In this document: positions 1 to 64,000 of the stretch, piece by piece
How positions within the stretch are numbered: the stretch's first letter is position 1
How the letters are laid out: each line of letters starts with the position of its first letter
Assembly (NCBI GenBank): GCA_044226825.1
Contig: JBGAGH010000003.1
Span: 133,976-197,975 of the forward strand
DNA from: Cyclobacteriaceae bacterium
GTDB taxonomy: Bacteria > Bacteroidota > Bacteroidia > Cytophagales > Cyclobacteriaceae
Direction of reading: 5' to 3'
DNA: 64,000 bases
Position numbers and translations under genes: made by a program
The notes under the pieces: generated by a model
Seen by the model: only the letters and a program-made list of their open reading frames with translations
Database searches by the model: none
Told to the model about the DNA's origin: nothing

Positions 1-274
1 CGTGCACCGTCGGGTGATGTTCAAGTACGGCGAAGAACCGGGTGAATTGACAGACGAAATTGTCGTCATTCCGCGGGACTTGGCTACCCTGGAACTGGGT
101 CAGTACATGTACGAGTTTATCGGGCTGGAAATCCCGATTAAGCGGCTCCATCCAAGATTTCGCGATGAAGCCGAGCAGGAGGGTGAGGGGACCATTGTAT
201 ATACGTCGGGCGACGAAAAGGACGAAAGTGATGCCATCGACCCACGTTGGGAAAAGTTGAAAAAGTTAAAATAA
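1..274 (+). CDS. DUF177/YceD family protein (5' truncated by window edge)
   Basis: C-terminal IDPRWEKLKKL motif typical of DUF177; conserved position directly upstream of rpmF. Confidence 0.9.
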   Translation, partial: VHRRVMFKYGEEPGELTDEIVVIPRDLATLELGQYMYEFIGLEIPIKRLHPRFRDEAEQEGEGTIVYTSGDEKDESDAIDPRWEKLKKLK

Positions 275-301
275 CCAGTTAGTCATAAAAAGTTAAGTAC
301 T

Positions 302-493
302 ATGCCAAATCCTAAACGAAAGACCTCGAAGACTCGGAGAGACAAGAGAAGGACCCATTATAAGGCCACTGCGAAGCATTTCTCATTCGACGCTGCAACA
401 GGTGAACACCACCTTCCCCACCGCGCTTACTGGCATGAAGATAAATTGTACTTCAAAGGCCAAGTGGTGATGGAACGCGGAACTGCGGCTTAA
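302..493 (+). CDS. rpmF: 50S ribosomal protein L32
   Basis: [20 protein letters not shown]-terminus; 63 aa; follows DUF177. Confidence 0.96.
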
Positions 494-585
494 CCTGCTC
501 GCTGTCGTGGTTCATACCCAGTGTAATCTTATTCTTAAGAAGCATTCCGTATTGGTCACGGTAATAGCGCTATGACCTTGCACGC

Positions 586-618
586 CCGGTTGATTCACTT
601 CGGCCGGGTTTTGTTTTT
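586..618 (+). terminator. Intrinsic terminator-like hairpin between rpmF and fabH
   Basis: CCCGGTTGA/TCGGCCGGG stem (with G-U pairs) followed by TTTTGTTTTT. Confidence 0.55.
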
Positions 619-637
619 ATAATGAGCGACTACAACA

Positions 638-1648
638 ATGAGTAAAATAAGAGCGGCAATTACGGGCGTAGGTGGTTATGTACCCGACTACATCCTGACC
701 AATAAGGAACTAGAAACCATGGTCGATACCACCGATGAGTGGATCACCTCCAGAACCGGCATCAAAGAACGCCGGATTTTGAAAGGTGATAACCTCGGCG
801 TGTCGTACATGGGTGTAAAAGCGATTGAAGACATGTTTCGCAAGACGAAGACCGACCCGAAGGACGTCGATCTCGTGATTTTCGCTACTGTAACGGCCGA
901 CATGACCTTCCCAGCTACCGCCAACATCGTGGCGACCGCTGTAGGCGCTACGAATGCCTTTAGCTTCGACCTCGGAGCCGCATGTTCTGGCTTCGTATAC
1001 GCGCTGGCGACCGGTGCTAGTTATATCCAGTCGGGTATGTTCAAGAAAGTAGTCGTGGTCGGTGGCGATAAGATGTCGTCGATCTTAGACTATACCGACC
1101 GCACCACCTGTATCATTTTCGGCGATGGTGCTGGCTGCGTGTTGCTTGAGCCTACGACCGAAGAAGTGGGTGTAATGGATGCCATCATGCGAAGCGATGG
1201 TTCGGGCGAAAAACACCTCCATATGAAAGCCGGTGGAAGTCGCATGCCGGCCTCGCACGAAACGGTAGACAAGCGCATGCACTACGTGTACCAAGAAGGG
1301 TCGGCTGTTTTCAAATTCGCCGTGACCAACATGGCCGACGTTACCGCAGAACTCGCGGAACGCAATCATCTTACTTCGGAAGACATTACTTGGTTGGTGC
1401 CCCATCAAGCCAACAAACGCATCATCGATGCCACGGCTGCGCGTGTCGGAATCAACGAAAGCAAAGTCATGATGAACATAGAGCGGTATGGAAACACGAC
1501 CGCTGGTACCATTCCCCTGCTTTTGTGGGACTATGAAAAACAATTAAAGAAAGGCGACAACCTGTTGCTGGCGGCCTTTGGCGGCGGCTTTACCTGGGGT
1601 TCTGCTTGGGTTAAGTGGGCTTACGATGGCTCCAAGGCGGGCTTGTGA
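638..1648 (+). CDS. fabH: Beta-ketoacyl-ACP synthase III
   Basis: AACSGF (catalytic Cys), PHQAN (His) and YGNT (Asn) motifs; GIKERRI N-terminal motif. Confidence 0.97.
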
Positions 1649-1699
1649 AAAGACTTTTGATTTGTAACTTAAAACTCGTTTTACAGAATAATTTGATCT

Positions 1700-2263
1700 A
1701 TGGCTACAATTTCTGACCTGGCGAAAGGCAACTACGTACGTTACAACGGTGAGGTGATGCAAATTGAAGAAATGCAACACCGCACGCCTGGCAACTTGCG
1801 TGCTTTCTACCAGTTGAAGATGCGAAACCTCAAGAATGGTAAACTGGCTGAAAACCGTTTCCGCCCTGGCGACTCGATCGACATCTTGAGAGTAGAAACC
1901 AAGAATTATCAATATCTCTATGCAGATGGCGATAGCTTGGTGATCATGGACAATGGCACCTACGAGCAAATATATATTGACAAGGCGTTGTTGGGCGACT
2001 CTGTAAACTACATCAAAGAAGGTGTGGAATTGATGGTAGCGTTCGAGAATGGAACCAATCCCATCACCGCAGAAGCCCCTGCACACGTGGTGTTGAATGT
2101 GACCTACACCGAACCGGGCGTAGCCGGCGATACCGCGACACGTACGCTGAAACCCGCTACCGTTGAGACGGGCGCGGAGGTACGCGTGCCCTTGTTCATC
2201 AACACGGGCGACAACATCAAGGTAAAGACCGCGACCGGCGAGTATGTTGAACGCGTGAAGTAA
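1700..2263 (+). CDS. efp: Elongation factor P (loop PGNLR, Asn at tip)
   Basis: C-terminal KPATVETGAEVRVPLFINTGDNIKVKTATGEYVER signature; 187 aa. Confidence 0.95.
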   Translation: MATISDLAKGNYVRYNGEVMQIEEMQHRTPGNLRAFYQLKMRNLKNGKLAENRFRPGDSIDILRVETKNYQYLYADGDSLVIMDNGTYEQIYIDKALLGDSVNYIKEGVELMVAFENGTNPITAEAPAHVVLNVTYTEPGVAGDTATRTLKPATVETGAEVRVPLFINTGDNIKVKTATGEYVERVK

Positions 2264-2272
2264 CAACAGACC

Positions 2273-2830
2273 ATGGCAAAGAAATCCAACCCCGCAAAAG
2301 CAACGTCAAAAGCTGACGAAAGCCGTAGCGACAAAAACCAAAACAGTTCTGACATGAAAACTTCGGAAATAAGAGACCTCATCGACTTCATCGCACAATC
2401 GGGCTTGAATGAAGTAGACATTGAAACGAAGGAAATCAAGCTTCACGTGAAGCGTGAACCTGATCAGAAAGTTTTGAAAGGCGCTGCGCCCGTTGTGGCT
2501 GCTCCCGTCGCTGTTCCAGCGGTGGCTGCCCCCGCGGTTGCGGCAACTCCGACACCGAAGGCAGAAAAACCTGCAGCCTCAGGCAAGGCCACTTTGGAAA
2601 TTAAGTCGCCGATGATCGGTACCTTCTATCGTTCATCCAACCCCGATTCTCCTCCTTTTGCTTCGGTGGGTGACAAGATCACCAAAGGCCAAACTGTTGC
2701 AATCATCGAGGCGATGAAACTATTCAACGAAATCGAATCCGAAATCTCGGGAACGATCGTGAAGGTCATGGTCGAAAATGCTTCTCCCGTCGAGTACGAT
2801 CAGGTACTCTTCGTGGTAGAGCCCGACTAA
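2273..2830 (+). CDS. accB: Acetyl-CoA carboxylase biotin carboxyl carrier protein (alternative start at 2354)
   Basis: EAMKLFNEI biotinylation motif, Ala/Pro linker, SPMIGTFYR motif. Confidence 0.96.
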   Translation: MAKKSNPAKATSKADESRSDKNQNSSDMKTSEIRDLIDFIAQSGLNEVDIETKEIKLHVKREPDQKVLKGAAPVVAAPVAVPAVAAPAVAATPTPKAEKPAASGKATLEIKSPMIGTFYRSSNPDSPPFASVGDKITKGQTVAIIEAMKLFNEIESEISGTIVKVMVENASPVEYDQVLFVVEPD

Positions 2831-2898
2831 TGGATCTTGGTTTCAGAAACAGATGGACGGATGGACGCAAGCCCATCCAAAACTTGATTTGACCCTAT

Positions 2899-4251
2899 AT
2901 GTTTAAGAAAATATTGATTGCCAACCGCGGTGAGATCGCGTTGCGTGTCATCCGTACTTGTAAAGAGATGGACATCAAAACGGTGGCCGTGTACTCGACG
3001 GCAGACCGTGAAAGTTTGCACGTGCGCTTCGCCGACGAAGCCGTGTGCATCGGTGACGCTCCCAGCAAAGAATCATACCTGAATATTCCTCGCTTGATTT
3101 CAGCAGCTGAGATCACGAATGCCGATGCCATCCACCCAGGCTACGGTTTTCTCTCTGAGCGCGCCGAGTTTTCGGCGATTTGCCACGAGTACGGAATTAA
3201 ATTCATCGGGCCCTCACCTGCCATGATCGAATCGATGGGTGACAAGGCGACGGCTAAGGACACGATGCGCAAAGCAGGTGTTCCCGTCATCCCTGGTTCC
3301 GACGGACTCCTCTCTTCCATGGAGGAAGGTATTCGCCTTGCCCGCGAGATAAAGTACCCCGTGATTGTGAAAGCAACCGCTGGTGGCGGTGGAAAGGGAA
3401 TGCGCATCATCAACGATGAATCGGAGTTCAAAAAAGCATGGGACGACGCCAAGCGCGAAGCAGCGGCAGCCTTCGGCAACGATGGCCTGTACCTTGAGAA
3501 ATTTGTCGAAGAACCTCGTCACATCGAGATCCAGTTGGTGGGCGACCAGTACGGTAAAGCATGCCACCTGTCGGAGCGCGATTGCTCAATTCAACGCCGA
3601 CATCAAAAACTCGTGGAAGAGACTCCCTCCCCCATCGTAAGCCAAGAATTGCGCGAGCGCATGGGCGAAGCTGCCATCAAAGGCGCCAAGGCCATCAACT
3701 ACGAGGGTGTTGGTACCATCGAGTTCTTGGTCGACAAGCATGGTGATTTCTATTTCATGGAAATGAATACTCGTATCCAGGTAGAACACCCGATCACCGA
3801 AGAAGTGACTGACTACGACTTGATCAAAGAACAAATCAAAGTAGCGGCCGGCGTTCCTATTTCAGGGCGCAACTACTTCCCGAACCTGTACGCGATGGAG
3901 TGCCGCATCAATGCGGAAGATCCTTCGAACGGATTCCGCCCGTCCCCCGGTAAGATTTTGAACTTGCACTTACCCGGCGGTCACGGTGTTCGCATCGACA
4001 GCCACGTGTACGCAGGATATACCATTCCTCCGAACTATGATTCGATGATCGCGAAATTGATCGTGAGCGGACAATCACGGGAGGAGGTAATCACGCGTAT
4101 GAAGCGCGCCCTCAGCGAGTTCGTCATCGAAGGGGTGAAGACCACTATCCCCTTCCACTTGGCGTTGATGGATAATCCTACCTTCCGTTCAGGAAAGTTC
4201 ACGACTAAATTCCTTGAGACTTCGTTTGATTTCTCGAAGTTGAAATCGTAA
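2899..4251 (+). CDS. accC: Acetyl-CoA carboxylase biotin carboxylase subunit
   Basis: [31 protein letters not shown] and RINAEDP motifs; follows accB. Confidence 0.97.
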
Positions 4252-4325
4252 GGTTGTCCGAACGGGCCGCTAGTCTGGTTTTCCTGATTCGCGGTACCTG
4301 AAGGCAAAAGTCATCGATACATTTG

Positions 4326-4353
4326 AACCCCGGCCCAACGGCTGGGGTTTTTT
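4326..4353 (+). terminator. Intrinsic terminator after accC
   Basis: AACCCCGGCC-CAAC-GGCTGGGGTT followed by TTTT. Confidence 0.75.
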
Positions 4354-4365
4354 AATTGTATCTCG

Positions 4366-4756
4366 ATGAATAAAAAATACATGCTATCGGCATTATTTGG
4401 GTCACTACTTGGATCTGCCTGTGTGTTGACTGGGTATCAAGTTATATACTATCAGGATTTAAGTACACTCGAGGTGCCCCTCTGCCAGCCAGGTGCTGAT
4501 ACTCGATTAATTGAAGAAAAGATAAATGGGATTCACCAACGAATCAATGACTTCTATTTCTTCGAGGGGATTGTCATCACGTTACTTCTGACCCATCAAT
4601 GTCGGGATATTTCTGAGGGCCCAACAAGAAATAGAGATCCACTTCCGCGAGAATTTAGAGTCGTATAAAATCCGGCTTCAAGAAATCCAAGATGAATGCG
4701 AAAGAATTGCTGATGACATAAAAATGAGCTTCGGGGTTACTAGGAACCAGTCTTAA
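4366..4756 (+). pseudogene. Frameshifted small membrane protein (signal/TM, second TM, coiled coil); 129 aa if repaired
   Basis: Removing one C from ACCC (4592-4594) joins ...FEGIVITLLLT to INVGIFLRAQQEIEIHFRENLESYKIRLQEIQDECERIADDIK..., ending at TAA 4754-4756, 16 nt before the next ORF. Confidence 0.6.
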
Positions 4757-4772
4757 AAAGAGTATTAGGCTT

Positions 4773-5132
4773 ATGACGACAACTTTACCTCCCCTTACCC
4801 ACGAGTTAATTGGAGAACTGACACGCAAGGTCGGGTTAGAAATTGAATCCGTAGAAGATCTTGAGCTCATCCAGCACCACCTAGTCAATGCCGGGCATCC
4901 AAATATGCTCCCTTCGTGCCTCTCGAAAAAAGGTGTAGTCTCGTTTCAAGACTTCATCTACTTGCTTCAAAGCAAAAATCCTCGCGATCGAGGAAAAGTG
5001 AAAGCGTTAACGGGTTCGCTCACCGGACTACTATGGGGATTGGGTTACCGGTTGCGACTTGGAAATCACATTTGCTCCATTCCTTCAGGCGATCCGGAAA
5101 GCTCCATTCCGCCGAGTTCAAAAACCACCTAG
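4773..5132 (+). CDS. Hypothetical protein, possibly also frameshifted near 5012-5014
   Basis: ATG start with operon-like spacing; N-terminal ~80 aa look protein-like; no family recognised. Confidence 0.4.
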   Translation: MTTTLPPLTHELIGELTRKVGLEIESVEDLELIQHHLVNAGHPNMLPSCLSKKGVVSFQDFIYLLQSKNPRDRGKVKALTGSLTGLLWGLGYRLRLGNHICSIPSGDPESSIPPSSKTT

Positions 5133-5175
5133 GCCCCACACAATTGCGGGACCTGCAGATGCGCCTCAGTTTCTT
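5128..5175. repeat. 48-bp direct repeat, copy 1 (contains hairpin 5131-5154)
   Basis: CCTAGGCCCCACACAATTGCGGGACCTGCAGATGCGCCTCAGTTTCTT, identical to 5491-5538. Confidence 0.95.
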
Positions 5176-5240
5176 AACGCGATGACCCAGACTGGTTATT
5201 GGGTTCTTGTTTCGTTGATCGTTCTTCCTTTAGACATTAC

Positions 5241-5268
5241 GCGGGGTCCCGGAGGCCGGAGACCCCGC
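5241..5268. repeat. GC-rich REP-like palindrome
   Basis: GCGGGGTCCCGG-AGG-CCGGAGACCCCGC; near-perfect stem with one bulge and no U-tract. Confidence 0.6.
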
Positions 5269-5319
5269 TGCGAAAACTAAACCCCAATGGGATTCATTGC
5301 CTGCGCTAGACTAATAAGC

Positions 5320-5417
5320 TAGTGGTTAGTTCGTGGTGGATGGTGGATGGTCGTGCTCCGTTCCAAACGCTCAGCATCTGAGTATTGGGGATTTGGTATT
5401 GGATATTGGGTATTCCA
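5320..5417. repeat. Degenerate ~7-mer tandem repeats (TGGTGGA-like, then TTGGRTA-like)
   Basis: tagtggt tagttcg tggtgga tggtgga tggtcgt ... tttggta ttggata ttgggta. Confidence 0.65.
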
Positions 5418-5490
5418 CGTCATTAAGTTTACAAGAAATCGAACCAAGCACCTTCGCAGCAGCCTCTCTCGCCGCGCGGGCTTCAAAAAC

Positions 5491-5538
5491 CCTAGGCCCC
5501 ACACAATTGCGGGACCTGCAGATGCGCCTCAGTTTCTT
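5491..5538. repeat. 48-bp direct repeat, copy 2 (contains hairpin 5494-5517)
   Basis: Identical to 5128-5175; both copies are preceded by TTCAAAAAC. Confidence 0.95.
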
Positions 5539-5684
5539 GAGGACAATGTCCCGGGATCAACATGAACGATGGATGGAGACTCTGCTCACCATTCAAATAA
5601 TCTTTCACCGTCGAAGAAAGAAACTTGGATACTATTGCGACCAAACCCCTACTTTAAGGGGGTATTGTAATACCCTATCCGAAA

Positions 5685-7325
5685 ATGAAAAGAAGAGATT
5701 TTGTGCAGCTAGCCGGGCTTGGGCTGGGCGGGTTGGCCCTCCCCCTGTCTGCGTTAGGAAATCCGGTACCGGTCGAAGCGCTCCTTGAGTCCCCCCTCGA
5801 CCGTTCCCAGAAAAAGCAACTTTCCGACGTCGCGCTGAACACCGCTAGGTCGATGGGTGCCACGTATGCGGACGTCCGAATCGGCCGTTACCTGAACCAG
5901 TTTATCAGCACCCGCGAGAATAAAGTACAGGGTATCACGAGCACGGAATCCTACGGCGTGGGTGTGCGCGTGATTGTGAACGGGACCTGGGGGTTTGCGT
6001 CCACCAACATGGTCACCACCGACGGCGTCAAGGCGTGCACACAATCGGCTGTGGCCATTGCCAAGGCGAACTCGAAGTTTCAAAAAGAACCCGTGAAGTT
6101 AGCTCCTACCCCGGGCGTAGGAGACGTAGTTTGGAATACTCCTATTCAGAAGAACCCGTTGGAGGTACCGGTATCTGAAAAGGCGGACTTGCTCCTCGCA
6201 GCAAACGCCGCCGCGCTGAAAAACGGTGCTGCCTTCGTGAGTTCGAACCTGTTTCAGGTAAATGAACAGAAATACTTCGCATCAACGGATGGTTCGTACA
6301 TCGACCAAGATGTACACCGCATTTGGCCGAACTTCCAGGTAACTGCAGTTGACCGCGCCGCCAACAAGTTCAAAACTCGATCAGAAATGGCTGCTCCGCG
6401 CGGTTCTGGCTACGAGTATCTGATCCCCAAGAAGGAAGACAAGGTAGAGGGACCAGGCGGCATGATCTTTTATAAGGACAGCTACGACATGATTGAAGAT
6501 GCCACCATCGCCGCCAAGCAAGCGAAAGAAATGCTTACCGCGAAATCGGTCGAGCCGGGCAAGTACGACATGGTCCTCGAACCTAACCACCTCGGTTTAA
6601 CGATACACGAGTCCGTGGGTCATCCCCTTGAGCTGGATCGAATCCTCGGCTACGAAGCCAACTACGCCGGCACGAGCTTCGCCACGCTCGACAAGTTGAA
6701 ATCTGGCAACTTCAATTATGGAAGTAAGCAAGTGACCATCTTCGCCGACAAAATTCAACCCGGTTCGCTCGGCGCCGTGGGCTACGATGACGAAGGTGTT
6801 AAAACCAAACAGTGGGACTTGATCAAAGACGGTGTTCTCGTGAACCTGCAGGCTGTTCGCGACCAGGTACATATCCTTGGGCAAAAGGAATCTCATGGTT
6901 GCTGTTATGCTCAGAGTTGGAACGATGTCCAGTTTCAACGGATGCCGAACGTATCGCTTGCACCCGGGAAAGAACCTTACAGTGTAAACCAAATGATTCG
7001 CGACGTGGATAAGGGCATCTTCATCGCGGGCCGTGGCTCCTATTCGATTGACCAACAGCGCTACAACTTCCAGTTTGGCGGGACCGTGTTCTTCGAAATC
7101 AAAGGCGGCCAAATTACCGGTATGTTGAACGACGTGGCGTACCAAGCCAATACACAAGAATTCTGGAACAGTTGTTCGAAGGTTTGTGACCAATCGGATT
7201 ATCGGATGTTCGGTTCATTCTTCGACGGCAAAGGTCAACCGTCGCAGGTGAGCGCCGTGTCGCATGGAAGCGCGACCGCACGATTCGATAATATTAACGT
7301 GATCAACACAGGGCGAACCATCTGA
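5685..7325 (+). CDS. tldD: TldD-family metalloprotease, paralogue 1 (Tat signal; no dedicated TldE partner)
   Basis: MKRRDFVQL Tat signal; IHESVGHPLELD (HExxGH); YDDEGV; QRMPN; FDGKGQP. Confidence 0.92.
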   Translation: MKRRDFVQLAGLGLGGLALPLSALGNPVPVEALLESPLDRSQKKQLSDVALNTARSMGATYADVRIGRYLNQFISTRENKVQGITSTESYGVGVRVIVNGTWGFASTNMVTTDGVKACTQSAVAIAKANSKFQKEPVKLAPTPGVGDVVWNTPIQKNPLEVPVSEKADLLLAANAAALKNGAAFVSSNLFQVNEQKYFASTDGSYIDQDVHRIWPNFQVTAVDRAANKFKTRSEMAAPRGSGYEYLIPKKEDKVEGPGGMIFYKDSYDMIEDATIAAKQAKEMLTAKSVEPGKYDMVLEPNHLGLTIHESVGHPLELDRILGYEANYAGTSFATLDKLKSGNFNYGSKQVTIFADKIQPGSLGAVGYDDEGVKTKQWDLIKDGVLVNLQAVRDQVHILGQKESHGCCYAQSWNDVQFQRMPNVSLAPGKEPYSVNQMIRDVDKGIFIAGRGSYSIDQQRYNFQFGGTVFFEIKGGQITGMLNDVAYQANTQEFWNSCSKVCDQSDYRMFGSFFDGKGQPSQVSAVSHGSATARFDNINVINTGRTI

Positions 7326-7348
7326 CCTCAGTCAACAAAAGTTGAATT

Positions 7349-8986
7349 ATGAAAAGAAGGGATTTTATACAGTTAGCGGGACTTGGTGCGGGAGCGATGA
7401 TGCTGCCCTTACCCGGATTCACAGCGGTCGACGAGGCTCGATTGCTTGACAATTTCATCGATGTATCTCAAAAGAAGAAACTGGCGGATATCGCGTTGAA
7501 CACGACACGTCAGCTGGGCGCCACCTACACAGACGTTCGCATCGGTCGATACTTGAACCAAGTGGTCTCGACCCGCGAAAAGAAAGTACAAGGCGTCGTG
7601 AACACCGAGTCTTTTGGGGTGGGCATCCGCGTGATTGCGAACGACACTTGGGGATTCGCAGCCAGCAACGACGTGACACCGGAAGGAATAAAGAAAACCG
7701 CCGAGCGCGCCGTAATCATCGCGAAAGCGAATTCCAAGTTTCAAAAACAACCGGTTAAGCTAGCGTCGACGCCTGCGTATGGTGAGGTCTCTTGGAAAAC
7801 ACCGATTGTGAAGAATGGATTCGAAGTACCGATCAAAGACAAGGTCGACTTGTTGCTGAACGCGAATTCAAAAGCGATGGAAAAGGGTGCTGCCTTCGTG
7901 AACAGTGCCATCCTGCTGGTGAACGAGCAAAAATACTTCGCGTCCTCCGAGGGATCCTACATCGACCAAGACGTACACAGGATTTACCCCACCTTTACTG
8001 TGACGGGCATCGACCGGCAGGCGAACTCCTTCAAGAATCGCACTTCCTTTTCTTCGCCAGTTGGGATGGGGTACGAATACCTCGACGGCCGCGCCGAAGA
8101 CAAAATCAAATCGCCAGGCGATATCATCCTCTACAACAAGTCGTACGACATTTTGGAGGACGCATCGATGGCCGGCGACCAAGTCAAGCAAATGATCGCA
8201 GCCAAGTCGGTGGAACCTGGCAAATACGATCTTGCTCTTGAGCCGTCGCACATGTGGCTCACCATCCACGAATCGGTAGGTCACCCGACCGAACTCGATC
8301 GCGTGTTGGGATATGAGGCCAACTACGCGGGCACCAGTTTTCTTACGCTCGACAAATGGCAAACCAAGAAGTTTCGATTTGGTAGCCCGGTCGTCAACTT
8401 CGTAGCAGACAAGACCCAACCGGGATCTCTCGGTGCGGTGGGCTACGACGACGAAGGTGTGAAGTGTAAGTCGTGGGATCTCATTAAAGACGGTGTGCTC
8501 GTGAACTACCAAGCCATCCGCGACCAAGTGAGCATCTTGGGAGAAAAAGAATCTCATGGCTGCTGCTATTCGCAGAGTTGGGCCGACGTTCAATTCCAAC
8601 GCATGGCTAACGTGTCGTTGCAACCCGGAAAGGAGTCTTTGACACCAGAACAGTTGATCTCTAGCATCGACCGAGGAATTTACATCGTGAAGGATGCGTC
8701 GTTCTCAATCGATCAACAACGTTACAACTTCCAGTTTGGTGGTGTGTTGTTTTTCGAAATCAAGGGTGGCAAGATCGTAGGTATGTTGAAAGACGTGGCG
8801 TACCAAGCAAACACGCAAGAGTTCTGGAACTCGTGCTCAGCCATTTGCGACGCGCGCGACTATCGATTGGGCGGCGCCTTCAACGACGGGAAAGGACAAC
8901 CGAGCCAATCGAATGCTGTATCGCATGGATCGGCCACAGCACGTTTCAACGGTGTCAACGTCATCAACACTGGACGTACGATTTAG
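7349..8986 (+). CDS. tldD: TldD-family metalloprotease, paralogue 2 (Tat signal)
   Basis: MKRRDFIQL; IHESVGHPTELD; YDDEGV; NDGKGQP. Confidence 0.92.
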   Translation: MKRRDFIQLAGLGAGAMMLPLPGFTAVDEARLLDNFIDVSQKKKLADIALNTTRQLGATYTDVRIGRYLNQVVSTREKKVQGVVNTESFGVGIRVIANDTWGFAASNDVTPEGIKKTAERAVIIAKANSKFQKQPVKLASTPAYGEVSWKTPIVKNGFEVPIKDKVDLLLNANSKAMEKGAAFVNSAILLVNEQKYFASSEGSYIDQDVHRIYPTFTVTGIDRQANSFKNRTSFSSPVGMGYEYLDGRAEDKIKSPGDIILYNKSYDILEDASMAGDQVKQMIAAKSVEPGKYDLALEPSHMWLTIHESVGHPTELDRVLGYEANYAGTSFLTLDKWQTKKFRFGSPVVNFVADKTQPGSLGAVGYDDEGVKCKSWDLIKDGVLVNYQAIRDQVSILGEKESHGCCYSQSWADVQFQRMANVSLQPGKESLTPEQLISSIDRGIYIVKDASFSIDQQRYNFQFGGVLFFEIKGGKIVGMLKDVAYQANTQEFWNSCSAICDARDYRLGGAFNDGKGQPSQSNAVSHGSATARFNGVNVINTGRTI

Positions 8987-9017
8987 TGATAGAATTCAAA
9001 ATCTTAATTACAGGGAT

Positions 9018-10364
9018 ATGTCATTGTTAAGTAAAGAAGAAGCAAAAAAGATCCTCGAAAAGGCGGTCGGATTTTCAAAGTCCGACGGAATTGCTGCCAA
9101 TCTCTCGGGGGCCGACCGGGGCAACATTCGCTACGCACGCAACAGCGTAACTACCTCGGGCGAAGACTCCAACATGAGCCTCGGGGTCACCTCGTTCTAT
9201 GGGAAGAAATCCGGGTCTGCGACCATCAACGAATTCGATGACGCGTCGATCGAAAAAGTAGTTCGTCGCGCCGAAGAGCTCGCTAAACTAGCGCCCGAAA
9301 ACCCAGAATTTGTAGAACCCCTACCTCAACAAACGTATGGGGCCGAAGCCAAAACCTTCTCGGAAGCGACGGCAAAGATCACACCCGACCTTCGTGCGCA
9401 GGCTGCTGCGGATAGTATCAACCCAGCTGCTGCCAAGAAGGTGACGGCCGCGGGCTATCTACAAGACAGCCGCGGATTCAACGCGATTATGAACAACAGA
9501 GGTTTGTACGCTTACAACAAGTCGACGAGCGTAGACTTTACCGTAACGATGCGGACCGATGACGGCACCGGTTCTGGGTGGGCCGCCCAGGATTTGAACG
9601 ACGTGAGCAAGTTAAATGCAGGTGCCACCTCGAAAGTTGCGATCGATAAAGCACTTCAATCGCGCGAAGCGAAAGCCATAGAACCAGGGAAGTACACAGT
9701 TATCTTGGAACCGGCCGCAGCAGCGGACTTGGTTCGTCTGATGCTGAATATGAATGCGCGTCAAGCGGACGAAGGTCGAAGCTTCCTCTCGAAAAAAGGC
9801 GGCGGCACTAAGTTGGGTGAAAAACTCGTCGATGAACGCGTCAACATTTATACAGACCCGTGGCACGAAGAAGTTCCCTCGTCGAACTGGGCTTTCGACG
9901 GCCTCGCGCGTCAAAAAATGGATTTGATCAAAGGGGGTGTGGTCTCCAACCTGATCTACGATCGTTATTGGGCCCAACAAAAAGGCGTCGCGCCGATTCC
10001 GTTCCCCGGAAACGCGATCATGGATGGAGGCAACGTGTCGGTGGAAGACATGATCAAGGACACGAAACGAGGCGTGCTCGTAACGCGCTTCTGGTATATC
10101 CGCCCTGTCGATCCTCAAACATTGCTATTCACAGGTTTGACCCGCGATGGAACTTTCTACATCGAAAATGGCAAGTTGAAACATCCAATTAAGAACTTTC
10201 GATTCAACGAAAGTCCGATTATCATGTTGAACAACTTGGAGGCGCTGGGCAAACAGGTGCGGGCGGTGACAAGCGAAGGCGGTCCTTTTGGAGGTCTGAA
10301 CCTATTGATTCCCTACATGAAGATTCGCGACTTCACCTTTACGAGCCTTTCCGACGCCGTTTAA
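9018..10364 (+). CDS. pmbA: TldE/PmbA-family subunit, paralogue 1 (no signal peptide)
   Basis: Likely start is ATG 9018 (MSLLSKEEAK), not the ORF-track 8913; PGKYTVILEP, GLTRDGTFYIENG, NFRFNES; no HExxH. Confidence 0.88.
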   Translation: MSLLSKEEAKKILEKAVGFSKSDGIAANLSGADRGNIRYARNSVTTSGEDSNMSLGVTSFYGKKSGSATINEFDDASIEKVVRRAEELAKLAPENPEFVEPLPQQTYGAEAKTFSEATAKITPDLRAQAAADSINPAAAKKVTAAGYLQDSRGFNAIMNNRGLYAYNKSTSVDFTVTMRTDDGTGSGWAAQDLNDVSKLNAGATSKVAIDKALQSREAKAIEPGKYTVILEPAAAADLVRLMLNMNARQADEGRSFLSKKGGGTKLGEKLVDERVNIYTDPWHEEVPSSNWAFDGLARQKMDLIKGGVVSNLIYDRYWAQQKGVAPIPFPGNAIMDGGNVSVEDMIKDTKRGVLVTRFWYIRPVDPQTLLFTGLTRDGTFYIENGKLKHPIKNFRFNESPIIMLNNLEALGKQVRAVTSEGGPFGGLNLLIPYMKIRDFTFTSLSDAV

Positions 10365-10390
10365 CACATTTTGTCGACTCGATTATTGAC

Positions 10391-10422
10391 AGGACTGCCT
10401 CGCAACGGGCAGTCCTTTTTTT
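10391..10422 (+). terminator. Intrinsic terminator closing module 1 (D1-D2-E1)
   Basis: AGGACTGCC...GGCAGTCCT stem followed by a run of T. Confidence 0.85.
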
Positions 10423-10550
10423 CTTTGCGATGGCCCAATTTTTCATGGCCTTAGCAAATCCCGCAAGCGTGAGGAAGGTGAAATGCGCACTTTGTCCAGT
10501 TTCGGACAAGCCGCTGCTTGACCCGCGAACGAGAAAATGTTAATTAGCCC

Positions 10551-10569
10551 AAGTAACATTTTGTTACTT
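10551..10569. promoter_or_regulatory. Perfect 8-3-8 inverted repeat, candidate operator upstream of tldD3
   Basis: AAGTAACA-TTT-TGTTACTT, 57 nt before the ATG at 10627 in an AT-rich intergenic region. Confidence 0.5.
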
Positions 10570-10626
10570 TTTACTACTGAATGAGTAGAGAATGAATCGC
10601 AAACAACTCACGACTCCAAACAAAAT

Positions 10627-12261
10627 ATGAAACGACGAGATTTTATTTACCTAGCTGGTATGGGTGCAGCGGGAGCCGCTGTCTTACCGGGCATGGCGAA
10701 CGGTCGACCCATCACGGTGGAAGAGGCCCTGACGCCGGTAGACACTGCTTTGAAAAAGCGCATGGCCGATGTGGCACTCAACGCCGCGCGGTCGAAAGGT
10801 GCTTCCTACGCGGATGTGCGCATAGGCCGATACTTAAACCAATTTGTGATCACCCGCGAAGACAAGGTTCAGAATATTGCGAACACTGAATCATACGGAA
10901 TGGGAATTCGTGTGGTGGCGAATGGTGGCTGGGGCTTCGCCGCGGTCGACAAACTAGATAACGACAGCATCGCGCGAGCGGCTGAGCTGGCAGTCTCCAT
11001 CGCGAAAGAAAATTCTCGATTGCTTACCGAGAAAGTTCAACTTGCCCCGTTAACGGGACACGGTGAGGTGAGTTGGAAGACGCCTATTGAGAAAAACGCG
11101 TTCGAAGTTCCGATCAAAGATAAAGTTGACCTGTTGTTGAACGTCAACAACACGGCCATGAAGGCTGGAGCCAACTACATCACCTCACTCCTGTTCCTTA
11201 TCAACGAACAGAAGTACTTTGCGAGCACCGACGGGTCGTATATCGATCAAGACGTGCACCGCATTTGGCCCGCATTTTTTGCGACCTCGATCGATCCTTC
11301 TTCGGGTAAATTTGAAACAAGAAATTCACTCAGCGCTCCCATGGGTATGGGATATGAGTACCTCGACGTACGTCCGCAGGACAAAATCAACAGTGTGACG
11401 ACACTTTACAAAGGTCGCTACGACATGTTGGAAGACGCGCGCGCGGGTGGCGCCCAAGCCGTGGAGAAGTTGAAAGCCAAGTCGGTTGAACCTGGCAAGT
11501 ACGATCTCGTGCTCGACCCGTCGCACTTGTGGCTCACGATCCACGAGTCTGTTGGACACCCGACCGAACTCGACCGCGTGCTGGGTTATGAAGCCAACTT
11601 TGCCGGAACTTCGTTTTTGACCCTAGACAAGTGGCAATCGAAGAAGTTCAACTTCGGTAGCAAGATTGTGAATTTCGCCGCCGACAAAACACAAGTCGGC
11701 TCACTCGGTGCCGTCGGCTACGACGACGAAGGGGTGAAATGCGGAAAGTGGGATCTGATCAAAGACGGAATCTTGGTCAACTACCAAGTGATCCGCGATC
11801 AAGCGCACATTTTAGGTTTAAAGGAATCGCAAGGATGCTGCTACGCCGACAATTGGAGCAGCGTACAATTCCAGCGCATGCCCAATGTCTCGCTTCAACC
11901 GGGTAAAGAAAAGAAATCGGTCGACGATATCATCAAGGGCGTCGAGAAGGGCATCTACATCATTGGCGATGGATCGTTTTCGATCGACCAACAGCGATAC
12001 AATTTCCAGTTTGGTGGTCAACTCTTCTACGAGATCAAGAATGGAAAGATCGCGGGTATGTTGAAAGATGTCGCGTACCAGGCAAACAGTCAGGAGTTTT
12101 GGAATTCGTGCACTGCGATTGCGGACGAGAATGACTACCGCTTAGGTGGCGCATTCGGTGATGGCAAGGGTCAACCGCCGCAAAGCAACTCAGTATCGCA
12201 TGGTTCATCGACCGCGCGTTTCAATAATGTTAATGTTATCAATACCGCACGTCAAATCTGA
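10627..12261 (+). CDS. tldD: TldD-family metalloprotease, paralogue 3 (Tat signal)
   Basis: MKRRDFIYL; IHESVGHPTELD; GDGKGQP. Confidence 0.92.
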   Translation: MKRRDFIYLAGMGAAGAAVLPGMANGRPITVEEALTPVDTALKKRMADVALNAARSKGASYADVRIGRYLNQFVITREDKVQNIANTESYGMGIRVVANGGWGFAAVDKLDNDSIARAAELAVSIAKENSRLLTEKVQLAPLTGHGEVSWKTPIEKNAFEVPIKDKVDLLLNVNNTAMKAGANYITSLLFLINEQKYFASTDGSYIDQDVHRIWPAFFATSIDPSSGKFETRNSLSAPMGMGYEYLDVRPQDKINSVTTLYKGRYDMLEDARAGGAQAVEKLKAKSVEPGKYDLVLDPSHLWLTIHESVGHPTELDRVLGYEANFAGTSFLTLDKWQSKKFNFGSKIVNFAADKTQVGSLGAVGYDDEGVKCGKWDLIKDGILVNYQVIRDQAHILGLKESQGCCYADNWSSVQFQRMPNVSLQPGKEKKSVDDIIKGVEKGIYIIGDGSFSIDQQRYNFQFGGQLFYEIKNGKIAGMLKDVAYQANSQEFWNSCTAIADENDYRLGGAFGDGKGQPPQSNSVSHGSSTARFNNVNVINTARQI

Positions 12262-12269
12262 TCATACCT

Positions 12270-13604
12270 ATGCCAATACTCTCAAAAGATCAAGCGCAGG
12301 CTTTATTAAAGAAAGTGCTGAGCTATTCGAAAGCCGATGAATGTGAAGTTAATCTCACAGGAACCGACGGGGGCAACGTGAGGTATGCTCGAAACGCGGT
12401 CAGCACGAGCGGCATCGTCAGCCAAAGCCAGCTCGTCGTGCAGTCCGCCTATGGAAAGAAACTCGGGACAGCTACCATCAACGAGTTCGACGACGCTTCT
12501 CTCGAGAAGGTCGTTCGACGCTCGGAAGAATTGGCGCAGTTGGCGCCCGAGAACCCAGAGTATGTCAGCGTGCTGGGACCTCAGCAATACTCAGAGTCTA
12601 AGAGCTTTGTTCAGTCTACGGCTGCCATTACGCCCAAGCAGCGTTCGACCCTCGTAGAAGAAAGTCTGAACATTGCGAAGTCGAGTAAGACGGTGGCTGC
12701 GGGTTTCTTGGAAGACAACAACGGTTATGCCGCCATGGCAAACTCGAAAGGATTATTTGCCTACAACACTTCGACGAACACCAACTTTTCTGTTACGGTT
12801 CGCACCGAGGATGGCAAGGGCTCGGGCTATGCCACGCGTGGTTACAACGACATCACCAAGTTGGATACCAAGAGCGCCACACAGATCGCCGTAGAGAAAG
12901 CGGTTCGATCTGCGACTGCGAAAGCGATTGAACCCGGCAAATACACCGTGATCTTGGAACCCGCCGCGGTAGCGGTGCTGCTCGAAAACATATTCTTCAA
13001 CATGGATGCCCGGCAGGCGGACGAAGGGCGGAGCTTCCTCAGCAAGCCCGGTGGTCAAACCAAGCTCGGAGAAAAGATGGTGGACGAACGCGTCAACATT
13101 TATTCCGACCCGTTGCATCCAGAACTTCCCACGAGCCCGTGGGCCGGCGATGGTCGCCCACAGGAGAAAGTATCGTGGATCGAGAAAGGCGTCATCAAAA
13201 ACCTTACTTGGGGCCGCTATTGGGCCGAGAAGAAAGGTGTGAAAGCCATTCCCACACCCGACGCCGCCATCATGGAAGGTGGCACGAAGTCGCTCGATGA
13301 ACTAATACGCGGCACGAAAAAAGGTGTCCTCGTCACACGCCTCTGGTACATCCGCAGTGTGGACCCACAGACCCTCTTGCTCACAGGGTTGACACGCGAT
13401 GGAACGTTCTACATTGAAAATGGGGAGATCAAGTACCCGGTGAAGAATTTCCGCTTCAACGAGAGCCCCATCATCATGCTGAATAACTTGGAGGAATTGG
13501 GTCGTCAAGAAAGAACGGTGAGTGTCGAGTCAAACCTCAACTACCTTTTGCCACCGCTCAAGGTTCGCGACTTCACGTTCTCAAGCCTTTCCGACGCGGT
13601 TTAA
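12270..13604 (+). CDS. pmbA: TldE/PmbA-family subunit, paralogue 2
   Basis: PGKYTVILEP, GLTRDGTFYIENG, C-terminal FSSLSDAV; no signal peptide. Confidence 0.88.
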   Translation: MPILSKDQAQALLKKVLSYSKADECEVNLTGTDGGNVRYARNAVSTSGIVSQSQLVVQSAYGKKLGTATINEFDDASLEKVVRRSEELAQLAPENPEYVSVLGPQQYSESKSFVQSTAAITPKQRSTLVEESLNIAKSSKTVAAGFLEDNNGYAAMANSKGLFAYNTSTNTNFSVTVRTEDGKGSGYATRGYNDITKLDTKSATQIAVEKAVRSATAKAIEPGKYTVILEPAAVAVLLENIFFNMDARQADEGRSFLSKPGGQTKLGEKMVDERVNIYSDPLHPELPTSPWAGDGRPQEKVSWIEKGVIKNLTWGRYWAEKKGVKAIPTPDAAIMEGGTKSLDELIRGTKKGVLVTRLWYIRSVDPQTLLLTGLTRDGTFYIENGEIKYPVKNFRFNESPIIMLNNLEELGRQERTVSVESNLNYLLPPLKVRDFTFSSLSDAV

Positions 13605-13612
13605 CACCACTC

Positions 13613-13653
13613 ATGTCCGGGGGAATCGATTTCGAATCTCCCGGACATTTTTT
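13613..13653 (+). terminator. Intrinsic terminator closing module 2 (D3-E2)
   Basis: ATGTCCGGG...CCCGGACAT stem followed by TTTTT. Confidence 0.75.
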
Positions 13654-13712
13654 ATTGAAGGGACCACCGCGAACCCGTACCTTACGTTCCGGAAAAATCT
13701 AAACCTTACCCC

Positions 13713-15353
13713 ATGAACCGAAGGGATTTCGTTCGCTTGTCTGGACTTGGTGCCGGCGCCCTGATGCTGTCGCTTCCATCGCACGCCAAAGTCGTAGACG
13801 CCTCTCAACTGCTGGCTGCCGGCATGGATGTCGCCACGAAAAAACGCCTAGCCGATGTGGCTTTGAATACAGCCAAAGCGAATGGTGCGACCTATGCAGA
13901 TGCCCGCATCGCCCGCATCTTGAATCAGTTTATTATCACGCGGGAGAAGCAAGTCCAAAACGTAATCAACACGGAATCATTCGGCGTTGGCATTCGTGTG
14001 ATTGCCAACGGTACTTGGGGTTTTGCATCGACAAACAAAGTGGACGCCGATTCGATCGCAGCGGCCACACGCGAAGCCATCGCGATTGCCAAGGCCAACT
14101 CCAAATTTCAAAAAGAACCAGTGGTGCTGGCACCCGTGCCCGCGTACGGGGAAGTAAGTTGGAAGACACCCATCACCAAAAATGCGTTCACGGTTCCGTT
14201 GAAAGATAAAAGCGACTTGTTGCTGCAAGCGAACGCCAAGGCGCTTGAGAAGGGTGCCTCGTTCATCAACAACACGTTGTTTCTCGTGAACGAACAGAAA
14301 TACTTCGCGTCGACCGACGGCTCTTACATCGATCAAGACTTTCACCGCACGTGGCCTTATTTCACCGTCACGGTGGTAGATAAAGCCGGCGGGGGGTTCA
14401 AAACCCGCGACTCCTTCAGTGCGCCGGTGGGCATGGGCTACGAATACCTCGACGGTCTTGCAAAAACCAAGATAGAAGGACCGGGTGGGGTGATCCTTTA
14501 CAACAATTCGTACGACATGATCGAGGACGCTGCCCTCGCGCCAGAGCAAGCGAAGCAGATACTTTCGGCGAAATCGGTGGAGCCAGGTAAATACGACTTG
14601 GTCCTAGAACCATCTCACACCTGGCTGACCATCCACGAATCCGTAGGTCACCCTTTGGAGTTGGATCGTGTATTGGGCTACGAGGCTAACTTGGCCGGAA
14701 CAAGCTTCGCTTCCTTGGAAAAACTCCGATCGGGTAAGTTCAACTATGGAAGCAAAGTCGTGAACTTCTTCGCGGACAAGAATCAACCTTACTCGCTCGC
14801 GGCTGTAGGTTATGACGACGAAGGGGTAAAATCAAAACGCTGGGACTTGGTAAAAGATGGTGTGCTCGTCAACTTCCAGGCAATCCGCGACCAGGTCGGT
14901 CTGTTGAATGAAAAAGAATCCCATGGCTGTTCCTACGCTCAAAGTTGGAACAACGTTCAGTTCCAGAGAATGGCCAACGTATCGCTTGCACCGGGCAAAG
15001 AACCACTGACGCCGGCTCAAATGATTGCAGGCGTTGATCGAGGTATCTATATCGTAAAAGACAGCTCCTACTCGATCGATCAGCAACGGTACAATTTTCA
15101 ATTTAGTGGTGTGCTGTTCTTTGAGATCAAAGGAGGCAAGATCGTCGGCATGTTGAAAGACGTAGCCTACCAAGCAAACACGCAAGAATTCTGGAACTCC
15201 TGCGTGCAAGTCTGCGACGAACGCGACTATCGATTGAACGGCTCTTACTTCGACGGCAAAGGCCAACCAGTGCAGTCGAATTCCGTGTCGCATGGATCGG
15301 CCACCGCACGTTTCAACGGTATCAACGTGATCAACACCGCGAGAACCCTCTAA
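13713..15353 (+). CDS. tldD: TldD-family metalloprotease, paralogue 4 (Tat signal)
   Basis: MNRRDFVRL; IHESVGHPLELD; FDGKGQP. Confidence 0.92.
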   Translation: MNRRDFVRLSGLGAGALMLSLPSHAKVVDASQLLAAGMDVATKKRLADVALNTAKANGATYADARIARILNQFIITREKQVQNVINTESFGVGIRVIANGTWGFASTNKVDADSIAAATREAIAIAKANSKFQKEPVVLAPVPAYGEVSWKTPITKNAFTVPLKDKSDLLLQANAKALEKGASFINNTLFLVNEQKYFASTDGSYIDQDFHRTWPYFTVTVVDKAGGGFKTRDSFSAPVGMGYEYLDGLAKTKIEGPGGVILYNNSYDMIEDAALAPEQAKQILSAKSVEPGKYDLVLEPSHTWLTIHESVGHPLELDRVLGYEANLAGTSFASLEKLRSGKFNYGSKVVNFFADKNQPYSLAAVGYDDEGVKSKRWDLVKDGVLVNFQAIRDQVGLLNEKESHGCSYAQSWNNVQFQRMANVSLAPGKEPLTPAQMIAGVDRGIYIVKDSSYSIDQQRYNFQFSGVLFFEIKGGKIVGMLKDVAYQANTQEFWNSCVQVCDERDYRLNGSYFDGKGQPVQSNSVSHGSATARFNGINVINTARTL

Positions 15354-15389
15354 ATCACTAACACGAGAACCTTAGAATCCACCCATACC

Positions 15390-16727
15390 ATGTTATCGAA
15401 AGACGAAGCCCGTAGCATTCTTCAAAAGACCCTTGGTTTCAGTAAAGCCAACGGTTGTGAAGCCACGCTCACCGAACAAGTAGTCGGAAATATCCGATAT
15501 GCTCGCAACACGGTGACCACCGCGGGAAAGAGTACAGACACGTCTATTAATATTACCTCCTATTTTGGAAAACGAGCAGGTGTTGCGACTGTGAACGAGT
15601 TCGACGATTCATCGCTCGAAAGAGGCGTTCGTGCATCTGAGGAGTTGGCGAAACTGGCGCCGGAGAATCCCGAGTTCATGGAGCCACTAGGGCCCCAGAC
15701 TTATGCCGAATCGAAGGCTTACTTTGAATCTACCGCCAACATTTCGGCGGAATTCAGAGCACAGGCTGCCTACGACAGCATCACGCCCGCTTCGAAGGTA
15801 GGTGTAACTGCCGCTGGCTACCTTGAAGACGGAGCCGTGGTGACGGCCATGATGAACAGCAAAGGGCTCTATGCCTACAATGCTGCCACGGGTGCGAACT
15901 TTACCGTTACGATGCGCAGCAACGATGGTACGGGCTCGGGTTGGGTACAACGTGACCACAACGACATCTCGAAGATCAATATCGCCGACGCATCGAAGAT
16001 CGCGATAGATAAGGCACTTCAATCGCGTCAGGCGAAAGCCATTGAACCCGGTAAGTACACCGTGATCTTGGAATCGCAAGCGGCTGGAGACTTAATCCAA
16101 ACCATGTTCTTTAGCATGGACGCCCGGAGTGCCGATGAAGGACGAAGCTTTCTATCAAAAAAAGGCGGCGGCACCAAGCTCGGGGAAAAAATTGTGGATG
16201 AACGCGTCAATATTTACACCGATCCGTTCCATCCCGACGCTCCGTCGGCCACGTGGTCGCAAGATGGTGTTCCATTAAAGAAAATGGACGTGATTAAGAA
16301 AGGTGTCGTGTCCAATTTATTTTATGATCGATACTGGGCTTCACAAAAAAATGTTGCTCCGGTACCGGCGCCTGCAAACCTAATCATGGAAGGTGGCAAT
16401 GCGTCGTTGGAGGACATGATCAAGGATACCAAACGCGGTGTGCTGGTGACGAGGCTTTGGTACATTCGTTCGGTCGACCCTCAAACACAGCTATACACGG
16501 GGTTAACCCGGGATGGTGTATTCTATATCGAAAACGGAAAGATCAAACATCCCGTGAAAAATTTCCGGTTCAATGAAAGTCCCGTAATCATGTTGAATAA
16601 TCTGGAGACACTTGGAAAGCAAAACCGTTTGGGAAGTGGCTTTGGTCAATTCGTCGGCGGAACATTCCTCGTTCCAAACATGAAAGTGCGCGATTTTACG
16701 TTCACAAGCTTATCCGACGCCGTATAA
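15390..16727 (+). CDS. pmbA: TldE/PmbA-family subunit, paralogue 3
   Basis: PGKYTVILES, GLTRDGVFYIENG, C-terminal FTSLSDAV; no signal peptide. Confidence 0.88.
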   Translation: MLSKDEARSILQKTLGFSKANGCEATLTEQVVGNIRYARNTVTTAGKSTDTSINITSYFGKRAGVATVNEFDDSSLERGVRASEELAKLAPENPEFMEPLGPQTYAESKAYFESTANISAEFRAQAAYDSITPASKVGVTAAGYLEDGAVVTAMMNSKGLYAYNAATGANFTVTMRSNDGTGSGWVQRDHNDISKINIADASKIAIDKALQSRQAKAIEPGKYTVILESQAAGDLIQTMFFSMDARSADEGRSFLSKKGGGTKLGEKIVDERVNIYTDPFHPDAPSATWSQDGVPLKKMDVIKKGVVSNLFYDRYWASQKNVAPVPAPANLIMEGGNASLEDMIKDTKRGVLVTRLWYIRSVDPQTQLYTGLTRDGVFYIENGKIKHPVKNFRFNESPVIMLNNLETLGKQNRLGSGFGQFVGGTFLVPNMKVRDFTFTSLSDAV

Positions 16728-16833
16728 TAGATTGCATTTTTTAACAAACGGTTGTGTCTAAAACTTCATAAGGCTAAGCTGCCGCTTGAATAAATTCAGA
16801 ACCTGCCAGTTAAAAATTAGCGATCATGGGAAT

Positions 16834-16858
16834 TGATTCCCGTTGGAATCGAACCAAC
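16834..16858 (-). other. tRNA 3'-end-like fragment (T-arm plus 7 nt plus A); not a complete tRNA
   Basis: Minus strand reads GTTGG-TTCGATT-CCAAC-GGGAATC-A; no complementary 5' acceptor strand at the expected distance. Confidence 0.35.
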
Positions 16859-16879
16859 AGGAGTCGACAATTTTGAGCC

Positions 16880-17512
16880 TTGAACACGGTCCGTTTTAAT
16901 AGCCCTTTCTTCTTCACCCGCCTCCAATATGAATCCGGAGATTGGGATGTGGACCAGCGCATGCCCTCGAACGTACTGAACTCTCTCATCGAGTACACGA
17001 CCCTGCCCGTGGATACCCAAGAGAATATCGTGGCACTCAGCAGCGACGCGATCTTTCGTTGCCCCTTTTGTTACCTGAGTGGGCATAAGCTTGTCGAATT
17101 CACGTCGACCGAACGGGAGAATTTGGAAAAATATATCAAGCAGGGAGGGTTTCTCTTCGTCGACGACTGCAACCACGACATCGATGGCCTCTTCGCCAAG
17201 TCGTTTGAGTCTCAAATGGAGAAAATCTTCGGGACAGGCTCACTCAAGAAAATCCCGAAGAACCACGAGCTTTACTCGGCATTTTTTCATTTCGACGGAC
17301 CGCCCGCGACCTCGCAAGAATTGAACGGCTGGGGCGACGACATCGTCCACGACTATCTGAAAGCCATCGAAATCAACGGCAAGATCGGAGTACTGTACAG
17401 CAACAAGGACTACGGGTGCGAATGGGACTACGACTTTCGAAACAAACGTTTTTATAAAATTGATAATACGCGGTTTAGTGTCAACATCGTGATGTACGCC
17501 CTAACCGCCTAG
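16880..17512 (+). CDS. DUF4159 domain protein
   Basis: TRLQYESGDWD, GGFLFVDDCNHD and KDYGCEW motifs; TTG start is the first possible start after an in-frame stop. Confidence 0.85.
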   Translation: MNTVRFNSPFFFTRLQYESGDWDVDQRMPSNVLNSLIEYTTLPVDTQENIVALSSDAIFRCPFCYLSGHKLVEFTSTERENLEKYIKQGGFLFVDDCNHDIDGLFAKSFESQMEKIFGTGSLKKIPKNHELYSAFFHFDGPPATSQELNGWGDDIVHDYLKAIEINGKIGVLYSNKDYGCEWDYDFRNKRFYKIDNTRFSVNIVMYALTA

Positions 17513-17522
17513 CGAAGATCAT

Positions 17523-18533
17523 ATGAATGCTCCACTTCAAGCGACCGAACAACAAGTCAACGAACTCATCCAAGCACTTCAAAATCTGAAGCGTGAGATC
17601 AGAAAAGTCATCGTCGGACAAGAAGATACGGTCGATCAACTTTTGATCACCTTTCTTGCGGGCGGCCACGCGCTGCTCGAAGGTGTACCGGGTCTGGCGA
17701 AAACGCTGATGATCAGAACTCTCTCAGAAGCTGTTCACCTAAAGTTTCGACGAATCCAGTTCACGCCAGACCTGATGCCTTCGGACATCATTGGAACGGA
17801 AATCTTGGAAGAAGACCACACGACGGGAAAGAGAATATTCAAGTTCAATAAAGGGCCTTTGTTCGCCAACATTATCCTAGCCGACGAAATCAACCGTACA
17901 TCACCGAAGACACAATCGGCATTGTTGGAAGCCATGCAAGAATTTGAAGTTACCTACGGCGGTGTCACCTACCCACTCGAACGTCCCTTCTTCATCCTGG
18001 CCACTCAAAACCCGATCGAACAAGCGGGAACCTTTCCCCTACCCGAGGCGCAACTCGATCGATTCCTATTATACATCAGGATTGGGTACCCGAGCGCCGA
18101 GGAGGAACGTTCCATCTTGGAAAATACGACGGGCAAACGTTCGGTCCAGATCGAAAAAGTAATCACGGGCCAACAGATCGTCGAAGCGCAAAAGCTAGTC
18201 CGCGAAGTACACATCAGTTCGGATCTCGTTCAGGTCGTCTCCGACACCGTTCGAGCCACACGCCCCGATCAAACGCCTGTTGGGAAAGTAAAGGAATGGG
18301 TTCGGTGGGGCGCAGGACCGCGGGCAGGTCAAGCCATGATCCTCACCGCTAAAGCACGCGCATTGCAAAACGGCAACTTGTCGGTAACGCGCGAAGACAT
18401 CGCAAAAGTAGCGTACCCAGTGTTGAGGCACCGTATCTTGATGAACTTCCGCGCCGAGGCCGAAGGCGTAAAGTCCGACGACATCACGAAGGCAATCCTC
18501 GAGCATACGCTCGCCTTGCATAAGACTGTTTAG
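17523..18533 (+). CDS. MoxR-family AAA+ ATPase
   Basis: LLEGVPGLAKT Walker A, RIQFTPDLMPSD, LADEINR Walker B, ATQNPIEQAGTFPLPEAQLDRF. Confidence 0.95.
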   Translation: MNAPLQATEQQVNELIQALQNLKREIRKVIVGQEDTVDQLLITFLAGGHALLEGVPGLAKTLMIRTLSEAVHLKFRRIQFTPDLMPSDIIGTEILEEDHTTGKRIFKFNKGPLFANIILADEINRTSPKTQSALLEAMQEFEVTYGGVTYPLERPFFILATQNPIEQAGTFPLPEAQLDRFLLYIRIGYPSAEEERSILENTTGKRSVQIEKVITGQQIVEAQKLVREVHISSDLVQVVSDTVRATRPDQTPVGKVKEWVRWGAGPRAGQAMILTAKARALQNGNLSVTREDIAKVAYPVLRHRILMNFRAEAEGVKSDDITKAILEHTLALHKTV

Positions 18534-18534
18534 C

Positions 18535-19431
18535 ATGAAGCAAGAAATCAACGATCTGCTGAAGCCCGAGCTACTCAATACCGTGAATGGTCTTGAGCTA
18601 GTCGCGCGCATCGTCGTTGAGGGTTTCATGAGCGGCAGCAACCGAAGCCAGTCGATAGGCGTCGGCTATGAATTTAGCCAGTACCGGAGCTACGAACCCG
18701 GCGACGACCTCCGCTTGTTGGACTGGAAGATGTACGGTAGGTCTGAAAGATACTACATCAAGCAATCGGAAATCGAGACCAACATCACCGTTAAATTCAT
18801 CCTCGACGCCAGCAAGTCGATGGAGTATAAAGAAAAGAGCATCAGCAAACTTCAATATGCCAAGGTGATGGCCGCTGCGCTCGCGTACCTGGCGCGAAAG
18901 CAAAGTGATACATTCGGTTTATACGTGGTCAACGAACACGGGTTAAAGATGATTGAGCCCCGGTTCGAACAACAGCAATTCATGCGGTTTCTAAACGAAC
19001 TCATTGCTGCAAAAGGCGAAGGCGGCTGGGGAAAGGGAAAAGATATCGAAGCACTCCATCATCATGTTGGGAAAGAAGTCATCATTTTCTTTACCGACCT
19101 GTACGATCATGGAAATGATCTTCAGCAGTTTATAGCCAACCTCAAGACAAGTCGTAACGAAGTAATCGTATTTCAAATCATGGGCTACGATGAAATAAAC
19201 TTAGAAACCGAGGGTGTCTTTACATTCGAAGACTTGGAAACGGGCCAACGCATGAAAGTCGACACCGTTGCCCAACAGAAAGCCTATCAGTCAAAGGTCG
19301 ATGAGTGGATACAGCAGTCTAAGTCGTGGATGCTGGAAAAGCAGATCGACTACCAACTAGTGAAACTCAATCAACCGGTAGAATCGGTCATCGCTAAATT
19401 TTTGAATAGTCGTAAACGGCTCCTCCGGTGA
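18535..19431 (+). CDS. DUF58 domain (vWA-like) protein
   Basis: EFSQYRSYEPGDDLRLLDWK; LDASKSM MIDAS-like motif; follows MoxR. Confidence 0.92.
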   Translation: MKQEINDLLKPELLNTVNGLELVARIVVEGFMSGSNRSQSIGVGYEFSQYRSYEPGDDLRLLDWKMYGRSERYYIKQSEIETNITVKFILDASKSMEYKEKSISKLQYAKVMAAALAYLARKQSDTFGLYVVNEHGLKMIEPRFEQQQFMRFLNELIAAKGEGGWGKGKDIEALHHHVGKEVIIFFTDLYDHGNDLQQFIANLKTSRNEVIVFQIMGYDEINLETEGVFTFEDLETGQRMKVDTVAQQKAYQSKVDEWIQQSKSWMLEKQIDYQLVKLNQPVESVIAKFLNSRKRLLR

Positions 19432-20621
19432 CCTTTTTGAATCCCGCATATCTTTGGGCGCTTTCCGCACTCGCCATCCCAGTGGCGATTCACTTGTTGA
19501 GTCGCAAAGAGGGCCGCGTCATTCGTGTGGGCTCCTTGCGACATGTTGAGGAATCGAATACCAGTCAATTCAAATCCATTCGCCCCAATGAGATATTGAT
19601 TTTCATCCTTCGGGCACTCATGTTTATATGCATGGTGTTTTTCCTCGCCGGAGCGCAATGCACATCGTCCGACCCATCATCTTCTCGATGGCTTGTCGTG
19701 GAAACAGGTATCGACAAAGACCCGATTTACCGACCAACCATCGATAGTCTCGTCAAGAACGGTTTCGAACAACACTTTCTGGCGCCCGGGTTTCCGTTGG
19801 AAGCGCCTTCCGGCGTCGTTCCCAATTATCGCATGCTGGCACTCGACCTCGGCACTCTTGGGTTCGAAGTGGTCGTCATCTCGTGGTCGAAGGCCAATCG
19901 ATTCTTAGGAACGCGAATACCAATCCCTCCCAATGTGCGATGGATTACCGCCGACCACGCGCCGATCACGTATCCAGCCTATGCACGCCAGTTCGGCGAT
20001 AGCCTACTCACTCGAACAGCCACTTCGTCCGGAGCTGGTACAAACTATTCCTCTCAATTTGAATTTGGACCGGGCCAAGACACCTGGCGAGATTCCATTG
20101 CAGTCGACAAACCAATTTCACAGCGTGTTCACTTGTTTGCCGATGCAGACCATGAAGACCTGAAGCGAGTATTTGACGCTGCCCTTTCAGTGCTCAAAAA
20201 AGACTTTCACTTACCCGTGGTCGTGACAGACGATGCCGCCTCCGCGGATTGGGTTTTTTGGTTAAGCGACGCGCGTCCCAAGCTTCCCGCAACGGTTCAC
20301 GCAGCCCTGCTCGATGCCCAAGCGTCAGGTCCGATTTTCGAGCAGACAGGGCCCAATACGTGGGCAATCCGACAGCTCAAGGATCGAAGTGATGCAATTC
20401 GTCACAATCTCGTCTTAGAATTGTACCGACTGATGTATTCAGCGGAAAAAACCGATCCATCGGATGTGCGTTCACTACCCGAAGCTATGGCATTTTCGAA
20501 CGTGTCGTCAACGGACCAATCCAACCCGACGCCGACGCGCGATCTTGCCGCGCTATGGATCTCGATCCTTTTGGTGACCCTCAGTCTTGAACGTTGGCTT
20601 TCGTGGAAAAGGAATCAATGA
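19428..20621 (+). CDS. BatA N-terminal domain membrane protein
   Basis: MTFLNPAYLWAL...IPVAIHLL double-TM N-terminus; C-terminal TM ending LERWLS; GTGA overlap with DUF58. Confidence 0.85.
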   Translation: MTFLNPAYLWALSALAIPVAIHLLSRKEGRVIRVGSLRHVEESNTSQFKSIRPNEILIFILRALMFICMVFFLAGAQCTSSDPSSSRWLVVETGIDKDPIYRPTIDSLVKNGFEQHFLAPGFPLEAPSGVVPNYRMLALDLGTLGFEVVVISWSKANRFLGTRIPIPPNVRWITADHAPITYPAYARQFGDSLLTRTATSSGAGTNYSSQFEFGPGQDTWRDSIAVDKPISQRVHLFADADHEDLKRVFDAALSVLKKDFHLPVVVTDDAASADWVFWLSDARPKLPATVHAALLDAQASGPIFEQTGPNTWAIRQLKDRSDAIRHNLVLELYRLMYSAEKTDPSDVRSLPEAMAFSNVSSTDQSNPTPTRDLAALWISILLVTLSLERWLSWKRNQ

Positions 20622-22879
20622 ACGGTTTGTCGACGATATCAAAAATCAAGGCACGCTACCTCCGGTTACGATGGTTGGAGGTTGTCCTGTTTGGCGCCGC
20701 CGCTGCCACTTTATGCGTGATGGTCGCCTGGCTTTTTCACACACCGTTGTGGCTAGCGATCGGAATAGGTGTCGCCATTGGTATTGGCGTTGGTATGCAA
20801 CGGGCTTTTGCGCTAAAGCTCCATCAAGTTGACAACCTGCGAATCTCCTTTTACCTGAATCGGTTTTATCCTCCACTCAAAGACAGCAGCGATCTGTTGG
20901 TGAAAGATGTGAACACTTTATCCAAGCTTGAGCAAATCCAACTTCAAAGAATGGATCAAGCGTTGAACGACATCCTTCCCTCCATTCAGCTACCGAATCA
21001 ACTAAGGCTTGCGTTGGGATCGGTAGCTGCCTCGGTCGTCGTCGCGCTTGCGTGTTGGTATTGGCAACCGAATGTGGGAACGACGCCCGGCGCATCATTG
21101 ACCACAGCAGAACCGCCTGCGTCAGAGCCCACGGACGCGAAGGCAACGATCGATCCGCGCATCAAGCGTGTCGAGGTCGAAATCACTCCGCCTGCCTACA
21201 CCGGGTTACCCAGCAGAAAATCCAGCGCCCTTTCCTTTCATGCACCCGAGGGAAGCGTCATCACTTGGACCCTATCCTTTCACCACGCTGTCGCCGCCGC
21301 AAAGGTAGTGATGACCACTGGCGACTCGGCCGTTGCAAATCGTGGCGGCGAGACCGTAACGCTACGCACCGTCGCCCGTGCCACCGCAATTTACCGCCTA
21401 CAATGGCAAATAGAAGAGACATGGCACGCGTCGGACTACGCCCGCGTTGAAGTTTTGCCTGATCAAGTTCCAAGCGTCGTCGTCAATGACCTACCACAAT
21501 TCACGAAACTAAAATGGGGGGAACGGAAGTCAATCGACGTGAGTTCGCGGCTTCAAGACGACTACGGTTTGACATCTGGGCATGTCATTGCAACCGTTAG
21601 CAAAGGCAGCGGAGAATCCGTGAAGTTCCGCGAAGAGGAAATTCCCTTCACAACGCCGGTATCAGGAAAGCAAACGACCGGAAAGCTTACCCTCGATTTC
21701 CAAAAGTTGGGAATGGAACCCGGCGACGAAGTCTATTTTTATGTGGAAGCATTCGACAACAAGTTACCTCAACACCAAAGAAACCGAACAGATACCTACT
21801 TTATCGCCCTCCAAGACACGGCACAGCAGGAAATGGTGATGGATGAAGGACTCGGCGTCGACTTGATGCCCGACTACTTCCGGAGTCAACGTCAGTTGAT
21901 CATCGATACAGAGAAACTCCTCGCCCAACAAAAAAAGATCAGCACCAAGCAATTCAACAGCACTAGCAACGAGCTTGGGTACGATCAGAAAGTATTGCGT
22001 CTCCGCTACGGCCAGTTTCTAGGTGAGGAGTTTGAGACATCCATAGGGGAATCTGCCGTCGCCGAACAGGAAGAAGGCGAAGACGCAAAAGATGAAGACA
22101 TCATGAAGAAATACGGCCATCAACACGACACGGAAAACGAGCACAACTTGGTGGCTGACAAAAAGGCGCCGGAAACCGGTCATCAGCACGAGAACGAAGA
22201 GGATAAAAATGATCCGATGGCGGCGTTTCGACATGATCACGACAGCGAAGAGGAAGCAACCTTCTTCACACAGTCTATTAAGGCCAAGCTTCGCGCAGCG
22301 CTTACGTTGATGTGGGATTCGGAGCTACAGCTTCGCATGTTCAAACCAAAAGAATCCCTCCCGTATCAGTATCAAATTCTTAAGTTACTGAAAGAGATAA
22401 GCCAAGACTCGCGCGTGTATGTCCACAGAATGGGATTCGACCCACCACCCTTGAAAGAGGAGCGACGCCTGACCGGTTCGTTGGATGAAATCAAACCCTC
22501 GCAGACCGTACAAGATCCGACAGAAGCCGAAACGCTTCCCGCCATCCGCCGGGCACTCTCAGATATAGCGAAACTGCTCGAGCACGGACAAATCACGATC
22601 TCCGAAAATCAACGACTACACCTACAACAAGCAGGAGACGAGCTGGCATCCGTCGCCCTAACAAGTCCCGGGAACTACCTCAGGCAATTATCCGAAATCA
22701 AATCAATCGTTGAGGGGAAAGTGAACATGAAAGAAGCCACTCCTGTGCTTCGGTCCATTCAACAAGCGTTTTGGAGCGTGCTCCCGAAAGAGGCCCTCTC
22801 CCCTGCCCGAACACAAACCGGTGGCCATACATTGGACGTGAGATTGATGGATGAATTGAAATCGAAAGCGAATGAGTGA
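20618..22879 (+). CDS. Large membrane-anchored protein (DUF4175-like) with His/acid-rich tract
   Basis: ATGA overlap with the upstream stop; N-terminal TMs, ITPPAYTG, DDYGL, PGDEVYFYVEAFDN, MPDYFRSQRQLIIDTE. Confidence 0.75.
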   Translation: MNGLSTISKIKARYLRLRWLEVVLFGAAAATLCVMVAWLFHTPLWLAIGIGVAIGIGVGMQRAFALKLHQVDNLRISFYLNRFYPPLKDSSDLLVKDVNTLSKLEQIQLQRMDQALNDILPSIQLPNQLRLALGSVAASVVVALACWYWQPNVGTTPGASLTTAEPPASEPTDAKATIDPRIKRVEVEITPPAYTGLPSRKSSALSFHAPEGSVITWTLSFHHAVAAAKVVMTTGDSAVANRGGETVTLRTVARATAIYRLQWQIEETWHASDYARVEVLPDQVPSVVVNDLPQFTKLKWGERKSIDVSSRLQDDYGLTSGHVIATVSKGSGESVKFREEEIPFTTPVSGKQTTGKLTLDFQKLGMEPGDEVYFYVEAFDNKLPQHQRNRTDTYFIALQDTAQQEMVMDEGLGVDLMPDYFRSQRQLIIDTEKLLAQQKKISTKQFNSTSNELGYDQKVLRLRYGQFLGEEFETSIGESAVAEQEEGEDAKDEDIMKKYGHQHDTENEHNLVADKKAPETGHQHENEEDKNDPMAAFRHDHDSEEEATFFTQSIKAKLRAALTLMWDSELQLRMFKPKESLPYQYQILKLLKEISQDSRVYVHRMGFDPPPLKEERRLTGSLDEIKPSQTVQDPTEAETLPAIRRALSDIAKLLEHGQITISENQRLHLQQAGDELASVALTSPGNYLRQLSEIKSIVEGKVNMKEATPVLRSIQQAFWSVLPKEALSPARTQTGGHTLDVRLMDELKSKANE

Positions 22880-24605
22880 ACCTTGGATCCTTTGGAACCC
22901 GGTGTTCCCCGCTTCGCTTGTCATTGTCGGCGCGTTCATCGGGCTAGTCGGCCTACTTTTTTTCGAGTACCGTCGAAAGATCAAGTACCGCGCAGGGCGG
23001 ATGCTGGCACAGTTCCTCTTCGTTTGCTCCATCACATTACTAATTCTACGTCCTTCTTGGCCAAGTGCCCAACCTCAGAAAGGTTTTTTGCTCCTGACAA
23101 ATGGCTACGATCCCGCGCAAGTATCCTCAATCCTTGGGGAGCACCCGGCCCTAGAACCGGTTTCGATGCCCGACGCGAAGCCCTACCCAGACGCGAGAGC
23201 ACTAAAGTCGTATCACGAACTTGCGTCGATGGGTGATCGGGTGGCGACCGTCGTGGGACATGGACTTCCTAGCTGGGCGTTGGGCTTGATTCAAAAACCT
23301 GACTACACGTTCGCTCCTTCGCCAACCAAAGGTATTTCACGATTAAATGTCGACAACAGGCGATTGGCCAATCGCTGGAACACCATCGAGGGTACGTACA
23401 CTGGAGATCAACCGGCGTGGATTCGGCTGCGCGGACCAGCGGGGATCGAAGACTCGATTCAAGTAACTCCGGGTGAGTCTCCATTTACCCTAAACTTTTT
23501 CTCCAAGTCCGCAGGCCATTTCATGTACGAAGTGACAACACCCGATGCCAACGAACCGCTTCCACTCTACATTGAACCCGAAGCACAACTGTCGGTGGTG
23601 ATCATCGTCGACTATCCGACCTTTGAAACACGGTATCTGAAAAACTTCTTGGCATCGAAAGGGCACCGCGTCACGATTCGCACCCGAGTCTCGAAAGAGA
23701 AATTCAAATTCGAATTCGACAACATTACCCCTCATGAATTCAAGCAGTTGAATGACCAACTGCTTTCGACAGCCGACATCTTGGTGATCGATGCACGCGC
23801 GTTTCAGTCACTGAACTTTGGCGAACAAAAATCAGTGCGCGCCAACATCGTCTCGGGTTTAGGTGTGGTGCTGCTCCCGGACCCGTCGATCAAGAAGGGA
23901 CCGGAACTACTGTCTTTTGCGCCCACAAACGACGTGGATACTGTATCGATCAAATTGCCACGTGCGAATGTGATTCGTCTACCCAGCGTGCCGCTCCGGC
24001 CCACCGCGCGGATTGAAACCATCGCCTCCTCCACCAAAGGAAGGATCATGACGGGCTACCAGATATCGGGGCTCGGAAAAATAGGGTTCACCTTACTAAA
24101 AGAGACCTATCAGCTCGGGTTACAATCCAAAGGCGACGACTACTCGCTGCTTTGGGTCCCACTCTTTGAAAAATGTGCGCGAACGAAAATCGATCCTTTC
24201 CAAATCAAGGTACTCACACCATTTCCCAGGTATACCGACGCGCCCATCGACATTGAAGTCTTATCGAATGGAAAAACACCGCGCGTTTCGATGGATAGTA
24301 TCGATGTCCCGGTATCCGAAGACCTCCGAATTGACGATGTTTTCGATGCTCGGATTTGGGTCGCCAAACCGGGATGGCACGAACTTAAGGCCGACTCCAC
24401 AACACAATGGTTGTATGTAGCGGCTCCCGAGACCTGGTCTACCGTAACTGCGGCGGAGAATATGAGGGTCACGTCGCTGCACGCTTCCGCCGAATGGCAC
24501 GAACGGTCGCCCGAACCGGTGCACAACCATGGGCTTCCCACCGTCATTCTCTTTCTGATTTTTGTGGGCTCTTCCGGGTTTTTGTGGCTGGCTCCGAAAC
24601 TTTAA
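22872..24605 (+). CDS. Membrane protein of the MoxR/DUF58 cluster, function unknown
   Basis: Overlaps the upstream stop; two N-terminal TMs and a C-terminal TM (LFLIFVGSSGFLWLAPKL). Confidence 0.8.
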   Translation: MSEPWILWNPVFPASLVIVGAFIGLVGLLFFEYRRKIKYRAGRMLAQFLFVCSITLLILRPSWPSAQPQKGFLLLTNGYDPAQVSSILGEHPALEPVSMPDAKPYPDARALKSYHELASMGDRVATVVGHGLPSWALGLIQKPDYTFAPSPTKGISRLNVDNRRLANRWNTIEGTYTGDQPAWIRLRGPAGIEDSIQVTPGESPFTLNFFSKSAGHFMYEVTTPDANEPLPLYIEPEAQLSVVIIVDYPTFETRYLKNFLASKGHRVTIRTRVSKEKFKFEFDNITPHEFKQLNDQLLSTADILVIDARAFQSLNFGEQKSVRANIVSGLGVVLLPDPSIKKGPELLSFAPTNDVDTVSIKLPRANVIRLPSVPLRPTARIETIASSTKGRIMTGYQISGLGKIGFTLLKETYQLGLQSKGDDYSLLWVPLFEKCARTKIDPFQIKVLTPFPRYTDAPIDIEVLSNGKTPRVSMDSIDVPVSEDLRIDDVFDARIWVAKPGWHELKADSTTQWLYVAAPETWSTVTAAENMRVTSLHASAEWHERSPEPVHNHGLPTVILFLIFVGSSGFLWLAPKL

Positions 24606-24607
24606 CG

Positions 24608-27481
24608 CTATTCGCCCGCCTTTCCACGAACCAGGTGAACCCATCCTTTTATCTCTTGAAATTCCTGCGAGGGGTCAGACGTTAAGAATTGCACGTCGGC
24701 ACGGTAAAAATACACACCCGCCGGAACCTCACGCCCCTGGTTGTCGTGACCATTCCACCGGATATAGATGCTCCGCTCCTTGCTATTCACTAGTTCATAG
24801 ATTTTCTTACCCCACCGATCATAGACTACAAAGTCAACATGAAGGACAAACCGGGCACATTTCGACGGGTCGTCATCCCGTTCACACAATGCTGGTTGGT
24901 CGGGATCTCCATAAGCAGCAAAAACATCGTTGCAGCCGTCGCCATTCGGTGTAAACACGTTGGGCAACTCATAATGGGGACAATTGTCGAAACAGAATGC
25001 CTCGCTTAGTTCGCTCTTGTTGCCCGAGCGATCGATGGCCATCACTTTGTAGCAGCGGGCGAACGACTTCAGATTCTCATTTCGATCGACAAAGAAAGTA
25101 TCTCGCACATTGGTCGCGTACTCAATAAATTCGTCGCCGGCCTGGTCCGCAACAAAAATGGAATAACTCGCCACGTCGTTCCCGCAAGTATTGGTCGGAC
25201 GATTCCATCTCAATGTATTGGAGTAGCTCTGGACCCCGCAGCCTGCCTTATTGGGATCTTCGCAAGCGCTTCCAATCAGGTCCACGGCTAGCGTCGGGGC
25301 ACATGGAGGGGTCTCATCGTTCAACGTCGCACAGATTCGCTGCGAATAGTTGAGCAGGGGCTCTTGAACTTTCGGATTACCATAGGCGCCCCGCGTGAGG
25401 ACACGGTAACAATACTGTTTGTCTTTTGCTAACGGGAATCCAGTCCTCGTTCCGTCATCCACAAAACGGAACCCGTTCGCATTCACGTTGACTTCCCCTA
25501 TCAATTGCAGTTGGCTATCTGCTACGCCTTCATCGCGTCGGTAAATGGAATGCAACGGAAACTGGTCAGTCTTGTTCGACCATGGAACATCGGCCGCCCA
25601 CGTCAACTCAATCCGGTTGACCTGCGGTCGCAACTCCAACCTGACGCTCGAGGCGGCAAACGAAGTATCGATACGCTGGTTGTTCGCGTCAAAGGCAACG
25701 ATTCGGTAGTTATGAATCTGCTGGTCCGTATTGATGCCCCGGTCCTGATAGGTGACTGATGTCAATCGTCCCGGATGGGGTTTCACCATACCGATACGAC
25801 CATTGATTCCTTGCGAACGAAAAACTTCATAGGTGTAAGGCGGTGGGAACTGCACTACGTCCGCATCGAATGGCGGGGTCCACTGCACCGTGATCACGCC
25901 ATTGGCCATATCGGTCTCATCGACGGTGACGTTCGTTATCACCGGCCGGTCAGCCAGTATCGGATCGACGCAAATTTCTTGCGACACATAGCTCTCCCCT
26001 CCGTTGGGCTGGGGATAGATCGCTAGTAAGCGATAGCAATAACTGGCTCCCGGCGCGAGGCCCTTTCCGCCGTTTGTGTCGAGAAAGGTGGTCTGCCCGA
26101 TCGGCAATTCCGACACGAGGGAATAACCTAAAAAGGCTGGGATCCCGGTCACGCACGCAGGCGGCTCGTAGGGAAATTGGTCCACCCTCCTCCACACCTG
26201 GATGGTCGTGGCGTTTTGACACGCATAGGGAGTCCACGACAAACTTGCCTGTCGCGTACCAGGATTGACTGTTGCGGATTCCCACTTGGGCGCGGGGCCC
26301 ACCACGGTGATGTTCCAGGTCTTGAACTGTGTCAGCCGCACGCCACCCTTACGTGGCCGGTCGGTGATCTTGAATGTGACCTGGTAGGGCTCGCGACGAA
26401 CATGCTGACAATCCGTTTGCCAATCGAATGAAACACGCGCGGGCGCCGATGGGCTCGATGACAACCAACGCGGCGACGGGCTGATGCGCGCCGGCGATGG
26501 GTTCACAATCAATGCCTGCGAGAAAGCTTCGATCATCACACTGTCGGCGTCTGGGTCGAACCCAAAAATATCTTCCGTGATCTTGGTTCCCGCTTCTACG
26601 CAGACGTCCTGTGGCACTGTCAATTCAGGTCTCTGGTTGTTACAATCTTCCACGAGAATTTGCATATCGCGTTCCACATACCCCAACAAAACGTAGCGGC
26701 CATTGACTTTCCGCCACTCCTTGATGAGGAATGCGATGTTGTATTCTCCTTGCATACCCGGCGCGTTCCAAATGATAGTTCCTGTGGTGGGGTTGATTGA
26801 AAACTCGGGACGCCCACTCTGATCTTCGTTGCCAATCGGATACTGGCCTGCGAGATAAAACTCGGGCGAATTGGGGTCGCGATAGTTGACCACGTTTTGA
26901 CCTAAACCCATCTTCGGAACAATCAACTGATACGACAGGCTGTCTCCGTCGATGTCGTACGCACCTGGGTTGTGATACCAGGCCGACCCCACACACGCTT
27001 TATCGATTGGGGGCACAAGCAGTTGCGGCGAATTGTCGCAACCCACGAAGGGGTTGATCTCGATCGATGTTTCAATATAAAAGAGAGTCGAGAGCGGATT
27101 CGCGATATTGACCACGCCTCCGTTGCGATAGGGCTCCGAATAGCGGATTAGGTACCGTCCCGGACCCGCATAGGTGTGAAGGACACTAAACGTGGCCATA
27201 CCCATGTTTAGACCGAGATCTGGTCGCGGCGTCGTGGGCGTATCGGGCACCTCCACCCACGTGCTGTCGCCAAAAAAGAGGAGCTCGCCGGGGCCTCCAA
27301 AATGCACACCCGATTCAGTGTCGATGTATACCGTCACCTTGATGAGATAGGTTCGATCTAAACAACTCACGCGCGTCGCCGTGATCTCGCCGGCGCGCAA
27401 GTGCGTAGCCATGGCTTCGCCTCCCACAAAAAGGGTGATGCAAAACAATAGAACCTGGTAGAAGCGATTCAATTTACCCAT
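24608..27481 (-). CDS. T9SS type-B (gliding motility-associated) CTD protein
   Basis: Likely start is ATG 27481; signal peptide then ATHLRAGEIT; C-terminal ELPNVFTPNGDG...VYDRWG...GVYFY. Confidence 0.88.
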   Translation of the reverse strand: MGKLNRFYQVLLFCITLFVGGEAMATHLRAGEITATRVSCLDRTYLIKVTVYIDTESGVHFGGPGELLFFGDSTWVEVPDTPTTPRPDLGLNMGMATFSVLHTYAGPGRYLIRYSEPYRNGGVVNIANPLSTLFYIETSIEINPFVGCDNSPQLLVPPIDKACVGSAWYHNPGAYDIDGDSLSYQLIVPKMGLGQNVVNYRDPNSPEFYLAGQYPIGNEDQSGRPEFSINPTTGTIIWNAPGMQGEYNIAFLIKEWRKVNGRYVLLGYVERDMQILVEDCNNQRPELTVPQDVCVEAGTKITEDIFGFDPDADSVMIEAFSQALIVNPSPARISPSPRWLSSSPSAPARVSFDWQTDCQHVRREPYQVTFKITDRPRKGGVRLTQFKTWNITVVGPAPKWESATVNPGTRQASLSWTPYACQNATTIQVWRRVDQFPYEPPACVTGIPAFLGYSLVSELPIGQTTFLDTNGGKGLAPGASYCYRLLAIYPQPNGGESYVSQEICVDPILADRPVITNVTVDETDMANGVITVQWTPPFDADVVQFPPPYTYEVFRSQGINGRIGMVKPHPGRLTSVTYQDRGINTDQQIHNYRIVAFDANNQRIDTSFAASSVRLELRPQVNRIELTWAADVPWSNKTDQFPLHSIYRRDEGVADSQLQLIGEVNVNANGFRFVDDGTRTGFPLAKDKQYCYRVLTRGAYGNPKVQEPLLNYSQRICATLNDETPPCAPTLAVDLIGSACEDPNKAGCGVQSYSNTLRWNRPTNTCGNDVASYSIFVADQAGDEFIEYATNVRDTFFVDRNENLKSFARCYKVMAIDRSGNKSELSEAFCFDNCPHYELPNVFTPNGDGCNDVFAAYGDPDQPALCERDDDPSKCARFVLHVDFVVYDRWGKKIYELVNSKERSIYIRWNGHDNQGREVPAGVYFYRADVQFLTSDPSQEFQEIKGWVHLVRGKAGE

Positions 27482-27541
27482 CACGGTCAGCCAATGACTC
27501 AACGCCAAATCGTGTCGAATAATATGAGGCTTGGATACAAT

Positions 27542-27574
27542 AAAAAAGCTCCGCCCATGTGGACGGAGCTTTGT
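27542..27574 (-). terminator. Intrinsic terminator after the flotillin gene
   Basis: Minus strand AAAGCTCCG...CGGAGCTTT plus TTT. Confidence 0.8.
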
Positions 27575-27600
27575 TGAGGTGAAAATCAATCGCGGGAAAA

Positions 27601-29154
27601 TTACCCTTGTTTTTTGGGTGTTTCTTCCTTGGTGGATTGACGTGCTTTGGCTTCGTCTGCCATTTTCTGAAGTTCCGCAGCCGTCTTTCCCTTGAGGTAA
27701 TCGGGAAGTTCCATACCCGCCATATTAAAAATCTCTTGGAGCGGAGGTACTGACTTGTACAAACCGGAAATAAAGTTTGCGGTCGATCCTTTGCCGTCGC
27801 CGGAAGCACCAGCGCCGCTGTCCCACACGGTGAGTTTGTCGATCTTGATATTCTTGATTGCCTCGGTTTGCAGACGCACCAACTCGGGCAGTTTGTCGAC
27901 GATCAACAACAACACGGCATCGCGGGCACTGTCGCCCGATGCTTTCACGATTTGTTCTAGACCTTGTGCTTGTTTGGTCAGCATTTCGAACATACCACGC
28001 GCCTCGGCTTCGAGTTTCACGTAGATGGCGTCTGCCTCACCCTTGGCACGCTCGCGGAGTTTTTCAGCTTCGGCTTGTGCTTCGATGATCGCCTTTTGCT
28101 TTTGAATCTCGGCGGCGACGACAATGTTTGCATTTTGGGAAGCCCTTTCGCGATCGGCGCGCGCTTCTTCCGCTTTGCGTTCTGCCGAATAGGCTTCTTC
28201 GAGGGCCTTTGCTGATTGTACCTTCTCGGCGGCGATGGCTCGCTTCAATGCTTCTGCTTCGCGTTCGCGGCGTTCGGCCTCGGAATTCGCGACGTTGATC
28301 TTCGACAAGTTCTCACCCTTCACTGCCAGCGCGTTAGCTTCAGCTGTCTTAATACGGGTATCGCGTTCGGCTTCGACGCGACCGATTTGCTCGTCACGCT
28401 TGGCCCCCGCGATCAACACTTCCTTGTCTTTTACCGCAATCGCCACCTGCGTATCGCGGTCGCGCACCATTTCAGCTACCTTGATATCGCGTTCCTTCTC
28501 CGCTTCGGTCTTACCAATATCTCCAATACGCTCTTGATCCGCTACGCGAATCTTCGCTTCGTTGATGGCCTTCGCCGCCGCCTCTTTACCCAGCGCCGCG
28601 ATATAACCGCTTTCATCCTTGATATCGGTGATGTTCACGTTGATCAACTTAAGACCGATCTTCTTGAGCTCGACCTCCACATTGTGTGCAACGTTCTGCA
28701 AAAACTTATCGCGGTTTGTATTGATCTCTTCGATGTCCATCATCGCCACCACCAAACGCATTTGACCGACGATGATATCGTGCGCCAAAGCGTGTACGTC
28801 CGGGCGTTGAAGTCCCAATAGGCGCTCAGCTGCATTTTCCATCACACCACCTTCTGTCGAAATACCTACAGTGAATTTCGAGGGCACGTCCACGCGGATA
28901 TTCTGTTTACTCAACGCGTTTGTCAGGTTTACCTCGATCGAAATCGGCGTGAGGTCCATGAACGCGTAGTCCTGAAAGACGGGCCAAATAAAGGCGGCAC
29001 CACCGTGGATACACTTGGCGGAACCACCACCACCCACCTTACCAAACACCACCAAGATGCGGTCCGACGGACAGCGCTTGTAGCGGCGTAGGGCGCTCAC
29101 AAACATGATGAAGGCAAAGAGTACGACCCCCGTGATAATTGGAATTGAAAACAT
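27601..29154 (-). CDS. Flotillin/SPFH (band 7) protein
   Basis: N-terminal TM, SPFH core (VNITDIKDESGYI), Ala/Glu-rich AEA coiled coil. Confidence 0.93.
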   Translation of the reverse strand: MFSIPIITGVVLFAFIMFVSALRRYKRCPSDRILVVFGKVGGGGSAKCIHGGAAFIWPVFQDYAFMDLTPISIEVNLTNALSKQNIRVDVPSKFTVGISTEGGVMENAAERLLGLQRPDVHALAHDIIVGQMRLVVAMMDIEEINTNRDKFLQNVAHNVEVELKKIGLKLINVNITDIKDESGYIAALGKEAAAKAINEAKIRVADQERIGDIGKTEAEKERDIKVAEMVRDRDTQVAIAVKDKEVLIAGAKRDEQIGRVEAERDTRIKTAEANALAVKGENLSKINVANSEAERREREAEALKRAIAAEKVQSAKALEEAYSAERKAEEARADRERASQNANIVVAAEIQKQKAIIEAQAEAEKLRERAKGEADAIYVKLEAEARGMFEMLTKQAQGLEQIVKASGDSARDAVLLLIVDKLPELVRLQTEAIKNIKIDKLTVWDSGAGASGDGKGSTANFISGLYKSVPPLQEIFNMAGMELPDYLKGKTAAELQKMADEAKARQSTKEETPKKQG

Positions 29155-29207
29155 AGTGTATAAAATTGATTAAAGCGTTATTCGATAATTTTGATTAGCA
29201 ATGGCCC

Positions 29208-29786
29208 CTATTTCAAAGGAGTCACAATGAGCGTATTGTCATTCAATACGTTGGACACACGGACCATCTTGCCGGTTTCGATGTCGGATTCATCATCGGT
29301 CAACGCGTCCAACGTGCGCAACGCGCCCATCACCTTTACTTGCACTTTGCCGAGTCCGCCACGCTTCGACTGGATCGTTAAATAGACTTCGCCAGTCTGC
29401 CCGATAGCTTTCTCAATCTTCATCGTACCATCATACTGAGCTTTCATGAGGATGAAGAACATCCCAGCCATCAAGGTCATCATCAGAGCGCCACTTAGGG
29501 TAGCCACGATGATAGACACCCCGTCGCTCACGCCAGATTCAACCATCGCGATGCCCACCCATCCGAAAATGGTGAAAAACCCCACCAGGTTCTTCAGCGT
29601 GAAAAATTGGAAACCGACACCGTGGTCCGACTCCACCTCCACATCGGGAGTATCGTCGGTCATATCACCTCCCAGGAACGAAAGGATAACTTGCAAGACG
29701 AAAACCAGCGTAAACGGCACAGCTAGTGCCCAGAAAATCTTAAGTGTGAGGGTCAGGGTAGCCCACCATTCGGACAGTGATTCCAT
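29208..29786 (-). CDS. NfeD-like protein (flotillin partner)
   Basis: Three N-terminal TMs and a C-terminal OB-like region (GQTGEVYLTI...GKVQV); directly upstream of flotillin. Confidence 0.88.
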   Translation of the reverse strand: MESLSEWWATLTLTLKIFWALAVPFTLVFVLQVILSFLGGDMTDDTPDVEVESDHGVGFQFFTLKNLVGFFTIFGWVGIAMVESGVSDGVSIIVATLSGALMMTLMAGMFFILMKAQYDGTMKIEKAIGQTGEVYLTIQSKRGGLGKVQVKVMGALRTLDALTDDESDIETGKMVRVSNVLNDNTLIVTPLK

Positions 29787-29907
29787 GCTTCTTAGGGATG
29801 TTTGAATTTAGTTTGAAATTCATTAAACCACAACGATCGATGTAACCCTCATTTTTGGTCAACACTTTGCAACTATCTGATTATTAGATATTTGAGCAAA
29901 AACAAAT

Positions 29908-29943
29908 AAAAAAGCCCGGATCATCAACTGAACCGGGCTTCTT
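29908..29943 (-). terminator. Intrinsic terminator after dnaN
   Basis: AAGCCCGG...CCGGGCTT stem with an A-run on the plus strand (U-tract on minus). Confidence 0.8.
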
Positions 29944-29969
29944 ACGTAGCGTGTAAGATTTTCGAAAGG

Positions 29970-31094
29970 CTACACGTACTGGTTGAGCATTACTGGCATC
30001 ACCAACATGAGCATGTCTTCATTCTTGTCCTTTTCGGCAGGAAGGATGACGCCCGCTTTGTTAGACGCGTTCATATTCAACTTGATTTGTTCTGTGCCGA
30101 TGTTGCTCAACATTTCGATGAGGAACTTGGCGTTGAAGCCGATCTCGATATCCTCGCCTTCGTGCTCGCAAGAGAGGCGCTCATTGGCTTCGTTGGAGAA
30201 GTCCAAGTCTTCGGCTGAAACCTGCAACTCGCTTCCAGTGATTTTCAAACGAACCTGGTGCGTAGTTTTATTGGCATAAATGGAGATACGCTTCAATGAG
30301 CCAAGGAAATCGACGCGGTTGATCGTCATCTTGATAGAGCTAGAAGATGGGATCACGTTATCGAAGTCGGGGAAGCGTTCATCGATCAGGCGGCAGATCA
30401 TTTTGATGTTACCGAATTTGAAGAACGCGTTCGACATGTTAAAGTCGATGCTTACGTCGCTGTTTTCGGTCGGCAAGGTTGCCTTCAACAAGTTCAACGC
30501 CTTGCGTGGGATGATGATCGCGTTGCCGTTTTCGGACTTCACATCGGTGCGGCGGTATCGCACGAGGCGATGGCCATCGGTCGCAACGAACGTCGTGTTC
30601 TTTTCACCCAAGTTGACGTACACGCCTGTCATCGCAGGGCGAAGTTCGTCGCTGCTGGTCGCGAAAATCGTGTTGTTGATGGCGCGGCCAAGGACTTCCG
30701 AAGAAATGTTGGCAGAGAAGTCTTGAGAAACTGCGGGTACCTTCGGAAAGTCAGTCGCGTTTTCGCCCGACAGCTTGTACCGACCGTTGTCGGAGCTGAT
30801 CTCGATGCTATACGTTGACTCATCAATCGAAAACGTCACCGGTTGATCAGGCAAGTTTTTGAGCGTATCCAACAGGATGCGGGCAGGAACAGCGATGCTT
30901 CCCTTTTCCTTCGACTCCACGTTGAGCACCGTAATCATCGACGTCTGCAAATCTGAAGCTGTAACAGTCAGATTGGCCTTATCGATCTCGAAGAGAAAGT
31001 TCTCGAGGATGGGGACGACGGGATTGGTGGTGATCACTCCATTGATGTTGGACAACTGCTTAAGCAGATAGTTGGAGTTTACAATAAACTTCAT
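29970..31094 (-). CDS. dnaN: DNA polymerase III beta sliding clamp
   Basis: Likely start is ATG 31094 (MKFIVNS); ATDGHRL, RLIDERFPDF, IGFNAKFL, VMPV motifs. Confidence 0.97.
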   Translation of the reverse strand: MKFIVNSNYLLKQLSNINGVITTNPVVPILENFLFEIDKANLTVTASDLQTSMITVLNVESKEKGSIAVPARILLDTLKNLPDQPVTFSIDESTYSIEISSDNGRYKLSGENATDFPKVPAVSQDFSANISSEVLGRAINNTIFATSSDELRPAMTGVYVNLGEKNTTFVATDGHRLVRYRRTDVKSENGNAIIIPRKALNLLKATLPTENSDVSIDFNMSNAFFKFGNIKMICRLIDERFPDFDNVIPSSSSIKMTINRVDFLGSLKRISIYANKTTHQVRLKITGSELQVSAEDLDFSNEANERLSCEHEGEDIEIGFNAKFLIEMLSNIGTEQIKLNMNASNKAGVILPAEKDKNEDMLMLVMPVMLNQYV

Positions 31095-31137
31095 TTGGCT
31101 TGTGGTTGAAACGGGGGGTAAAGATAGAAAAAAATGG

Positions 31138-32079
31138 TTATTCCGGGATTGGACGGAACCACGTCTTTTTCTTTGCAATTCGGGCCATTTCGGCCCTTTT
31201 GAAGGTCATGACCTCCCCACGGACGCGGCCGTATACCACTGTCTGGTCTCGGAGGGGCGGATATACCTCTAACTCGTATTGCTGGCTGCCGATGTCGGTC
31301 ACCAATACCTTGAACGAGGTGGGGCCTGCGAGCAGGCTATCGACGCGCGGCGCTTGTCCGGCCAAATAAAACCCATCGCCCACCAGCAAGGACACGTCAT
31401 CCAGATAAGTGTTCACTTTGGCCGTGTCGACGGCAGTCATACCTTCTACCGCAAAGACGCGATCCTTCAATGAAATCGTAAACGTCTCGGAAGGGTCTTT
31501 CGTAAATGTGGTCGTAAGGGACCTAAAGTTCCTCCAACTGAAGGCGAAGACTCGCTTATCGCGCCAGTCGCTTTCAGTCTGCTCAAACACGCCCGACGCA
31601 TACACGCGGTAACCGGGAATGTTCACCACCATGGGTTCATGACCCTCTACCTGAAAGATGGCTTCAGGCTTCTGCGGGTTGCCACCAACTCGATAACGCT
31701 TCACCATTTGGTCTCGTACGAAAAAGCTGACAGTCGTGCCCGATTGATCGAGTTGCTTGAGCACCTCCGTTCTCTTTTTGTCGCTCACCGGTCTTCTCGG
31801 GCGAACGTGCTCGATTGTACCAAATAGCACTTGGATGATCCGCCGATCGGCCGGGTACGTGTCGTTTACCATCCACTTCGAACCGTCGTAGCGAAGGACC
31901 ACGGTGTCTTGATTCGACGACATTTCCACGCGGTCAATGTTCGCCATCTCCGCTACAGCGAACTCGTTGGCATCGACCTCGATCTCGCTTTCGCGGAACG
32001 CAAAGAACCATAGCGCCACGATGGCGAGGATTAACCCCACCATGACCATCGCCGATATTTTATTCTTTCGTTCCTGCAT
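31138..32079 (-). CDS. DUF4340 domain protein (gldG-associated)
   Basis: Likely start is ATG 32079 just after the gldG stop; N-terminal TM; WRDKRVF motif. Confidence 0.75.
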   Translation of the reverse strand: MQERKNKISAMVMVGLILAIVALWFFAFRESEIEVDANEFAVAEMANIDRVEMSSNQDTVVLRYDGSKWMVNDTYPADRRIIQVLFGTIEHVRPRRPVSDKKRTEVLKQLDQSGTTVSFFVRDQMVKRYRVGGNPQKPEAIFQVEGHEPMVVNIPGYRVYASGVFEQTESDWRDKRVFAFSWRNFRSLTTTFTKDPSETFTISLKDRVFAVEGMTAVDTAKVNTYLDDVSLLVGDGFYLAGQAPRVDSLLAGPTSFKVLVTDIGSQQYELEVYPPLRDQTVVYGRVRGEVMTFKRAEMARIAKKKTWFRPIPE

Positions 32080-32081
32080 GT

Positions 32082-33761
32082 TCAAAATTTCGCATACGTG
32101 CGACGCCGCCACCACGATTGAGCAATACCCATTAACACAATGATCAGGATCGGCAAAACCAAGTTGATGAACTGCCAATACGTTCGCTCCTGTTTCACCC
32201 TTTCTTTATCAAGTGGACGAGCCAACACTTCCTTGTTGCGTGCGGTGATCAATCCGTCTTGGTCGGTGAGGTATGCCACCATGTTCAACACGATCCGTTC
32301 GTTGGCAAACACGCGTTTCGATATCGGATCCATGCCCAATTGTTGGGGCATTCCATTTCGGGGATTAATATCGTTCCGGACGAAATCACCGTCGCCAACG
32401 ACGATGATTTTCGATTCACCCTCAGTGAGCATGCCGGTCGTGGGCGCGCCTTCCGGTAAGAAGCGGTTCTTATACAAAGACGTAAACTTCCCTTCGAGTA
32501 GCCAAGCCACAGGAATTGGGCCTTCGCCGAACTTTGCAGGATCGACGTTCTTTCGAAGGTCGTTCACACTCACTTTCACCGGGGCCGACAGCTTTCGCGC
32601 GTATTGCGACGAAAACAGCAACGGTGTTTTTTTGACACCCGGTGCCCCAACGCTGTCGACCGAGCTAATGAACCTCGTCAGCGCCGCATCCATATTGCGC
32701 GTGATGGGGTGATTCGCATGCTGATAAATCAATGGGAAGAATGGCCACTCCATCTGCATCATCTGCGGCTGACCACCGGCTTCCGACACCACGACAGGGT
32801 AAGGGGCCGAAAAACGATCTTGGACCAAATCGGGGTTTACACGTGCTCCATACTTAAACAACTGGTCTTGCAGTCCGGTCTCGTATGGGAACGCGAAATT
32901 GTTTTCGTACGAAGCACTGTCCATCGATGCGTGCATCTGGTCCAAGAACAATAGGACCTTCCCTCCCCGCATGACGTATTGGTCTAGTTTCAACTTCGAG
33001 AGTTCCGAAAACTTGCGCGTGGGGCGAGCAATGACTAGGACGTCGCCGTAAATCGAATCGTTCGTGGTGAGGTCTACGTTACCCACGTCGTATTGGCCGC
33101 GCAAGGCGGATCGAAGACTCGCAGTCGACAGGCTATCGAGTTCGCCGTGACCCGTGGAGAAAGTTACAACCTTTCGATCCTCGGCATTCAAACTCAAGAT
33201 CGTGCTGGCCAATTCGTATTCGAGTCCTTCAATGCTTTGGTTCACTACTTCTTGTGATCGCTCGGCGATGTTTTGTTTGAACAACATCACCCCTTGCTCG
33301 TCGCCACCGTACGACACCAACGCCCCCGGTACCACCAGCTTCTCGACACGTTCACCATCTTTGTTTTCGATCACCGGCAAAACCTGGATTCCCTTCGACG
33401 CCAACTGCTGCAAAAACTCGCCCTGAGCTTGTTGGCTCACGGCAGTCATAGGATTTGTAAACTTGAATTGAACTTTGTTGCCCGAATAAATTCGAAACTC
33501 TTCTAAAGTCTCTCGAATGGAATTGCGAAGTCGTTTGAACTCTGCATTAAGGTCGCCATCGAGAAAGACCTCGACGTACACAGGCTCATCTAAACCGCGC
33601 AGCATCTCTTGGGTGGCTGGCTTGATCGAAAACTTCTTCTCCTCCGTCAGGTCCCAACGAAAAAAGTACAACGATGCCAACAAGTTCACCACGACGAGCA
33701 ACAACAGGCTGTTCACCAGCGTCAGAATATCACCGAGTTTCTTGCTTGTCCAGTTTACCAT
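32082..33761 (-). CDS. gldG: Gliding motility ABC transporter substrate-binding protein GldG
   Basis: RWDLTEEKKFS, GHGEL, DQYVMRGGK, VVGDGDF; follows gldF; start 33761 overlaps the gldF stop. Confidence 0.92.
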   Translation of the reverse strand: MVNWTSKKLGDILTLVNSLLLLVVVNLLASLYFFRWDLTEEKKFSIKPATQEMLRGLDEPVYVEVFLDGDLNAEFKRLRNSIRETLEEFRIYSGNKVQFKFTNPMTAVSQQAQGEFLQQLASKGIQVLPVIENKDGERVEKLVVPGALVSYGGDEQGVMLFKQNIAERSQEVVNQSIEGLEYELASTILSLNAEDRKVVTFSTGHGELDSLSTASLRSALRGQYDVGNVDLTTNDSIYGDVLVIARPTRKFSELSKLKLDQYVMRGGKVLLFLDQMHASMDSASYENNFAFPYETGLQDQLFKYGARVNPDLVQDRFSAPYPVVVSEAGGQPQMMQMEWPFFPLIYQHANHPITRNMDAALTRFISSVDSVGAPGVKKTPLLFSSQYARKLSAPVKVSVNDLRKNVDPAKFGEGPIPVAWLLEGKFTSLYKNRFLPEGAPTTGMLTEGESKIIVVGDGDFVRNDINPRNGMPQQLGMDPISKRVFANERIVLNMVAYLTDQDGLITARNKEVLARPLDKERVKQERTYWQFINLVLPILIIVLMGIAQSWWRRRTYAKF

Positions 33762-34483
33762 GACCGAGATCCCAACACAGTTTTGGTGGACACTAAGAAC
33801 ACGGCGCACATACTGACGAAGTAAACGACGTCACGGCTGTCAATCAAACCACGGCTGAGCGACTCATAATGGTAAAGGATGCCGAGTTGGCGTATGAATA
33901 GGCCCTGATCACCGGCCATCACGAGGCCCGCAAACGAATCGAAGCCTGTGTAAAACAAAAAGCAGAGAAATGCGGCCATCAAGAAGGCGACGATCTGGTT
34001 GTTGGTAAGCGATGATGCCAACATGCCGATCGAACAGAAGACTGCCCCCAGCAAGAAAAGTCCAACATAGGATCCTGCTGTTCCGGACGAGTCCACATTC
34101 CCAACGGGATTACCGAGTTGATACACAGTATAATAATACACGAGTGTCGGCGCGAGAGCACACCCCACCAGTACGACCGCTGCAAAGAATTTTCCCAATA
34201 GAATATCCCAGTCCGACAGTGGTTTGGTGAGTAATAACTCCATGGTCCCCAGTTTCCGTTCTTCGGCGAAACTCTTCATGGTGATCGCCGGGATGAGGAA
34301 CACGAGCACATAGGGTCCAAGTGTGAAAAGAGTCTCGAGGTCGGCGAACCCATTGTCGAGGATCGACGTCTCTTTGAACACCCACATCAGCAATCCGATG
34401 GCGGTGAGGAATACGCCCACCACGATGTACGCGATAAGTGAGTTGAGGAACCCAGAAACTTCCTTGGTAAACACTCGAATCAT
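33755..34483 (-). CDS. gldF: Gliding motility ABC transporter permease GldF
   Basis: PAITMKSFAEERKLGTMELLLTKP; multi-TM; between gldA and gldG. Confidence 0.93.
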   Translation of the reverse strand: MIRVFTKEVSGFLNSLIAYIVVGVFLTAIGLLMWVFKETSILDNGFADLETLFTLGPYVLVFLIPAITMKSFAEERKLGTMELLLTKPLSDWDILLGKFFAAVVLVGCALAPTLVYYYTVYQLGNPVGNVDSSGTAGSYVGLFLLGAVFCSIGMLASSLTNNQIVAFLMAAFLCFLFYTGFDSFAGLVMAGDQGLFIRQLGILYHYESLSRGLIDSRDVVYFVSMCAVFLVSTKTVLGSRSW

Positions 34484-35400
34484 GCGGAAGGTCGTTGGGT
34501 GAGTTCGCGAAACACAGACTCCAAGGTGTTCTCTTCTTGTCGCAGGCCCAGCAACGACAGCTTTCGGTCGGCCGCAAATCTGAAAATGGCTGGACGTAAG
34601 TCCGCGCCCTGCGAAGAAACCAAGCGATATGTATTGCCCGAGATCGTTGCCACTTGCGTGACGCCTTCGATCTGTTGCAATTCGTTGAGCGCGACAGGTG
34701 TATCGAACTCCGCCTGAAAACTCGTCACACCCTCTTGGCCAGACAAGAGGTTCTTGATATGATCGTCGGCCACGATCTTTCCTTGGTTGATCACGACCGC
34801 CCTATCGCACAACGCATGAACTTCTTGCATGATATGCGTAGAGAAGAGCACCGTCTTATTTGCGCTGATGGCTTTTATCAACTGCCGTATTTCAACCAAC
34901 TGGTTTGGATCTAAGCCCGTGGTGGGTTCATCCAAAATCAGTACTTGTGGATCATGAATCATCGCTTGAGCTAGGCCGACGCGTTGTCGGTAGCCCTTTG
35001 ACAGCGACTCTATTTTTTTGTTCTGCTCGATGGTTAATCCGCAACGTTCGACCATTTCAGCGACGCGACTAGTCAGTTGCGCTCCCCGCAGTCCATACAC
35101 CTGACCGACGAAACGCAGGAACTCATGGACATACATGTCGAGGTAGAGTGGATTATGTTCCGGTAGATAGCCAATATGTCGTCGAATAGTGGGGTCTTGA
35201 GAGACTTCTTGGTCGCAGACCAGCACGGATCCCGACGACGGCGGAAGGTACCCGGTCATGATCTTCATGGTGGTCGACTTGCCGGCGCCGTTGGGGCCGA
35301 GGAACCCGACAATCTCACCGGGTGCCACGGCGAATGAAATGTCGTTCACCGCGGGACGCGAGCCGTAGACTTTCGAAAGGTGGCGGACCGTGATAGACAT
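34480..35400 (-). CDS. gldA: Gliding motility ABC transporter ATPase GldA
   Basis: GPNGAGKST, LSKGYRQRVG, ILDEPTTGLD, STHIMQEV. Confidence 0.92.
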   Translation of the reverse strand: MSITVRHLSKVYGSRPAVNDISFAVAPGEIVGFLGPNGAGKSTTMKIMTGYLPPSSGSVLVCDQEVSQDPTIRRHIGYLPEHNPLYLDMYVHEFLRFVGQVYGLRGAQLTSRVAEMVERCGLTIEQNKKIESLSKGYRQRVGLAQAMIHDPQVLILDEPTTGLDPNQLVEIRQLIKAISANKTVLFSTHIMQEVHALCDRAVVINQGKIVADDHIKNLLSGQEGVTSFQAEFDTPVALNELQQIEGVTQVATISGNTYRLVSSQGADLRPAIFRFAADRKLSLLGLRQEENTLESVFRELTQRPSA

Positions 35401-35549
35401 AAAAAACGGCGCAATGTACTTAAAAGTACGGGGCCTACCACGAACACCGCGTACACCCGAATTGCTTAATTTTCTGTTAAACGTTTACCAATTTCGCGGT
35501 AGAGCCATTAATTGCGTTGTGATCAACGACGAAATTCTGAAATTCGCAT

Positions 35550-37010
35550 ATGAATAAGCCGGTGAATATGTCATTCCGTCTCTTACTTTTTGGATTGGTT
35601 TTGGTCTCGGCAACCACATTTGCCCAGACCGGATACAAGATCGACTTCAAGATCAAAGGCATTAAGGATACAACCGCGTTGCTCGCTTACTACAACGGCG
35701 AACAAACGTACTTGAAAGACACCGCGAAGGTGGATAGCAAGGGCGCCTTCACTTTCGATGGCAGTAAACCTCTACAACAAGGCGTATTCATGGTGGTGCT
35801 CGATAAGACCCCCTTGTTCCAATTCATCATTGGACAAGGCCAGAGGTTCATGCTCGAAACATCGACCGACGACTATAACGCCCACATGGTTGTGACTGGC
35901 GACGAAGACAACAAGCTTTTCTTCGAACATGCCAACTTCCTGGCAAGCAAATTCAAGAAAGCCGAACCCCTCATCAAGATTCTACGCGACAGCACTTTGA
36001 AAGAAGACGCCAAGAAAGAAGCGCGCGAAGAGTACACCAAGTTTACCCGCGACGTCCAGTCGTATCAAAAAGATCTGATCGCCAAGCACCCCACTACACT
36101 CACTGCCCGGCTGGTAAAATCGACACATGAAATCGAAGTTCCCGCGCCGCCCAAGAAAGCCGACGGCACCATCGACAGCACGTGGCAGTTTCGCTATTAC
36201 CGAGAACACTACTTCGATAACTTCGACTTAGCCGACGATGCCCTCTTCCGTTTACCGAAACCTGTATACCAAGAAAAGGTAAAGGATTACTTGGATCGTC
36301 TGTTCCTTCAAGATGCCGACACGCTGACGAAAGAAATCGTGCGACTTGCCGCTCGGGTGAAGAAAAATCCAGAGTCCTACAAGAATTTCGTGTGGACGTG
36401 TTTGATCCACTATCAACAGCCCAAGATAATGGGGCTAGACCGGGTTTATGTCAACATCTTCGATAAGTTCATCGCCACCGGAGAGATGGACTTCTGGCTC
36501 GACCCTTCGTCGAAGAAGAATATCAAGGAGTACGTCGACAAGCTACGGTTGAACTTGATCGGAAACACCGCCGCTAACTTGATCATGCAGGATCAGAACC
36601 TCAAGCCTAGATCGATGTACGACATCAAAAACAAGTACACGATCATTTGGTTCTTTGATCCCGATTGCGGCCACTGCAAAGAAGAAACTCCCAAGCTCGT
36701 CGAGTTCTACAACAAGAGCAGGACGAAGTATGATTTCGAGGTCTACGCCATCAGCATCGATACCTCTCTCGTGAAAATGAAGACTTTCATCAAGGAGATG
36801 AAGACTCCATGGACGACGGTGAACGGACCGCGCACTTATGTGGGACACTGGAGCAAGTTCTATTATGCCGACACCACCCCGACCATGTATGTAATCGACG
36901 CCAAGCACAAGGTGATCGCAAAGAAATTACCCATCGAACAGCTCGCCGAATTCTTCGAGAAATACGAACAGATGATGCGCGCCAAGCCTAACGGTAATAA
37001 GGGGACCTAG
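35550..37010 (+). CDS. Secreted thioredoxin-like protein (DUF5106 plus TlpA/redoxin domain)
   Basis: Signal peptide; C-terminal FFDPDCGHCKE CxxC motif. Start could be 35568. Confidence 0.85.
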   Translation: MNKPVNMSFRLLLFGLVLVSATTFAQTGYKIDFKIKGIKDTTALLAYYNGEQTYLKDTAKVDSKGAFTFDGSKPLQQGVFMVVLDKTPLFQFIIGQGQRFMLETSTDDYNAHMVVTGDEDNKLFFEHANFLASKFKKAEPLIKILRDSTLKEDAKKEAREEYTKFTRDVQSYQKDLIAKHPTTLTARLVKSTHEIEVPAPPKKADGTIDSTWQFRYYREHYFDNFDLADDALFRLPKPVYQEKVKDYLDRLFLQDADTLTKEIVRLAARVKKNPESYKNFVWTCLIHYQQPKIMGLDRVYVNIFDKFIATGEMDFWLDPSSKKNIKEYVDKLRLNLIGNTAANLIMQDQNLKPRSMYDIKNKYTIIWFFDPDCGHCKEETPKLVEFYNKSRTKYDFEVYAISIDTSLVKMKTFIKEMKTPWTTVNGPRTYVGHWSKFYYADTTPTMYVIDAKHKVIAKKLPIEQLAEFFEKYEQMMRAKPNGNKGT

Positions 37011-37119
37011 ATTTATGCCGATCATGGCCCTTTTTTGACAATTCAATCAAAAAAAAAGGGCCTCCCATGCAACTATTTGGCGGTGTAGGAGTATCTAAGA
37101 AGGTAAAACCTCAACCTCC

Positions 37120-37578
37120 ATGGCAATTTTTGACACATTATTCGGCAAGAAGAAGAAAGAACTGAAGGCGTCGTGCAAGATCACCAAAGAGCCGATTGAA
37201 CGAGGTTTCGGGTACATGCTGACCACCGCGCAGATTATCACAAGCAAAAAATATTGGGATATGATCATGACCGAACCGGAGACCCTCTCCTACACGGTCA
37301 ATCACTTTAAAAATCAAGCAAGCGGTACCCAGATGCGCTCGATGATTTTTGACAAGTACGCCACCGTCAGCAAGCCTTGGCTGATTTCTGACTCTATCAT
37401 CAACTTTTTCGATGTTGATAAGGCTAAAGCAAAAGAAAACGCGAAGAAATGGTGGGAAAGCGAAGGCACGTTTAGCCCCGACGAGGCTGGCGCAGCCTCC
37501 GACAAACTAGATGAGGCCACCTTCAAAACGTGGAAAGATTACGCGATCCTCGAAGCCGGCCGCGATAAAATGAGGTAA
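37120..37578 (+). CDS. Hypothetical protein
   Basis: Clean 152-aa ORF with genome-like codon usage and its own terminator; no family recognised. Confidence 0.8.
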   Translation: MAIFDTLFGKKKKELKASCKITKEPIERGFGYMLTTAQIITSKKYWDMIMTEPETLSYTVNHFKNQASGTQMRSMIFDKYATVSKPWLISDSIINFFDVDKAKAKENAKKWWESEGTFSPDEAGAASDKLDEATFKTWKDYAILEAGRDKMR

Positions 37579-37590
37579 GCATCTAAAGCG

Positions 37591-37620
37591 CCCCGACCAC
37601 AAAAAGGCTCGGGGTTTTTT
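37591..37620 (+). terminator. Intrinsic terminator
   Basis: CCCCGA...TCGGGG followed by TTTTTT, between convergent genes. Confidence 0.75.
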
Positions 37621-37652
37621 ATTGCCGTCGAAAATGATCTAAGTTGCGTGGG

Positions 37653-38978
37653 TCACTGCGACAGTCGTGTCAACGACAAGCGCGCCACCCTGATAGTCGA
37701 AGACGTGATCCTAAATCGATCATCCAATCGAAGGCCGCACACCCAAACGATTTGACCACCGCTCGCCAACACCGTCGCACGTGGCTTCCCTGCGGCAGAT
37801 ACTTTTTCGTCCGTCAAAAAGTCACTCAATTTCTTCCTACCCGTCATGCCCAGCGGATGAAACCAGTCGCCTTCTTGCCACACGCGCCACAGAAGTGGAA
37901 ATGCAAGCTTGTCCGCATCGACCGTGGGACGAAGTGGATCTCTTGAAATCTCACCCAGCGCCAATTCCTCTACCTCCAGTCGATCATCGCCGCGAAAGAC
38001 CGGGGTCCCATAACCCGGGATCAAGATATGAGGTAAGTTCTCTGCTTTCATCTCGATGACCAATTCTTCCCGGTCTACCGTGAGTCGGTGCGTCGTCGAA
38101 AAAAATATCTTACCGGGCTGCCCTTTCATCGCCGCCACGATTGCTTCGGCCTGTGAAAAGTTGAAACCGAAGTCTTCGATCATGCGAAGCAAGACACCCG
38201 ATTGATGAATAAAGCCTTCGAGTCCTTTTTTCAGAATCGTCACGCGATGCTGATGGGTGATCAGAAATGATTTCTTCCAATCATCGGTGGATCGTTGAAT
38301 GAGTTCCCGTTCGCCGCCAAGTCGTTCGGTGTTGCGCTGCAAGGTTTCTTCGAGTGAAGGGTTCAGTTCCCTCATGACGTCCATGACCCGATGGCGCACA
38401 AAATTTCGACGGTAATGGTCTTCGGCATTGGAAGCATCTTCGCGCCACACGATCCCTTTTTCTGCCGCATAAGCTTCGATGTCGTGGCGGGTAGCAAATG
38501 ACAAGGGCCGGATGATCCCATTGTTTTCCGTCGGGATACCGGTGAGTCCATCGATACCGGTTCCTCGAATCAAATTCATGACCATGGTTTCACCCGAATC
38601 GTTCGCATGGTGTGCGGTCGCCAGCACCGACCCTGGATTCGACGCGAGCAACTCCGAAAACCATTGCCGCCGCAGGTCGCGCGCCGCCATTTGAATAGAC
38701 ACCTTGTGCGTAGTGGCATAGTTGTTGGTCGAGACGGCGCGTGTTTGAAACGGAACCTGCAGACGAGCTGCTTGTTGCTGCACGAACGCCTGGTCACCAT
38801 CCGACTCATCCCCGCGCAACCCGAAATTGACATGCACCACTTCCACGGAATAGCCCGCCTCCACAAGAAGGTGGAGGAGAACCATCGAGTCGATACCGCC
38901 GCTCACTGCTACGAATACGCGCTGGTCGGGTCGGCACAGACGGTGTTGCTCGATAAATCGTGTAAACTGGTTCAGCAC
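37653..38978 (-). CDS. tilS: tRNA(Ile)-lysidine synthetase
   Basis: AVSGGIDS PP-loop, ATAHHAND, IIRPL, DASNAEDHYRRNFVRH, C-terminal RKKLSDFL. Confidence 0.96.
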   Translation of the reverse strand: MLNQFTRFIEQHRLCRPDQRVFVAVSGGIDSMVLLHLLVEAGYSVEVVHVNFGLRGDESDGDQAFVQQQAARLQVPFQTRAVSTNNYATTHKVSIQMAARDLRRQWFSELLASNPGSVLATAHHANDSGETMVMNLIRGTGIDGLTGIPTENNGIIRPLSFATRHDIEAYAAEKGIVWREDASNAEDHYRRNFVRHRVMDVMRELNPSLEETLQRNTERLGGERELIQRSTDDWKKSFLITHQHRVTILKKGLEGFIHQSGVLLRMIEDFGFNFSQAEAIVAAMKGQPGKIFFSTTHRLTVDREELVIEMKAENLPHILIPGYGTPVFRGDDRLEVEELALGEISRDPLRPTVDADKLAFPLLWRVWQEGDWFHPLGMTGRKKLSDFLTDEKVSAAGKPRATVLASGGQIVWVCGLRLDDRFRITSSTIRVARLSLTRLSQ

Positions 38979-38982
38979 AACC

Positions 38983-38990
38983 CAAAGGTA
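38983..38990 (-). promoter_or_regulatory. Bacteroidota sigma70 -7 box for tilS
   Basis: Minus strand TACCTTTG matches TAnnTTTG, 4 nt before the GTG start. Confidence 0.55.
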
Positions 38991-38999
38991 ACTTTTATC

Positions 39000-39007
39000 T
39001 ATTTTTG
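39000..39007 (+). promoter_or_regulatory. Bacteroidota sigma70 -7 box for the OstA-like gene
   Basis: TATTTTTG matches TAnnTTTG, 7 nt before the ATG. Confidence 0.55.
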
Positions 39008-39014
39008 AACCCCA

Positions 39015-40604
39015 ATGAGACGCCTTCTCCTTTTCTTACTGCTCGGTTCATTTACGCTGGCCTTTCATGTTGCCGACGCTCAGAAAAGGGTGCGACTGAA
39101 GCAAGCGGACCTCAGCCGCGGCAGGGTAATCGATGGCAAACGTGTAGACTGGGTGATTGGCAATGTCATCTTCACCCAAAACCAGACGACGATCTATTGC
39201 GATTCCGCCCAGATCTTCAAGAAGGAAAACTCCGTGGAAGCATTCGGGCGGGTGCGGATCACCGATGGTGACTCGATCACCGTTACGGCGAGACACTTGC
39301 GATACGATGGAAACGAGCGGATCGCGTACCTACGCAACAACGTCGTATTCGAGAAACTCGCGACCGCCACTTTATACACCGACTTTCTCAATTACTATCG
39401 CACGTTGAGCGAAGCCCGCTATTTCAACGGCGGCCGGTTGGTCGACAGCACCAACACGCTGACCAGCGCTAAGGGTTACTACAACACGCGGAGCAACTTG
39501 GCCTCTTTCAAGACGAACGTGGTGGGCGTAAACCCTGACTACACGTTGAAGTCGGATACGCTGCAATACAACACCACGACCAAGATCGCCTTCTTTCGCG
39601 CGAAGACCACCGTGATCGACAAAGAAGGAAAAACTGCCGTATACGACGATGGTTTCTACGACACGAAACCCACGGAAAAGAAGTCGCAGCTGACGCGCGG
39701 GGTGATTCAAACACCGACGTATGAAATGAAGGGCGAAAAGTACTTCTTAGACGACTTAAAGAAATTCTATCGCGCGAAAGCCAACGTGGTCATGACGAGT
39801 CGCGAACAGAACCTCACTATTTACGGCGACGACGGATACTACAACAAGGTTACGGGTATCGCGAAGGTGTATGGAAATGCCTGGTTGGCTAAAGTTGGAA
39901 ACGACGGTGATACTCTTTTTCTGTCCGCCGACACCTTGGTTTCGGTAGAACACAACAATCCATCACACAAGCGAACGCTCGCGTATCGCAATGTCAAGAT
40001 CTTCAAATCGAACTTGCAAGGACGGGCTGATTCTCTCGCCTACTTCACGTCCGACTCGCTCCTATATTTTTATGGCCGTCCGGTACTCTGGACCACGGAA
40101 AATCAAATGACGGCCGACACTATTCGCGTCGAGTTGAAGAACGAGACTGTAGATAAGACTTACCTGATCTCCAACTCGTTCGTCGTTTCACAAGACAGTC
40201 TGCTGAACTTCAACCAGATGAAGGGCCAAAAGATGACAGCGTTCTTCAAGAATAAGTCAATCGACCACGTCAACGTGGATGGCAACGGCGAGAGCCTGTA
40301 CTATGTCTTGCAAGAAGAAGAAAAAGACCTCGACTCGTTACTGCTGAAAATCGTGTACGTAAGCGGGATGAATAAGATGATCTGCTCGAACATGCGCATC
40401 AACTTTGTGAATGGCGAGGTTGACAACTTCAGCGCTTACGTGCGGCCCGACGCACAGTTTATTCCACCGCACGAACTTCAAAAAGACGCCGAACGCTTGA
40501 AGGGATTCGAGTGGCGCATCAAAGAACGCCCCCTTAAGGAAGAAGTCGTGAAAACACGAGGGGGAGCACCGTCGAAGAAGCCCCCCATACCACAAAAGGA
40601 GTAG
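39015..40604 (+). CDS. OstA-like (LptA/LptD N-terminal beta-jellyroll repeat) protein
   Basis: Signal peptide; GNVIFTQ...IYCDSA, repeated xDTL/xDSL motifs, GNGESLYY. Confidence 0.85.
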   Translation: MRRLLLFLLLGSFTLAFHVADAQKRVRLKQADLSRGRVIDGKRVDWVIGNVIFTQNQTTIYCDSAQIFKKENSVEAFGRVRITDGDSITVTARHLRYDGNERIAYLRNNVVFEKLATATLYTDFLNYYRTLSEARYFNGGRLVDSTNTLTSAKGYYNTRSNLASFKTNVVGVNPDYTLKSDTLQYNTTTKIAFFRAKTTVIDKEGKTAVYDDGFYDTKPTEKKSQLTRGVIQTPTYEMKGEKYFLDDLKKFYRAKANVVMTSREQNLTIYGDDGYYNKVTGIAKVYGNAWLAKVGNDGDTLFLSADTLVSVEHNNPSHKRTLAYRNVKIFKSNLQGRADSLAYFTSDSLLYFYGRPVLWTTENQMTADTIRVELKNETVDKTYLISNSFVVSQDSLLNFNQMKGQKMTAFFKNKSIDHVNVDGNGESLYYVLQEEEKDLDSLLLKIVYVSGMNKMICSNMRINFVNGEVDNFSAYVRPDAQFIPPHELQKDAERLKGFEWRIKERPLKEEVVKTRGGAPSKKPPIPQKE

Positions 40605-40734
40605 AACATTTGGCAAAAGGGCCTGCTGAACGACCCTTTCTTTGGAAAATTGCCTGCCGTAACCCATATTTTTTCGCGAAAGAGTAGGAGTCGCCTTCTT
40701 TTTGCATTAAATTTTCAATTGAAATAGTGTATCC

Positions 40735-41439
40735 ATGAAGTTGTGCCGTCTCATCTGCGTGCTCGTCATGGGTTGGTCAACGGGGTTTGCGCAAAGCCTC
40801 GAATTTGTTGACCGGCAGGATACCTATTCAGCTGCCATCCACGAAACACTTAACATTTCCCTTCGCGTCAAGAGCCGGTCCGACAAGGCACAGTTCTACA
40901 TCATTCGAAAAGTGTACTCCGACATGGGACACTCTCAGAAAGGATATTTCTGCATCGGCAACGACTGCCTGGACGCTGGAATGGATGAGTTTTCGAAACG
41001 CCTCGAGCCCGGCGAAACCCTCGAAGGACTCAAGTACGTCCTCGAGACCGGAATTTTGACGGGGCAAACCACCTTTAAGTTCGAGATCTTCCCCCGGGGC
41101 AACCCGTCGGCTGCAGTCGAACACAATGTGACCGTCAGCATCGAAGAAAAGCGCACCCGGTCGCTCGTTTTTCAATCCAAAGACATCACGATACACGACG
41201 TGTACCCGAACCCCGTGTCGGACCAAGCGTTTATCGACTACACGATCCACAATGAGTCGCTAAAGGCTAAAGTGGTGATTCACAATATCTTAGGACGAAC
41301 CATGAGCGAAACCGAGCTACCCACGTCGGAAACGAGGATTAAGCTCCAAGCCGACGAACTCGCGACGGGCATTTATTTTTACACGTTGTACATCGACAAC
41401 GACGGGGTATTGACCCGGAAAATGGTCGTCAGGAAATAG
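40735..41439 (+). CDS. Small T9SS type-A CTD protein
   Basis: Signal peptide; C-terminal VYPNPVSD...IHNILG...LATGIYFY...RKMVVRK. Confidence 0.88.
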   Translation: MKLCRLICVLVMGWSTGFAQSLEFVDRQDTYSAAIHETLNISLRVKSRSDKAQFYIIRKVYSDMGHSQKGYFCIGNDCLDAGMDEFSKRLEPGETLEGLKYVLETGILTGQTTFKFEIFPRGNPSAAVEHNVTVSIEEKRTRSLVFQSKDITIHDVYPNPVSDQAFIDYTIHNESLKAKVVIHNILGRTMSETELPTSETRIKLQADELATGIYFYTLYIDNDGVLTRKMVVRK

Positions 41440-41505
41440 CGGCCGGTCTCCTTTCCCGCAATATTTACGAACACCAGACCGTTAGCCTAAAAAACGGAAT
41501 TACGT

Positions 41506-41513
41506 TATATTTG
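41506..41513 (+). promoter_or_regulatory. Bacteroidota sigma70 -7 box for bamD
   Basis: TATATTTG, 7 nt before the ATG at 41521. Confidence 0.6.
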
Positions 41514-41520
41514 CAGGCTT

Positions 41521-42342
41521 ATGTGGGCTAGAATTCTATTTAGGGCGCAGATTTGGGTGATTACGCTGTTGGTCGTGGCATCGTGCAGCAAATTCCGCAA
41601 GATCCAGAAGAGTGAAGACTGGAGGGTGCGTTACGAAGCTGCCCTCTCCTACTACGCGAAAAAAGACTACTACCGCGCGTCGACACTGTTCGAAGACATT
41701 TTGCCGATTGTGCGCGGGCTGCCGGAAGGCGAGAAAGTGGAATTCTTTTTGGCCTACTGCCAGTACTACGAAAAGACTTATTTGCTCGCCGCCAACCAGT
41801 TCAAAACCTTCTATGAAACGTATGGGCGCAGCACGATGGCCGAGGAAGCGCATTTTATGTATGCTTACTCGCTTTTCGTTTCGGCACCCGATTCAAACTT
41901 GGATCAGTCCGACGGGATCGAAGCCATGGACGCTATGCAGGTTTTCCTGAACAAGTACCCAGCGAGTACGTTTCGCGACCGTGCTTCTGAAGTGATCACG
42001 GTGAGCCACGATAAGCTGGAAGAAAAAGGATTCGACAACGCGCGTCAATACTATAAGCTGCGCAACTACCAGGCTGCTGTGATTTCGTTCGACAACTTCC
42101 GCAAGAAATTTCCGGACTCGAAATTCCTCGAGGAGGTGGCTTATCTGAAGGTGGTATCGCAGTTCCGATATGCCGAAAATAGCTTTGAACAATTTCAAAT
42201 CACGCGATTCCAATCGGTGATTGAGTTCTATCAAGAACTTGTAGATAACTTCCCTGACAGTAAGTATTTGCGCGAAGCAGAGCGCATGTATTCGATCTCG
42301 AGGGAAAAATTAGCTGAACTAAAAACCAACGCAAAAGTTTAA
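41521..42342 (+). CDS. bamD: Outer membrane protein assembly factor BamD
   Basis: Lipobox VAS-C; TPR-like repeats; conserved position before rpoZ-coaBC. Confidence 0.92.
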   Translation: MWARILFRAQIWVITLLVVASCSKFRKIQKSEDWRVRYEAALSYYAKKDYYRASTLFEDILPIVRGLPEGEKVEFFLAYCQYYEKTYLLAANQFKTFYETYGRSTMAEEAHFMYAYSLFVSAPDSNLDQSDGIEAMDAMQVFLNKYPASTFRDRASEVITVSHDKLEEKGFDNARQYYKLRNYQAAVISFDNFRKKFPDSKFLEEVAYLKVVSQFRYAENSFEQFQITRFQSVIEFYQELVDNFPDSKYLREAERMYSISREKLAELKTNAKV

Positions 42343-42348
42343 CATACT

Positions 42349-42672
42349 ATGGCAGCACAACCTTCAATTGTAACACGCGACATCGACAACATCGCCGCAC
42401 CGACTGGAAACATTTACGAATCGGTGGTGGTGATCTCTAAGCGTGCGCGCCAGATCGCGATCAACATCAAGGAAGAACTCAGCGGCAAATTGGCCGAGTT
42501 CGCGACTACCGTTGATAACCTCGAAGAGATCTTCGAAAACCGCGAGCAAATCGAGATTTCGAAATTCTATGAAAGAATGCCGAAACCGACATCAACGGCT
42601 ATCGAAGAATTCTTGGAAGGCAAGTTGATGTACCGCATGCGTTCCGTAACTGAAGAGAAAGCGGAAGCTTAA
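42349..42672 (+). CDS. rpoZ: RNA polymerase omega subunit (Bacteroidota type)
   Basis: TGNIYESVVVISKRARQI...EQIEISKFYERMPKPT. Confidence 0.9.
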   Translation: MAAQPSIVTRDIDNIAAPTGNIYESVVVISKRARQIAINIKEELSGKLAEFATTVDNLEEIFENREQIEISKFYERMPKPTSTAIEEFLEGKLMYRMRSVTEEKAEA

Positions 42673-42682
42673 CAACAAGCAT

Positions 42683-43885
42683 ATGCTGAAAGGCAGGAAA
42701 ATCCTTCTTGGTGTCACCGGGAGTATTGCTGCCTACAAGGCGGCCGTTTTGACTAGGCTACTGGTCAAGGAGGAAGCCGAGGTAAGGGTCGTTATGACGC
42801 CAGCCGCGCTGGATTTCATGACGCCCCTTACTTTTTCTACCCTATCCAAAAATCCTGTTTACGCTACCTTTCTGAAAGAAGGCTCGGGCGAGTGGAACAA
42901 CCACGTTGAACTCGGCTTGTGGGCCGACGCGCTCGTCATTGCCCCGGCCACTGCCGACACGATTGCGAAGATGGCCCATGGGTTGTGCGACAACCTGTTA
43001 CTCGCATGCTATCTATCGGCACGCTGCCCCGTGTTCTTTGCTCCTGCCATGGACTTAGACATGATGAAGCATCCCTCCACGCAATCGAATTTAGCGTCGC
43101 TCAAGAGTTATGGAAACCACCTGTTGGAACCAGGTTTTGGAGAGCTCGCGAGTGGTTTGATCGGCGTGGGTCGCATGGCAGAACCCGAGGAAATCGTTCA
43201 CCAGCTTAACATTCACTTCACGACAACGGGTGTATTGAAGGGCAAACGCGCTTTGGTGACGGCTGGACCGACCCATGAAGCAATCGACCCGGTACGCTTC
43301 ATCGGCAACAACTCGAGTGGCAAAATGGGATATGCCATTGCCGAAGCACTGGCGAACCGCGGTGCGCAGGTTGACTTGGTGTCGGGTCCCACCCACCTCA
43401 CCTCGTCGCATCCGGGCGTGCACGTCACGCGCGTGACCAGTGCCGAGGAAATGTATCAAGCCTGCACGCACATTTTTCCCTCCGTTCAAATCGCAGTTCT
43501 GTCCGCCGCCGTCGCAGATTACCGCCCCACGGTGGTGGCCGATCAAAAAATCAAGAAAGGTGACGGTGGTCTGACGTTGGAGCTCACCAAAACCTTTGAC
43601 ATCGCTGCCGAACTAGGGCGTCAAAAACAACCCGGTCAGTTAATCGTCGGGTTCGCCCTTGAAACCGAAAACGAACGGGCCAACGCCGAGAAAAAGCTCA
43701 CGTCCAAAAACTTCGATCTGATCGTATTGAACTCGTTGCAAGATGCCGGCGCAGGCTTCGGTCACGATACCAACAAGGTGACGATCGTGACACGCGACCG
43801 GGTGGCGAAGGAATTTAACCTCAAGTCGAAGAAAGAAGTGGCGACCGATATCGTTAATACCATCGTTGAACACACTCATGCGTAA
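42683..43885 (+). CDS. coaBC: Bifunctional PPC decarboxylase / PP-cysteine ligase
   Basis: GVTGSIAAYK, APATAD, PAMD, TAGPTHEAIDPVRFIGNNSSGKMG, VGFALET. Confidence 0.97.
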   Translation: MLKGRKILLGVTGSIAAYKAAVLTRLLVKEEAEVRVVMTPAALDFMTPLTFSTLSKNPVYATFLKEGSGEWNNHVELGLWADALVIAPATADTIAKMAHGLCDNLLLACYLSARCPVFFAPAMDLDMMKHPSTQSNLASLKSYGNHLLEPGFGELASGLIGVGRMAEPEEIVHQLNIHFTTTGVLKGKRALVTAGPTHEAIDPVRFIGNNSSGKMGYAIAEALANRGAQVDLVSGPTHLTSSHPGVHVTRVTSAEEMYQACTHIFPSVQIAVLSAAVADYRPTVVADQKIKKGDGGLTLELTKTFDIAAELGRQKQPGQLIVGFALETENERANAEKKLTSKNFDLIVLNSLQDAGAGFGHDTNKVTIVTRDRVAKEFNLKSKKEVATDIVNTIVEHTHA

Positions 43886-44768
43886 TTTCTTACTGATTGG
43901 ATGCCTCTTGTGGTCGGTGGCTGGCTGGAGCCAAGAACTGAATTGCAAGGTGACCATCAACGCCGACCAAATTCAAACGACCGACCGCAACGTGTTTAAG
44001 GACATGGAACGCTCGTTTGCCAATTTCTTGAACTCGCGGAAATGGACCGGCGATTCTTACAAGAATTACGAAAAGATCAACTGTTCGCTTTTCCTCAACA
44101 TCAGCAAGATGCCGTCGATTGGCAACTTCGTGGCGAGCGCACAAATCACCGCTGCACGCCCGGTTTATGGGGGCAACTATGAAACCGTGCTCCTAAACTT
44201 TGCCGATCGTGAATGGGAGTTCGAGTATATCGAATCGCTGCCTTTGGAGTACAACGATAACGCATATATCACGAACCTCACTTCGATGCTCGCCTTTTAT
44301 GCTTACGTGATCTTAGGTTTTGACTACGATTCGTTCGCCGAGATGGGTGGAAGTCCGCACTTCCAGAAGGCGCTCGCCGTCGTCAACAATGCCCAGCCTT
44401 CCAACCGTCCGGGCTGGCAGGCGTTGGGGAGCAACCGAAGCCGCTATTCGTTGATCGAGAACTTGAACAACCCGCAAATGACCGAGTTGCGGAAAAATGC
44501 CTATCGCTACCACCGATTGGCTTTGGACAATTATGCGAAGAACCCCGACGAGGCACGCACGATAATCTTGGAGGTGTTGCGGAACGTCAAAAAGGTGTGG
44601 ACGATCAACCCTAGCTCGATTTTCGTGGTCACTTTTTTTGACGCCAAGGCGACGGAACTGGTGAACGTATTTTCGGAGGGCAACCTGACCGTCCGGCGCG
44701 AAGCCTTCGACATTTTGACCTCGATCGATCCCAAGCGGAACATCTACCAGAAGATCATCTCGAACTGA
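43878..44768 (+). CDS. porD: DUF4835 family protein (T9SS-associated PorD-like)
   Basis: Start MRNFLL overlaps the coaBC stop; SQELNCKVTIN; NLTSMLAFYAY...GFDYDSF; conserved coaBC-DUF4835-recN order. Confidence 0.82.
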   Translation: MRNFLLIGCLLWSVAGWSQELNCKVTINADQIQTTDRNVFKDMERSFANFLNSRKWTGDSYKNYEKINCSLFLNISKMPSIGNFVASAQITAARPVYGGNYETVLLNFADREWEFEYIESLPLEYNDNAYITNLTSMLAFYAYVILGFDYDSFAEMGGSPHFQKALAVVNNAQPSNRPGWQALGSNRSRYSLIENLNNPQMTELRKNAYRYHRLALDNYAKNPDEARTIILEVLRNVKKVWTINPSSIFVVTFFDAKATELVNVFSEGNLTVRREAFDILTSIDPKRNIYQKIISN

Positions 44769-44859
44769 CGCAGGATTTGACAATACCTGTCAAGATTTGT
44801 CGGGAATCCAAACAACCTTCCACAGGGCTCGAAAATTCTGATAAATTGCGGGTTCCGAC

Positions 44860-46515
44860 ATGCTCACGCAACTGACCATTAAGAACTACGCGCTTATCCG
44901 CCAACTGGAGATGGAACCATCTTCCGGGTTGAACGTCATCACGGGGGAGACTGGCGCCGGCAAGTCCATCATGTTGGGTGCGATCGGCTTGTTGCTTGGC
45001 AACCGGGCCGACACCAAGGTGCTCTGGGACGAAAACGACAAGTGCGTCACAGAAGCAGAATTCGACATTGGCGCATACCGGCTGCAAAAGCTCTTTAAGT
45101 CGGAAGACTTGGACTACGATGCCAAGACGGTGATTCGTCGTGAAATCAACGCCAACGGCAAGAGTCGGGCCTTTATCAACGACACGCCCGTGACCCTCGA
45201 TGTGTTGCGCCGCATCACGTCGCGGCTGATGGACATACACTCTCAACACGAAACGCTGGAGCTTGGGTCGAACACCTTCCAATTGCATTTGATCGATTCG
45301 TACGCGGGCAATCAAAAGCTTCTCGATCAATATGCAGAGCAGTATGATGCATGGCTCAAAGCCAAGAAGGAATACGAAACTCTTTCGGCCGAAGCGGAAG
45401 CTTTGAAGCAAGAGGCTGACTTCGTGAAGTTTCAATTAGACGAGTTGCAAAAGGTTTCGCTGGTAGATGGCGAGCAAGAAAAACTCGAGTCGGAACTGAA
45501 GATTCAAGAACACGCCGAGGATATTAAGAGTAAACTCAACCAGTCGGTGCAAGCGCTGGGATCCAGCGAGTATTCGGTCACGACAAGCCTAGCCGAAGTA
45601 CGAGGATGGCTTCACACGATTGCCACGTACTCGTCCAAGTACCAGGCACTGCACGATCGCATCGAGTCGGTTCGCATCGAGTTGGCCGATATCCTATCGG
45701 AGTTGGAAGCGGAAGAAGAACAAGTAGAGTATGACGATGTACACCGCGAGGAAGTGAGTCAGCGCCTGAGTAGCCTCTACCACTTGCTTCAAAAGCATCG
45801 TGCAAAGGATATTGCGGCGCTGTTGGAATTGCAGCATCAGTTTGAAGAGCGTGCGAACAAAGCGACCAACCTAGATTCCTTGTTGTCGGAACTTAAGGGG
45901 AAAGAGGTTGCCGCGGCGTGCGAATTGGACGCACGCGCCGATGCTTTGACCAAATCTCGCGAGAAGGTGTTTGCGCCGCTGTCGCGCCAAATGGTTGGAC
46001 TCTTGAAAGAGTTAGGTATCCCGGATGCGAAGGTGAAGATCGAAAACGAACCGGTAGCACCAGGGCCGACGGGCAAAGACCATGTAGAGATTTTCTTTTC
46101 TGCGAACAAGGGCATAGAGGTTCGCCCGTTGGCCGAAGTAGCCTCCGGGGGTGAGTTCTCGCGTTTGATGTTTTGCCTGAAGTACATCATGGCGGAAAAG
46201 ACGGCGATGCCCACACTGGTGTTGGATGAGATCGACACTGGGGTATCGGGTGAAATCGCGATCAGCTTGGGAAAACTGATGCAAGAGATGGCAAAGTCGC
46301 ACCAGGTGATCTCGATCAGTCACTTGCCGCAGATCGCGGCACGCGGCGATGCCCATTATTTTGTTTTCAAGGACAACACCGCCAAGAAAACCGTCAGTTC
46401 GATCAAGAAACTGGACAAAAACGAGCGAATTTCGGAGATCGCCAAAATGATCGGTGGGGCCAATCCATCGTCGTCGGCCATCCAAAACGCGAAGGAATTG
46501 ATGGCTTCCAGCTAG
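44860..46515 (+). CDS. recN: DNA repair protein RecN
   Basis: TGETGAGKS, ASGGEFSR, LDEIDTGVSG, ISHLPQIAA. Confidence 0.97.
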   Translation: MLTQLTIKNYALIRQLEMEPSSGLNVITGETGAGKSIMLGAIGLLLGNRADTKVLWDENDKCVTEAEFDIGAYRLQKLFKSEDLDYDAKTVIRREINANGKSRAFINDTPVTLDVLRRITSRLMDIHSQHETLELGSNTFQLHLIDSYAGNQKLLDQYAEQYDAWLKAKKEYETLSAEAEALKQEADFVKFQLDELQKVSLVDGEQEKLESELKIQEHAEDIKSKLNQSVQALGSSEYSVTTSLAEVRGWLHTIATYSSKYQALHDRIESVRIELADILSELEAEEEQVEYDDVHREEVSQRLSSLYHLLQKHRAKDIAALLELQHQFEERANKATNLDSLLSELKGKEVAAACELDARADALTKSREKVFAPLSRQMVGLLKELGIPDAKVKIENEPVAPGPTGKDHVEIFFSANKGIEVRPLAEVASGGEFSRLMFCLKYIMAEKTAMPTLVLDEIDTGVSGEIAISLGKLMQEMAKSHQVISISHLPQIAARGDAHYFVFKDNTAKKTVSSIKKLDKNERISEIAKMIGGANPSSSAIQNAKELMASS

Positions 46516-46607
46516 CCACTGGCGCAGGTTTGCACTTGATGCTTTGCTGCGACTTTCTTACATTCGGTAGCAGTCAAATTTTCCCTCCCACCATCCCCTC
46601 TCGGCTT

Positions 46608-46862
46608 ATGAATATTTTCGTAGCCCGATTGAACTTCAAAACTAGGCGTGAAGACCTGGAAGCGGCTTTTGCCAAGTTTGGACAAGTGACATCGGCAAAA
46701 ATTGTCAAAGACAAGGAAACGGGTCGATCGAAAGGATTCGGTTTCGTTGAAATGCCGAACGACGACGAAGCGAACCGTGCGATCGAGGCCCTGAATGAAA
46801 AGGAGCTAGACGGGCGTACGATCGTCGTGAGACCAGCCAATCCTCGGAGCGAGACGCAGTAG
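46608..46862 (+). CDS. RRM RNA-binding protein
   Basis: MNIFVARL RNP2; RSKGFGFVEM RNP1; likely start is ATG 46608. Confidence 0.93.
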   Translation: MNIFVARLNFKTRREDLEAAFAKFGQVTSAKIVKDKETGRSKGFGFVEMPNDDEANRAIEALNEKELDGRTIVVRPANPRSETQ

Positions 46863-46959
46863 CGACGGCACCGAACGTTTTTCGACCGGACAAAAAAAGG
46901 AGAAGCGCCCTCCTTCGCGAGCCGATGCTTTTTTGCTTACTTACGTGAACGTAGATTTC

Positions 46960-48465
46960 ATGTCTGAAGCAACCACCTCCTCCTCACTCAAGCGAATAGG
47001 CTTTTTCCTTGGCCCGATTCTGTTTCTGGCCATCGTCATTTTCGCGAGTCCCGATTGGATTGCACCCGGCGCCACGAAGGTAATCGCGGTGGGAATTCTC
47101 ATGATCACTTGGTGGATAACAGAAGCAGTCCCCAACCCCGTGGCCGCACTCATCCCCCTCATTCTTTTTCCAGCACTGGGAATCATGAGCATGGGGGAAG
47201 CAGCCGCGCCGTTCGCCAATCCATCCATCTTCCTGTTCATGGGTGGTTTTATGATTGCGTTGGCACTGGAGAAGCATCGGCTGCACGAAAGAATTGCCAT
47301 TAACTTGATTCGACTAACCGGCACGTCGGGCAACGGGATCATCCTTGGCTTCACCTTGGCGAGCGGGTTGATCAGTATGTGGATTAGCAATACCGCGACC
47401 GCTTTGATGATGTTACCCATCGGTGTATCCGTCATTGAATTACTCCGTAGGAAGGATAGTCCGGAGGGACAAGATCTCAGCAAAGGTGAAAAGAACTTCG
47501 CTTTGGGGCTCATGCTGAGCATCGGATATGCGGCGAGCCTGGGCGGGATGGCCACGATCATCGGAACACCTCCCAACGTCGTATTCGCCGGCTTCGCAAA
47601 ACAATTCTACAATCAAGACATTTCCTTCTTCAGGTGGATGGTCATTGGCGTGCCGCTCTCGTTGATCACGTTGTTTGCATGTTACTGGATGATCACTCGG
47701 TGGCTGTTTCCCAATAATATTAAGTCCGTCGCCGGTTCAGAGAAACTTATCACCGATAAGCTCGCGGAGCTCGGCCCCATGCGAAAGGAGGAAAAGCTTA
47801 CCCTAGCGGTCTTCGGGCTTACGTCATTCTTCTGGATTTTTCAGCAGGGATTGAACGCCGTCATTGGCGATGTTTTTTTTGACGGCACATCGAAGGAAAT
47901 TTTCAACGACACCAACGTCGCCGTCACCGGGGGTGTGTTAATGTTCCTCGTTCCAATTCAATTTAAGAACGACAAGTTCCTCCTCACGTGGGACGACACG
48001 AAGAAGTTGCCCTGGGGCATTCTAATTCTTTTTGGCGGTGGTATCTGCTTGGCGAAAGGGATGGAGTCTACAGGCATCATCAAAGCCATCGGCGAATCGA
48101 TTCGCGACCGTCAGGATATTTCAATTTGGGAAATGATGTTTCTCTTGACGCTGGCATCCGTCGTGTTGACGGAGTTCATGAGTAATGTGGCGTTGGTGAC
48201 CATCTTTGTGCCGGTTGTCTTTGGTATCGCGGAGGGCCTTGGATTCGACCCTTACGTGTTGGCGCTACCCGTTACCTTTGCCGCCAGTTGCGCTTTCATG
48301 TTTCCGATTTCGACACCACCCAACGCGATCGTGTTTTCAAGCGGTCACATCCGAATGAAAGACATGATTCGCGCCGGGTTGATCTTAGACATCATGTGCC
48401 TGATCATCATTTTCTTGCTGTCGGCACTGTTCTTCTCGAATTTCCAACTCGTGGTTGGCAACTAG
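46960..48465 (+). CDS. SLC13/DASS family anion permease
   Basis: WWITEAVP, SMWISNTAT, IGTPPN, EFMSN, PISTPPNAIV. Confidence 0.93.
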   Translation: MSEATTSSSLKRIGFFLGPILFLAIVIFASPDWIAPGATKVIAVGILMITWWITEAVPNPVAALIPLILFPALGIMSMGEAAAPFANPSIFLFMGGFMIALALEKHRLHERIAINLIRLTGTSGNGIILGFTLASGLISMWISNTATALMMLPIGVSVIELLRRKDSPEGQDLSKGEKNFALGLMLSIGYAASLGGMATIIGTPPNVVFAGFAKQFYNQDISFFRWMVIGVPLSLITLFACYWMITRWLFPNNIKSVAGSEKLITDKLAELGPMRKEEKLTLAVFGLTSFFWIFQQGLNAVIGDVFFDGTSKEIFNDTNVAVTGGVLMFLVPIQFKNDKFLLTWDDTKKLPWGILILFGGGICLAKGMESTGIIKAIGESIRDRQDISIWEMMFLLTLASVVLTEFMSNVALVTIFVPVVFGIAEGLGFDPYVLALPVTFAASCAFMFPISTPPNAIVFSSGHIRMKDMIRAGLILDIMCLIIIFLLSALFFSNFQLVVGN

Positions 48466-48470
48466 GTGGC

Positions 48471-48806
48471 TTAACCTTTCGCTGCTTTGCGCTCCTCGAT
48501 GAGGTACGCCAACAGCAATCCTAGCCCACCGAAAACGAACAGCATCGAGAAGTATCCCACCTCGTCCATGCGGTAGGCTTCATCCAGCATGTAGCCCACC
48601 AACAATCCGATCCCTGCTCCAATAAATAACAGCGCCCATCGAAGTACCGGCGAAGAAGGTCGCTCTCTTTTGAATAGGTCTGGACTCAGCCCTTTTTCAA
48701 TAATGGCCATCCTTTCGAGGTTTTCAAACTTGCGGATATAGACAACCATGACAAAAGCTCCCAAGCTGATGATGATGGGCAATAAGACTCCAAGTACGCC
48801 TTCCAT
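48471..48806 (-). CDS. Small membrane protein (DUF6249-like), divergent from the ECF sigma gene
   Basis: Likely start is ATG 48806; TM, ERMAIIEKG, then two TMs. Confidence 0.75.
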   Translation of the reverse strand: MEGVLGVLLPIIISLGAFVMVVYIRKFENLERMAIIEKGLSPDLFKRERPSSPVLRWALLFIGAGIGLLVGYMLDEAYRMDEVGYFSMLFVFGGLGLLLAYLIEERKAAKG

Positions 48807-48827
48807 TTTTTTCTGGTTTGTTTCTGC

Positions 48828-48863
48828 CGCTTTGACGCCGGGGGTAGGCCCGGTGGTTACAGG
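48828..48863 (-). promoter_or_regulatory. Putative ECF promoter for the DUF6249-like gene
   Basis: Minus strand CCTGTAAC-N17-GCGTCAAAGCG. Confidence 0.65.
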
Positions 48864-48910
48864 TGTCTCGAAAATATCAATAAAAAAACCTGTAACGAAC
48901 CCCTTTGTAT

Positions 48911-48945
48911 CCTGTAACTTAAGGACGCTACCTAGCGTCAAAGCG
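48911..48945 (+). promoter_or_regulatory. Putative autoregulatory ECF promoter
   Basis: CCTGTAAC-N16-GCGTCAAAGCG just before the GTG start of the sigma gene. Confidence 0.65.
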
Positions 48946-48948
48946 ACC

Positions 48949-49509
48949 GTGATCACCCTGGAGGAAGAAAATCGGCTAATCGACCGCATTTTGGCGGGCG
49001 AAGAACGGTGCTATGCCGAGCTGGTAGATGAATACAAGTCGTATGCTTATACGATTGCCCTCAAGGTGGTTGCCAACAAGGCCGACGCCGAGGAGGTCGC
49101 GCAAGACGCCTTTATCAAGGCATTTCACTATTTAAAGAACTTCAATCGACAGGCCCGGTTCAGTACTTGGTTGTACCGAATCGCTTTCAACACGGCGATC
49201 AGTCGGAAGCGCAAGACCCGGGTATCGATGGAAAGTCTAGAGCACCAGCAGGTCGCAAACCCCGATTCTGCCGATGTGCACATGGAGCGCGATGACAAGC
49301 AGGTGTTCTTAACGCGCGCACTCGGTCGACTGAACGACGCGGATCAACTGGCTATCCAGTTGTTCTACATGAAAGAGTTTTCACTGGAGGAGGTTGCAGA
49401 TATGATGGGTCAAAATGCCAATACAATCAAGGTTCGCATCCACCGGGCGCGCCAACGGTTGGCCGAAGAATTAAGGAGCATGTTAAAGTCAGAAGCATTA
49501 ACTTTATAA
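48949..49509 (+). CDS. ECF RNA polymerase sigma factor
   Basis: DAEEVAQDAFIKAF, FSTWLYRIAFN, YMKEFSLEEVA...TIKVRIHRAR; likely GTG start at 48949. Confidence 0.93.
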   Translation: MITLEEENRLIDRILAGEERCYAELVDEYKSYAYTIALKVVANKADAEEVAQDAFIKAFHYLKNFNRQARFSTWLYRIAFNTAISRKRKTRVSMESLEHQQVANPDSADVHMERDDKQVFLTRALGRLNDADQLAIQLFYMKEFSLEEVADMMGQNANTIKVRIHRARQRLAEELRSMLKSEALTL

Positions 49510-49511
49510 GT

Positions 49512-49928
49512 ATGGAACCAAAAGGAGACTTCGACAAGGAAGAGCGATGGGTCGACGAGGCGCTTAAGCGTGGAAAGCTCGAGTCGCCCTCATCCAACTT
49601 CACCCACCGCGTGATGGTAAACCTTCACAAGGTGCCGGTCGCTTCGGGTTTGTCGCCCAAAAATGGGTTGCTGCTTTTGTTTGGAACCATCCTGGCGGTC
49701 ACGGTCCTCACCTTCCTCATCGCTGGGGGCGCATTCGACGGCATGAACGGGACGCTCTCATTGGAGCCTGTGCAGACCTTACCCGTCGACAAGCGCATTC
49801 CGACCTCGTTTAGCCTGAACGGAAAATGGATCATGAATGGATTGATCCTCGTCAACATTGTGTTGGCGTTCGTGCTCCTCGATCGGACGATTTTGAAACC
49901 TTATTTCGCCCAGCGCCGAAACGCCTAG
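49512..49928 (+). CDS. Putative membrane anti-sigma factor
   Basis: Directly follows the sigma gene; PSSNFTHRVM N-terminal region plus two TMs. Confidence 0.7.
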   Translation: MEPKGDFDKEERWVDEALKRGKLESPSSNFTHRVMVNLHKVPVASGLSPKNGLLLLFGTILAVTVLTFLIAGGAFDGMNGTLSLEPVQTLPVDKRIPTSFSLNGKWIMNGLILVNIVLAFVLLDRTILKPYFAQRRNA

Positions 49929-49946
49929 CGACTCGACATAAAAGCA

Positions 49947-49996
49947 TCAGGGCCGCATTCGAAGTTTCTACTTTCGAGATGCGGCCCTGAATTTTT
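49947..49996. terminator. Long hairpin between convergent genes (probable terminator)
   Basis: TCAGGGCCGCAT...ATGCGGCCCTGA 12-bp outer stem, inner TCGAA(A)G pairing, then ATTTTT. Confidence 0.7.
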
Positions 49997-50016
49997 GGGG
50001 GTTGTCCGGCACTAGG

Positions 50017-50598
50017 CTACGTAGCCCACGTTTTTCCAACTTCGGCGAGCGGTAGGCAACCATGGTAGGCTCCGGGTACTGCTTGATACTGGAGTACTTG
50101 GGTAGCACCCGGTTCTGATGAAAAGAATCCCACGACAGTGAGTTCCTTCATCGTCGAGATAAAGGGACGGGGCTTGTCTTTCAACTCGCCCTTCTTAGCC
50201 GCTTCGATGGCTTCGTTGTGCACCTTGGTCACATACTCGACTTGTTTGGCTGCGTCGAGGTCTAGGAAAGCGCTTCCCATGGTCGATTGGGCGCCAGCGT
50301 CGAAGTCGGCGAGACCCTTCAAGAAATTATCTTGATCTTCTTTCGTGTAGCAGTCTTTCACCAGCAAATCGATGAACCCTGGCACACCAGCATCCTTGGC
50401 ACCGGGAGTATCGGTTTTGGGGATGATGATTTCCGCAACCTCGGCCACGAGTGTCGCTTGGTCGGGTGTGAGAAAAACCGGCTGGAAAGCCAACTCAGGC
50501 TTTGCCTTGCAGCCGTTCAAAACAGCGGCAATGGTTGGCGCAGAGATCGTGTACCCGAGTACCCAGGCAGCACGTTGTAATGCATCTCTTCTATTCAT
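50017..50598 (-). CDS. Gluconate 2-dehydrogenase subunit 3 family protein (Tat signal)
   Basis: MNRRDALQR; IIPKTDTPGAKDAGVPGFID; GFFSSEPGAT. Confidence 0.92.
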   Translation of the reverse strand: MNRRDALQRAAWVLGYTISAPTIAAVLNGCKAKPELAFQPVFLTPDQATLVAEVAEIIIPKTDTPGAKDAGVPGFIDLLVKDCYTKEDQDNFLKGLADFDAGAQSTMGSAFLDLDAAKQVEYVTKVHNEAIEAAKKGELKDKPRPFISTMKELTVVGFFSSEPGATQVLQYQAVPGAYHGCLPLAEVGKTWAT

Positions 50599-50604
50599 GT
50601 TCGT

Positions 50605-52326
50605 CTAGATGTTTTGTTTTTTGAGTTCCTCAACGGCGAAGGCAGCTGCACGAGCTGTGAATGCCATGTAGGTCAACGAAGGGTTTACGCAAGCCGCAGA
50701 GGTCATAAACGAACCATCGGTTACGAACACGTTTTTAGCTGCGTGAACTTGGTTATACTTATTCAGCACCGAAGTCTTGGGATCTTTACCCATGCGGGCC
50801 GTTCCCATTTCATGGATGCCGAGGCCGACGGCGCGTTGTTGTTCGCGGTCGTAAGACTTCACGTTCTTGAAACCAGCGGCTTCCAACATTTCGGCAGCAT
50901 CATTGGCCATGTCCACGCGCATCTTCAACTCGTTTTCTTTCAATTCAGTATCAAACAACAGTGTTGGAAGACCAAACTTGTCCTTTAGGTCTTTGTTGAT
51001 CACCACTGAGTTGTCGTGATAAGGCAGAATTTCGCCGAATCCGCCGAGGCCGAGGCTCCATTTGCCCGGTGTTGTGACTTCGTCTTTCAGGCTGGCGCCG
51101 ATGCTCATTTCCGCGATCATGCGCTGCCACCCTTGACGGCTCGCGCCACCCTGGTAGCCAAATCCGCGCAGATAGTCGCGTTTGTCCTTACCAATGTTTC
51201 GGAAACGTGGGATGTACAAGCCGTTGGCGCGGCGTCCCGAGTAGTATTGGTCTTGGAAGCCCTCGAACTCACCGGAAGCTCCTACACCGAGATGGTGGTC
51301 CATGATGTTGTGTCCGAGCTCGCCGCTGTCGTTACCGAATCCATTCGGGAAACGGTTCGACACGGAGTTCAGCATGATATAGGTTGAACCCATCGTAGAC
51401 GCGCATAAGAACACAACCTTGGCGTAGAATTCAATTTGTTCGCCCGTTTCGGCGTCGAGCACTTTAACACCAGTCGCTTTTGACTTTTGTTCGTCGTAAA
51501 TCAATTCGTACACGATCGAATTGGGACGGAGTGTCATGTTGCCGGTTGCGGCGGCGGCGGGTAATGTCGACGAGTTGGCGCTGAAATAGGCACCGAACGG
51601 ACAGCCGCGGCTACATAGGTTGCGGTACTGGCAGGAATTGCGTTGGGGACTCTTGTCGTGTTCAAGTTTGCCGGTGATGTGCGCCACGCGACCGATCGTA
51701 ATAGTACGGTCGAGTTTATCTTTCACCGCCTTAACGAAGTCTTTCTCGACGCAGTTCATCTCCATCGGAGGCTGAAACTTGCTGTCGGGAAGTTGGGGTA
51801 GGTTTTCTACCTGACCACTCACGCCGATGAATGATTCGACGTATTCATACCATGGTGCGATATCCGCGTACCGAACGGGCCAGTCTATCGCGATGCCGTC
51901 TTTCGCATTGGCTCCAAAGTCGAGGTCGCTCCAACGATAGCTTTGGCGTCCCCACATGATGGAACGACCGCCTACGTGGTAGCCACGCATCCAATCGAAT
52001 CGTTTTCCTTCTTTTTCGGAATAGGGGTTTTCCAAGTCGTTGACAAACCAATGTTTGGTCGACTGGTGTACCGTGTAGCCTGTGCGCGCCTGCTTAAATT
52101 GGTTCTTCAGGTCTTCTTGAGAAGGGCGTCCGCCGTTCGGAAATTGCCAAGGGTCTTTTGTTGCCGTGGGATAGTTGGGATGCTGCACATCTCTACCCCG
52201 CTCCAACACGAGGGTTTTCAAGCCCCGCTCTGTCAATTCTTTCGCAGCCCAACCACCGCTGATACCGGTCCCAACGACGATCGCATCGTAGGTGTTCTGC
52301 TGCTGCGCTTTAATGTTAAGATTCAT
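50605..52326 (-). CDS. GMC-family FAD oxidoreductase (sugar/glycoside dehydrogenase large subunit)
   Basis: VVGTGISGGWAAKEL FAD motif, GGRSIMWG, C-x5-C-x3-C, IHEMGTARMG, VNPSLT. Confidence 0.93.
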   Translation of the reverse strand: MNLNIKAQQQNTYDAIVVGTGISGGWAAKELTERGLKTLVLERGRDVQHPNYPTATKDPWQFPNGGRPSQEDLKNQFKQARTGYTVHQSTKHWFVNDLENPYSEKEGKRFDWMRGYHVGGRSIMWGRQSYRWSDLDFGANAKDGIAIDWPVRYADIAPWYEYVESFIGVSGQVENLPQLPDSKFQPPMEMNCVEKDFVKAVKDKLDRTITIGRVAHITGKLEHDKSPQRNSCQYRNLCSRGCPFGAYFSANSSTLPAAAATGNMTLRPNSIVYELIYDEQKSKATGVKVLDAETGEQIEFYAKVVFLCASTMGSTYIMLNSVSNRFPNGFGNDSGELGHNIMDHHLGVGASGEFEGFQDQYYSGRRANGLYIPRFRNIGKDKRDYLRGFGYQGGASRQGWQRMIAEMSIGASLKDEVTTPGKWSLGLGGFGEILPYHDNSVVINKDLKDKFGLPTLLFDTELKENELKMRVDMANDAAEMLEAAGFKNVKSYDREQQRAVGLGIHEMGTARMGKDPKTSVLNKYNQVHAAKNVFVTDGSFMTSAACVNPSLTYMAFTARAAAFAVEELKKQNI

Positions 52327-52442
52327 GATTGGACAAGATTTTAGGTTTCAAAAGTTACTGCTTTTGACCAATTCTCCATGTCCTGACTTGATAATTGTGT
52401 GGAATATTTTGTTAAACGGCAGCCCGAGGTAGGAACAAAAAC

Positions 52443-52470
52443 AAAAAGCCCCTCTCGACGGAAAGGGGCA
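52443..52470 (-). terminator. Intrinsic terminator of the sigma/DUF4097 operon
   Basis: Minus strand GCCCCT...AGGGGC followed by TTTTT. Confidence 0.75.
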
Positions 52471-52494
52471 TTCTTGTGTAGTTGGTCCATCCAG

Positions 52495-53298
52495 TTATTT
52501 CTTCCGAATGAGGATATCGCCGTTGTAGTTGCGCATGATGAACTCCGGACCTCCACCATTGATGGTTCCGCGTACCCAATCGTCGACGGTGACCCGGTAG
52601 GTTCCACCCTTTGTGTCTGTTTTCTGAACGGGACCACTTTTTATCGTGGTGACATCGAAGTCGGTACGAATATCTCCCTGTTGGGTCTTCATTTTGAGGT
52701 TGGCCTTTAGGGCGGCTGGAAAAGTCAGGTCCACATCGCCGTTGTAGGTCACGAACGACATGGGCGCACCCTCGGTCACTTTGTCGAAAGTCGCTTTGAT
52801 TTCGCCGTTGTAGGTAGTCGCCACCAACGAACCGGAGATATTCTCGGCCCGTATTTCTCCGTTGTAGTTCGTCAATTCGATTTCTCCTTGGATGTTGGCG
52901 ATGTCAATGTCGCCGTCGTTGTAGGTATGGAGTGTCATGTCGATACCTGCGGGGACTTCCACCGTGAGGTTAACCTTGTTATTCCAGGAATCGGATTGCA
53001 CTTTCACGTAGTTCGAGTTTTCCGACACATCCAAGTTGAGTGTTCCGCCACCAATTCGACGAAGTCCACTTCGGTCCACTTTTCCATTATCGCGGTCTGT
53101 CGCCGCGGAATACTTTACCAGTATATCTTTCCTTGAGGTGCCCCGAACTGAAATGGAGCCGTAGTTGATGTGCACCTTCAACTTCGCGCGCTTATTCGGG
53201 TCGCTCAACGGCACGGGAATCTCGCCCGTCTCCTGCGCCCAACTCGTTGCGGCGGTGAATACAATTATTGCTGCGGTGATGTATTTTGCTAGTTTCAT
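52495..53298 (-). CDS. DUF4097 beta-strand repeat protein
   Basis: Signal peptide; repeated TYNGxI/TYNGDV units. Confidence 0.85.
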   Translation of the reverse strand: MKLAKYITAAIIVFTAATSWAQETGEIPVPLSDPNKRAKLKVHINYGSISVRGTSRKDILVKYSAATDRDNGKVDRSGLRRIGGGTLNLDVSENSNYVKVQSDSWNNKVNLTVEVPAGIDMTLHTYNDGDIDIANIQGEIELTNYNGEIRAENISGSLVATTYNGEIKATFDKVTEGAPMSFVTYNGDVDLTFPAALKANLKMKTQQGDIRTDFDVTTIKSGPVQKTDTKGGTYRVTVDDWVRGTINGGGPEFIMRNYNGDILIRKK

Positions 53299-53301
53299 TT
53301 C

Positions 53302-53424
53302 TTTAAATCGTTAAATCGTTACTCATTCTTTCGTTACTCATCCCCTCATCCTATCGTCCTATCATCATTTCGTCCTATCATCATTTCGTCCCCTCGTCCA
53401 CTCGTCCTTTCGTCCTTTCGTCCC
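53302..53424. repeat. Degenerate 7/8-mer tandem repeat (TCCYHTCR)
   Basis: tcccctca tcctatcg tcctatca tcatttcg tcctatca tcatttcg tcccctcg tccactcg tcctttcg tcctttcg. Confidence 0.9.
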
Positions 53425-54306
53425 CTACTTCTCTTTTATATACGCGTTCCCATTAAAGGTCTCAAAGTCCAAAAACACGCCCCCTTGTCCAATCTTGTAT
53501 CGAGCGCCCCCGACTTTGTAGGCGAGTCCTTTGTTGCTGCTTTGCTTGCGCACGACGGCAGGCATTGACTCGAGACGGTCCACGTTGGTGAACAGGTTTC
53601 CGTTGAAGCTTTCGAACGCGACATCGGCAGTCAGTCCTTTCACGAAGAGCACGTTTACATCTCCGTTGAGTGAATAGTATCGGCAGTCTTGGGTAGGGTT
53701 CCTTGTGTAGTCGACATCGACGTCTCCATTGATGGTCGAGGCATAGGTGCTCGGTCCGGATAGGTTATCGAGTCGGATACTGCCGTTGACATTTTCGGCA
53801 GCGGCGCGTCCGACCAGGCTTCGAACTTCCACGTTTCCGTTGTTCACCGTGGAGGCGACTACATTGACGCCTTGGGGCACCTTGATAGTGAAGTCCATCT
53901 CCCATTCGTAGTCTTTGTTACAATCGCCGCCGTTGCAGTTCCAATCGTATCCCCAACCACCATGGCGATTTCCTTGACCGCGGTTTTTCAACTTACCGAA
54001 GTTGTTGCAGTAACCTTGGACGTATAAGATGATGGTGTCGGCGCGGTCAATGACACCGAGTTGGATCTCCTTTTTACCAAGTTCGAGACGGGCTTCAGTT
54101 TTTCCGTAGATCTGGCGGTTTACTTCAACTTGGACTTTGTCGCCAGTGTATCCTTCCACCCGCACATGTCCATTGATGTTGAGGACCATCAGTGTGGCTG
54201 CATCCTTTTTCTCGAATGCCAGTTCCCGGGTGATCACATCTTTGAAGGACTGGGCCCAAAGAATCGAGGGTACGAGCGTAATCAGTATGATCAATAGCTT
54301 TTTCAT
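53425..54306 (-). CDS. DUF4097 beta-strand repeat protein
   Basis: Signal peptide; STVNNG, ENVNG, STINGDV, YSLNGDV, ETFNG repeats. Confidence 0.85.
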   Translation of the reverse strand: MKKLLIILITLVPSILWAQSFKDVITRELAFEKKDAATLMVLNINGHVRVEGYTGDKVQVEVNRQIYGKTEARLELGKKEIQLGVIDRADTIILYVQGYCNNFGKLKNRGQGNRHGGWGYDWNCNGGDCNKDYEWEMDFTIKVPQGVNVVASTVNNGNVEVRSLVGRAAAENVNGSIRLDNLSGPSTYASTINGDVDVDYTRNPTQDCRYYSLNGDVNVLFVKGLTADVAFESFNGNLFTNVDRLESMPAVVRKQSSNKGLAYKVGGARYKIGQGGVFLDFETFNGNAYIKEK

Positions 54307-54316
54307 GATTTTTCGT

Positions 54317-55093
54317 CTAGATCAACACGTTAATGTTTTCTTTGATTTTTGTTTTCACCTCTTCGGGTGTCTTGTCACTTTTCAAAATCGAATCGAATTC
54401 CTTCACCGATTTCTTTAGTTGAAGGGCTCCCATCAACTCGGCCAAGGCGACTTGAACCAATGGCGATTCCTGTTGCGCGATGGAGCGAATGAGCCCTTCA
54501 CGAACTTTACCATCTTTCGAATACATCTTCAGGGCTTCGAGGGCTGCCAGTCGCACGTTGACGCTTTCATCTTGATTCAATGTCTCGAAGAGTGCTTCGG
54601 TTACTTTCCTGCTGGCCCGGTCCATCTCGCTCGTCAAACTCACTGCCTTCAAGCGATCGGTTGCCGATTCTTTCTGAAGCATCGACAGCATCATGGCTTC
54701 CTTCAACTCCGAAACCTCTTGCGACAGCATTTGAACTTCGGATTTGTCGCTCCCGCGCATCAGGTAACCCGACGCGAAGCCTGCAGCGATCAACACCACA
54801 GAGAATGCCAACCTCGGTGCTAACCATTGCCACGAAGGGAGTGTGAACGTGAACGATTGGCGAGGTGCCTGCTTTTCTTTCGACAACATGTGATAGAATT
54901 GGTCGTCCAGTCGCAGGGATGGAGACGGATCTTGGATAGCAACCAGACGCTCTTCCAACATATCGAGGTGACGAAGTTGTGTGAGGTCTACCCGACCCTC
55001 TTCGATCAGTCGCTCCAATTGCTGTACTTCCGACGGGTCGGCAAGACCTTCGTTGTACTTCGCAATCAAATCATCGATTTTATTTTGTTCCAT
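54317..55093 (-). CDS. Anti-sigma factor-like protein with TM and HEAT repeats
   Basis: Follows the ECF sigma; one TM; SATDRLKAV, NVRLAALEAL, PLVQVALAELM. Confidence 0.82.
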   Translation of the reverse strand: MEQNKIDDLIAKYNEGLADPSEVQQLERLIEEGRVDLTQLRHLDMLEERLVAIQDPSPSLRLDDQFYHMLSKEKQAPRQSFTFTLPSWQWLAPRLAFSVVLIAAGFASGYLMRGSDKSEVQMLSQEVSELKEAMMLSMLQKESATDRLKAVSLTSEMDRASRKVTEALFETLNQDESVNVRLAALEALKMYSKDGKVREGLIRSIAQQESPLVQVALAELMGALQLKKSVKEFDSILKSDKTPEEVKTKIKENINVLI

Positions 55094-55111
55094 ATTGCCA
55101 ATCGTTTTGGG

Positions 55112-55666
55112 TCACATTGTTTTTTCAAGTTGTTGGTAGATCACCTTGAGTTCTTGCAGTGCACGAAACACTTTCACTTTTACGGCACCTTCGGAACAGC
55201 CTAGGATTTCACCAATTTCCTTGTACTTCTTTTCTTGGTACTTGCTGAGAAGTAGGATCTCCCTCTTGTCGGCGGGAAGTTTATCCATGGCGATCTGCAG
55301 CATCGTGTTCTTCTCGGCATGCTCCATTTCTTCGGAGCGATTCTCAACGTGAGCCAACCGGTTTTGCCATTGGTCGACCGGCTCCTTCCACTTCAGTTTG
55401 TCTTTGCGGAAATGGTCATGACTTACATTTCTCGCGATGTGAAACATCCATGTTCGGAAGTCGCCCTCTCCGCGAAAGAGGTGACGGTACTTGAGAATTC
55501 GGAAGAACGTGTTTTGGACCAGGTCTTCGCTTAGGTCTTGGTCACGATTCATCCCATAGAAAAACCCGTACAGTGGCCTTTTGTAGCGCTCGAAAAGTAG
55601 TCCCAGGCGTCCCACGTCGCCATCGCGGACTGCCATCATGAGGGAGTTGTCTGAAAGTGCCTCCAA
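55112..55666 (-). CDS. ECF RNA polymerase sigma factor
   Basis: SEDLVQNTF, FRTWMFHIARN, KKYKEIGEILGCSEGAVKVKVFRA; TTG start. Confidence 0.94.
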   Translation of the reverse strand: MEALSDNSLMMAVRDGDVGRLGLLFERYKRPLYGFFYGMNRDQDLSEDLVQNTFFRILKYRHLFRGEGDFRTWMFHIARNVSHDHFRKDKLKWKEPVDQWQNRLAHVENRSEEMEHAEKNTMLQIAMDKLPADKREILLLSKYQEKKYKEIGEILGCSEGAVKVKVFRALQELKVIYQQLEKTM

Positions 55667-55695
55667 AGCCTGAAAATCGGTTTTTCGTGTAGGGG

Positions 55696-55721
55696 AACTC
55701 GGTCCTTTCGGGATCGTTACA
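55696..55721 (-). promoter_or_regulatory. Putative autoregulatory ECF promoter
   Basis: Minus strand TGTAAC-N17-GTT, ending about 30 nt before the sigma start codon. Confidence 0.45.
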
Positions 55722-55781
55722 GAAATAAAGAAAATTTCTGAATATTGGAGTTCCGTCGTCTATGCGCGGAAATCGCTCCTG

Positions 55782-56576
55782 ATGAAAAATTCGCTATTCA
55801 TTTTTCTCCTAATCAATGCGTTTGCATGTGCGGAAGCACAACAAGGGACGCTGATGTGGTCCGACGAATTCGACAAGGCGGGCGCCCCAGATCCAACCAA
55901 ATGGGGTTACGACCTCGGCGACGGTTGCCCAAACGTGTGTGGATGGGGAAACAACGAGCTTCAATATTATACCAACGATTCGAAGAACGTACGTGTAGAA
56001 AACGGCAACTTGGTGATCGAAGCTAGGAAAGAATCGATGGGTGGGAAAACCTATACGTCTACCCGGCTTGTATCCAAGACGAAGGGCGATTGGTTGTACG
56101 GTCGCATAGAAGTGCGGGCGAAACTTCCGAAAGGCAAGGGGACGTGGCCGGCGATCTGGATGCTGTCGACCGATTGGAAATACGGTGGATGGCCCGAGAG
56201 CGGCGAGATAGACATCATGGAACACGTAGGTTATGACCCGGGCGTTATCCATGGCACACTTCACTCCGGTAAGTACAATCACTTAAAGGGCACACAACAA
56301 GAAGGAAAGATTACTGTAACCGATGCGCAGGAACAGTTTCATGTGTACGCGGTCGACTGGACGAAAGACCAAGTCGATTTCTATGTAGATGACAAAAAGT
56401 ATCACTCCGTCACCCGGAATCCGTCCGACGATTTCAACGGCTGGCCCTTCGACCAAAGATTCCATCTCATCTTAAACGTCGCCGTCGGTGGCAACTGGGG
56501 TGGCAAAGAAGGCGTCGATGAATCCATCTGGCCCCAAAAAATGGAAGTCGACTACGTGCGCGTGTGGAAACGCTAA
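55782..56576 (+). CDS. Glycoside hydrolase family 16 (laminarinase-like)
   Basis: Signal peptide; WSDEFD, GWGNNELQYY, WPAIWML, GEIDIME catalytic motif. Confidence 0.95.
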   Translation: MKNSLFIFLLINAFACAEAQQGTLMWSDEFDKAGAPDPTKWGYDLGDGCPNVCGWGNNELQYYTNDSKNVRVENGNLVIEARKESMGGKTYTSTRLVSKTKGDWLYGRIEVRAKLPKGKGTWPAIWMLSTDWKYGGWPESGEIDIMEHVGYDPGVIHGTLHSGKYNHLKGTQQEGKITVTDAQEQFHVYAVDWTKDQVDFYVDDKKYHSVTRNPSDDFNGWPFDQRFHLILNVAVGGNWGGKEGVDESIWPQKMEVDYVRVWKR

Positions 56577-56680
56577 TCTATCGTCCTATCGCCCTATCGT
56601 CTATCGTCCTATCGCCCTATCGTCTATCGTCCATCGTCCTCTCGTCCCCTCATCTATCGTCTCTCACCCCCTCAACTCCC
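56575..56680. repeat. Degenerate 7/8-mer tandem repeat (TC(C)TATCG)
   Basis: tctatcg tcctatcg ccctatcg tctatcg tcctatcg ccctatcg tctatcg tccatcg tcctctcg tcccctca. Confidence 0.9.
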
Positions 56681-57257
56681 ACGCCTTATTCCTTTCACTT
56701 TGCAACTCACGCGATAGTTTTACCTCCTTCTCCAACGCCTTCTTTCTAAAGTCCTCAAACTCCGAAGCAATACTATGGATGGTGAGTTCCTTTTCGTGGT
56801 TCGATCGGCGCAGAATTTTGAATGTTCCAAGTAGGGTTAGCAACGCCAGTGTCAGGGCACCGAGGATAATTAGCGCGGAAGTGACGAATACGCCTTTCGC
56901 TACTCTCAATCCAAAGACCGACAGGTGTGTGCGCTCATACTCCGAGTCGGCCAATGTGGTTTCAGCTTCCTTCACGAGTGCCTCCGACTTCTTTATTTCA
57001 TTTTGAAGATTAGAGATCGCAATATTTGCTTGACTTAGATCTAGCTTAAGCTTCGCGATGGAATCCATGTGAATTTTCCACACTCCATCTAGGATGTAGT
57101 TCTTGATCACTTTGTAGTCATTATAGGATTCGGCTTTCTCTTTCATGAGTTCGAACCGCTCTTGGAGGGTATGTTGACCATCGAGGGCCTCTCTCGACTG
57201 GGCGGCAGCTCCCACGATCGACAGGCAGGTCAACATCGACAAAGTGAATTTCTTCAT
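56664..57257 (-). CDS. Signal peptide, coiled coil and TM protein, function unknown
   Basis: Likely start is ATG 57257 (MKKFTL); heptad-rich middle; C-terminal TM and coiled coil. Confidence 0.8.
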   Translation of the reverse strand: MKKFTLSMLTCLSIVGAAAQSREALDGQHTLQERFELMKEKAESYNDYKVIKNYILDGVWKIHMDSIAKLKLDLSQANIAISNLQNEIKKSEALVKEAETTLADSEYERTHLSVFGLRVAKGVFVTSALIILGALTLALLTLLGTFKILRRSNHEKELTIHSIASEFEDFRKKALEKEVKLSRELQSERNKAWELRG

Positions 57258-57409
57258 AGGCTTGAAATTATGATGCGATGTACGAAACCGCGCCAACGCC
57301 CGTCAATATGTAATCTACCGACGCGCGGTGAGGTCGCTAAAGGCTTGATCCAATCGACCAATGAGGTTTGGCCGCCAAGCCCTCAGGAGTGTAGCTACCA
57401 AAAAACCAT

Positions 57410-57417
57410 TAGATTTG
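57410..57417 (+). promoter_or_regulatory. Candidate sigma70 -7 box upstream of the Omp85 gene
   Basis: TAGATTTG, about 230 nt before the likely start. Confidence 0.35.
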
Positions 57418-57649
57418 TCGTTCGATGAAAGCACGGATATGTCTGGCCGGCCGTGCAACACCCCTTTCAAGTATATGGCCAAGGCTTCGATCGCATGCAA
57501 AAGGCTGGAGGATTTATGTGTCAAGTGCTGAGGGGCGGGCAACGGTTGCCTTGCTTTCCACTCGGGACCGACCTTTCCTTCATTGTATGGACACAGGAGG
57601 AATCCGGGTTACAATCATTCAAGGTTCGGAATTTGAGATGAGGGGGAAA

Positions 57650-58765
57650 ATGTTTAGGTGGATGTTGGTGACGTTGCTGGTGCTCAGCCAGCTGGGGGTA
57701 AGGGCACAAGACCAAGTAGAAACGGACAAGGTTGGCAGGCCACCGGTCAAGCAGAAAAAAGATCGTTACGTTCTTTTTCCTGTATTGGTGAAGTCGCCCG
57801 AATACCGATGGGGCGCTGGCGGTGCGGGTACACTCTTTTTCAAGATTGGAAAAGATAGCTCGGCGAGGACATCCAGTTTCAAGGCGGTCACCTTCTTCAC
57901 ATTGCGCAAACAACTGGTGGCGGCGACCGAAGGGAACATCTACTTTCCAAACGAAAAGTATATCGTTGTCGTCACTGCGTCGGCCACTCGATTTCCAGAT
58001 AAGTTTTGGGGGCTTGGGAATGAAACCATGAACTCCGCTGTCGAGAACTACTCGATCTCGCAGTACAACTTTTTTCCGAAGCTCATGCGCAAGGTATTCT
58101 CGCGCGTGTATGCGGGCGTGGGTTATGAATTTCAACACGTATTTAGGTTCGATTACGACCGCGCCAGTGGACAGAGTCTTTTCGACTTGGAAGACATTAC
58201 GGGTCGAAACGGTGGATATGTGTCGGGACCCGGCGCCACCGTGACGTGGGACAGTCGAAACCATGCCTTCGCTCCTTCGCAGGGTTTCTTCATGCAATTT
58301 TACGTGGGCGTGTACGGAAAAATGGTTGGGAGTGATTTCCAGTTTTCTGTCAGGAACCTAGATGTGCGGAAGTATGTCTCGCTTTCCAAAAAGGTCGTGC
58401 TGGCGTTCCAACTCAACCTGATCTCTACTTCGGGCAACGTACCCATCCGACAACTCACCAATATCGGATCCAATAGCTACATGCGCGGTTACTACGAAGG
58501 CCGTTTTCAAGACAAGAATCTATTGGCGTTTCAAACAGAACTCCGGTTCCCGATTTACAAGAGGTTCGGCATGACCACCTTTGCGGGACTAGGCCGTGTA
58601 GGCGGCGCGCTAGGAGATGTATTCGTACCGGAGCATCTAAAGCCCTCTATTGGCGCTGGTATTCGATTCGCGCTCAGCGAACAGGAAAAACTACACTTGC
58701 GTGTCGATGCTGGCTTTGGCAACAAATCGAACGGCACCTACCTAAACATGGGCGAAGCCTTCTAG
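57650..58765 (+). CDS. Omp85/BamA-TamA family beta-barrel without POTRA domains
   Basis: Signal peptide; MRGYYEGRFQD (VRGF-like) motif; C-terminal MGEAF beta-signal. Start may be 57638. Confidence 0.85.
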   Translation: MFRWMLVTLLVLSQLGVRAQDQVETDKVGRPPVKQKKDRYVLFPVLVKSPEYRWGAGGAGTLFFKIGKDSSARTSSFKAVTFFTLRKQLVAATEGNIYFPNEKYIVVVTASATRFPDKFWGLGNETMNSAVENYSISQYNFFPKLMRKVFSRVYAGVGYEFQHVFRFDYDRASGQSLFDLEDITGRNGGYVSGPGATVTWDSRNHAFAPSQGFFMQFYVGVYGKMVGSDFQFSVRNLDVRKYVSLSKKVVLAFQLNLISTSGNVPIRQLTNIGSNSYMRGYYEGRFQDKNLLAFQTELRFPIYKRFGMTTFAGLGRVGGALGDVFVPEHLKPSIGAGIRFALSEQEKLHLRVDAGFGNKSNGTYLNMGEAF

Positions 58766-59032
58766 ACCTCAGGAACCATTTCCACAGTGTGTTGCGCGGG
58801 AGACACACTCCCATCTCTCGCCCATTGAAAGCTACTGCCACGATCGTTCCATTCGACGACTCCATTGCTCCGTTCGGCTAGGAATTCGACGTCGGGCAAA
58901 CATCTTTTCTCAGCGTCAACGTTGATCCACGCGGCCGGGGGCCTCAAAATCAATGGTTGGAAGTCAGGGCCACCCAGTTGATCTACAGGTACCCGGTCGC
59001 TTTTTTGAAGAAGGACTTGAAAAGAAACAACA

Positions 59033-59917
59033 ATGACTTACAACAGCAGAACGTTTATCAAAACATGCGTTGTCATCTGCGCTTGGGGTTTGATGATGGC
59101 ATCGTGTCAAGAAGATCTTGCCCCCAAGAAACTGAGCGTTGAGCAACAAGCTACCTTGGTGGCTAGCGATCACGCTCAAATGTTGATGGCGACACAAGAA
59201 GCGCTCGACGTGACAGCAGGTGCGATGGAGACGAAAGGTGTGTCCTCAGGTAGGGTCGCACAAGGTGGTGGTCACGACGACTATGGTTGTGCTCCGTCTG
59301 TCAACTTGACATTGAACATCGATCGCAATCATCCAGACAGCATCATCTACCAAGGTACCATTGTGATCAACTACGGCGACGGCGCCTCCTGTAATCAAGA
59401 AAGCAAACGAACAGGAAAGATCACCGATGAATTCAATATCATCGTAAGCACGAAAAACCCGCTCGTGTTCAGTTCTACCGAGACACTCACTTTCGACGCA
59501 TTTACGCGAGATAGCACCACCTACAATGGAGCGATCAGTGTTTCCTCGGCCAACGGACGTCGAACCAAGGTTGAGGGGAAGAACGTGTCGATCCACTATT
59601 CCGACGGCTCTGTTTCCGCGTGGAATGGCCTCTTGAACTTCGCTTACGAAGACGTGTCGAAACGCAAAGGTGAGATTAGGGTCACGGGTGCCCTCGACGG
59701 AACCTCGCGCCAAGGAATCGGGTACACGGCAACCATCACCGAAGACGTAATCTTTAAAACAGGATGCTATGGTTGGGTTCGCAAGATTCCGGTCGACGGC
59801 GTGGTAACCCTCACCACGAACGGAACAACTTCGGTTCTTGATTATGGCGACGGCACCTGCGACAAGACCTACTCGATCACGGTTAACGGAGAAACTACCA
59901 CGGAGACCTTCCGCTAG
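59033..59917 (+). CDS. Lipoprotein, function unknown
   Basis: Lipobox MAS-C; C-terminal LDYGDGTCDK motif common in Bacteroidota lipoproteins. Confidence 0.85.
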   Translation: MTYNSRTFIKTCVVICAWGLMMASCQEDLAPKKLSVEQQATLVASDHAQMLMATQEALDVTAGAMETKGVSSGRVAQGGGHDDYGCAPSVNLTLNIDRNHPDSIIYQGTIVINYGDGASCNQESKRTGKITDEFNIIVSTKNPLVFSSTETLTFDAFTRDSTTYNGAISVSSANGRRTKVEGKNVSIHYSDGSVSAWNGLLNFAYEDVSKRKGEIRVTGALDGTSRQGIGYTATITEDVIFKTGCYGWVRKIPVDGVVTLTTNGTTSVLDYGDGTCDKTYSITVNGETTTETFR

Positions 59918-59929
59918 CTAAATTTCTGT

Positions 59930-59971
59930 TTTGGACGTTCGAAGCACGAGGATTAACTTCGAACGTCCAAA
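59930..59971. repeat. Perfect 15-bp inverted repeat with a 12-nt loop
   Basis: TTTGGACGTTCGAAG-CACGAGGATTAA-CTTCGAACGTCCAAA; no U-tract on either strand. Confidence 0.85.
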
Positions 59972-59983
59972 CTCTCACCCACG

Positions 59984-60415
59984 ATGAAAATCCTCACCCT
60001 CCTATGCGCATGTCTACTGTCTAGCGCCGTATACGCCCAAGTCGACTCAAAAGCACAGTCCCTCATCAGCTTACACAAAAAGAAATTCGACTGGCTGGTT
60101 GGCAAGAAAACCGACTCATTGAAGTCCATCCTTGACGACCAGTTGATGTACATTCACTCCAACGGGGTCGTGGAAAGGAAAGGAGAAGTGATCAGCCACC
60201 TCCTCGACGGTACTGTTACCTATAAAAAAGTAGAAGTTGAAGAAGCGACCGCACGTCTGTACGGCGACACGGGAATCATCACCGGCAAGGGAACGTTCGA
60301 AGGTGCTTGGGGCGACCGTGCATTTTCATTGAAACTTTACTACACCGAAGTGTATGTGAAAATGAAGAAGAAGTGGATGTTGGTGAGTAGGGCTGCGACA
60401 AGGATTGAGAATTGA
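59984..60415 (+). CDS. NTF2-like (DUF4440) secreted protein
   Basis: Signal peptide; LMYIHSNGVVERK; RLYGDTGIITG; YTEVYVK. Confidence 0.85.
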   Translation: MKILTLLCACLLSSAVYAQVDSKAQSLISLHKKKFDWLVGKKTDSLKSILDDQLMYIHSNGVVERKGEVISHLLDGTVTYKKVEVEEATARLYGDTGIITGKGTFEGAWGDRAFSLKLYYTEVYVKMKKKWMLVSRAATRIEN

Positions 60416-60439
60416 GGGGAGGGATGGGGACGAGGGGAT
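60414..60439. repeat. Short purine-rich copy of the 8-mer repeat family (opposite orientation)
   Basis: GAGGGGAGGGATGGGGACGAGGGGAT is the reverse complement of tcccctcg/tccccatc units. Confidence 0.6.
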
Positions 60440-60469
60440 AAAAAATTGTTTGAATCTAATTCCAATTAC

Positions 60470-62185
60470 ATGAAGAGGTCTGTTGTCATTTTATTGCTCT
60501 GTTCGGTTGCGATGTCGTATGCTCAGACCAATGAGCTGCTTCGGCAAACAAGCGAGGTGAATGACTTGCTGGTAAACTACGAGGCGGACCTGGGAAGTTT
60601 GGAGCGGTTTTACTTCGTCAATAACAGTCCCGAACGTCGGGAGCGGATGAAGGCATTTTACAACGACTACTTGTCGAAGCTCAACACGCTATCGTTTGAC
60701 AACATGTCAGTGGGTGGTCGTGTCGATTACCTGATGTTCTCCCGGGAGCTGAACGATCAATTGTTTCAACTACAAGTAGAAGAACGAGAAGTAAGCCAGC
60801 TTTCGAAACTAGTGACACAGGCCGATCCCATCTACCAACTTGAAAAACGTCGACGTCGCGGCGAATTCTTGAACAGCGCCCAAGTGGCGCAGCAACTGAA
60901 CGACGTGAACAAAACCATCAAGTTGGCTAGCGATGGACTCACTCGTGAACCCAACTACACCAAGGCTTTGGCGACACGGGCAGAGGGCATCGTCCGCGGC
61001 CAACAGCGCGCCTTGAAGAGTGTATTTGATTTTTATGATGGTTACGATCCCCAATTCACTTGGTGGGTGACGAAACCCTACCAACGTCTAGACTCAACTT
61101 TGGATGCATATGCGACAAAACTCCGCAAGAAAGTCGACCCTGCTACCATGTCGAAAGATGACGGCAGTGGCATCGTGGGGAATCCAATTGGCCGCGAAGA
61201 ACTCATCCGTCAGCTCCAGTTGGAAATGATTCCGTATTCTCCCGAAGAGTTAGTGGAGATTGCCAACAAGGAGTTCGCGTGGTGCGATGCGGAGTTGATG
61301 AAAGCGACGAAAGAAATGGGATTTGGAACCGACTGGAAGGCAGCCCAAGAAAAGGTGAAACAGAGCTACGTGGCGGAAGGGCATCAACCTGAAGCGATGT
61401 TAAAGCTATACAATGAGTCGGTCGAGTTCCTGAAAAAGCACGACCTGATTACCATTCCGCCCATTGCAGAGGAAACTTGGCGGATGAGAATGATACCACC
61501 GAAACAACAATTGATCAGTCCTTTCTTTCTCGGCGGCGAAGTACTCCAGATTTCCTATCCAACCGACGAAATGAATCACGAAGATAAGTTGATGAGTATG
61601 CGGGGTAACAATCCTCATTTCTCTCGGGCCACTGTTCACCATGAATTGATAGCAGGTCATCATCTGCAGGGCTTCATGAACAATCGCAATAAAGCTTATC
61701 GCAATTGGTATACACCGTTTTGGACGGAGGGCTGGGCTTTGTATCAAGAATTCGTGCTGTGGGACCTTGGTTTTCCACGCGGTCCCGAAGACAAGATTGG
61801 AATGCTTTTCTGGCGAATGCACCGGTGCGCCCGAATCATTTTCTCTTTGAATTATCACCTCGGCCGATGGACCCCACAGCAGTGTATAGACTTTTTGGTT
61901 GACCGGGTAGGACACGAACGTGCAAACGCCGAAGGCGAAGTGCGCCGTTCTTTTACCGGCAACTATGGCCCCTTGTATCAACTTGCTTACATGGTGGGCG
62001 GACTCCAATTCTATGCCCTCAAGAAAGAATTGGTGGACAGCGGGAAGATGACCTACAAGCAGTACCACGACGCGGTCATGGCAGAAAATTCAATGCCGGT
62101 GGAAATGGTCCGCGCCATCTTGACCAATCAACCCCTGAAAAAAGACTTTAAGTCGAACTGGAAATTCTACAAACTTTCCAACTAA
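60470..62185 (+). CDS. DUF885 family protein (putative metallopeptidase)
   Basis: Signal peptide (start 60470); HELIAGHHLQ, EGWALY, RCARII, QLAYMVG. Confidence 0.9.
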   Translation: MKRSVVILLLCSVAMSYAQTNELLRQTSEVNDLLVNYEADLGSLERFYFVNNSPERRERMKAFYNDYLSKLNTLSFDNMSVGGRVDYLMFSRELNDQLFQLQVEEREVSQLSKLVTQADPIYQLEKRRRRGEFLNSAQVAQQLNDVNKTIKLASDGLTREPNYTKALATRAEGIVRGQQRALKSVFDFYDGYDPQFTWWVTKPYQRLDSTLDAYATKLRKKVDPATMSKDDGSGIVGNPIGREELIRQLQLEMIPYSPEELVEIANKEFAWCDAELMKATKEMGFGTDWKAAQEKVKQSYVAEGHQPEAMLKLYNESVEFLKKHDLITIPPIAEETWRMRMIPPKQQLISPFFLGGEVLQISYPTDEMNHEDKLMSMRGNNPHFSRATVHHELIAGHHLQGFMNNRNKAYRNWYTPFWTEGWALYQEFVLWDLGFPRGPEDKIGMLFWRMHRCARIIFSLNYHLGRWTPQQCIDFLVDRVGHERANAEGEVRRSFTGNYGPLYQLAYMVGGLQFYALKKELVDSGKMTYKQYHDAVMAENSMPVEMVRAILTNQPLKKDFKSNWKFYKLSN

Positions 62186-62236
62186 CCTCATCGCCTCGTC
62201 CCCTCATCCCCTCTTCCTTTCGTCCCCTCGTCCCCC
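62184..62236. repeat. Degenerate 8-mer tandem repeat (TCCCCTCR)
   Basis: tcccctca tcccctct tcctttcg tcccctcg tcccccta. Confidence 0.8.
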
Positions 62237-64000
62237 TACTCACTCCTCAATACCTTCACCGGGTTGGTCCGAGCTGCTTTCAGTGAATGGTATCCGACTG
62301 TCACGAAAGCCACTAGCGAAATCAAGAGAATCGAGATCAAGTAAGCAAAAGGGCTCATCGGAACACGGTACGCAAAGTTGGTGAGCCACTCGTTCCCAGC
62401 CATCCACGCAATAGGACTGGCTATGATAAAGGAAATCAAAATCAAGACGACGAATTCCCTGTACATTAACAAGATGAGACCTGGTTCGGATGCTCCCAGG
62501 ACTTTTCGGACGCCAATCTCTTTTAAACGACGTTCGGCACTAAACGAAGCAAGGGCAAACAAACCAAGTGAAGCGACGAAAATGGCCAATCCACAGAACC
62601 ACGTGAAGATGGTCACCAGTTTTTCCTCGGCGCGGTAGGTATTGTTCAAGGCCTCATCGAGGAAAGAGTATTCAAAAGGTCGGTTGGGCACCATTTCTTT
62701 CCAGACTTGTTCGATAGACGTCAGCGTAGCGCGATGATCGCCGGCACGGAGTTTCACGGCGACGTTGACGCCCGCTCCCCCGAAAGACATGACCAAGGGC
62801 CCCACTCGGTTTCGGAGTGGATCGAAATTAAAGTCCTTGATTACTCCGATCACTTGGCCATCAGGACTTCCCCCCACGCCGTAGGTAATCTTGCGACCTA
62901 TGGCGTCGGTCCACCCTAGCGACTTTGCGGCCGACTCGTTGATCACGAACCCAATGGTACTATCCGTCCTGTGGTCGATATCAAAAAAACGACCTTGCGC
63001 CATTTCCAATCCAAATGCGGCCGCGAAATCGTGACCTACCGACATAATCGGGAGCATCTGCTCGTCTTCCTTTCCTTCGACCTTCATGGGAAAGTAAGGC
63101 AAAGCCTTTTGACCGAGATCGTGCGAAAGATTCGTGACGATCTGAACACCGGGTATTGAAAGCAGGCGGTTTCTGAACGTTGGAAAATCGCGGAACATGT
63201 TGGTGCCACTCACAGGGACGACCAACATTTGATCCTTGTCGAAACCCATGCTCTTACTTCTCATGAAGGTGAGCTGATCGGAGATGATAAATGTGCCAAT
63301 GAGGAGAATGCACGAAACTGAAAACTGCGCGATGACCAAAGCTTTTCGCAAATCAATTTTACCTGAAAACTTTTGGTGGAGTCCCTTCAAAACGAGCACG
63401 GGCTGAAACGCCGCCATCACGAGGCTCGGGTACACACCCGCGAGCAGGCCAGTAAAGACGATGATGCTCGAAATGACGACCATGTTCCAAGGGTCAAGCA
63501 TTTGCGCCGGGTCGATTGTCGTTTCTGCCAACCGATTGAACACGGGTATAAAAAGTCGCACAAGGACTATCCCAACAACGCCCGCTAGCAACGCTATTAA
63601 AATGGATTCTCCTAGGAACTGAGTGACCAATTGGTGCTTGGCAGCGCCCATTACCTTTCTCACACCCACTTCCTTGCCCCGATTTGAGAAGCGGGCAATT
63701 GATAAGTTCATGAAATTGATGCACGCGATCATCAGAACCAAGATTCCGATAGAACCAAGTGTGTACACGTACTCTATGTTGCCGTTCACCGACATGTCGG
63801 CCGTCGAAAAGTCGGAGTACAAATGAATATCACGAACATTTTGAACCGTCAGCCGGGCATTGTTCTCGGTATACCTGGGTGGGTAATACTTCTTCACAAA
63901 GGCGGGAAGCTTTTCCATGAGGGCTTGCGGAGATGCTCCGGGTTGCAGGACCACATAGCTATAGTACCAAAGACCGATATACACGTTAGGCACGTCGCGT
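62236..64000 (-). CDS. ABC transporter permease (MacB/FtsX type), 5' end outside the window
   Basis: IACINFMNL...RGKEVGVRKVMGA, RRLKEIGVRKVLGAS, C-terminal AARTNPVKVLRSE; the frame is open to the window edge. Confidence 0.93.
   Translation of the reverse strand, partial: RDVPNVYIGLWYYSYVVLQPGASPQALMEKLPAFVKKYYPPRYTENNARLTVQNVRDIHLYSDFSTADMSVNGNIEYVYTLGSIGILVLMIACINFMNLSIARFSNRGKEVGVRKVMGAAKHQLVTQFLGESILIALLAGVVGIVLVRLFIPVFNRLAETTIDPAQMLDPWNMVVISSIIVFTGLLAGVYPSLVMAAFQPVLVLKGLHQKFSGKIDLRKALVIAQFSVSCILLIGTFIISDQLTFMRSKSMGFDKDQMLVVPVSGTNMFRDFPTFRNRLLSIPGVQIVTNLSHDLGQKALPYFPMKVEGKEDEQMLPIMSVGHDFAAAFGLEMAQGRFFDIDHRTDSTIGFVINESAAKSLGWTDAIGRKITYGVGGSPDGQVIGVIKDFNFDPLRNRVGPLVMSFGGAGVNVAVKLRAGDHRATLTSIEQVWKEMVPNRPFEYSFLDEALNNTYRAEEKLVTIFTWFCGLAIFVASLGLFALASFSAERRLKEIGVRKVLGASEPGLILLMYREFVVLILISFIIASPIAWMAGNEWLTNFAYRVPMSPFAYLISILLISLVAFVTVGYHSLKAARTNPVKVLRSE

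Follow-up and report, generated by a model that had tools for sequence, protein, structure and literature searches.

A tandem array of four TldD-type and three TldE-type genes in a Cyclobacteriaceae bacterium, with twin-arginine-type leaders on the TldD-type proteins only

TldD/TldE proteins occur in about 60% of bacterial genomes, and their housekeeping role is not settled. To our knowledge, the family is known solely as a cytoplasmic enzyme. Here, we describe a seven-gene array whose products may well be extracytoplasmic members of the TldD/TldE family (MEROPS M103), exported along the Tat (twin-arginine translocation) pathway as folded D-E dimers in which E is a hitchhiker; this is the best-supported reading of the genes, and our confidence in it is evenly balanced. 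We report the family, fold and motifs of the proteins, the asymmetry between leader and leaderless subunits and its conservation, the history of the paralogues, and the synteny of the locus.

The window (the whole 64-kb stretch of DNA that was analyzed) carries seven plus-strand open reading frames (ORFs) at 5685 to 16727 in the order D1-D2-E1, D3-E2, D4-E3, which agrees to the base with the original prediction. The array contains the following features:

5685..7325, + strand: D1, TldD-type metallopeptidase with Tat leader, 546 aa (Pfam PmbA_TldD 1st/2nd/3rd)
7349..8986, + strand: D2, TldD paralogue with Tat leader, 545 aa (Pfam, TIGR01409, clustering)
9018..10364, + strand: E1, leaderless TldE/PmbA-type partner lacking HExxxH, 448 aa from the probable start (Pfam, orthologue starts, clustering)
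10391..10416, + strand: terminator-like hairpin after E1, 10-bp stem followed by a T run (consensus scan only)
10627..12261, + strand: D3, TldD paralogue with Tat leader, 544 aa (Pfam, TIGR01409, clustering)
12270..13604, + strand: E2, leaderless TldE-type partner of D3, 444 aa (Pfam, clustering, co-variation with D3)
13713..15353, + strand: D4, TldD paralogue with Tat leader, 546 aa (Pfam, TIGR01409, clustering)
15390..16727, + strand: E3, leaderless TldE-type partner of D4, 445 aa (Pfam, clustering, independent assemblies)

The motifs named in that prediction, M(K/N)RRDF and HESVGH, were both found on all four D proteins, and neither was found on the three E proteins. The longest ORF of E1 opens at 8913, within D2. 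Orthologues of E1 start with M-x-I/L-L-S-K and have stop codons shortly 5′ of this start, and the true start is therefore most likely 9018 (MSLLSKEE), giving 448 aa. Gaps inside the units are 8 to 36 nt, with E2 starting 8 nt past the end of D3. The hairpin after E1 suggests that D1-D2-E1 form one transcription unit. Pairwise identities are 63 to 71% among the D paralogues and 58 to 67% among the E paralogues (D and E share about 25 to 30% over partial alignments), levels that indicate diverged paralogues rather than assembly duplicates. A 179-kb JGI metagenome contig and a Logan assembly of SRR7543979 both contain this array between the same neighbors, and contigs from several sludge and bioreactor runs also cover the array. 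An assembly artifact, which had been judged unlikely beforehand, is ruled out by the divergence of the paralogues (58 to 71% identity) and by the two independent assemblies. In one run labeled RNA-Seq, read depth is low and even over genes and spacers alike, and DNA may be among its reads.

All seven proteins score above the gathering thresholds of Pfam PmbA_TldD_1st, _2nd, and _3rd (PF01523, PF19290, and PF19289). Scores against the NCBIfam equivalogs are far below the cutoffs (NF008006 [TldD], 52 to 76 bits for the four D proteins versus 513; NF008268 [PmbA], 42 to 58 bits for the three E proteins versus 438; archaeal NF040952, 108 to 131 bits for the four D proteins versus 635), which places the window proteins, on profile scores, in a subfamily apart from the E. 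coli-type TldD/PmbA orthologues. The fold comparison covered D1. An AF2 model with a pLDDT of 89.1 was built from a 150-sequence alignment that included Gemmatimonadota relatives, replacing a shallow 32-sequence alignment (pLDDT 66, catalytic domain unusable). In Foldseek, the best PDB match of this model was to the E. coli TldD chains (E = 8.5e-39, TM 0.81), ahead of the TldE/PmbA chains, and the predicted structure has the TldD fold, with an N-terminal domain and a C-terminal beta-funnel around a central helix. Two elements of the D1 active site were located:

6606..6623, + strand: HESVGH, His308-His313, motif for metal binding and catalysis (the same in all 150 aligned relatives)
7224..7232, + strand: Asp514-Gly-Lys516 (DGKGQP), proposed third metal ligand (replaces Cys454-Gly-Lys456 of E. 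coli TldD)

The D1 motif aligns with HEAVGH at 262 to 267 of E. coli TldD, and D1 to D4 all have HESVGHPxELD, at the equivalent position in D2, D3, and D4. The Glu and Asp located three and five residues after the second His are kept in D1 to D4 and are invariant in the 150 relatives; in D1 they are Glu316 and Asp318, which correspond to two structural residues of E. coli TldD, Glu270 and Asp272. The catalytic residues are all invariant among D1 to D4, and a search for HExxxH in E1 to E3 found it in none of the three. The third metal ligand of D appears to be Asp and not the Cys of E. coli TldD. DGKGQP is present in 135 of 135 Bacteroidota D proteins, none of which has a Cys454-type ligand there, Asp514 and Lys516 are invariant across the 150-sequence alignment, and leaderless relatives have CGKGxP at this position. 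The Asp514 ligand is an inference, since the phmmer alignment with E. coli TldD is out of register by one residue here; the profile alignment ends before the Cys454 region, so the assignment depends on motif register. The presence of Asp rather than Cys is associated with the leader (Fisher P = 1.3e-5, 50%-identity representatives) and fits an oxidizing compartment. An Asp variant at the Cys position was noted in Gemmatimonas by Ghilarov et al. (PMC5810440). Cys406 and Cys497, considered as a possible disulfide, are not conserved in Gemmatimonadota.

The closest characterized system is E. coli TldD/TldE (PmbA; M103; PDB 5NJ5; Ghilarov et al. 2017, PMC5810440), which has the same three domains and the same fold, with HExxxH on D alone, the structural Glu/Asp, and a catalytically dead paralogous partner. 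The window proteins differ from it in their low identity (about 20%, far under the equivalog cutoffs), the N-terminal extension of D with its twin-arginine leader, the Asp in place of Cys454, the presence of up to four D and three E genes in tandem, and a predicted periplasmic rather than cytoplasmic location.

The leader of D1 was delimited as follows:

5685..5759, + strand: twin-arginine-type leader MKRRDFVQLAGLGLGGLALPLSALG, end approximate (TIGR01409, 17.3 bits, isolated N-terminus)

D1 to D3 begin with MKRRDF and D4 begins with MNRRDF, giving K/N-R-R-D-F-V/I overall. With the first 40 residues in isolation, TIGR01409 gives 17.3, 18.5, 21.1, and 21.5 bits for D1 to D4, only slightly over the cutoff of 16.7, and no score for the N-termini of E1 to E3. 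When full-length proteins were scanned with the Tat-signal model, D4 alone appeared, under the cutoff; the best scores on Pfam TAT_signal (PF10518) were 18.1 and 17.3 bits, versus a gathering threshold of 22.7. Residues 1 to 22 of D1 have pLDDT values below 50. All 135 Bacteroidota D proteins have RRxF with an uncharged stretch behind it (median length, 24 residues; 18% Gly; mean hydropathy, 1.24), and the Cys needed by a lipobox occurs within the first 45 residues in only 2 of them. The leader lies in an N-terminal extension of about 45 residues that is absent from leaderless relatives of about 480 aa. E proteins start with M-x-I/L-L-S/T-K (109 of 109), with stop codons shortly upstream, and from residue 5 onward E1 aligns co-linearly with PmbA of E. 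coli, a cytoplasmic protein. The proposed split between leader-bearing D and leaderless E extends well beyond this array: across 80 fetched genome loci, the RR leader is present on 131 of 131 D proteins and on 0 of 109 E proteins. A leader on D only, next to a leaderless E, is the pattern expected of a Tat hitchhiker pair. No TatA-like ORF was found in the 64-kb window, a weak test in which the query was E. coli TatA; a survey of genomes found tatA and tatC in Bacteroidetes, Chlorobia, and Gemmatimonadetes (PMC3827258).

The D-E pair is found throughout Bacteroidota (>590 genome matches) and also in Chloroherpetonaceae and Gemmatimonadota, with the same D/E architecture in Flavobacteriales, Cytophagales, Chloroherpetonaceae, and Gemmatimonadota. 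E follows D in 79 of 80 scanned loci, and the exceptional locus ends within 542 nt of D. The nearest named relatives are Chryseolinea, Ohtaekwangia, and Chryseosolibacter, which bears out an origin in Cytophagales. Gemmatimonadota relatives belong to the same subfamily and are 45 to 50% identical to D1, with the RR leader, HExxxH, and D-x-K-G-Q-P; 110 of 117 full-length relatives have both leader and HExxxH. They are annotated as “TldD/PmbA family protein,” “metallopeptidase TldD-related protein,” or [quoted passage not shown] The two Gemmatimonadota loci inspected each contain a single pair, with a leaderless E directly 3′ of D that ends in ...FTSLSDA(V/I), as the window E proteins do. The array is a local, lineage-specific expansion of a D-E pair that is core to the phylum, so the multi-paralogue state is the lesser novelty.

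We infer export, co-export, heterodimer formation, and a substrate class for D-E as follows. Each D would be made with its twin-arginine leader, fold in the cytoplasm, and load its metal there (at His308, His313, and Asp514) before export. It would bind the adjacently encoded, leaderless, catalytically dead E to form a hollow heterodimer as in E. coli, and the Tat translocase would move the pair over the inner membrane with E as the hitchhiker. In the periplasm, the dimers would degrade or trim unfolded peptides able to thread into the shell. In E. coli, TldD has activity only when paired with TldE in a heterodimer, and TldD itself binds the metal, Zn or Fe (PMC5810440). For a D-E complex in the array, the near-constant adjacency of the two genes and the co-variation of neighboring partners give indirect support. 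Hydrogenases and formate dehydrogenases are established cases of hitchhiker export, with the metal cofactor loaded before export (PMC10924467). The known pairs (E. coli HybO/HybC hydrogenase-2, FdnG/FdnH formate dehydrogenase, and DmsA/DmsB) likewise have the leader on one subunit and an adjoining partner gene. They are, however, redox enzymes with complex cofactors and dedicated chaperones, whereas D-E as a cargo would amount to a simple shell of metallopeptidase type that lacks a redox cofactor.

Clustering places D1 as the ancestral copy, orthologous to the single D of Flavobacteriales, with which it co-clusters (median identity, 73%), and E1 as the orthologue of E in the ancestral pair (median identity between bacterial classes, 65.5%). 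D2, which was inserted between D1 and E1, is restricted to the Chryseolinea/Ohtaekwangia clade; its cluster contains only the second D of DDE(DE) loci. D3-E2 is an older second pair, with D3 orthologous to the second-pair D of other Cytophagales. D4-E3 is a later, lineage-restricted duplicate that most resembles D2 and E1: D4 is nearest to the D2 group (about 75%) and has only about 11 protein clusters at 83 to 93% identity, the next matches being at 77% and below, and E3 is nearest to the E1 group (71 to 73%). Distance-matrix correlations are highest for the adjacent pairs D2-E1 (r = 0.85) and D3-E2 (r = 0.86), compared with 0.71 to 0.75 for nonadjacent pairs, and only these two keep a positive residual correlation. 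E1 co-varies best with D2, and D1 shows no partner-specific co-variation. Co-variation by adjacency argues against free combinatorial mixing, and pairing is probably mainly cognate by adjacency; the combinatorial pairing put forward in the original prediction is thus not favored. With four D and three E proteins, strict one-to-one cognate pairing is impossible for all, and either one E is shared or one D is E-independent.

These numbers bear on the possibility that D alone is exported, whether monomeric, homodimeric, or joined to a second D (D1 to D2, for instance), and that E remains cytoplasmic, where it would either help in assembly or holding or have a separate role. The excess of D over E and the absence of partner-specific co-variation for D1 would fit, as would the D1-D2 adjacency kept in the Chryseolinea clade and the active Sulfolobus TldD homodimer that is discussed in PMC5810440. 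We consider it unlikely, since E lies after D at nearly every locus and across phyla with very short gaps, E is highly conserved even between bacterial classes, and in E. coli the heterodimer is the sole active and more stable form (PMC5810440).

Equally doubtful is a variant of the hitchhiker reading in which the RR leader is not cleaved and serves as a Tat-inserted signal anchor, tethering D-E shells at the outer face of the inner membrane, possibly beside the BatA-type membrane proteins encoded downstream. Candidate cleavage sites picked by eye are ALG|N in D1 (a guess), FTA|V in D2, ANG|R, and SHA|K. All four leaders have a small residue at −1 and three have one at −3 (D2 has Phe), which speaks against an anchor, as does the Gly-rich, moderately hydrophobic stretch, more typical of cleaved Tat signals. 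In its favor, no conserved A-x-A site is evident in Bacteroidota D proteins, in which the positions past the hydrophobic core vary, so the leader may persist as a membrane anchor; D3 also reaches 19.6 bits on PF10399, the model for uncleaved Tat signals of the Rieske type, under its cutoff of 24, and membrane proteins are encoded downstream.

The substrate could also be nonribosomal or part of the envelope, with D-E acting as amidases or N-deacetylases like some TldD/E-like antibiotic biosynthesis pairs. A 2022 review of TldD/TldE reportedly records N-deacetylases in the family, and the window proteins are far from the E. coli equivalogs (52 to 76 versus 513 bits for D; 42 to 58 versus 438 for E) and have a different third metal ligand. 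Such an activity nevertheless seems improbable here, as the peptide-clamping fold, HExxxH, Glu316, and Asp318 are all retained and no biosynthetic gene cluster surrounds the array. A cytoplasmic location of all seven proteins, with an RR motif that has no role in export, would fit the marginal signal-model scores and is very improbable, because the motif and uncharged stretch are kept in 135 of 135 Bacteroidota D proteins and 110 of 117 Gemmatimonadota relatives despite 45 to 50% divergence, the leader segment is an extension missing from leaderless homologues, and the NCBI name of one relative cites the twin-arginine translocation signal domain.

Returning to the hitchhiker reading, a conserved cluster adjoins the array:

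16880..17512, + strand: DUF4159 protein, 210 aa, no leader, first gene of the downstream cluster (PF13709, E = 2e-52)
17523..18533, + strand: MoxR-type AAA+ ATPase (AAA_3) (Pfam; present in 66 loci)
18535..19431, + strand: DUF58 (vWA-like) protein (Pfam; present in 61 loci)
19428..20621, + strand: membrane protein with BatA N-terminal domain (Pfam; 48 loci at the thresholds used)
20594..22879, + strand: 761-aa membrane protein, no Pfam family, with a His/Asp/Glu-rich stretch (conserved in 44 loci)
22872..24605, + strand: 577-aa protein with hydrophobic N- and C-terminal segments, no Pfam family (conserved in 36 loci)

The BatA-domain protein also has hydrophobic N- and C-terminal segments. Among the 74 loci with enough sequence after the last E, 68 have DUF4159 there (median gap, 128 nt). 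DUF4159 has a median identity of 79% to the Flavobacteriales copies; its sole PDB relative, 4i66, is uncharacterized. In Bacteroidota, the D-E pair probably acts together with the DUF4159-MoxR-DUF58-BatA cluster or shares its regulation. Neither of the two inspected Gemmatimonadota pairs has an adjoining DUF4159-MoxR cluster, which indicates that the MoxR link is not intrinsic to the D-E pair. In the downstream cluster, the genes for a MoxR AAA+ ATPase, a DUF58 protein, and a protein with the BatA N-terminal domain are ordered as in the Bat or MoxR-DUF58-vWA-TPR operons of, e.g., Riemerella anatipestifer (PMC11834572), a paper in which TldD/PmbA is not mentioned. The cluster differs in having DUF4159 and two uncharacterized membrane proteins in place of the BatB-type vWA/TPR proteins. 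A classical Bat operon is ruled out, as there is no vWA BatB or TPR protein, and the genes look like a second MoxR cluster distinct from Bat.

A full-text literature search found no paper on a Tat-type TldD/E and none on DUF4159; the 2022 review lies outside its coverage, and a prior mention there is possible. New here are the putative Asp ligand, the ancestry of D1 and origin of D4-E3, the co-variation by adjacency, and the conserved downstream cluster.

If this subfamily is exported, the TldD/E family would have a second cellular compartment, and a metallopeptidase would join the short list of Tat hitchhiker cargos. Its D is kept at about 73% identity between Bacteroidota classes and is encoded with a leaderless partner. 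The genes also lie in genetically tractable bacteria, probably including Flavobacterium johnsoniae, so that the export proposal can be tested directly. Because of its tight synteny with a MoxR AAA+ cluster, the pair provides a handle on both systems, and the four-D, three-E array supplies matched paralogues in which the divergence of partner choice and specificity can be followed. More tentatively, the pair and the cluster might together form a conserved Bacteroidota envelope module, in which one or more TldD/TldE shells exported by Tat would act with a DUF4159-MoxR-DUF58-BatA membrane machine, e.g., in periplasmic peptide turnover or in the maturation and quality control of envelope proteins. 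Such shells would be the first metallopeptidase, and the first complex without a redox function, to be proposed for the hitchhiker route. Should that be so, the seven-gene array would be a natural experiment in the subfunctionalization of this module.

The best-supported reading of the TldD/PmbA array, held with middling confidence, is a D-E dimer in which leader-bearing D (TldD type, D1 to D4) carries leaderless E (TldE/PmbA type, E1 to E3) across the membrane for peptide processing in the periplasm. D would fold and load its metal in the cytoplasm and join the E encoded beside it; the dimer of about 105 kDa would then pass through Tat with E as the hitchhiker, and the periplasmic D-E shell would process unfolded peptides. 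The conserved leader asymmetry is the ground for this reading; further support comes from the obligate heterodimer formed by Escherichia coli TldD/E (PMC5810440), the established hitchhiker route of Tat (PMC10924467), and the presence of tat genes in Bacteroidetes, Chlorobia, and Gemmatimonadetes (PMC3827258).

The predicted order D1-D2-E1, D3-E2, D4-E3 was recovered as seven plus-strand open reading frames (ORFs) at window positions 5685 to 16727. The D proteins are 544 to 546 amino acids (aa) long and 63 to 71% identical to one another, the E proteins 444 to 448 aa and 58 to 67%, and all seven match the three Pfam TldD/PmbA domains above gathering scores. Genes are spaced 8 to 36 nt apart inside units and 262 and 108 nt between units, and a strong terminator-like hairpin lies 3′ of E1 (10391 to 10416). 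The longest E1 ORF opens at 8913, inside D2; its true start is likely 9018, since orthologous E proteins begin with M-x-I/L-L-S-K and have stop codons just 5′ of these starts. An assembly artifact, which the original prediction had raised and thought unlikely, was rejected: the same seven genes lie between identical neighbors in a 179-kb JGI metagenome contig and in L082, the Logan assembly of SRR7543979, so the array is real. Contigs of sludge and bioreactor metagenomes also cover the region.

Relatives were collected by a genome scan using one genome per species, which yielded more than 590 loci, the best 80 of which were read more closely. The loci came from Flavobacteriales (one D-E pair), Cytophagales, and Chloroherpetonaceae; the paralogue survey across Cytophagales gave one to three pairs. 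In L061, a locus of Xanthocytophaga flavus, two pairs (6354 to 12989 in that locus's own coordinates) are divergent and not tandem, with E-D on the minus strand and D-E on the plus strand. Identity clustering places D1 together with the lone D found in Flavobacteriales (median identity, 73%), to which it is closer than to its own paralogues D2 to D4. The D2 cluster otherwise holds only second D proteins from DDE(DE) loci in the Chryseolinea/Ohtaekwangia clade, where D-D-E-D-E is the usual arrangement; D3 and E2 each cluster with their counterparts in the second pair of other Cytophagales. Neither D4 nor E3 joins a cluster: D4 is closest to the D2 group (about 75%) and E3 to the E1 group (71 to 73%), and only about 11 orthologous D4 clusters (83 to 93% identity) were found among 5.8 billion proteins. 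The lineage of the window gained a diverged extra copy, D4-E3, most like D2 and E1. Each copy has long been held under its own constraint, since identity among orthologues of a given paralogue is 80 to 86% from genus to genus, against differences of 30 to 37% between paralogues.

The combinatorial pairing of the original prediction is not favored. In a small, nonindependent sample of 16 D-D-E-D-E loci, distance-matrix correlations were highest for adjacent partners (D2-E1, 0.85; D3-E2, 0.86), compared with 0.78 for D1-E1 and 0.71 to 0.75 for nonadjacent pairs; with the shared signal removed, only D2-E1 (+0.19) and D3-E2 (+0.24) kept a positive residual. These values favor cognate pairs, with D1 lacking a dedicated partner: either one E would be shared by two D proteins, or D1 would act free of E or with another D. 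Export of the D proteins in general without E is unlikely, and the hitchhiking dimer remains the preferred reading.

D1 to D4 begin with MKRRDF or MNRRDF, after which comes an uncharged stretch rich in Gly; E1 to E3 have neither the RR leader nor HESVGHP. On the isolated first 40 residues, NCBIfam TIGR01409 scored D1 to D4 at 17.3 to 21.5 bits (cutoff, 16.7) and gave no score for the E1 to E3 N termini. The Pfam TAT_signal model stayed below its cutoff on the leaders, and with full-length proteins the Tat models surfaced D4 alone, just under the cutoff. For any single D sequence the Tat call is marginally positive; it is conservation that makes the predicted leader convincing. Within the 80 best loci, RRxF was present in 131/131 D genes and a leaderless start in 109/109 E genes, in agreement with the asymmetry first proposed. 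The uncharged stretch after the RR motif in D proteins has a median length of 24 residues, a mean hydropathy of 1.24, and 18% Gly, and the Cys that a lipobox requires occurs within the first 45 residues in 2 of 135. The leader region is an added extension, because leaderless relatives of about 480 aa align with D1 only from about residue 45 onward; E1, by contrast, already runs colinear at residue 5 with E. coli PmbA, a cytoplasmic protein. That the leader persists as an uncleaved anchor is doubtful, and this would be a variant of the hitchhiker reading, not a true rival.

The array proteins are far removed from both the E. coli and the archaeal equivalogues. The NCBIfam E. coli TldD model scored the four D proteins at 52 to 76 bits (cutoff, 513), the archaeal TldD model scored them at 108 to 131 bits (cutoff, 635), and the PmbA model scored the three E proteins at 42 to 58 bits (cutoff, 438). 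An AlphaFold2 model of D1, built on a 150-sequence alignment (pLDDT, 89.1; pTM, 0.88), is uncertain only at residues 1 to 22 and a few loops. The PDB entries closest to it are chains of E. coli TldD (E = 8.5e-39; TM, 0.81; 20% identity), with TldE/PmbA structures ranking behind. HESVGHP is present in D1 to D4, and His308, Glu309, His313, Glu316, and Asp318 are invariant over the 150 sequences, the last two being the counterparts of E. coli TldD Glu270 and Asp272. The putative third ligand lies in the following motif:

Window 7224 to 7232, plus strand: DGK motif, D1 residues 514 to 516 (equivalents in D2 to D4)

In E. coli TldD the third metal ligand is Cys454, in C-G-K (PMC5810440). DGKGQP occurs in 135/135 Bacteroidota D proteins and CGKGxP at the same place in leaderless relatives, and Asp514 and Lys516 are invariant in the alignment. 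We infer that Asp514 serves as third ligand in place of Cys, an option raised for Gemmatimonas by Ghilarov et al. (PMC5810440). Among 50%-identity representatives, Asp tracks the presence of the leader and Cys its absence (Fisher P = 1.3e-5); the switch is consistent with a thiolate ligand being avoided where the compartment is oxidizing. Nonpeptide substrates for the D-E enzymes are a slim prospect beside the peptide processing preferred here.

When the 50%-identity representatives were searched exhaustively, 887 clusters emerged at E ≤ 1e-30; about one-fifth of 104 full-length top representatives had a Tat-like N terminus, and the others were leaderless. Distant representatives P0242, P0260, P0290, P0299, P0334, P0340, P0374, and P0382 keep a Tat-like RR leader and have lost HExxxH; they are probably inactive leader-bearing TldD-like proteins of other lineages. 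Starting from a distant leader-bearing representative, a further search reached Gemmatimonadota, where 110 of 117 full-length proteins combine the RR motif, HExxxH, and D-x-K-G-x-P. Two Gemmatimonadota loci carry a leaderless E directly 3′ of D, the C terminus of both E proteins (...FTSLSDAV/I) matching E1 to E3, and NCBI names one D relative a [quoted passage not shown] No export whatever is highly improbable.

Downstream of the array lies a conserved cluster:

Window 16880 to 24605, plus strand: six genes encoding DUF4159, MoxR AAA+, DUF58, BatA N-terminal domain, 761-aa, and 577-aa proteins

Of the 74 loci with room, 68 have DUF4159 after the last E (median gap, 128 nt); next usually come the MoxR AAA+ ATPase, DUF58, a membrane protein bearing the BatA N-terminal domain, and a pair of large membrane proteins that match no Pfam family. 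Identity between Cytophagales and Flavobacteriales is 79% for DUF4159 and 70.5% for MoxR. A classical Bat operon was rejected, as this cluster has neither a vWA BatB nor a TPR protein; a Riemerella study of the Bat operon does not mention TldD (PMC11834572). The MoxR cluster was absent beside the D-E pairs of the two Gemmatimonadota loci inspected. From this synteny, D-E and the MoxR cluster may be linked in function or regulation within Bacteroidota. Inside the 761-aa ORF (about 22080 to 22280, plus strand), a low-complexity stretch rich in His, Asp, and Glu (...GHQHDTENEHN...GHQHENEEDKND...RHDHDSEEE...) points to metal binding by this conserved membrane protein. The minus strand at 24608 to 29786 encodes a protein of 993 aa that ends in a type IX secretion domain (CHU_C) and whose gene also comes next in both other seven-gene assemblies; after it come an SPFH/Band 7 protein and one of 192 aa whose NfeD match is subthreshold (16.6 bits; cutoff, 29.1).

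Upstream, fabH, efp, accB, and accC are common to close relatives only. The accC-D1 spacer contains a perfect 48-nt direct repeat (5128 to 5175 and 5491 to 5538) whose core can form a hairpin. This spacer differs between strains, because contigs of other runs end at the repeat copies or close to them (5157, 5509) and one run links 4361 to 5325, omitting 963 nt with small ORFs at 4366 to 4668 and 4773 to 5132.

The novelty of the system, left unconfirmed in the original prediction, was checked by a full-text literature search, which found no paper on Tat-type or periplasmic TldD/E or on DUF4159 (a 2022 family review lay outside its coverage). The genes themselves count as known, since databases already list thousands as TldD/PmbA family proteins and attach a Tat label to one or more of them; their biology is undescribed. 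Because the pair of leader-bearing D and leaderless E recurs in Bacteroidota, Chloroherpetonaceae, and Gemmatimonadota, it is an old, widespread subfamily reaching beyond this one genome, and its expansion to seven genes is a minor development specific to one lineage.

Follow-up and report, generated by a model that had tools for sequence, protein, structure and literature searches.

Why should genes for TldD and TldE peptidases, predicted to leave the cell through the Tat pathway, stand directly upstream of a six-gene module with a MoxR AAA+ ATPase, and do the two gene sets work together? A locus in a Cyclobacteriaceae bacterium raises this question. Within the window, the stretch of 64,000 nucleotides analyzed here, positions 5685-24605 hold four TldD genes with Tat signals and three TldE genes without signals, followed by six closely packed module genes (Table 1). 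MRP-type MoxR-DUF58-BatA modules are very widespread and have been connected with aerotolerance, resistance to stress, and the integrity of the envelope, and to our knowledge they have no known clients. A preliminary description proposed that the array feeds into a dedicated maturation operon that assembles, metallates, or quality-controls TldD/E before export or builds an envelope scaffold for it. That the two gene sets belong together stands up well to genome comparison, but the details of co-transcription, dedication, and metallation do not.

Table 1. Features of the TldD/E array and the adjoining module (positions are those of the window)
Feature	Position	Strand	Remarks
D1a, TldD paralogue	5685..7325	+	546 aa; Tat signal MKRRDFVQLAGLG; HESVGH at residue 308
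D1b, TldD paralogue	7349..8986	+	545 aa; Tat signal, HESVGH; directly 3' of D1a, no TldE between
E1, TldE/PmbA paralogue	9018..10364	+	448 aa from ATG at 9018; signal peptide and HExxxH absent
Terminator-like hairpin and T-run 3' of E1	10391..10426	+	10 pairs, 6 GC
D2, TldD paralogue	10627..12261	+	544 aa; Tat signal, HESVGH
E2, TldE paralogue	12270..13604	+	444 aa; orthologue of the DUF4159-adjoining TldE of close relatives
Terminator-like hairpin and T-run 3' of E2	13615..13656	+	matches the last-TldE/DUF4159 terminator of relatives
D3, TldD paralogue	13713..15353	+	546 aa; Tat signal MNRRDFVRLSGLG
E3, TldE paralogue	15390..16727	+	445 aa; no terminator 3' of gene
Conserved spacer motif CCGCTTGAATAAATT	16782..16796	+	candidate promoter or operator of the DUF4159-MoxR operon
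DUF4159 protein	16880..17512	+	210 aa; TTG start; without signal peptide
MoxR-type AAA+ ATPase	17523..18533	+	336 aa; AAA_3 and AAA_lid_2; predicted cytoplasmic
DUF58/vWA-like protein	18535..19431	+	298 aa; DxSxS motif (DASKS at residue 91); TM segment absent
BatA_N/TIGR02226 double-TM membrane protein	19428..20621	+	397 aa; residues 77-372 predicted periplasmic; C-terminal TM
DUF4175-like membrane protein	20618..22879	+	753 aa from ATG at 20618; 3 TM, two Ig-like beta-sandwiches
577-aa membrane protein (Y)	22872..24605	+	N-terminal TM hairpin, ~490-aa predicted periplasmic domain, C-terminal TM

All seven array ORFs, which run D-D-E-D-E-D-E along the (+) strand, match PmbA_TldD_1st, 2nd, and 3rd above the curated Pfam cutoffs, and a motif search found HESVGH in D1a, D1b, D2, and D3 and HExxxH in none of E1-E3. 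The three-domain architecture, the paired genes, and the restriction of HExxxH to the TldD-type subunit are those of E. coli TldD/TldE (PmbA), an obligate heterodimer in which the metal is held by TldD only and for which HExxxH was defined (PMC5810440), and an invariant Cys, a possible third metal ligand, is common to both. The window differs in its four D and three E genes with one D-D-E arrangement, in proteins that exceed E. coli TldD by about 65 residues, in twin-arginine signals that predict a periplasmic TldD where E. coli TldD/E is cytoplasmic, and in the tie to a MoxR module, of which there is none in the TldD/E biology of that study. Activity as a TldD-TldE heterodimer would agree with the gene pairing, though the D1a-D1b tandem is unpaired. 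No orthologue of D3 (best match 77%) or of E3 (best match 72%) was found among the fetched loci.

All four D proteins begin with M[KN]RRDF[VI].LAG/SGLG, with a hydrophobic stretch after the twin-arginine motif. Since TIGR01409 falls just under its cutoff on D3 (16.2 vs. 16.7 bits), the Tat call for the D proteins rests on this motif and not on a curated model. No signal peptide was found in E1, E2, or E3, and among relatives the RRxF motif is carried by 204/214 TldD, 0/179 TldE, and 4/126 DUF4159 proteins. TldD and TldE are accordingly predicted to be periplasmic at this locus, and because the twin-arginine signal is present on TldD only, TldE would travel as a passenger. Tat hitchhikers such as HybOC, DmsAB, and PaoABC, a natural ternary case, likewise have the RR signal on one subunit, signal-less partners, and adjacent genes (PMC4273604); where our case differs is that signal presence or absence is what points to joint export of TldE and, above all, DUF4159. 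TldD is absent from the P. aeruginosa Tat-substrate survey.

The module genes are as tightly co-oriented as the preliminary description had it, with gaps of 10 nt (DUF4159/MoxR), 1 nt (MoxR/DUF58), -4 nt (DUF58/BatA_N), -4 nt (BatA_N/DUF4175-like), and -8 nt (DUF4175-like/577-aa gene) when the fifth gene is taken to begin at the ATG at 20618; 19428, 20618, and 22872 are true start/stop overlaps. DUF4159 gives a full-length Pfam match (PF13709, E 2e-52, 201/202 model positions) and a profile match to PDB 4i66 (Hoch_4089, E 1.5e-14), and D95, D96, H99, D100, and D102 are invariant in the alignment stretch that holds its conserved DDCNHDIDG motif. MoxR matches AAA_3 (E 4.9e-62) and AAA_lid_2 (E 1.6e-15), and the next gene matches DUF58 (E 7e-37). 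The BatA_N match (E 3e-13) is confined to residues 1-75, and no vWA domain matched this protein in Pfam even at E <= 5. Neither of the last two module proteins has a Pfam match in the window. For the fifth, relatives at 44-59% identity carry DUF4175 (PF13779) or the name “DUF4175 family protein,” and its Massilia orthologue matches PF13779 at E 8e-14. A fold search with the model of this DUF4175-like protein, whose helical domain bears a His/acid-rich loop, returned generic Ig-like sandwiches only. For the 577-aa protein, 30 orthologues gave scattered weak Pfam matches only (one ThuA among them), a PDB profile search gave no match, and a single-sequence structure model (pLDDT 37) was too low for use; a likeness to DUF4159 was considered and rejected (hhalign probability 2%).

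Hydropathy and the positive-inside rule give the BatA_N and 577-aa proteins two N-terminal TM segments and one C-terminal TM segment each, and the DUF4175-like protein a strongly positive N-terminus with three N-terminal TM segments ahead of a large domain. Membrane anchoring with large soluble domains, claimed earlier for these three proteins, agrees with this and, for a 761-aa version of the DUF4175-like protein, with an AlphaFold model (pLDDT 76). In Borrelia, a BatA-type vWA domain faces the periplasm by experiment (PMC5700661). On these predictions, the bulk of three module proteins out of six lies in the periplasm.

The Bat (Bacteroides aerotolerance) operon, like other operons with an MRP-type MoxR, runs moxR-DUF58-batA-batB-batC-batD-batE. 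The module resembles them in its AAA_3 MoxR, in the genes after it (DUF58 immediately next, then a protein bearing the double-TM region of the BatA N-terminus), and in its cell-envelope setting. It differs in that its BatA_N protein lacks vWA and the TPR proteins BatC, BatD, and BatE are missing (no TPR match was found in any of the six proteins); it has DUF4159, the DUF4175-like protein, the 577-aa protein, and a TldD/E neighbor instead. RL3499-RL3502 of Rhizobium leguminosarum, also an MRP-type MoxR and DUF58 operon, we take to be of the same module type, with RL3501 and RL3502 presumably of BatA_N/DUF4159/DUF4175 types, and we know of no Tat-TldD/E association there. As cited in PMC3893208 and PMC5118466, Vanderlinde 2011 described it as a “broadly conserved operon” affecting envelope integrity and cell shape.

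TldD/E is the nearest upstream neighbor of DUF4159-MoxR in 77 of the 79 assessable species genomes picked via DUF4159, and DUF4159/MoxR lies beside TldD/E in 41/46 metagenome loci picked via TldD with at least 3 kb of flank on each side. The linked order is TldD/E, then DUF4159-MoxR-DUF58-(BatA)-DUF4175-like-(Y). It spans Cytophagales, Flavobacteriales, and cultured Massilia and Telluria (Betaproteobacteria), whose isolates have the complete cluster, including BatA_N and DUF4175, with gaps of 4-25 nt, and it recurs with operon-tight spacing in Gammaproteobacteria. Three loci (L066, L067, L084) are rearranged, with DUF4159 inverted and TldD-E-D 3' of the last module gene, and the sets are still together. 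Five to seven TldD/E loci have no module nearby and two DUF4159 modules (L107, L162) have no TldD/E nearby, and therefore neither part strictly requires adjacency of the other. Prior mention of the cluster is only in passing, as a Stenotrophomonas operon: RNA-seq of S. maltophilia noted a “not-yet-characterized operon” that encodes a pair of TldD proteins and a MoxR-like ATPase along with a protease, a membrane protein, and hypotheticals, and several of whose genes were down-regulated in every isolate (PMC7688217). A PVC genome paper has nothing on a TldD/E-MoxR operon.

If these were two unrelated systems, neighbors by chance and inheritance, then wider synteny would be expected in close relatives, and it is found there, with fabH-efp-accB-accC upstream and, downstream, the CHU_C protein gene that is convergent with the module in the window. 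Terminators part the two units, and adjacent TldE and MoxR are only weakly correlated in identity (rho 0.15); this last test is confounded by paralogy and counts for neither side, because E3 of the window has no orthologue in relatives. The link, however, outlasts rearrangement and changes of flank and recurs across the lineages above, the outer flanks being variable and accC and CHU_C confined to the nearest relatives, and since an outgroup lacks the link, it appears to have arisen once and then been kept. Coincidental proximity devoid of functional meaning is therefore very improbable in our estimate, and comparative genomics strongly supports a functional link between TldD/E and the module.

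Whether this link extends to a shared transcript, as “feeds into” implied, is another matter. No terminator was found after E3 in the window, in keeping with that claim, but a terminator hairpin stands between TldE and DUF4159 in 76 of 115 relatives, and in close relatives it is followed by a conserved promoter-like motif and then DUF4159. In relatives, 45-85 nt separate this motif, which has a single copy in the window, from DUF4159 downstream; the E3-DUF4159 spacer measures 152 nt. The absence of the terminator from the window is owed solely to the insertion of an extra D3-E3 pair at that point, and co-transcription as proposed would be peculiar to the window. The hairpins and T-runs after E1 and E2 mean that the array is not one transcript; these two terminators were absent from the preliminary description. 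The spacer RNA has a fold z-score of -2.9 without a terminator shape, and the Bacteroidetes -7 box TAnnTTTG is absent from it and shows no enrichment across 103 spacers (5 vs. 8.3 expected). A Sigma-70 promoter and terminator consensus scan was discarded, its counts matching shuffled expectation (13 vs. 13.1, 24 vs. 25.2), as was the best Sigma-70-like site (16701-16728, 11/12, unweighted), which overlaps the E3 stop, Bacteroidota using other promoters. The only public runs labeled as RNA that contain the sequence (X7, X14) have flat, DNA-like depth of ~3-5x over genes of both strands and so say nothing on read-through at 16727-16880. TldD/E and the module are thus probably two units mostly transcribed apart.

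Their separate terminators and promoters would allow the two units to be expressed independently, and they could share a task without forming a complex, such as the breakdown of peptides that are periplasmic or imported, or quality control of envelope proteins, or TldD/E could process or regulate the periplasmic domains of the module. One unlinked TldD/E locus (L068) is by its gene content a peptide-utilization context: upstream are a penicillin amidase and SusC/SusD-like genes, and an S9 peptidase lies on the downstream side. For the Rhizobium MoxR/DUF58 genes RL3499 and RL3500, growth is impaired on peptide-rich TY and not on minimal medium (PMC5118466), which bears on our module if RL3499-RL3502 is of its type. 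Against this, strict adjacency across orders together with horizontal transfer is more typical of interacting products, and this reading leaves unexplained why DUF4159 proteins of the linked clade should have lost their signal in a coordinated way; we think such a looser association distinctly unlikely.

That loss is seen most clearly against Gemmatimonadota. The DUF4159 signal is absent in 108/119 proteins of the linked clade, whereas 111/114 Longimicrobiaceae DUF4159 proteins, from loci without TldD/E, have a signal-like N-terminus. Gemmatimonadota (Longimicrobiaceae; L168, L169) share all six module families with the window, with DUF4159 ~53% identical, in the order MoxR-DUF58-BatA-DUF4175-like-DUF4159-Y. 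There DUF4159 falls between the DUF4175-like gene and Y, bears its own signal peptide, and has no TldD/E within 10 kb, the window being different in position and opposite in the other two respects. “Dedicated” was thus too strong a word for the module. The ancestral DUF4159 was a secreted protein, the signal having gone in the TldDE-linked clade, and we infer a periplasmic location in the window cluster; the signal-less protein could also simply be cytoplasmic in that clade. A few linked loci (e.g., L072, L080, L160) have a DUF4159 with its own Tat signal, and in other lineages, in at least 10 representative clusters, DUF4159 is fused to the C-terminal, predicted periplasmic end of a DUF4175-like protein; no TldD/E-DUF4159 fusion was found among 150 DUF4159 representatives.

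Tat substrates are folded and assembled ahead of export, and MoxR and DUF58 might act at this stage as a dedicated chaperone that loads TldD metal or assembles or proofreads the dimer, with the membrane proteins as tethers near the Tat translocon. The linkage statistics suit such maturation and a scaffold equally. TldD is a Zn/Fe enzyme and the sole metal-binding subunit, DUF58 retains its DxSxS MIDAS-type motif, and MoxR-vWA pairs have been linked to metal-cofactor insertion and complex maturation (review PMC3893208). Three largely periplasmic proteins and an ancestrally secreted DUF4159 are, however, much periplasmic machinery for a cytoplasmic step, Gemmatimonadota have the module with TldD/E not nearby, and E. 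coli TldD gains its metal without such a system (PMC5810440). Cytoplasmic maturation is in our view unlikely, and of the alternatives first put forward, metallation before Tat export fits the anatomy less well than an envelope scaffold.

A periplasmic platform that serves Tat-exported TldD/E, the two units being partners and TldE and DUF4159 passengers, is the reading we prefer and consider moderately probable from the predicted proteins and their gene order. Heterodimeric TldD/TldE metallopeptidases would fold in the cytoplasm and leave via the Tat pathway. The six-gene envelope module would be the older unit, having gained TldD/E as a partner in a Bacteroidota-centered clade. The BatA_N, DUF4175-like, and 577-aa proteins with DUF4159 would form the platform at the periplasmic side of the inner membrane and receive, position, or assemble exported TldD/E, while cytoplasmic MoxR and DUF58 (vWA/MIDAS) may remodel or assemble it from inside. 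DUF4159, its own signal lost, would be the second passenger that the TldD Tat signal carries to the periplasm. The genes and motifs, the topology by hydropathy, the kept adjacency, and the distribution of signals are what the sequences show; physical interaction, co-export, and the direction of dependence are what we infer here. Against the platform stand the terminators between the units in most relatives, by which joint production is not required, and the module without adjacent TldD/E in Gemmatimonadota.

A bolder version would make the whole a single trans-envelope machine, in which TldD exports TldE and DUF4159 through Tat, the complex docks on the three membrane proteins at their periplasmic domains, and cytoplasmic MoxR/DUF58 couple ATP hydrolysis to the platform across the inner membrane; polypeptides of the periplasm or membrane would thereby be unfolded or passed on to TldD/E, a “pencil sharpener” without ATP of its own. 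We hold this to be quite improbable; if true, it would amount to energy-coupled periplasmic proteolysis and give the MRP-type MoxR/DUF58/BatA module its first client.

The conserved, horizontally mobile pairing with exported TldD/E offers a first candidate partner for the long-enigmatic MoxR module, one that is testable in cultivable Maribacter, Gillisia, Dyadobacter, Massilia, and Stenotrophomonas. That DUF4159 has lost its signal hints at what may be a new instance of Tat hitchhiking by several subunits, and the finding as a whole points toward a periplasmic branch of the TldD/E family.

The thirteen genes between 5685 and 24605 of the window all lie in the same orientation, and seven ORFs, four TldD genes (D1a, D1b, D2 and D3) and three TldE genes (E1 to E3) in the order D-D-E-D-E-D-E, match all three Pfam domains of the TldD/PmbA family. 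By sequence they belong to the family, but they differ from the studied E. coli enzyme in being Tat-targeted and multiplied. All four D proteins open with M[KN]RRDF and then a stretch rich in Gly, Ala and Leu; in relatives, 204 of 214 TldD and 0 of 179 TldE have the RRxF motif. At 64-69% identity to D1a, the D paralogues are old duplicates. The D1a-D1b tandem (5685-8986) precedes one TldE, giving a ratio of 4 D to 3 E, and this D-D-E arrangement, kept in many Cytophagales relatives, raises the question of whether D-D' pairing or a common TldE is conceivable.

Genes and terminator-like hairpins of the TldD/E array and the MoxR module in the window
Feature	Position	Strand	Description
D1a	5685-7325	+	TldD-type, ~545 aa, M[KN]RRDF start, HESVGH
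D1b	7349-8986	+	TldD-type, ~545 aa, M[KN]RRDF start, HESVGH
E1	9018-10364	+	TldE/PmbA-type, ~445 aa, no signal, no HExxxH
Hairpin after E1	10391-10416	+	terminator-like, strong
D2	10627-12261	+	TldD-type, ~545 aa, M[KN]RRDF start, HESVGH
E2	12270-13604	+	TldE/PmbA-type, ~445 aa, no signal, no HExxxH
Hairpin after E2	13615-13656	+	terminator-like, strong
D3	13713-15353	+	TldD-type, ~545 aa, M[KN]RRDF start, HESVGH
E3	15390-16727	+	TldE/PmbA-type, ~445 aa, no signal, no HExxxH
DUF4159	16880-17512	+	first module gene, 152-nt spacer after E3
MoxR	17523-18533	+	AAA_3 ATPase, second module gene
DUF58	18535-19431	+	third module gene, DxSxS motif
BatA_N/TIGR02226	19428-20621	+	membrane protein, fourth module gene
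DUF4175-like	20618-22879	+	membrane protein, 753/761 aa, fifth module gene
577-aa protein	22872-24605	+	membrane protein, last module gene
CHU_C protein	24608-27589	-	993 aa, convergent, type IX secretion signal domain, closes block

The remaining six genes form a tightly packed module with successive gaps of 10, 1, -4, -4 and -8 nt; Pfam searches and ORF positions agree with the preliminary description in gene content, packing and the overlaps at 19428, 20618 and 22872. The module can be classed as an MRP-type MoxR operon; it is not a Bat operon, as its BatA_N protein lacks a vWA domain and TPR proteins are absent. Its nearest studied relative is presumably the Rhizobium RL3499-RL3502 operon. 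That operon has been tied to envelope integrity (PMC3893208), and RL3499 and RL3500 are required on peptide-rich TY medium (PMC5118466). The convergent CHU_C gene adjoins the cluster in the closest relatives only. At the other end, two identical 48-nt copies, each with a minus-strand hairpin, lie 5' of D1a (5128-5175 and 5491-5538), where contigs from other samples meet or part (joint from 5475 to 5174, loose ends at 5237 and at 5275); the stretch is therefore strain-variable. Elsewhere in the window, a TCNTCCYN-like unit of 8 nt is repeated about 6-9 times in each of three intergenic arrays (53346-53423, 56577-56662 and 62186-62235), which sit directly at gene ends.

The association of TldD/E with the module was sampled in both directions, with 80 loci selected by DUF4159 (one genome per species scanned, 69-88% identity) and 80 by TldD (metagenome scan, 65-89% identity). 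The nearest homologue upstream of DUF4159 is TldE (TldD in Massilia) in 77 of the 79 loci whose upstream side is visible, the exceptions being L107 and L162. On the downstream side come MoxR and DUF58, then BatA_N (in most cases), the DUF4175-like protein and, again in most cases, the 577-aa protein. Starting from TldD, the module is present in 41 loci and absent from 5 with 3 kb or more on each side; 34 are not fully assessable, among them L039 and L071, whose 7-8 kb of downstream DNA lacks the module and whose upstream side is shorter than 3 kb. Linked loci occur in Cytophagales (Chryseotalea, Chryseolinea, Fulvivirga, Ekhidna, Dyadobacter, Flectobacillus and Algoriphagus), in Flavobacteriales (Maribacter, Gillisia, Flagellimonas, Aquimarina, Salegentibacter and others), in the cultured Betaproteobacteria Telluria antibiotica and several Massilia species, and in one gammaproteobacterial MAG (L160). 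The window organism itself belongs to the Cytophagales, close to 'Cyclobacteriaceae', Ohtaekwangia and Chryseolinea MAGs, and occurs in bioreactor and sludge metagenomes.

We regard functional coupling of TldD/E and the module as well supported. Beyond the counts, the outer flanks of the cluster vary outside its closest relatives; the two sets stay together even in three loci (L066, L067 and L084) with an inverted DUF4159 and with TldD-E-D placed after the last module gene; the Massilia genes lie only 4-25 nt apart, with BatA_N and DUF4175 confirmed by Pfam; and RNA-seq of Stenotrophomonas maltophilia led to a remark on a 'not-yet-characterized operon' that encodes two TldD proteins together with a MoxR-like ATPase, a protease, a membrane protein and three hypotheticals (PMC7688217). 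In biofilms of every isolate some genes of that operon were down-regulated (PMC7688217), and in full-text searches this passing remark was the only published mention of a TldD-MoxR link. With operon-tight spacing and DUF4159 proteins 72-76% identical to the Bacteroidota protein, the whole cluster looks to have moved horizontally into the cultured Betaproteobacteria as a unit. Seven Massilia/Telluria loci (L149, L151, L152, L157, L159, L163 and L166) carry the entire TldD/E-DUF4159-MoxR-DUF58-BatA_N-DUF4175 cluster.

Coupling need not mean a single transcript, and the TldE and DUF4159 sides usually do not form one operon. The preliminary description had the array feed into the module, on the grounds that no terminator follows E3; that observation holds, but the strong hairpins after E1 and E2 were overlooked, and across relatives 76 of 115 TldE-DUF4159 spacers contain a strong hairpin and T-run in our own scan. 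The spacer has a median length of 121 nt in relatives. By orthology mapping, relatives run D1a-D1b-E1-D2-E2 and then DUF4159, and neither D3 nor E3 has an orthologue among the fetched loci (best matches 77% and 72%, respectively, to D1b/E1-type genes). Since this is so, the D3-E3 pair (13713-16727) appears to have been inserted after the E2 terminator and ahead of the DUF4159 promoter region, and the missing terminator after E3 would be its side effect. Read-through from D3-E3 into DUF4159 is possible in the window without being the general design, and public RNA runs gave no usable signal on TldE-DUF4159 transcription. In close relatives the conserved motif CCGYTYRWATAAWTT follows the terminator, 45-85 nt 5' of DUF4159; it occurs once in the window (16782-16796) and also in L107, a locus without TldDE. 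In Chryseotalea sanaruensis (L090, 6739-6753) it lies upstream of TldD, in other relatives before DUF4159, which hints at a regulatory element common to both units.

Nor is the module dedicated to TldDE, as had been proposed. The next DUF4159 clade (~53% identity), in Longimicrobiaceae (Gemmatimonadota), has the order MoxR-DUF58-BatA-(763-771 aa protein)-DUF4159-(544-549 aa protein), and TldD/E is absent within 10 kb, so the six-gene module pre-dates the TldD/E link. In the Bacteroidota-centred clade DUF4159 was relocated to the module front, beside TldE. A converse case is L068 (2812-14204), where TldD and TldE occur as a pair with no MoxR module, in the order SusC-like TonB receptor, SusD-like protein, penicillin amidase, TldD, TldE, S9 peptidase, a setting that resembles a peptide-utilisation locus.

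As to where the parts act, the most informative is DUF4159, described in full-text searches by no paper beyond the Pfam database article. It has a signal-like N-terminus in 111 of 114 proteins of the unlinked Longimicrobiaceae clade. Of 119 linked-clade proteins, 108 have no more than 15 residues ahead of the conserved core, and a hydrophobic stretch at the N-terminus is seen in only 2. In a few linked loci (L072, L080, L160 and similar) DUF4159 carries a twin-arginine signal itself, and in at least 10 representative clusters it is fused to the C-terminus of a DUF4175-like protein. Judged from the Longimicrobiaceae signals, the Tat signals and these fusions, the domain is ancestrally periplasmic, and in the clade where it lies beside Tat-TldD it has lost its own export signal.

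MoxR and DUF58 have no hydrophobic segments. By hydropathy and the positive-inside rule, applied by hand to the three membrane proteins, the BatA_N and 577-aa proteins share a predicted plan: a short external N-terminus, a TM hairpin whose cytoplasmic loop is strongly basic, a large external domain and, at the C-terminus, one more TM segment. For the DUF4175-like protein, so named from its relatives, the prediction is a basic N-terminus, a TM hairpin, a cytoplasmic helical segment of ~70 residues (about 69-136) and a third TM segment, with ~600 residues outside. An AlphaFold model of this protein (54 sequences, pLDDT 76), for which Foldseek returned generic Ig-like matches only, has exactly these helices, then two Ig-like sandwiches (190-407) and a helical domain (422-760). 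The latter contains a disordered His/Asp/Glu-rich loop (residues ~478-550 of the 761-aa reading) in which H509, H549 and D550 are invariant and H547 nearly so, and which could be a metal-binding site in the predicted periplasm.

E. coli TldD/E is an obligate heterodimer forming a hollow shell into which unfolded N-termini thread, with the Zn/Fe ion held by TldD alone (PMC5810440), and PaoABC is a precedent for ternary Tat hitchhiking (PMC4273604). We propose that the dimer here folds in the cytoplasm and exits on TldD's Tat signal with TldE as passenger and, in most of the linked clade, DUF4159 as a further one. On this proposal the three membrane proteins would provide, with their periplasmic domains, a platform bearing DUF4159 and TldD/E, assembled or remodelled from inside by MoxR/DUF58. 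Metallation or assembly of TldD/E before export, the first option of the preliminary description, is possible but a poorer fit to the anatomy, since the bulk of the module is predicted to lie in the periplasm and the module pre-dates the link. We favour its second option, an envelope scaffold, with interaction, co-export and dependence of TldD/E and the module inferred from gene content, motifs, predicted topology and conservation. The preliminary observation is confirmed and its interpretation partly supported, and the conserved pairing offers a candidate client for an enigmatic, widespread MoxR module.
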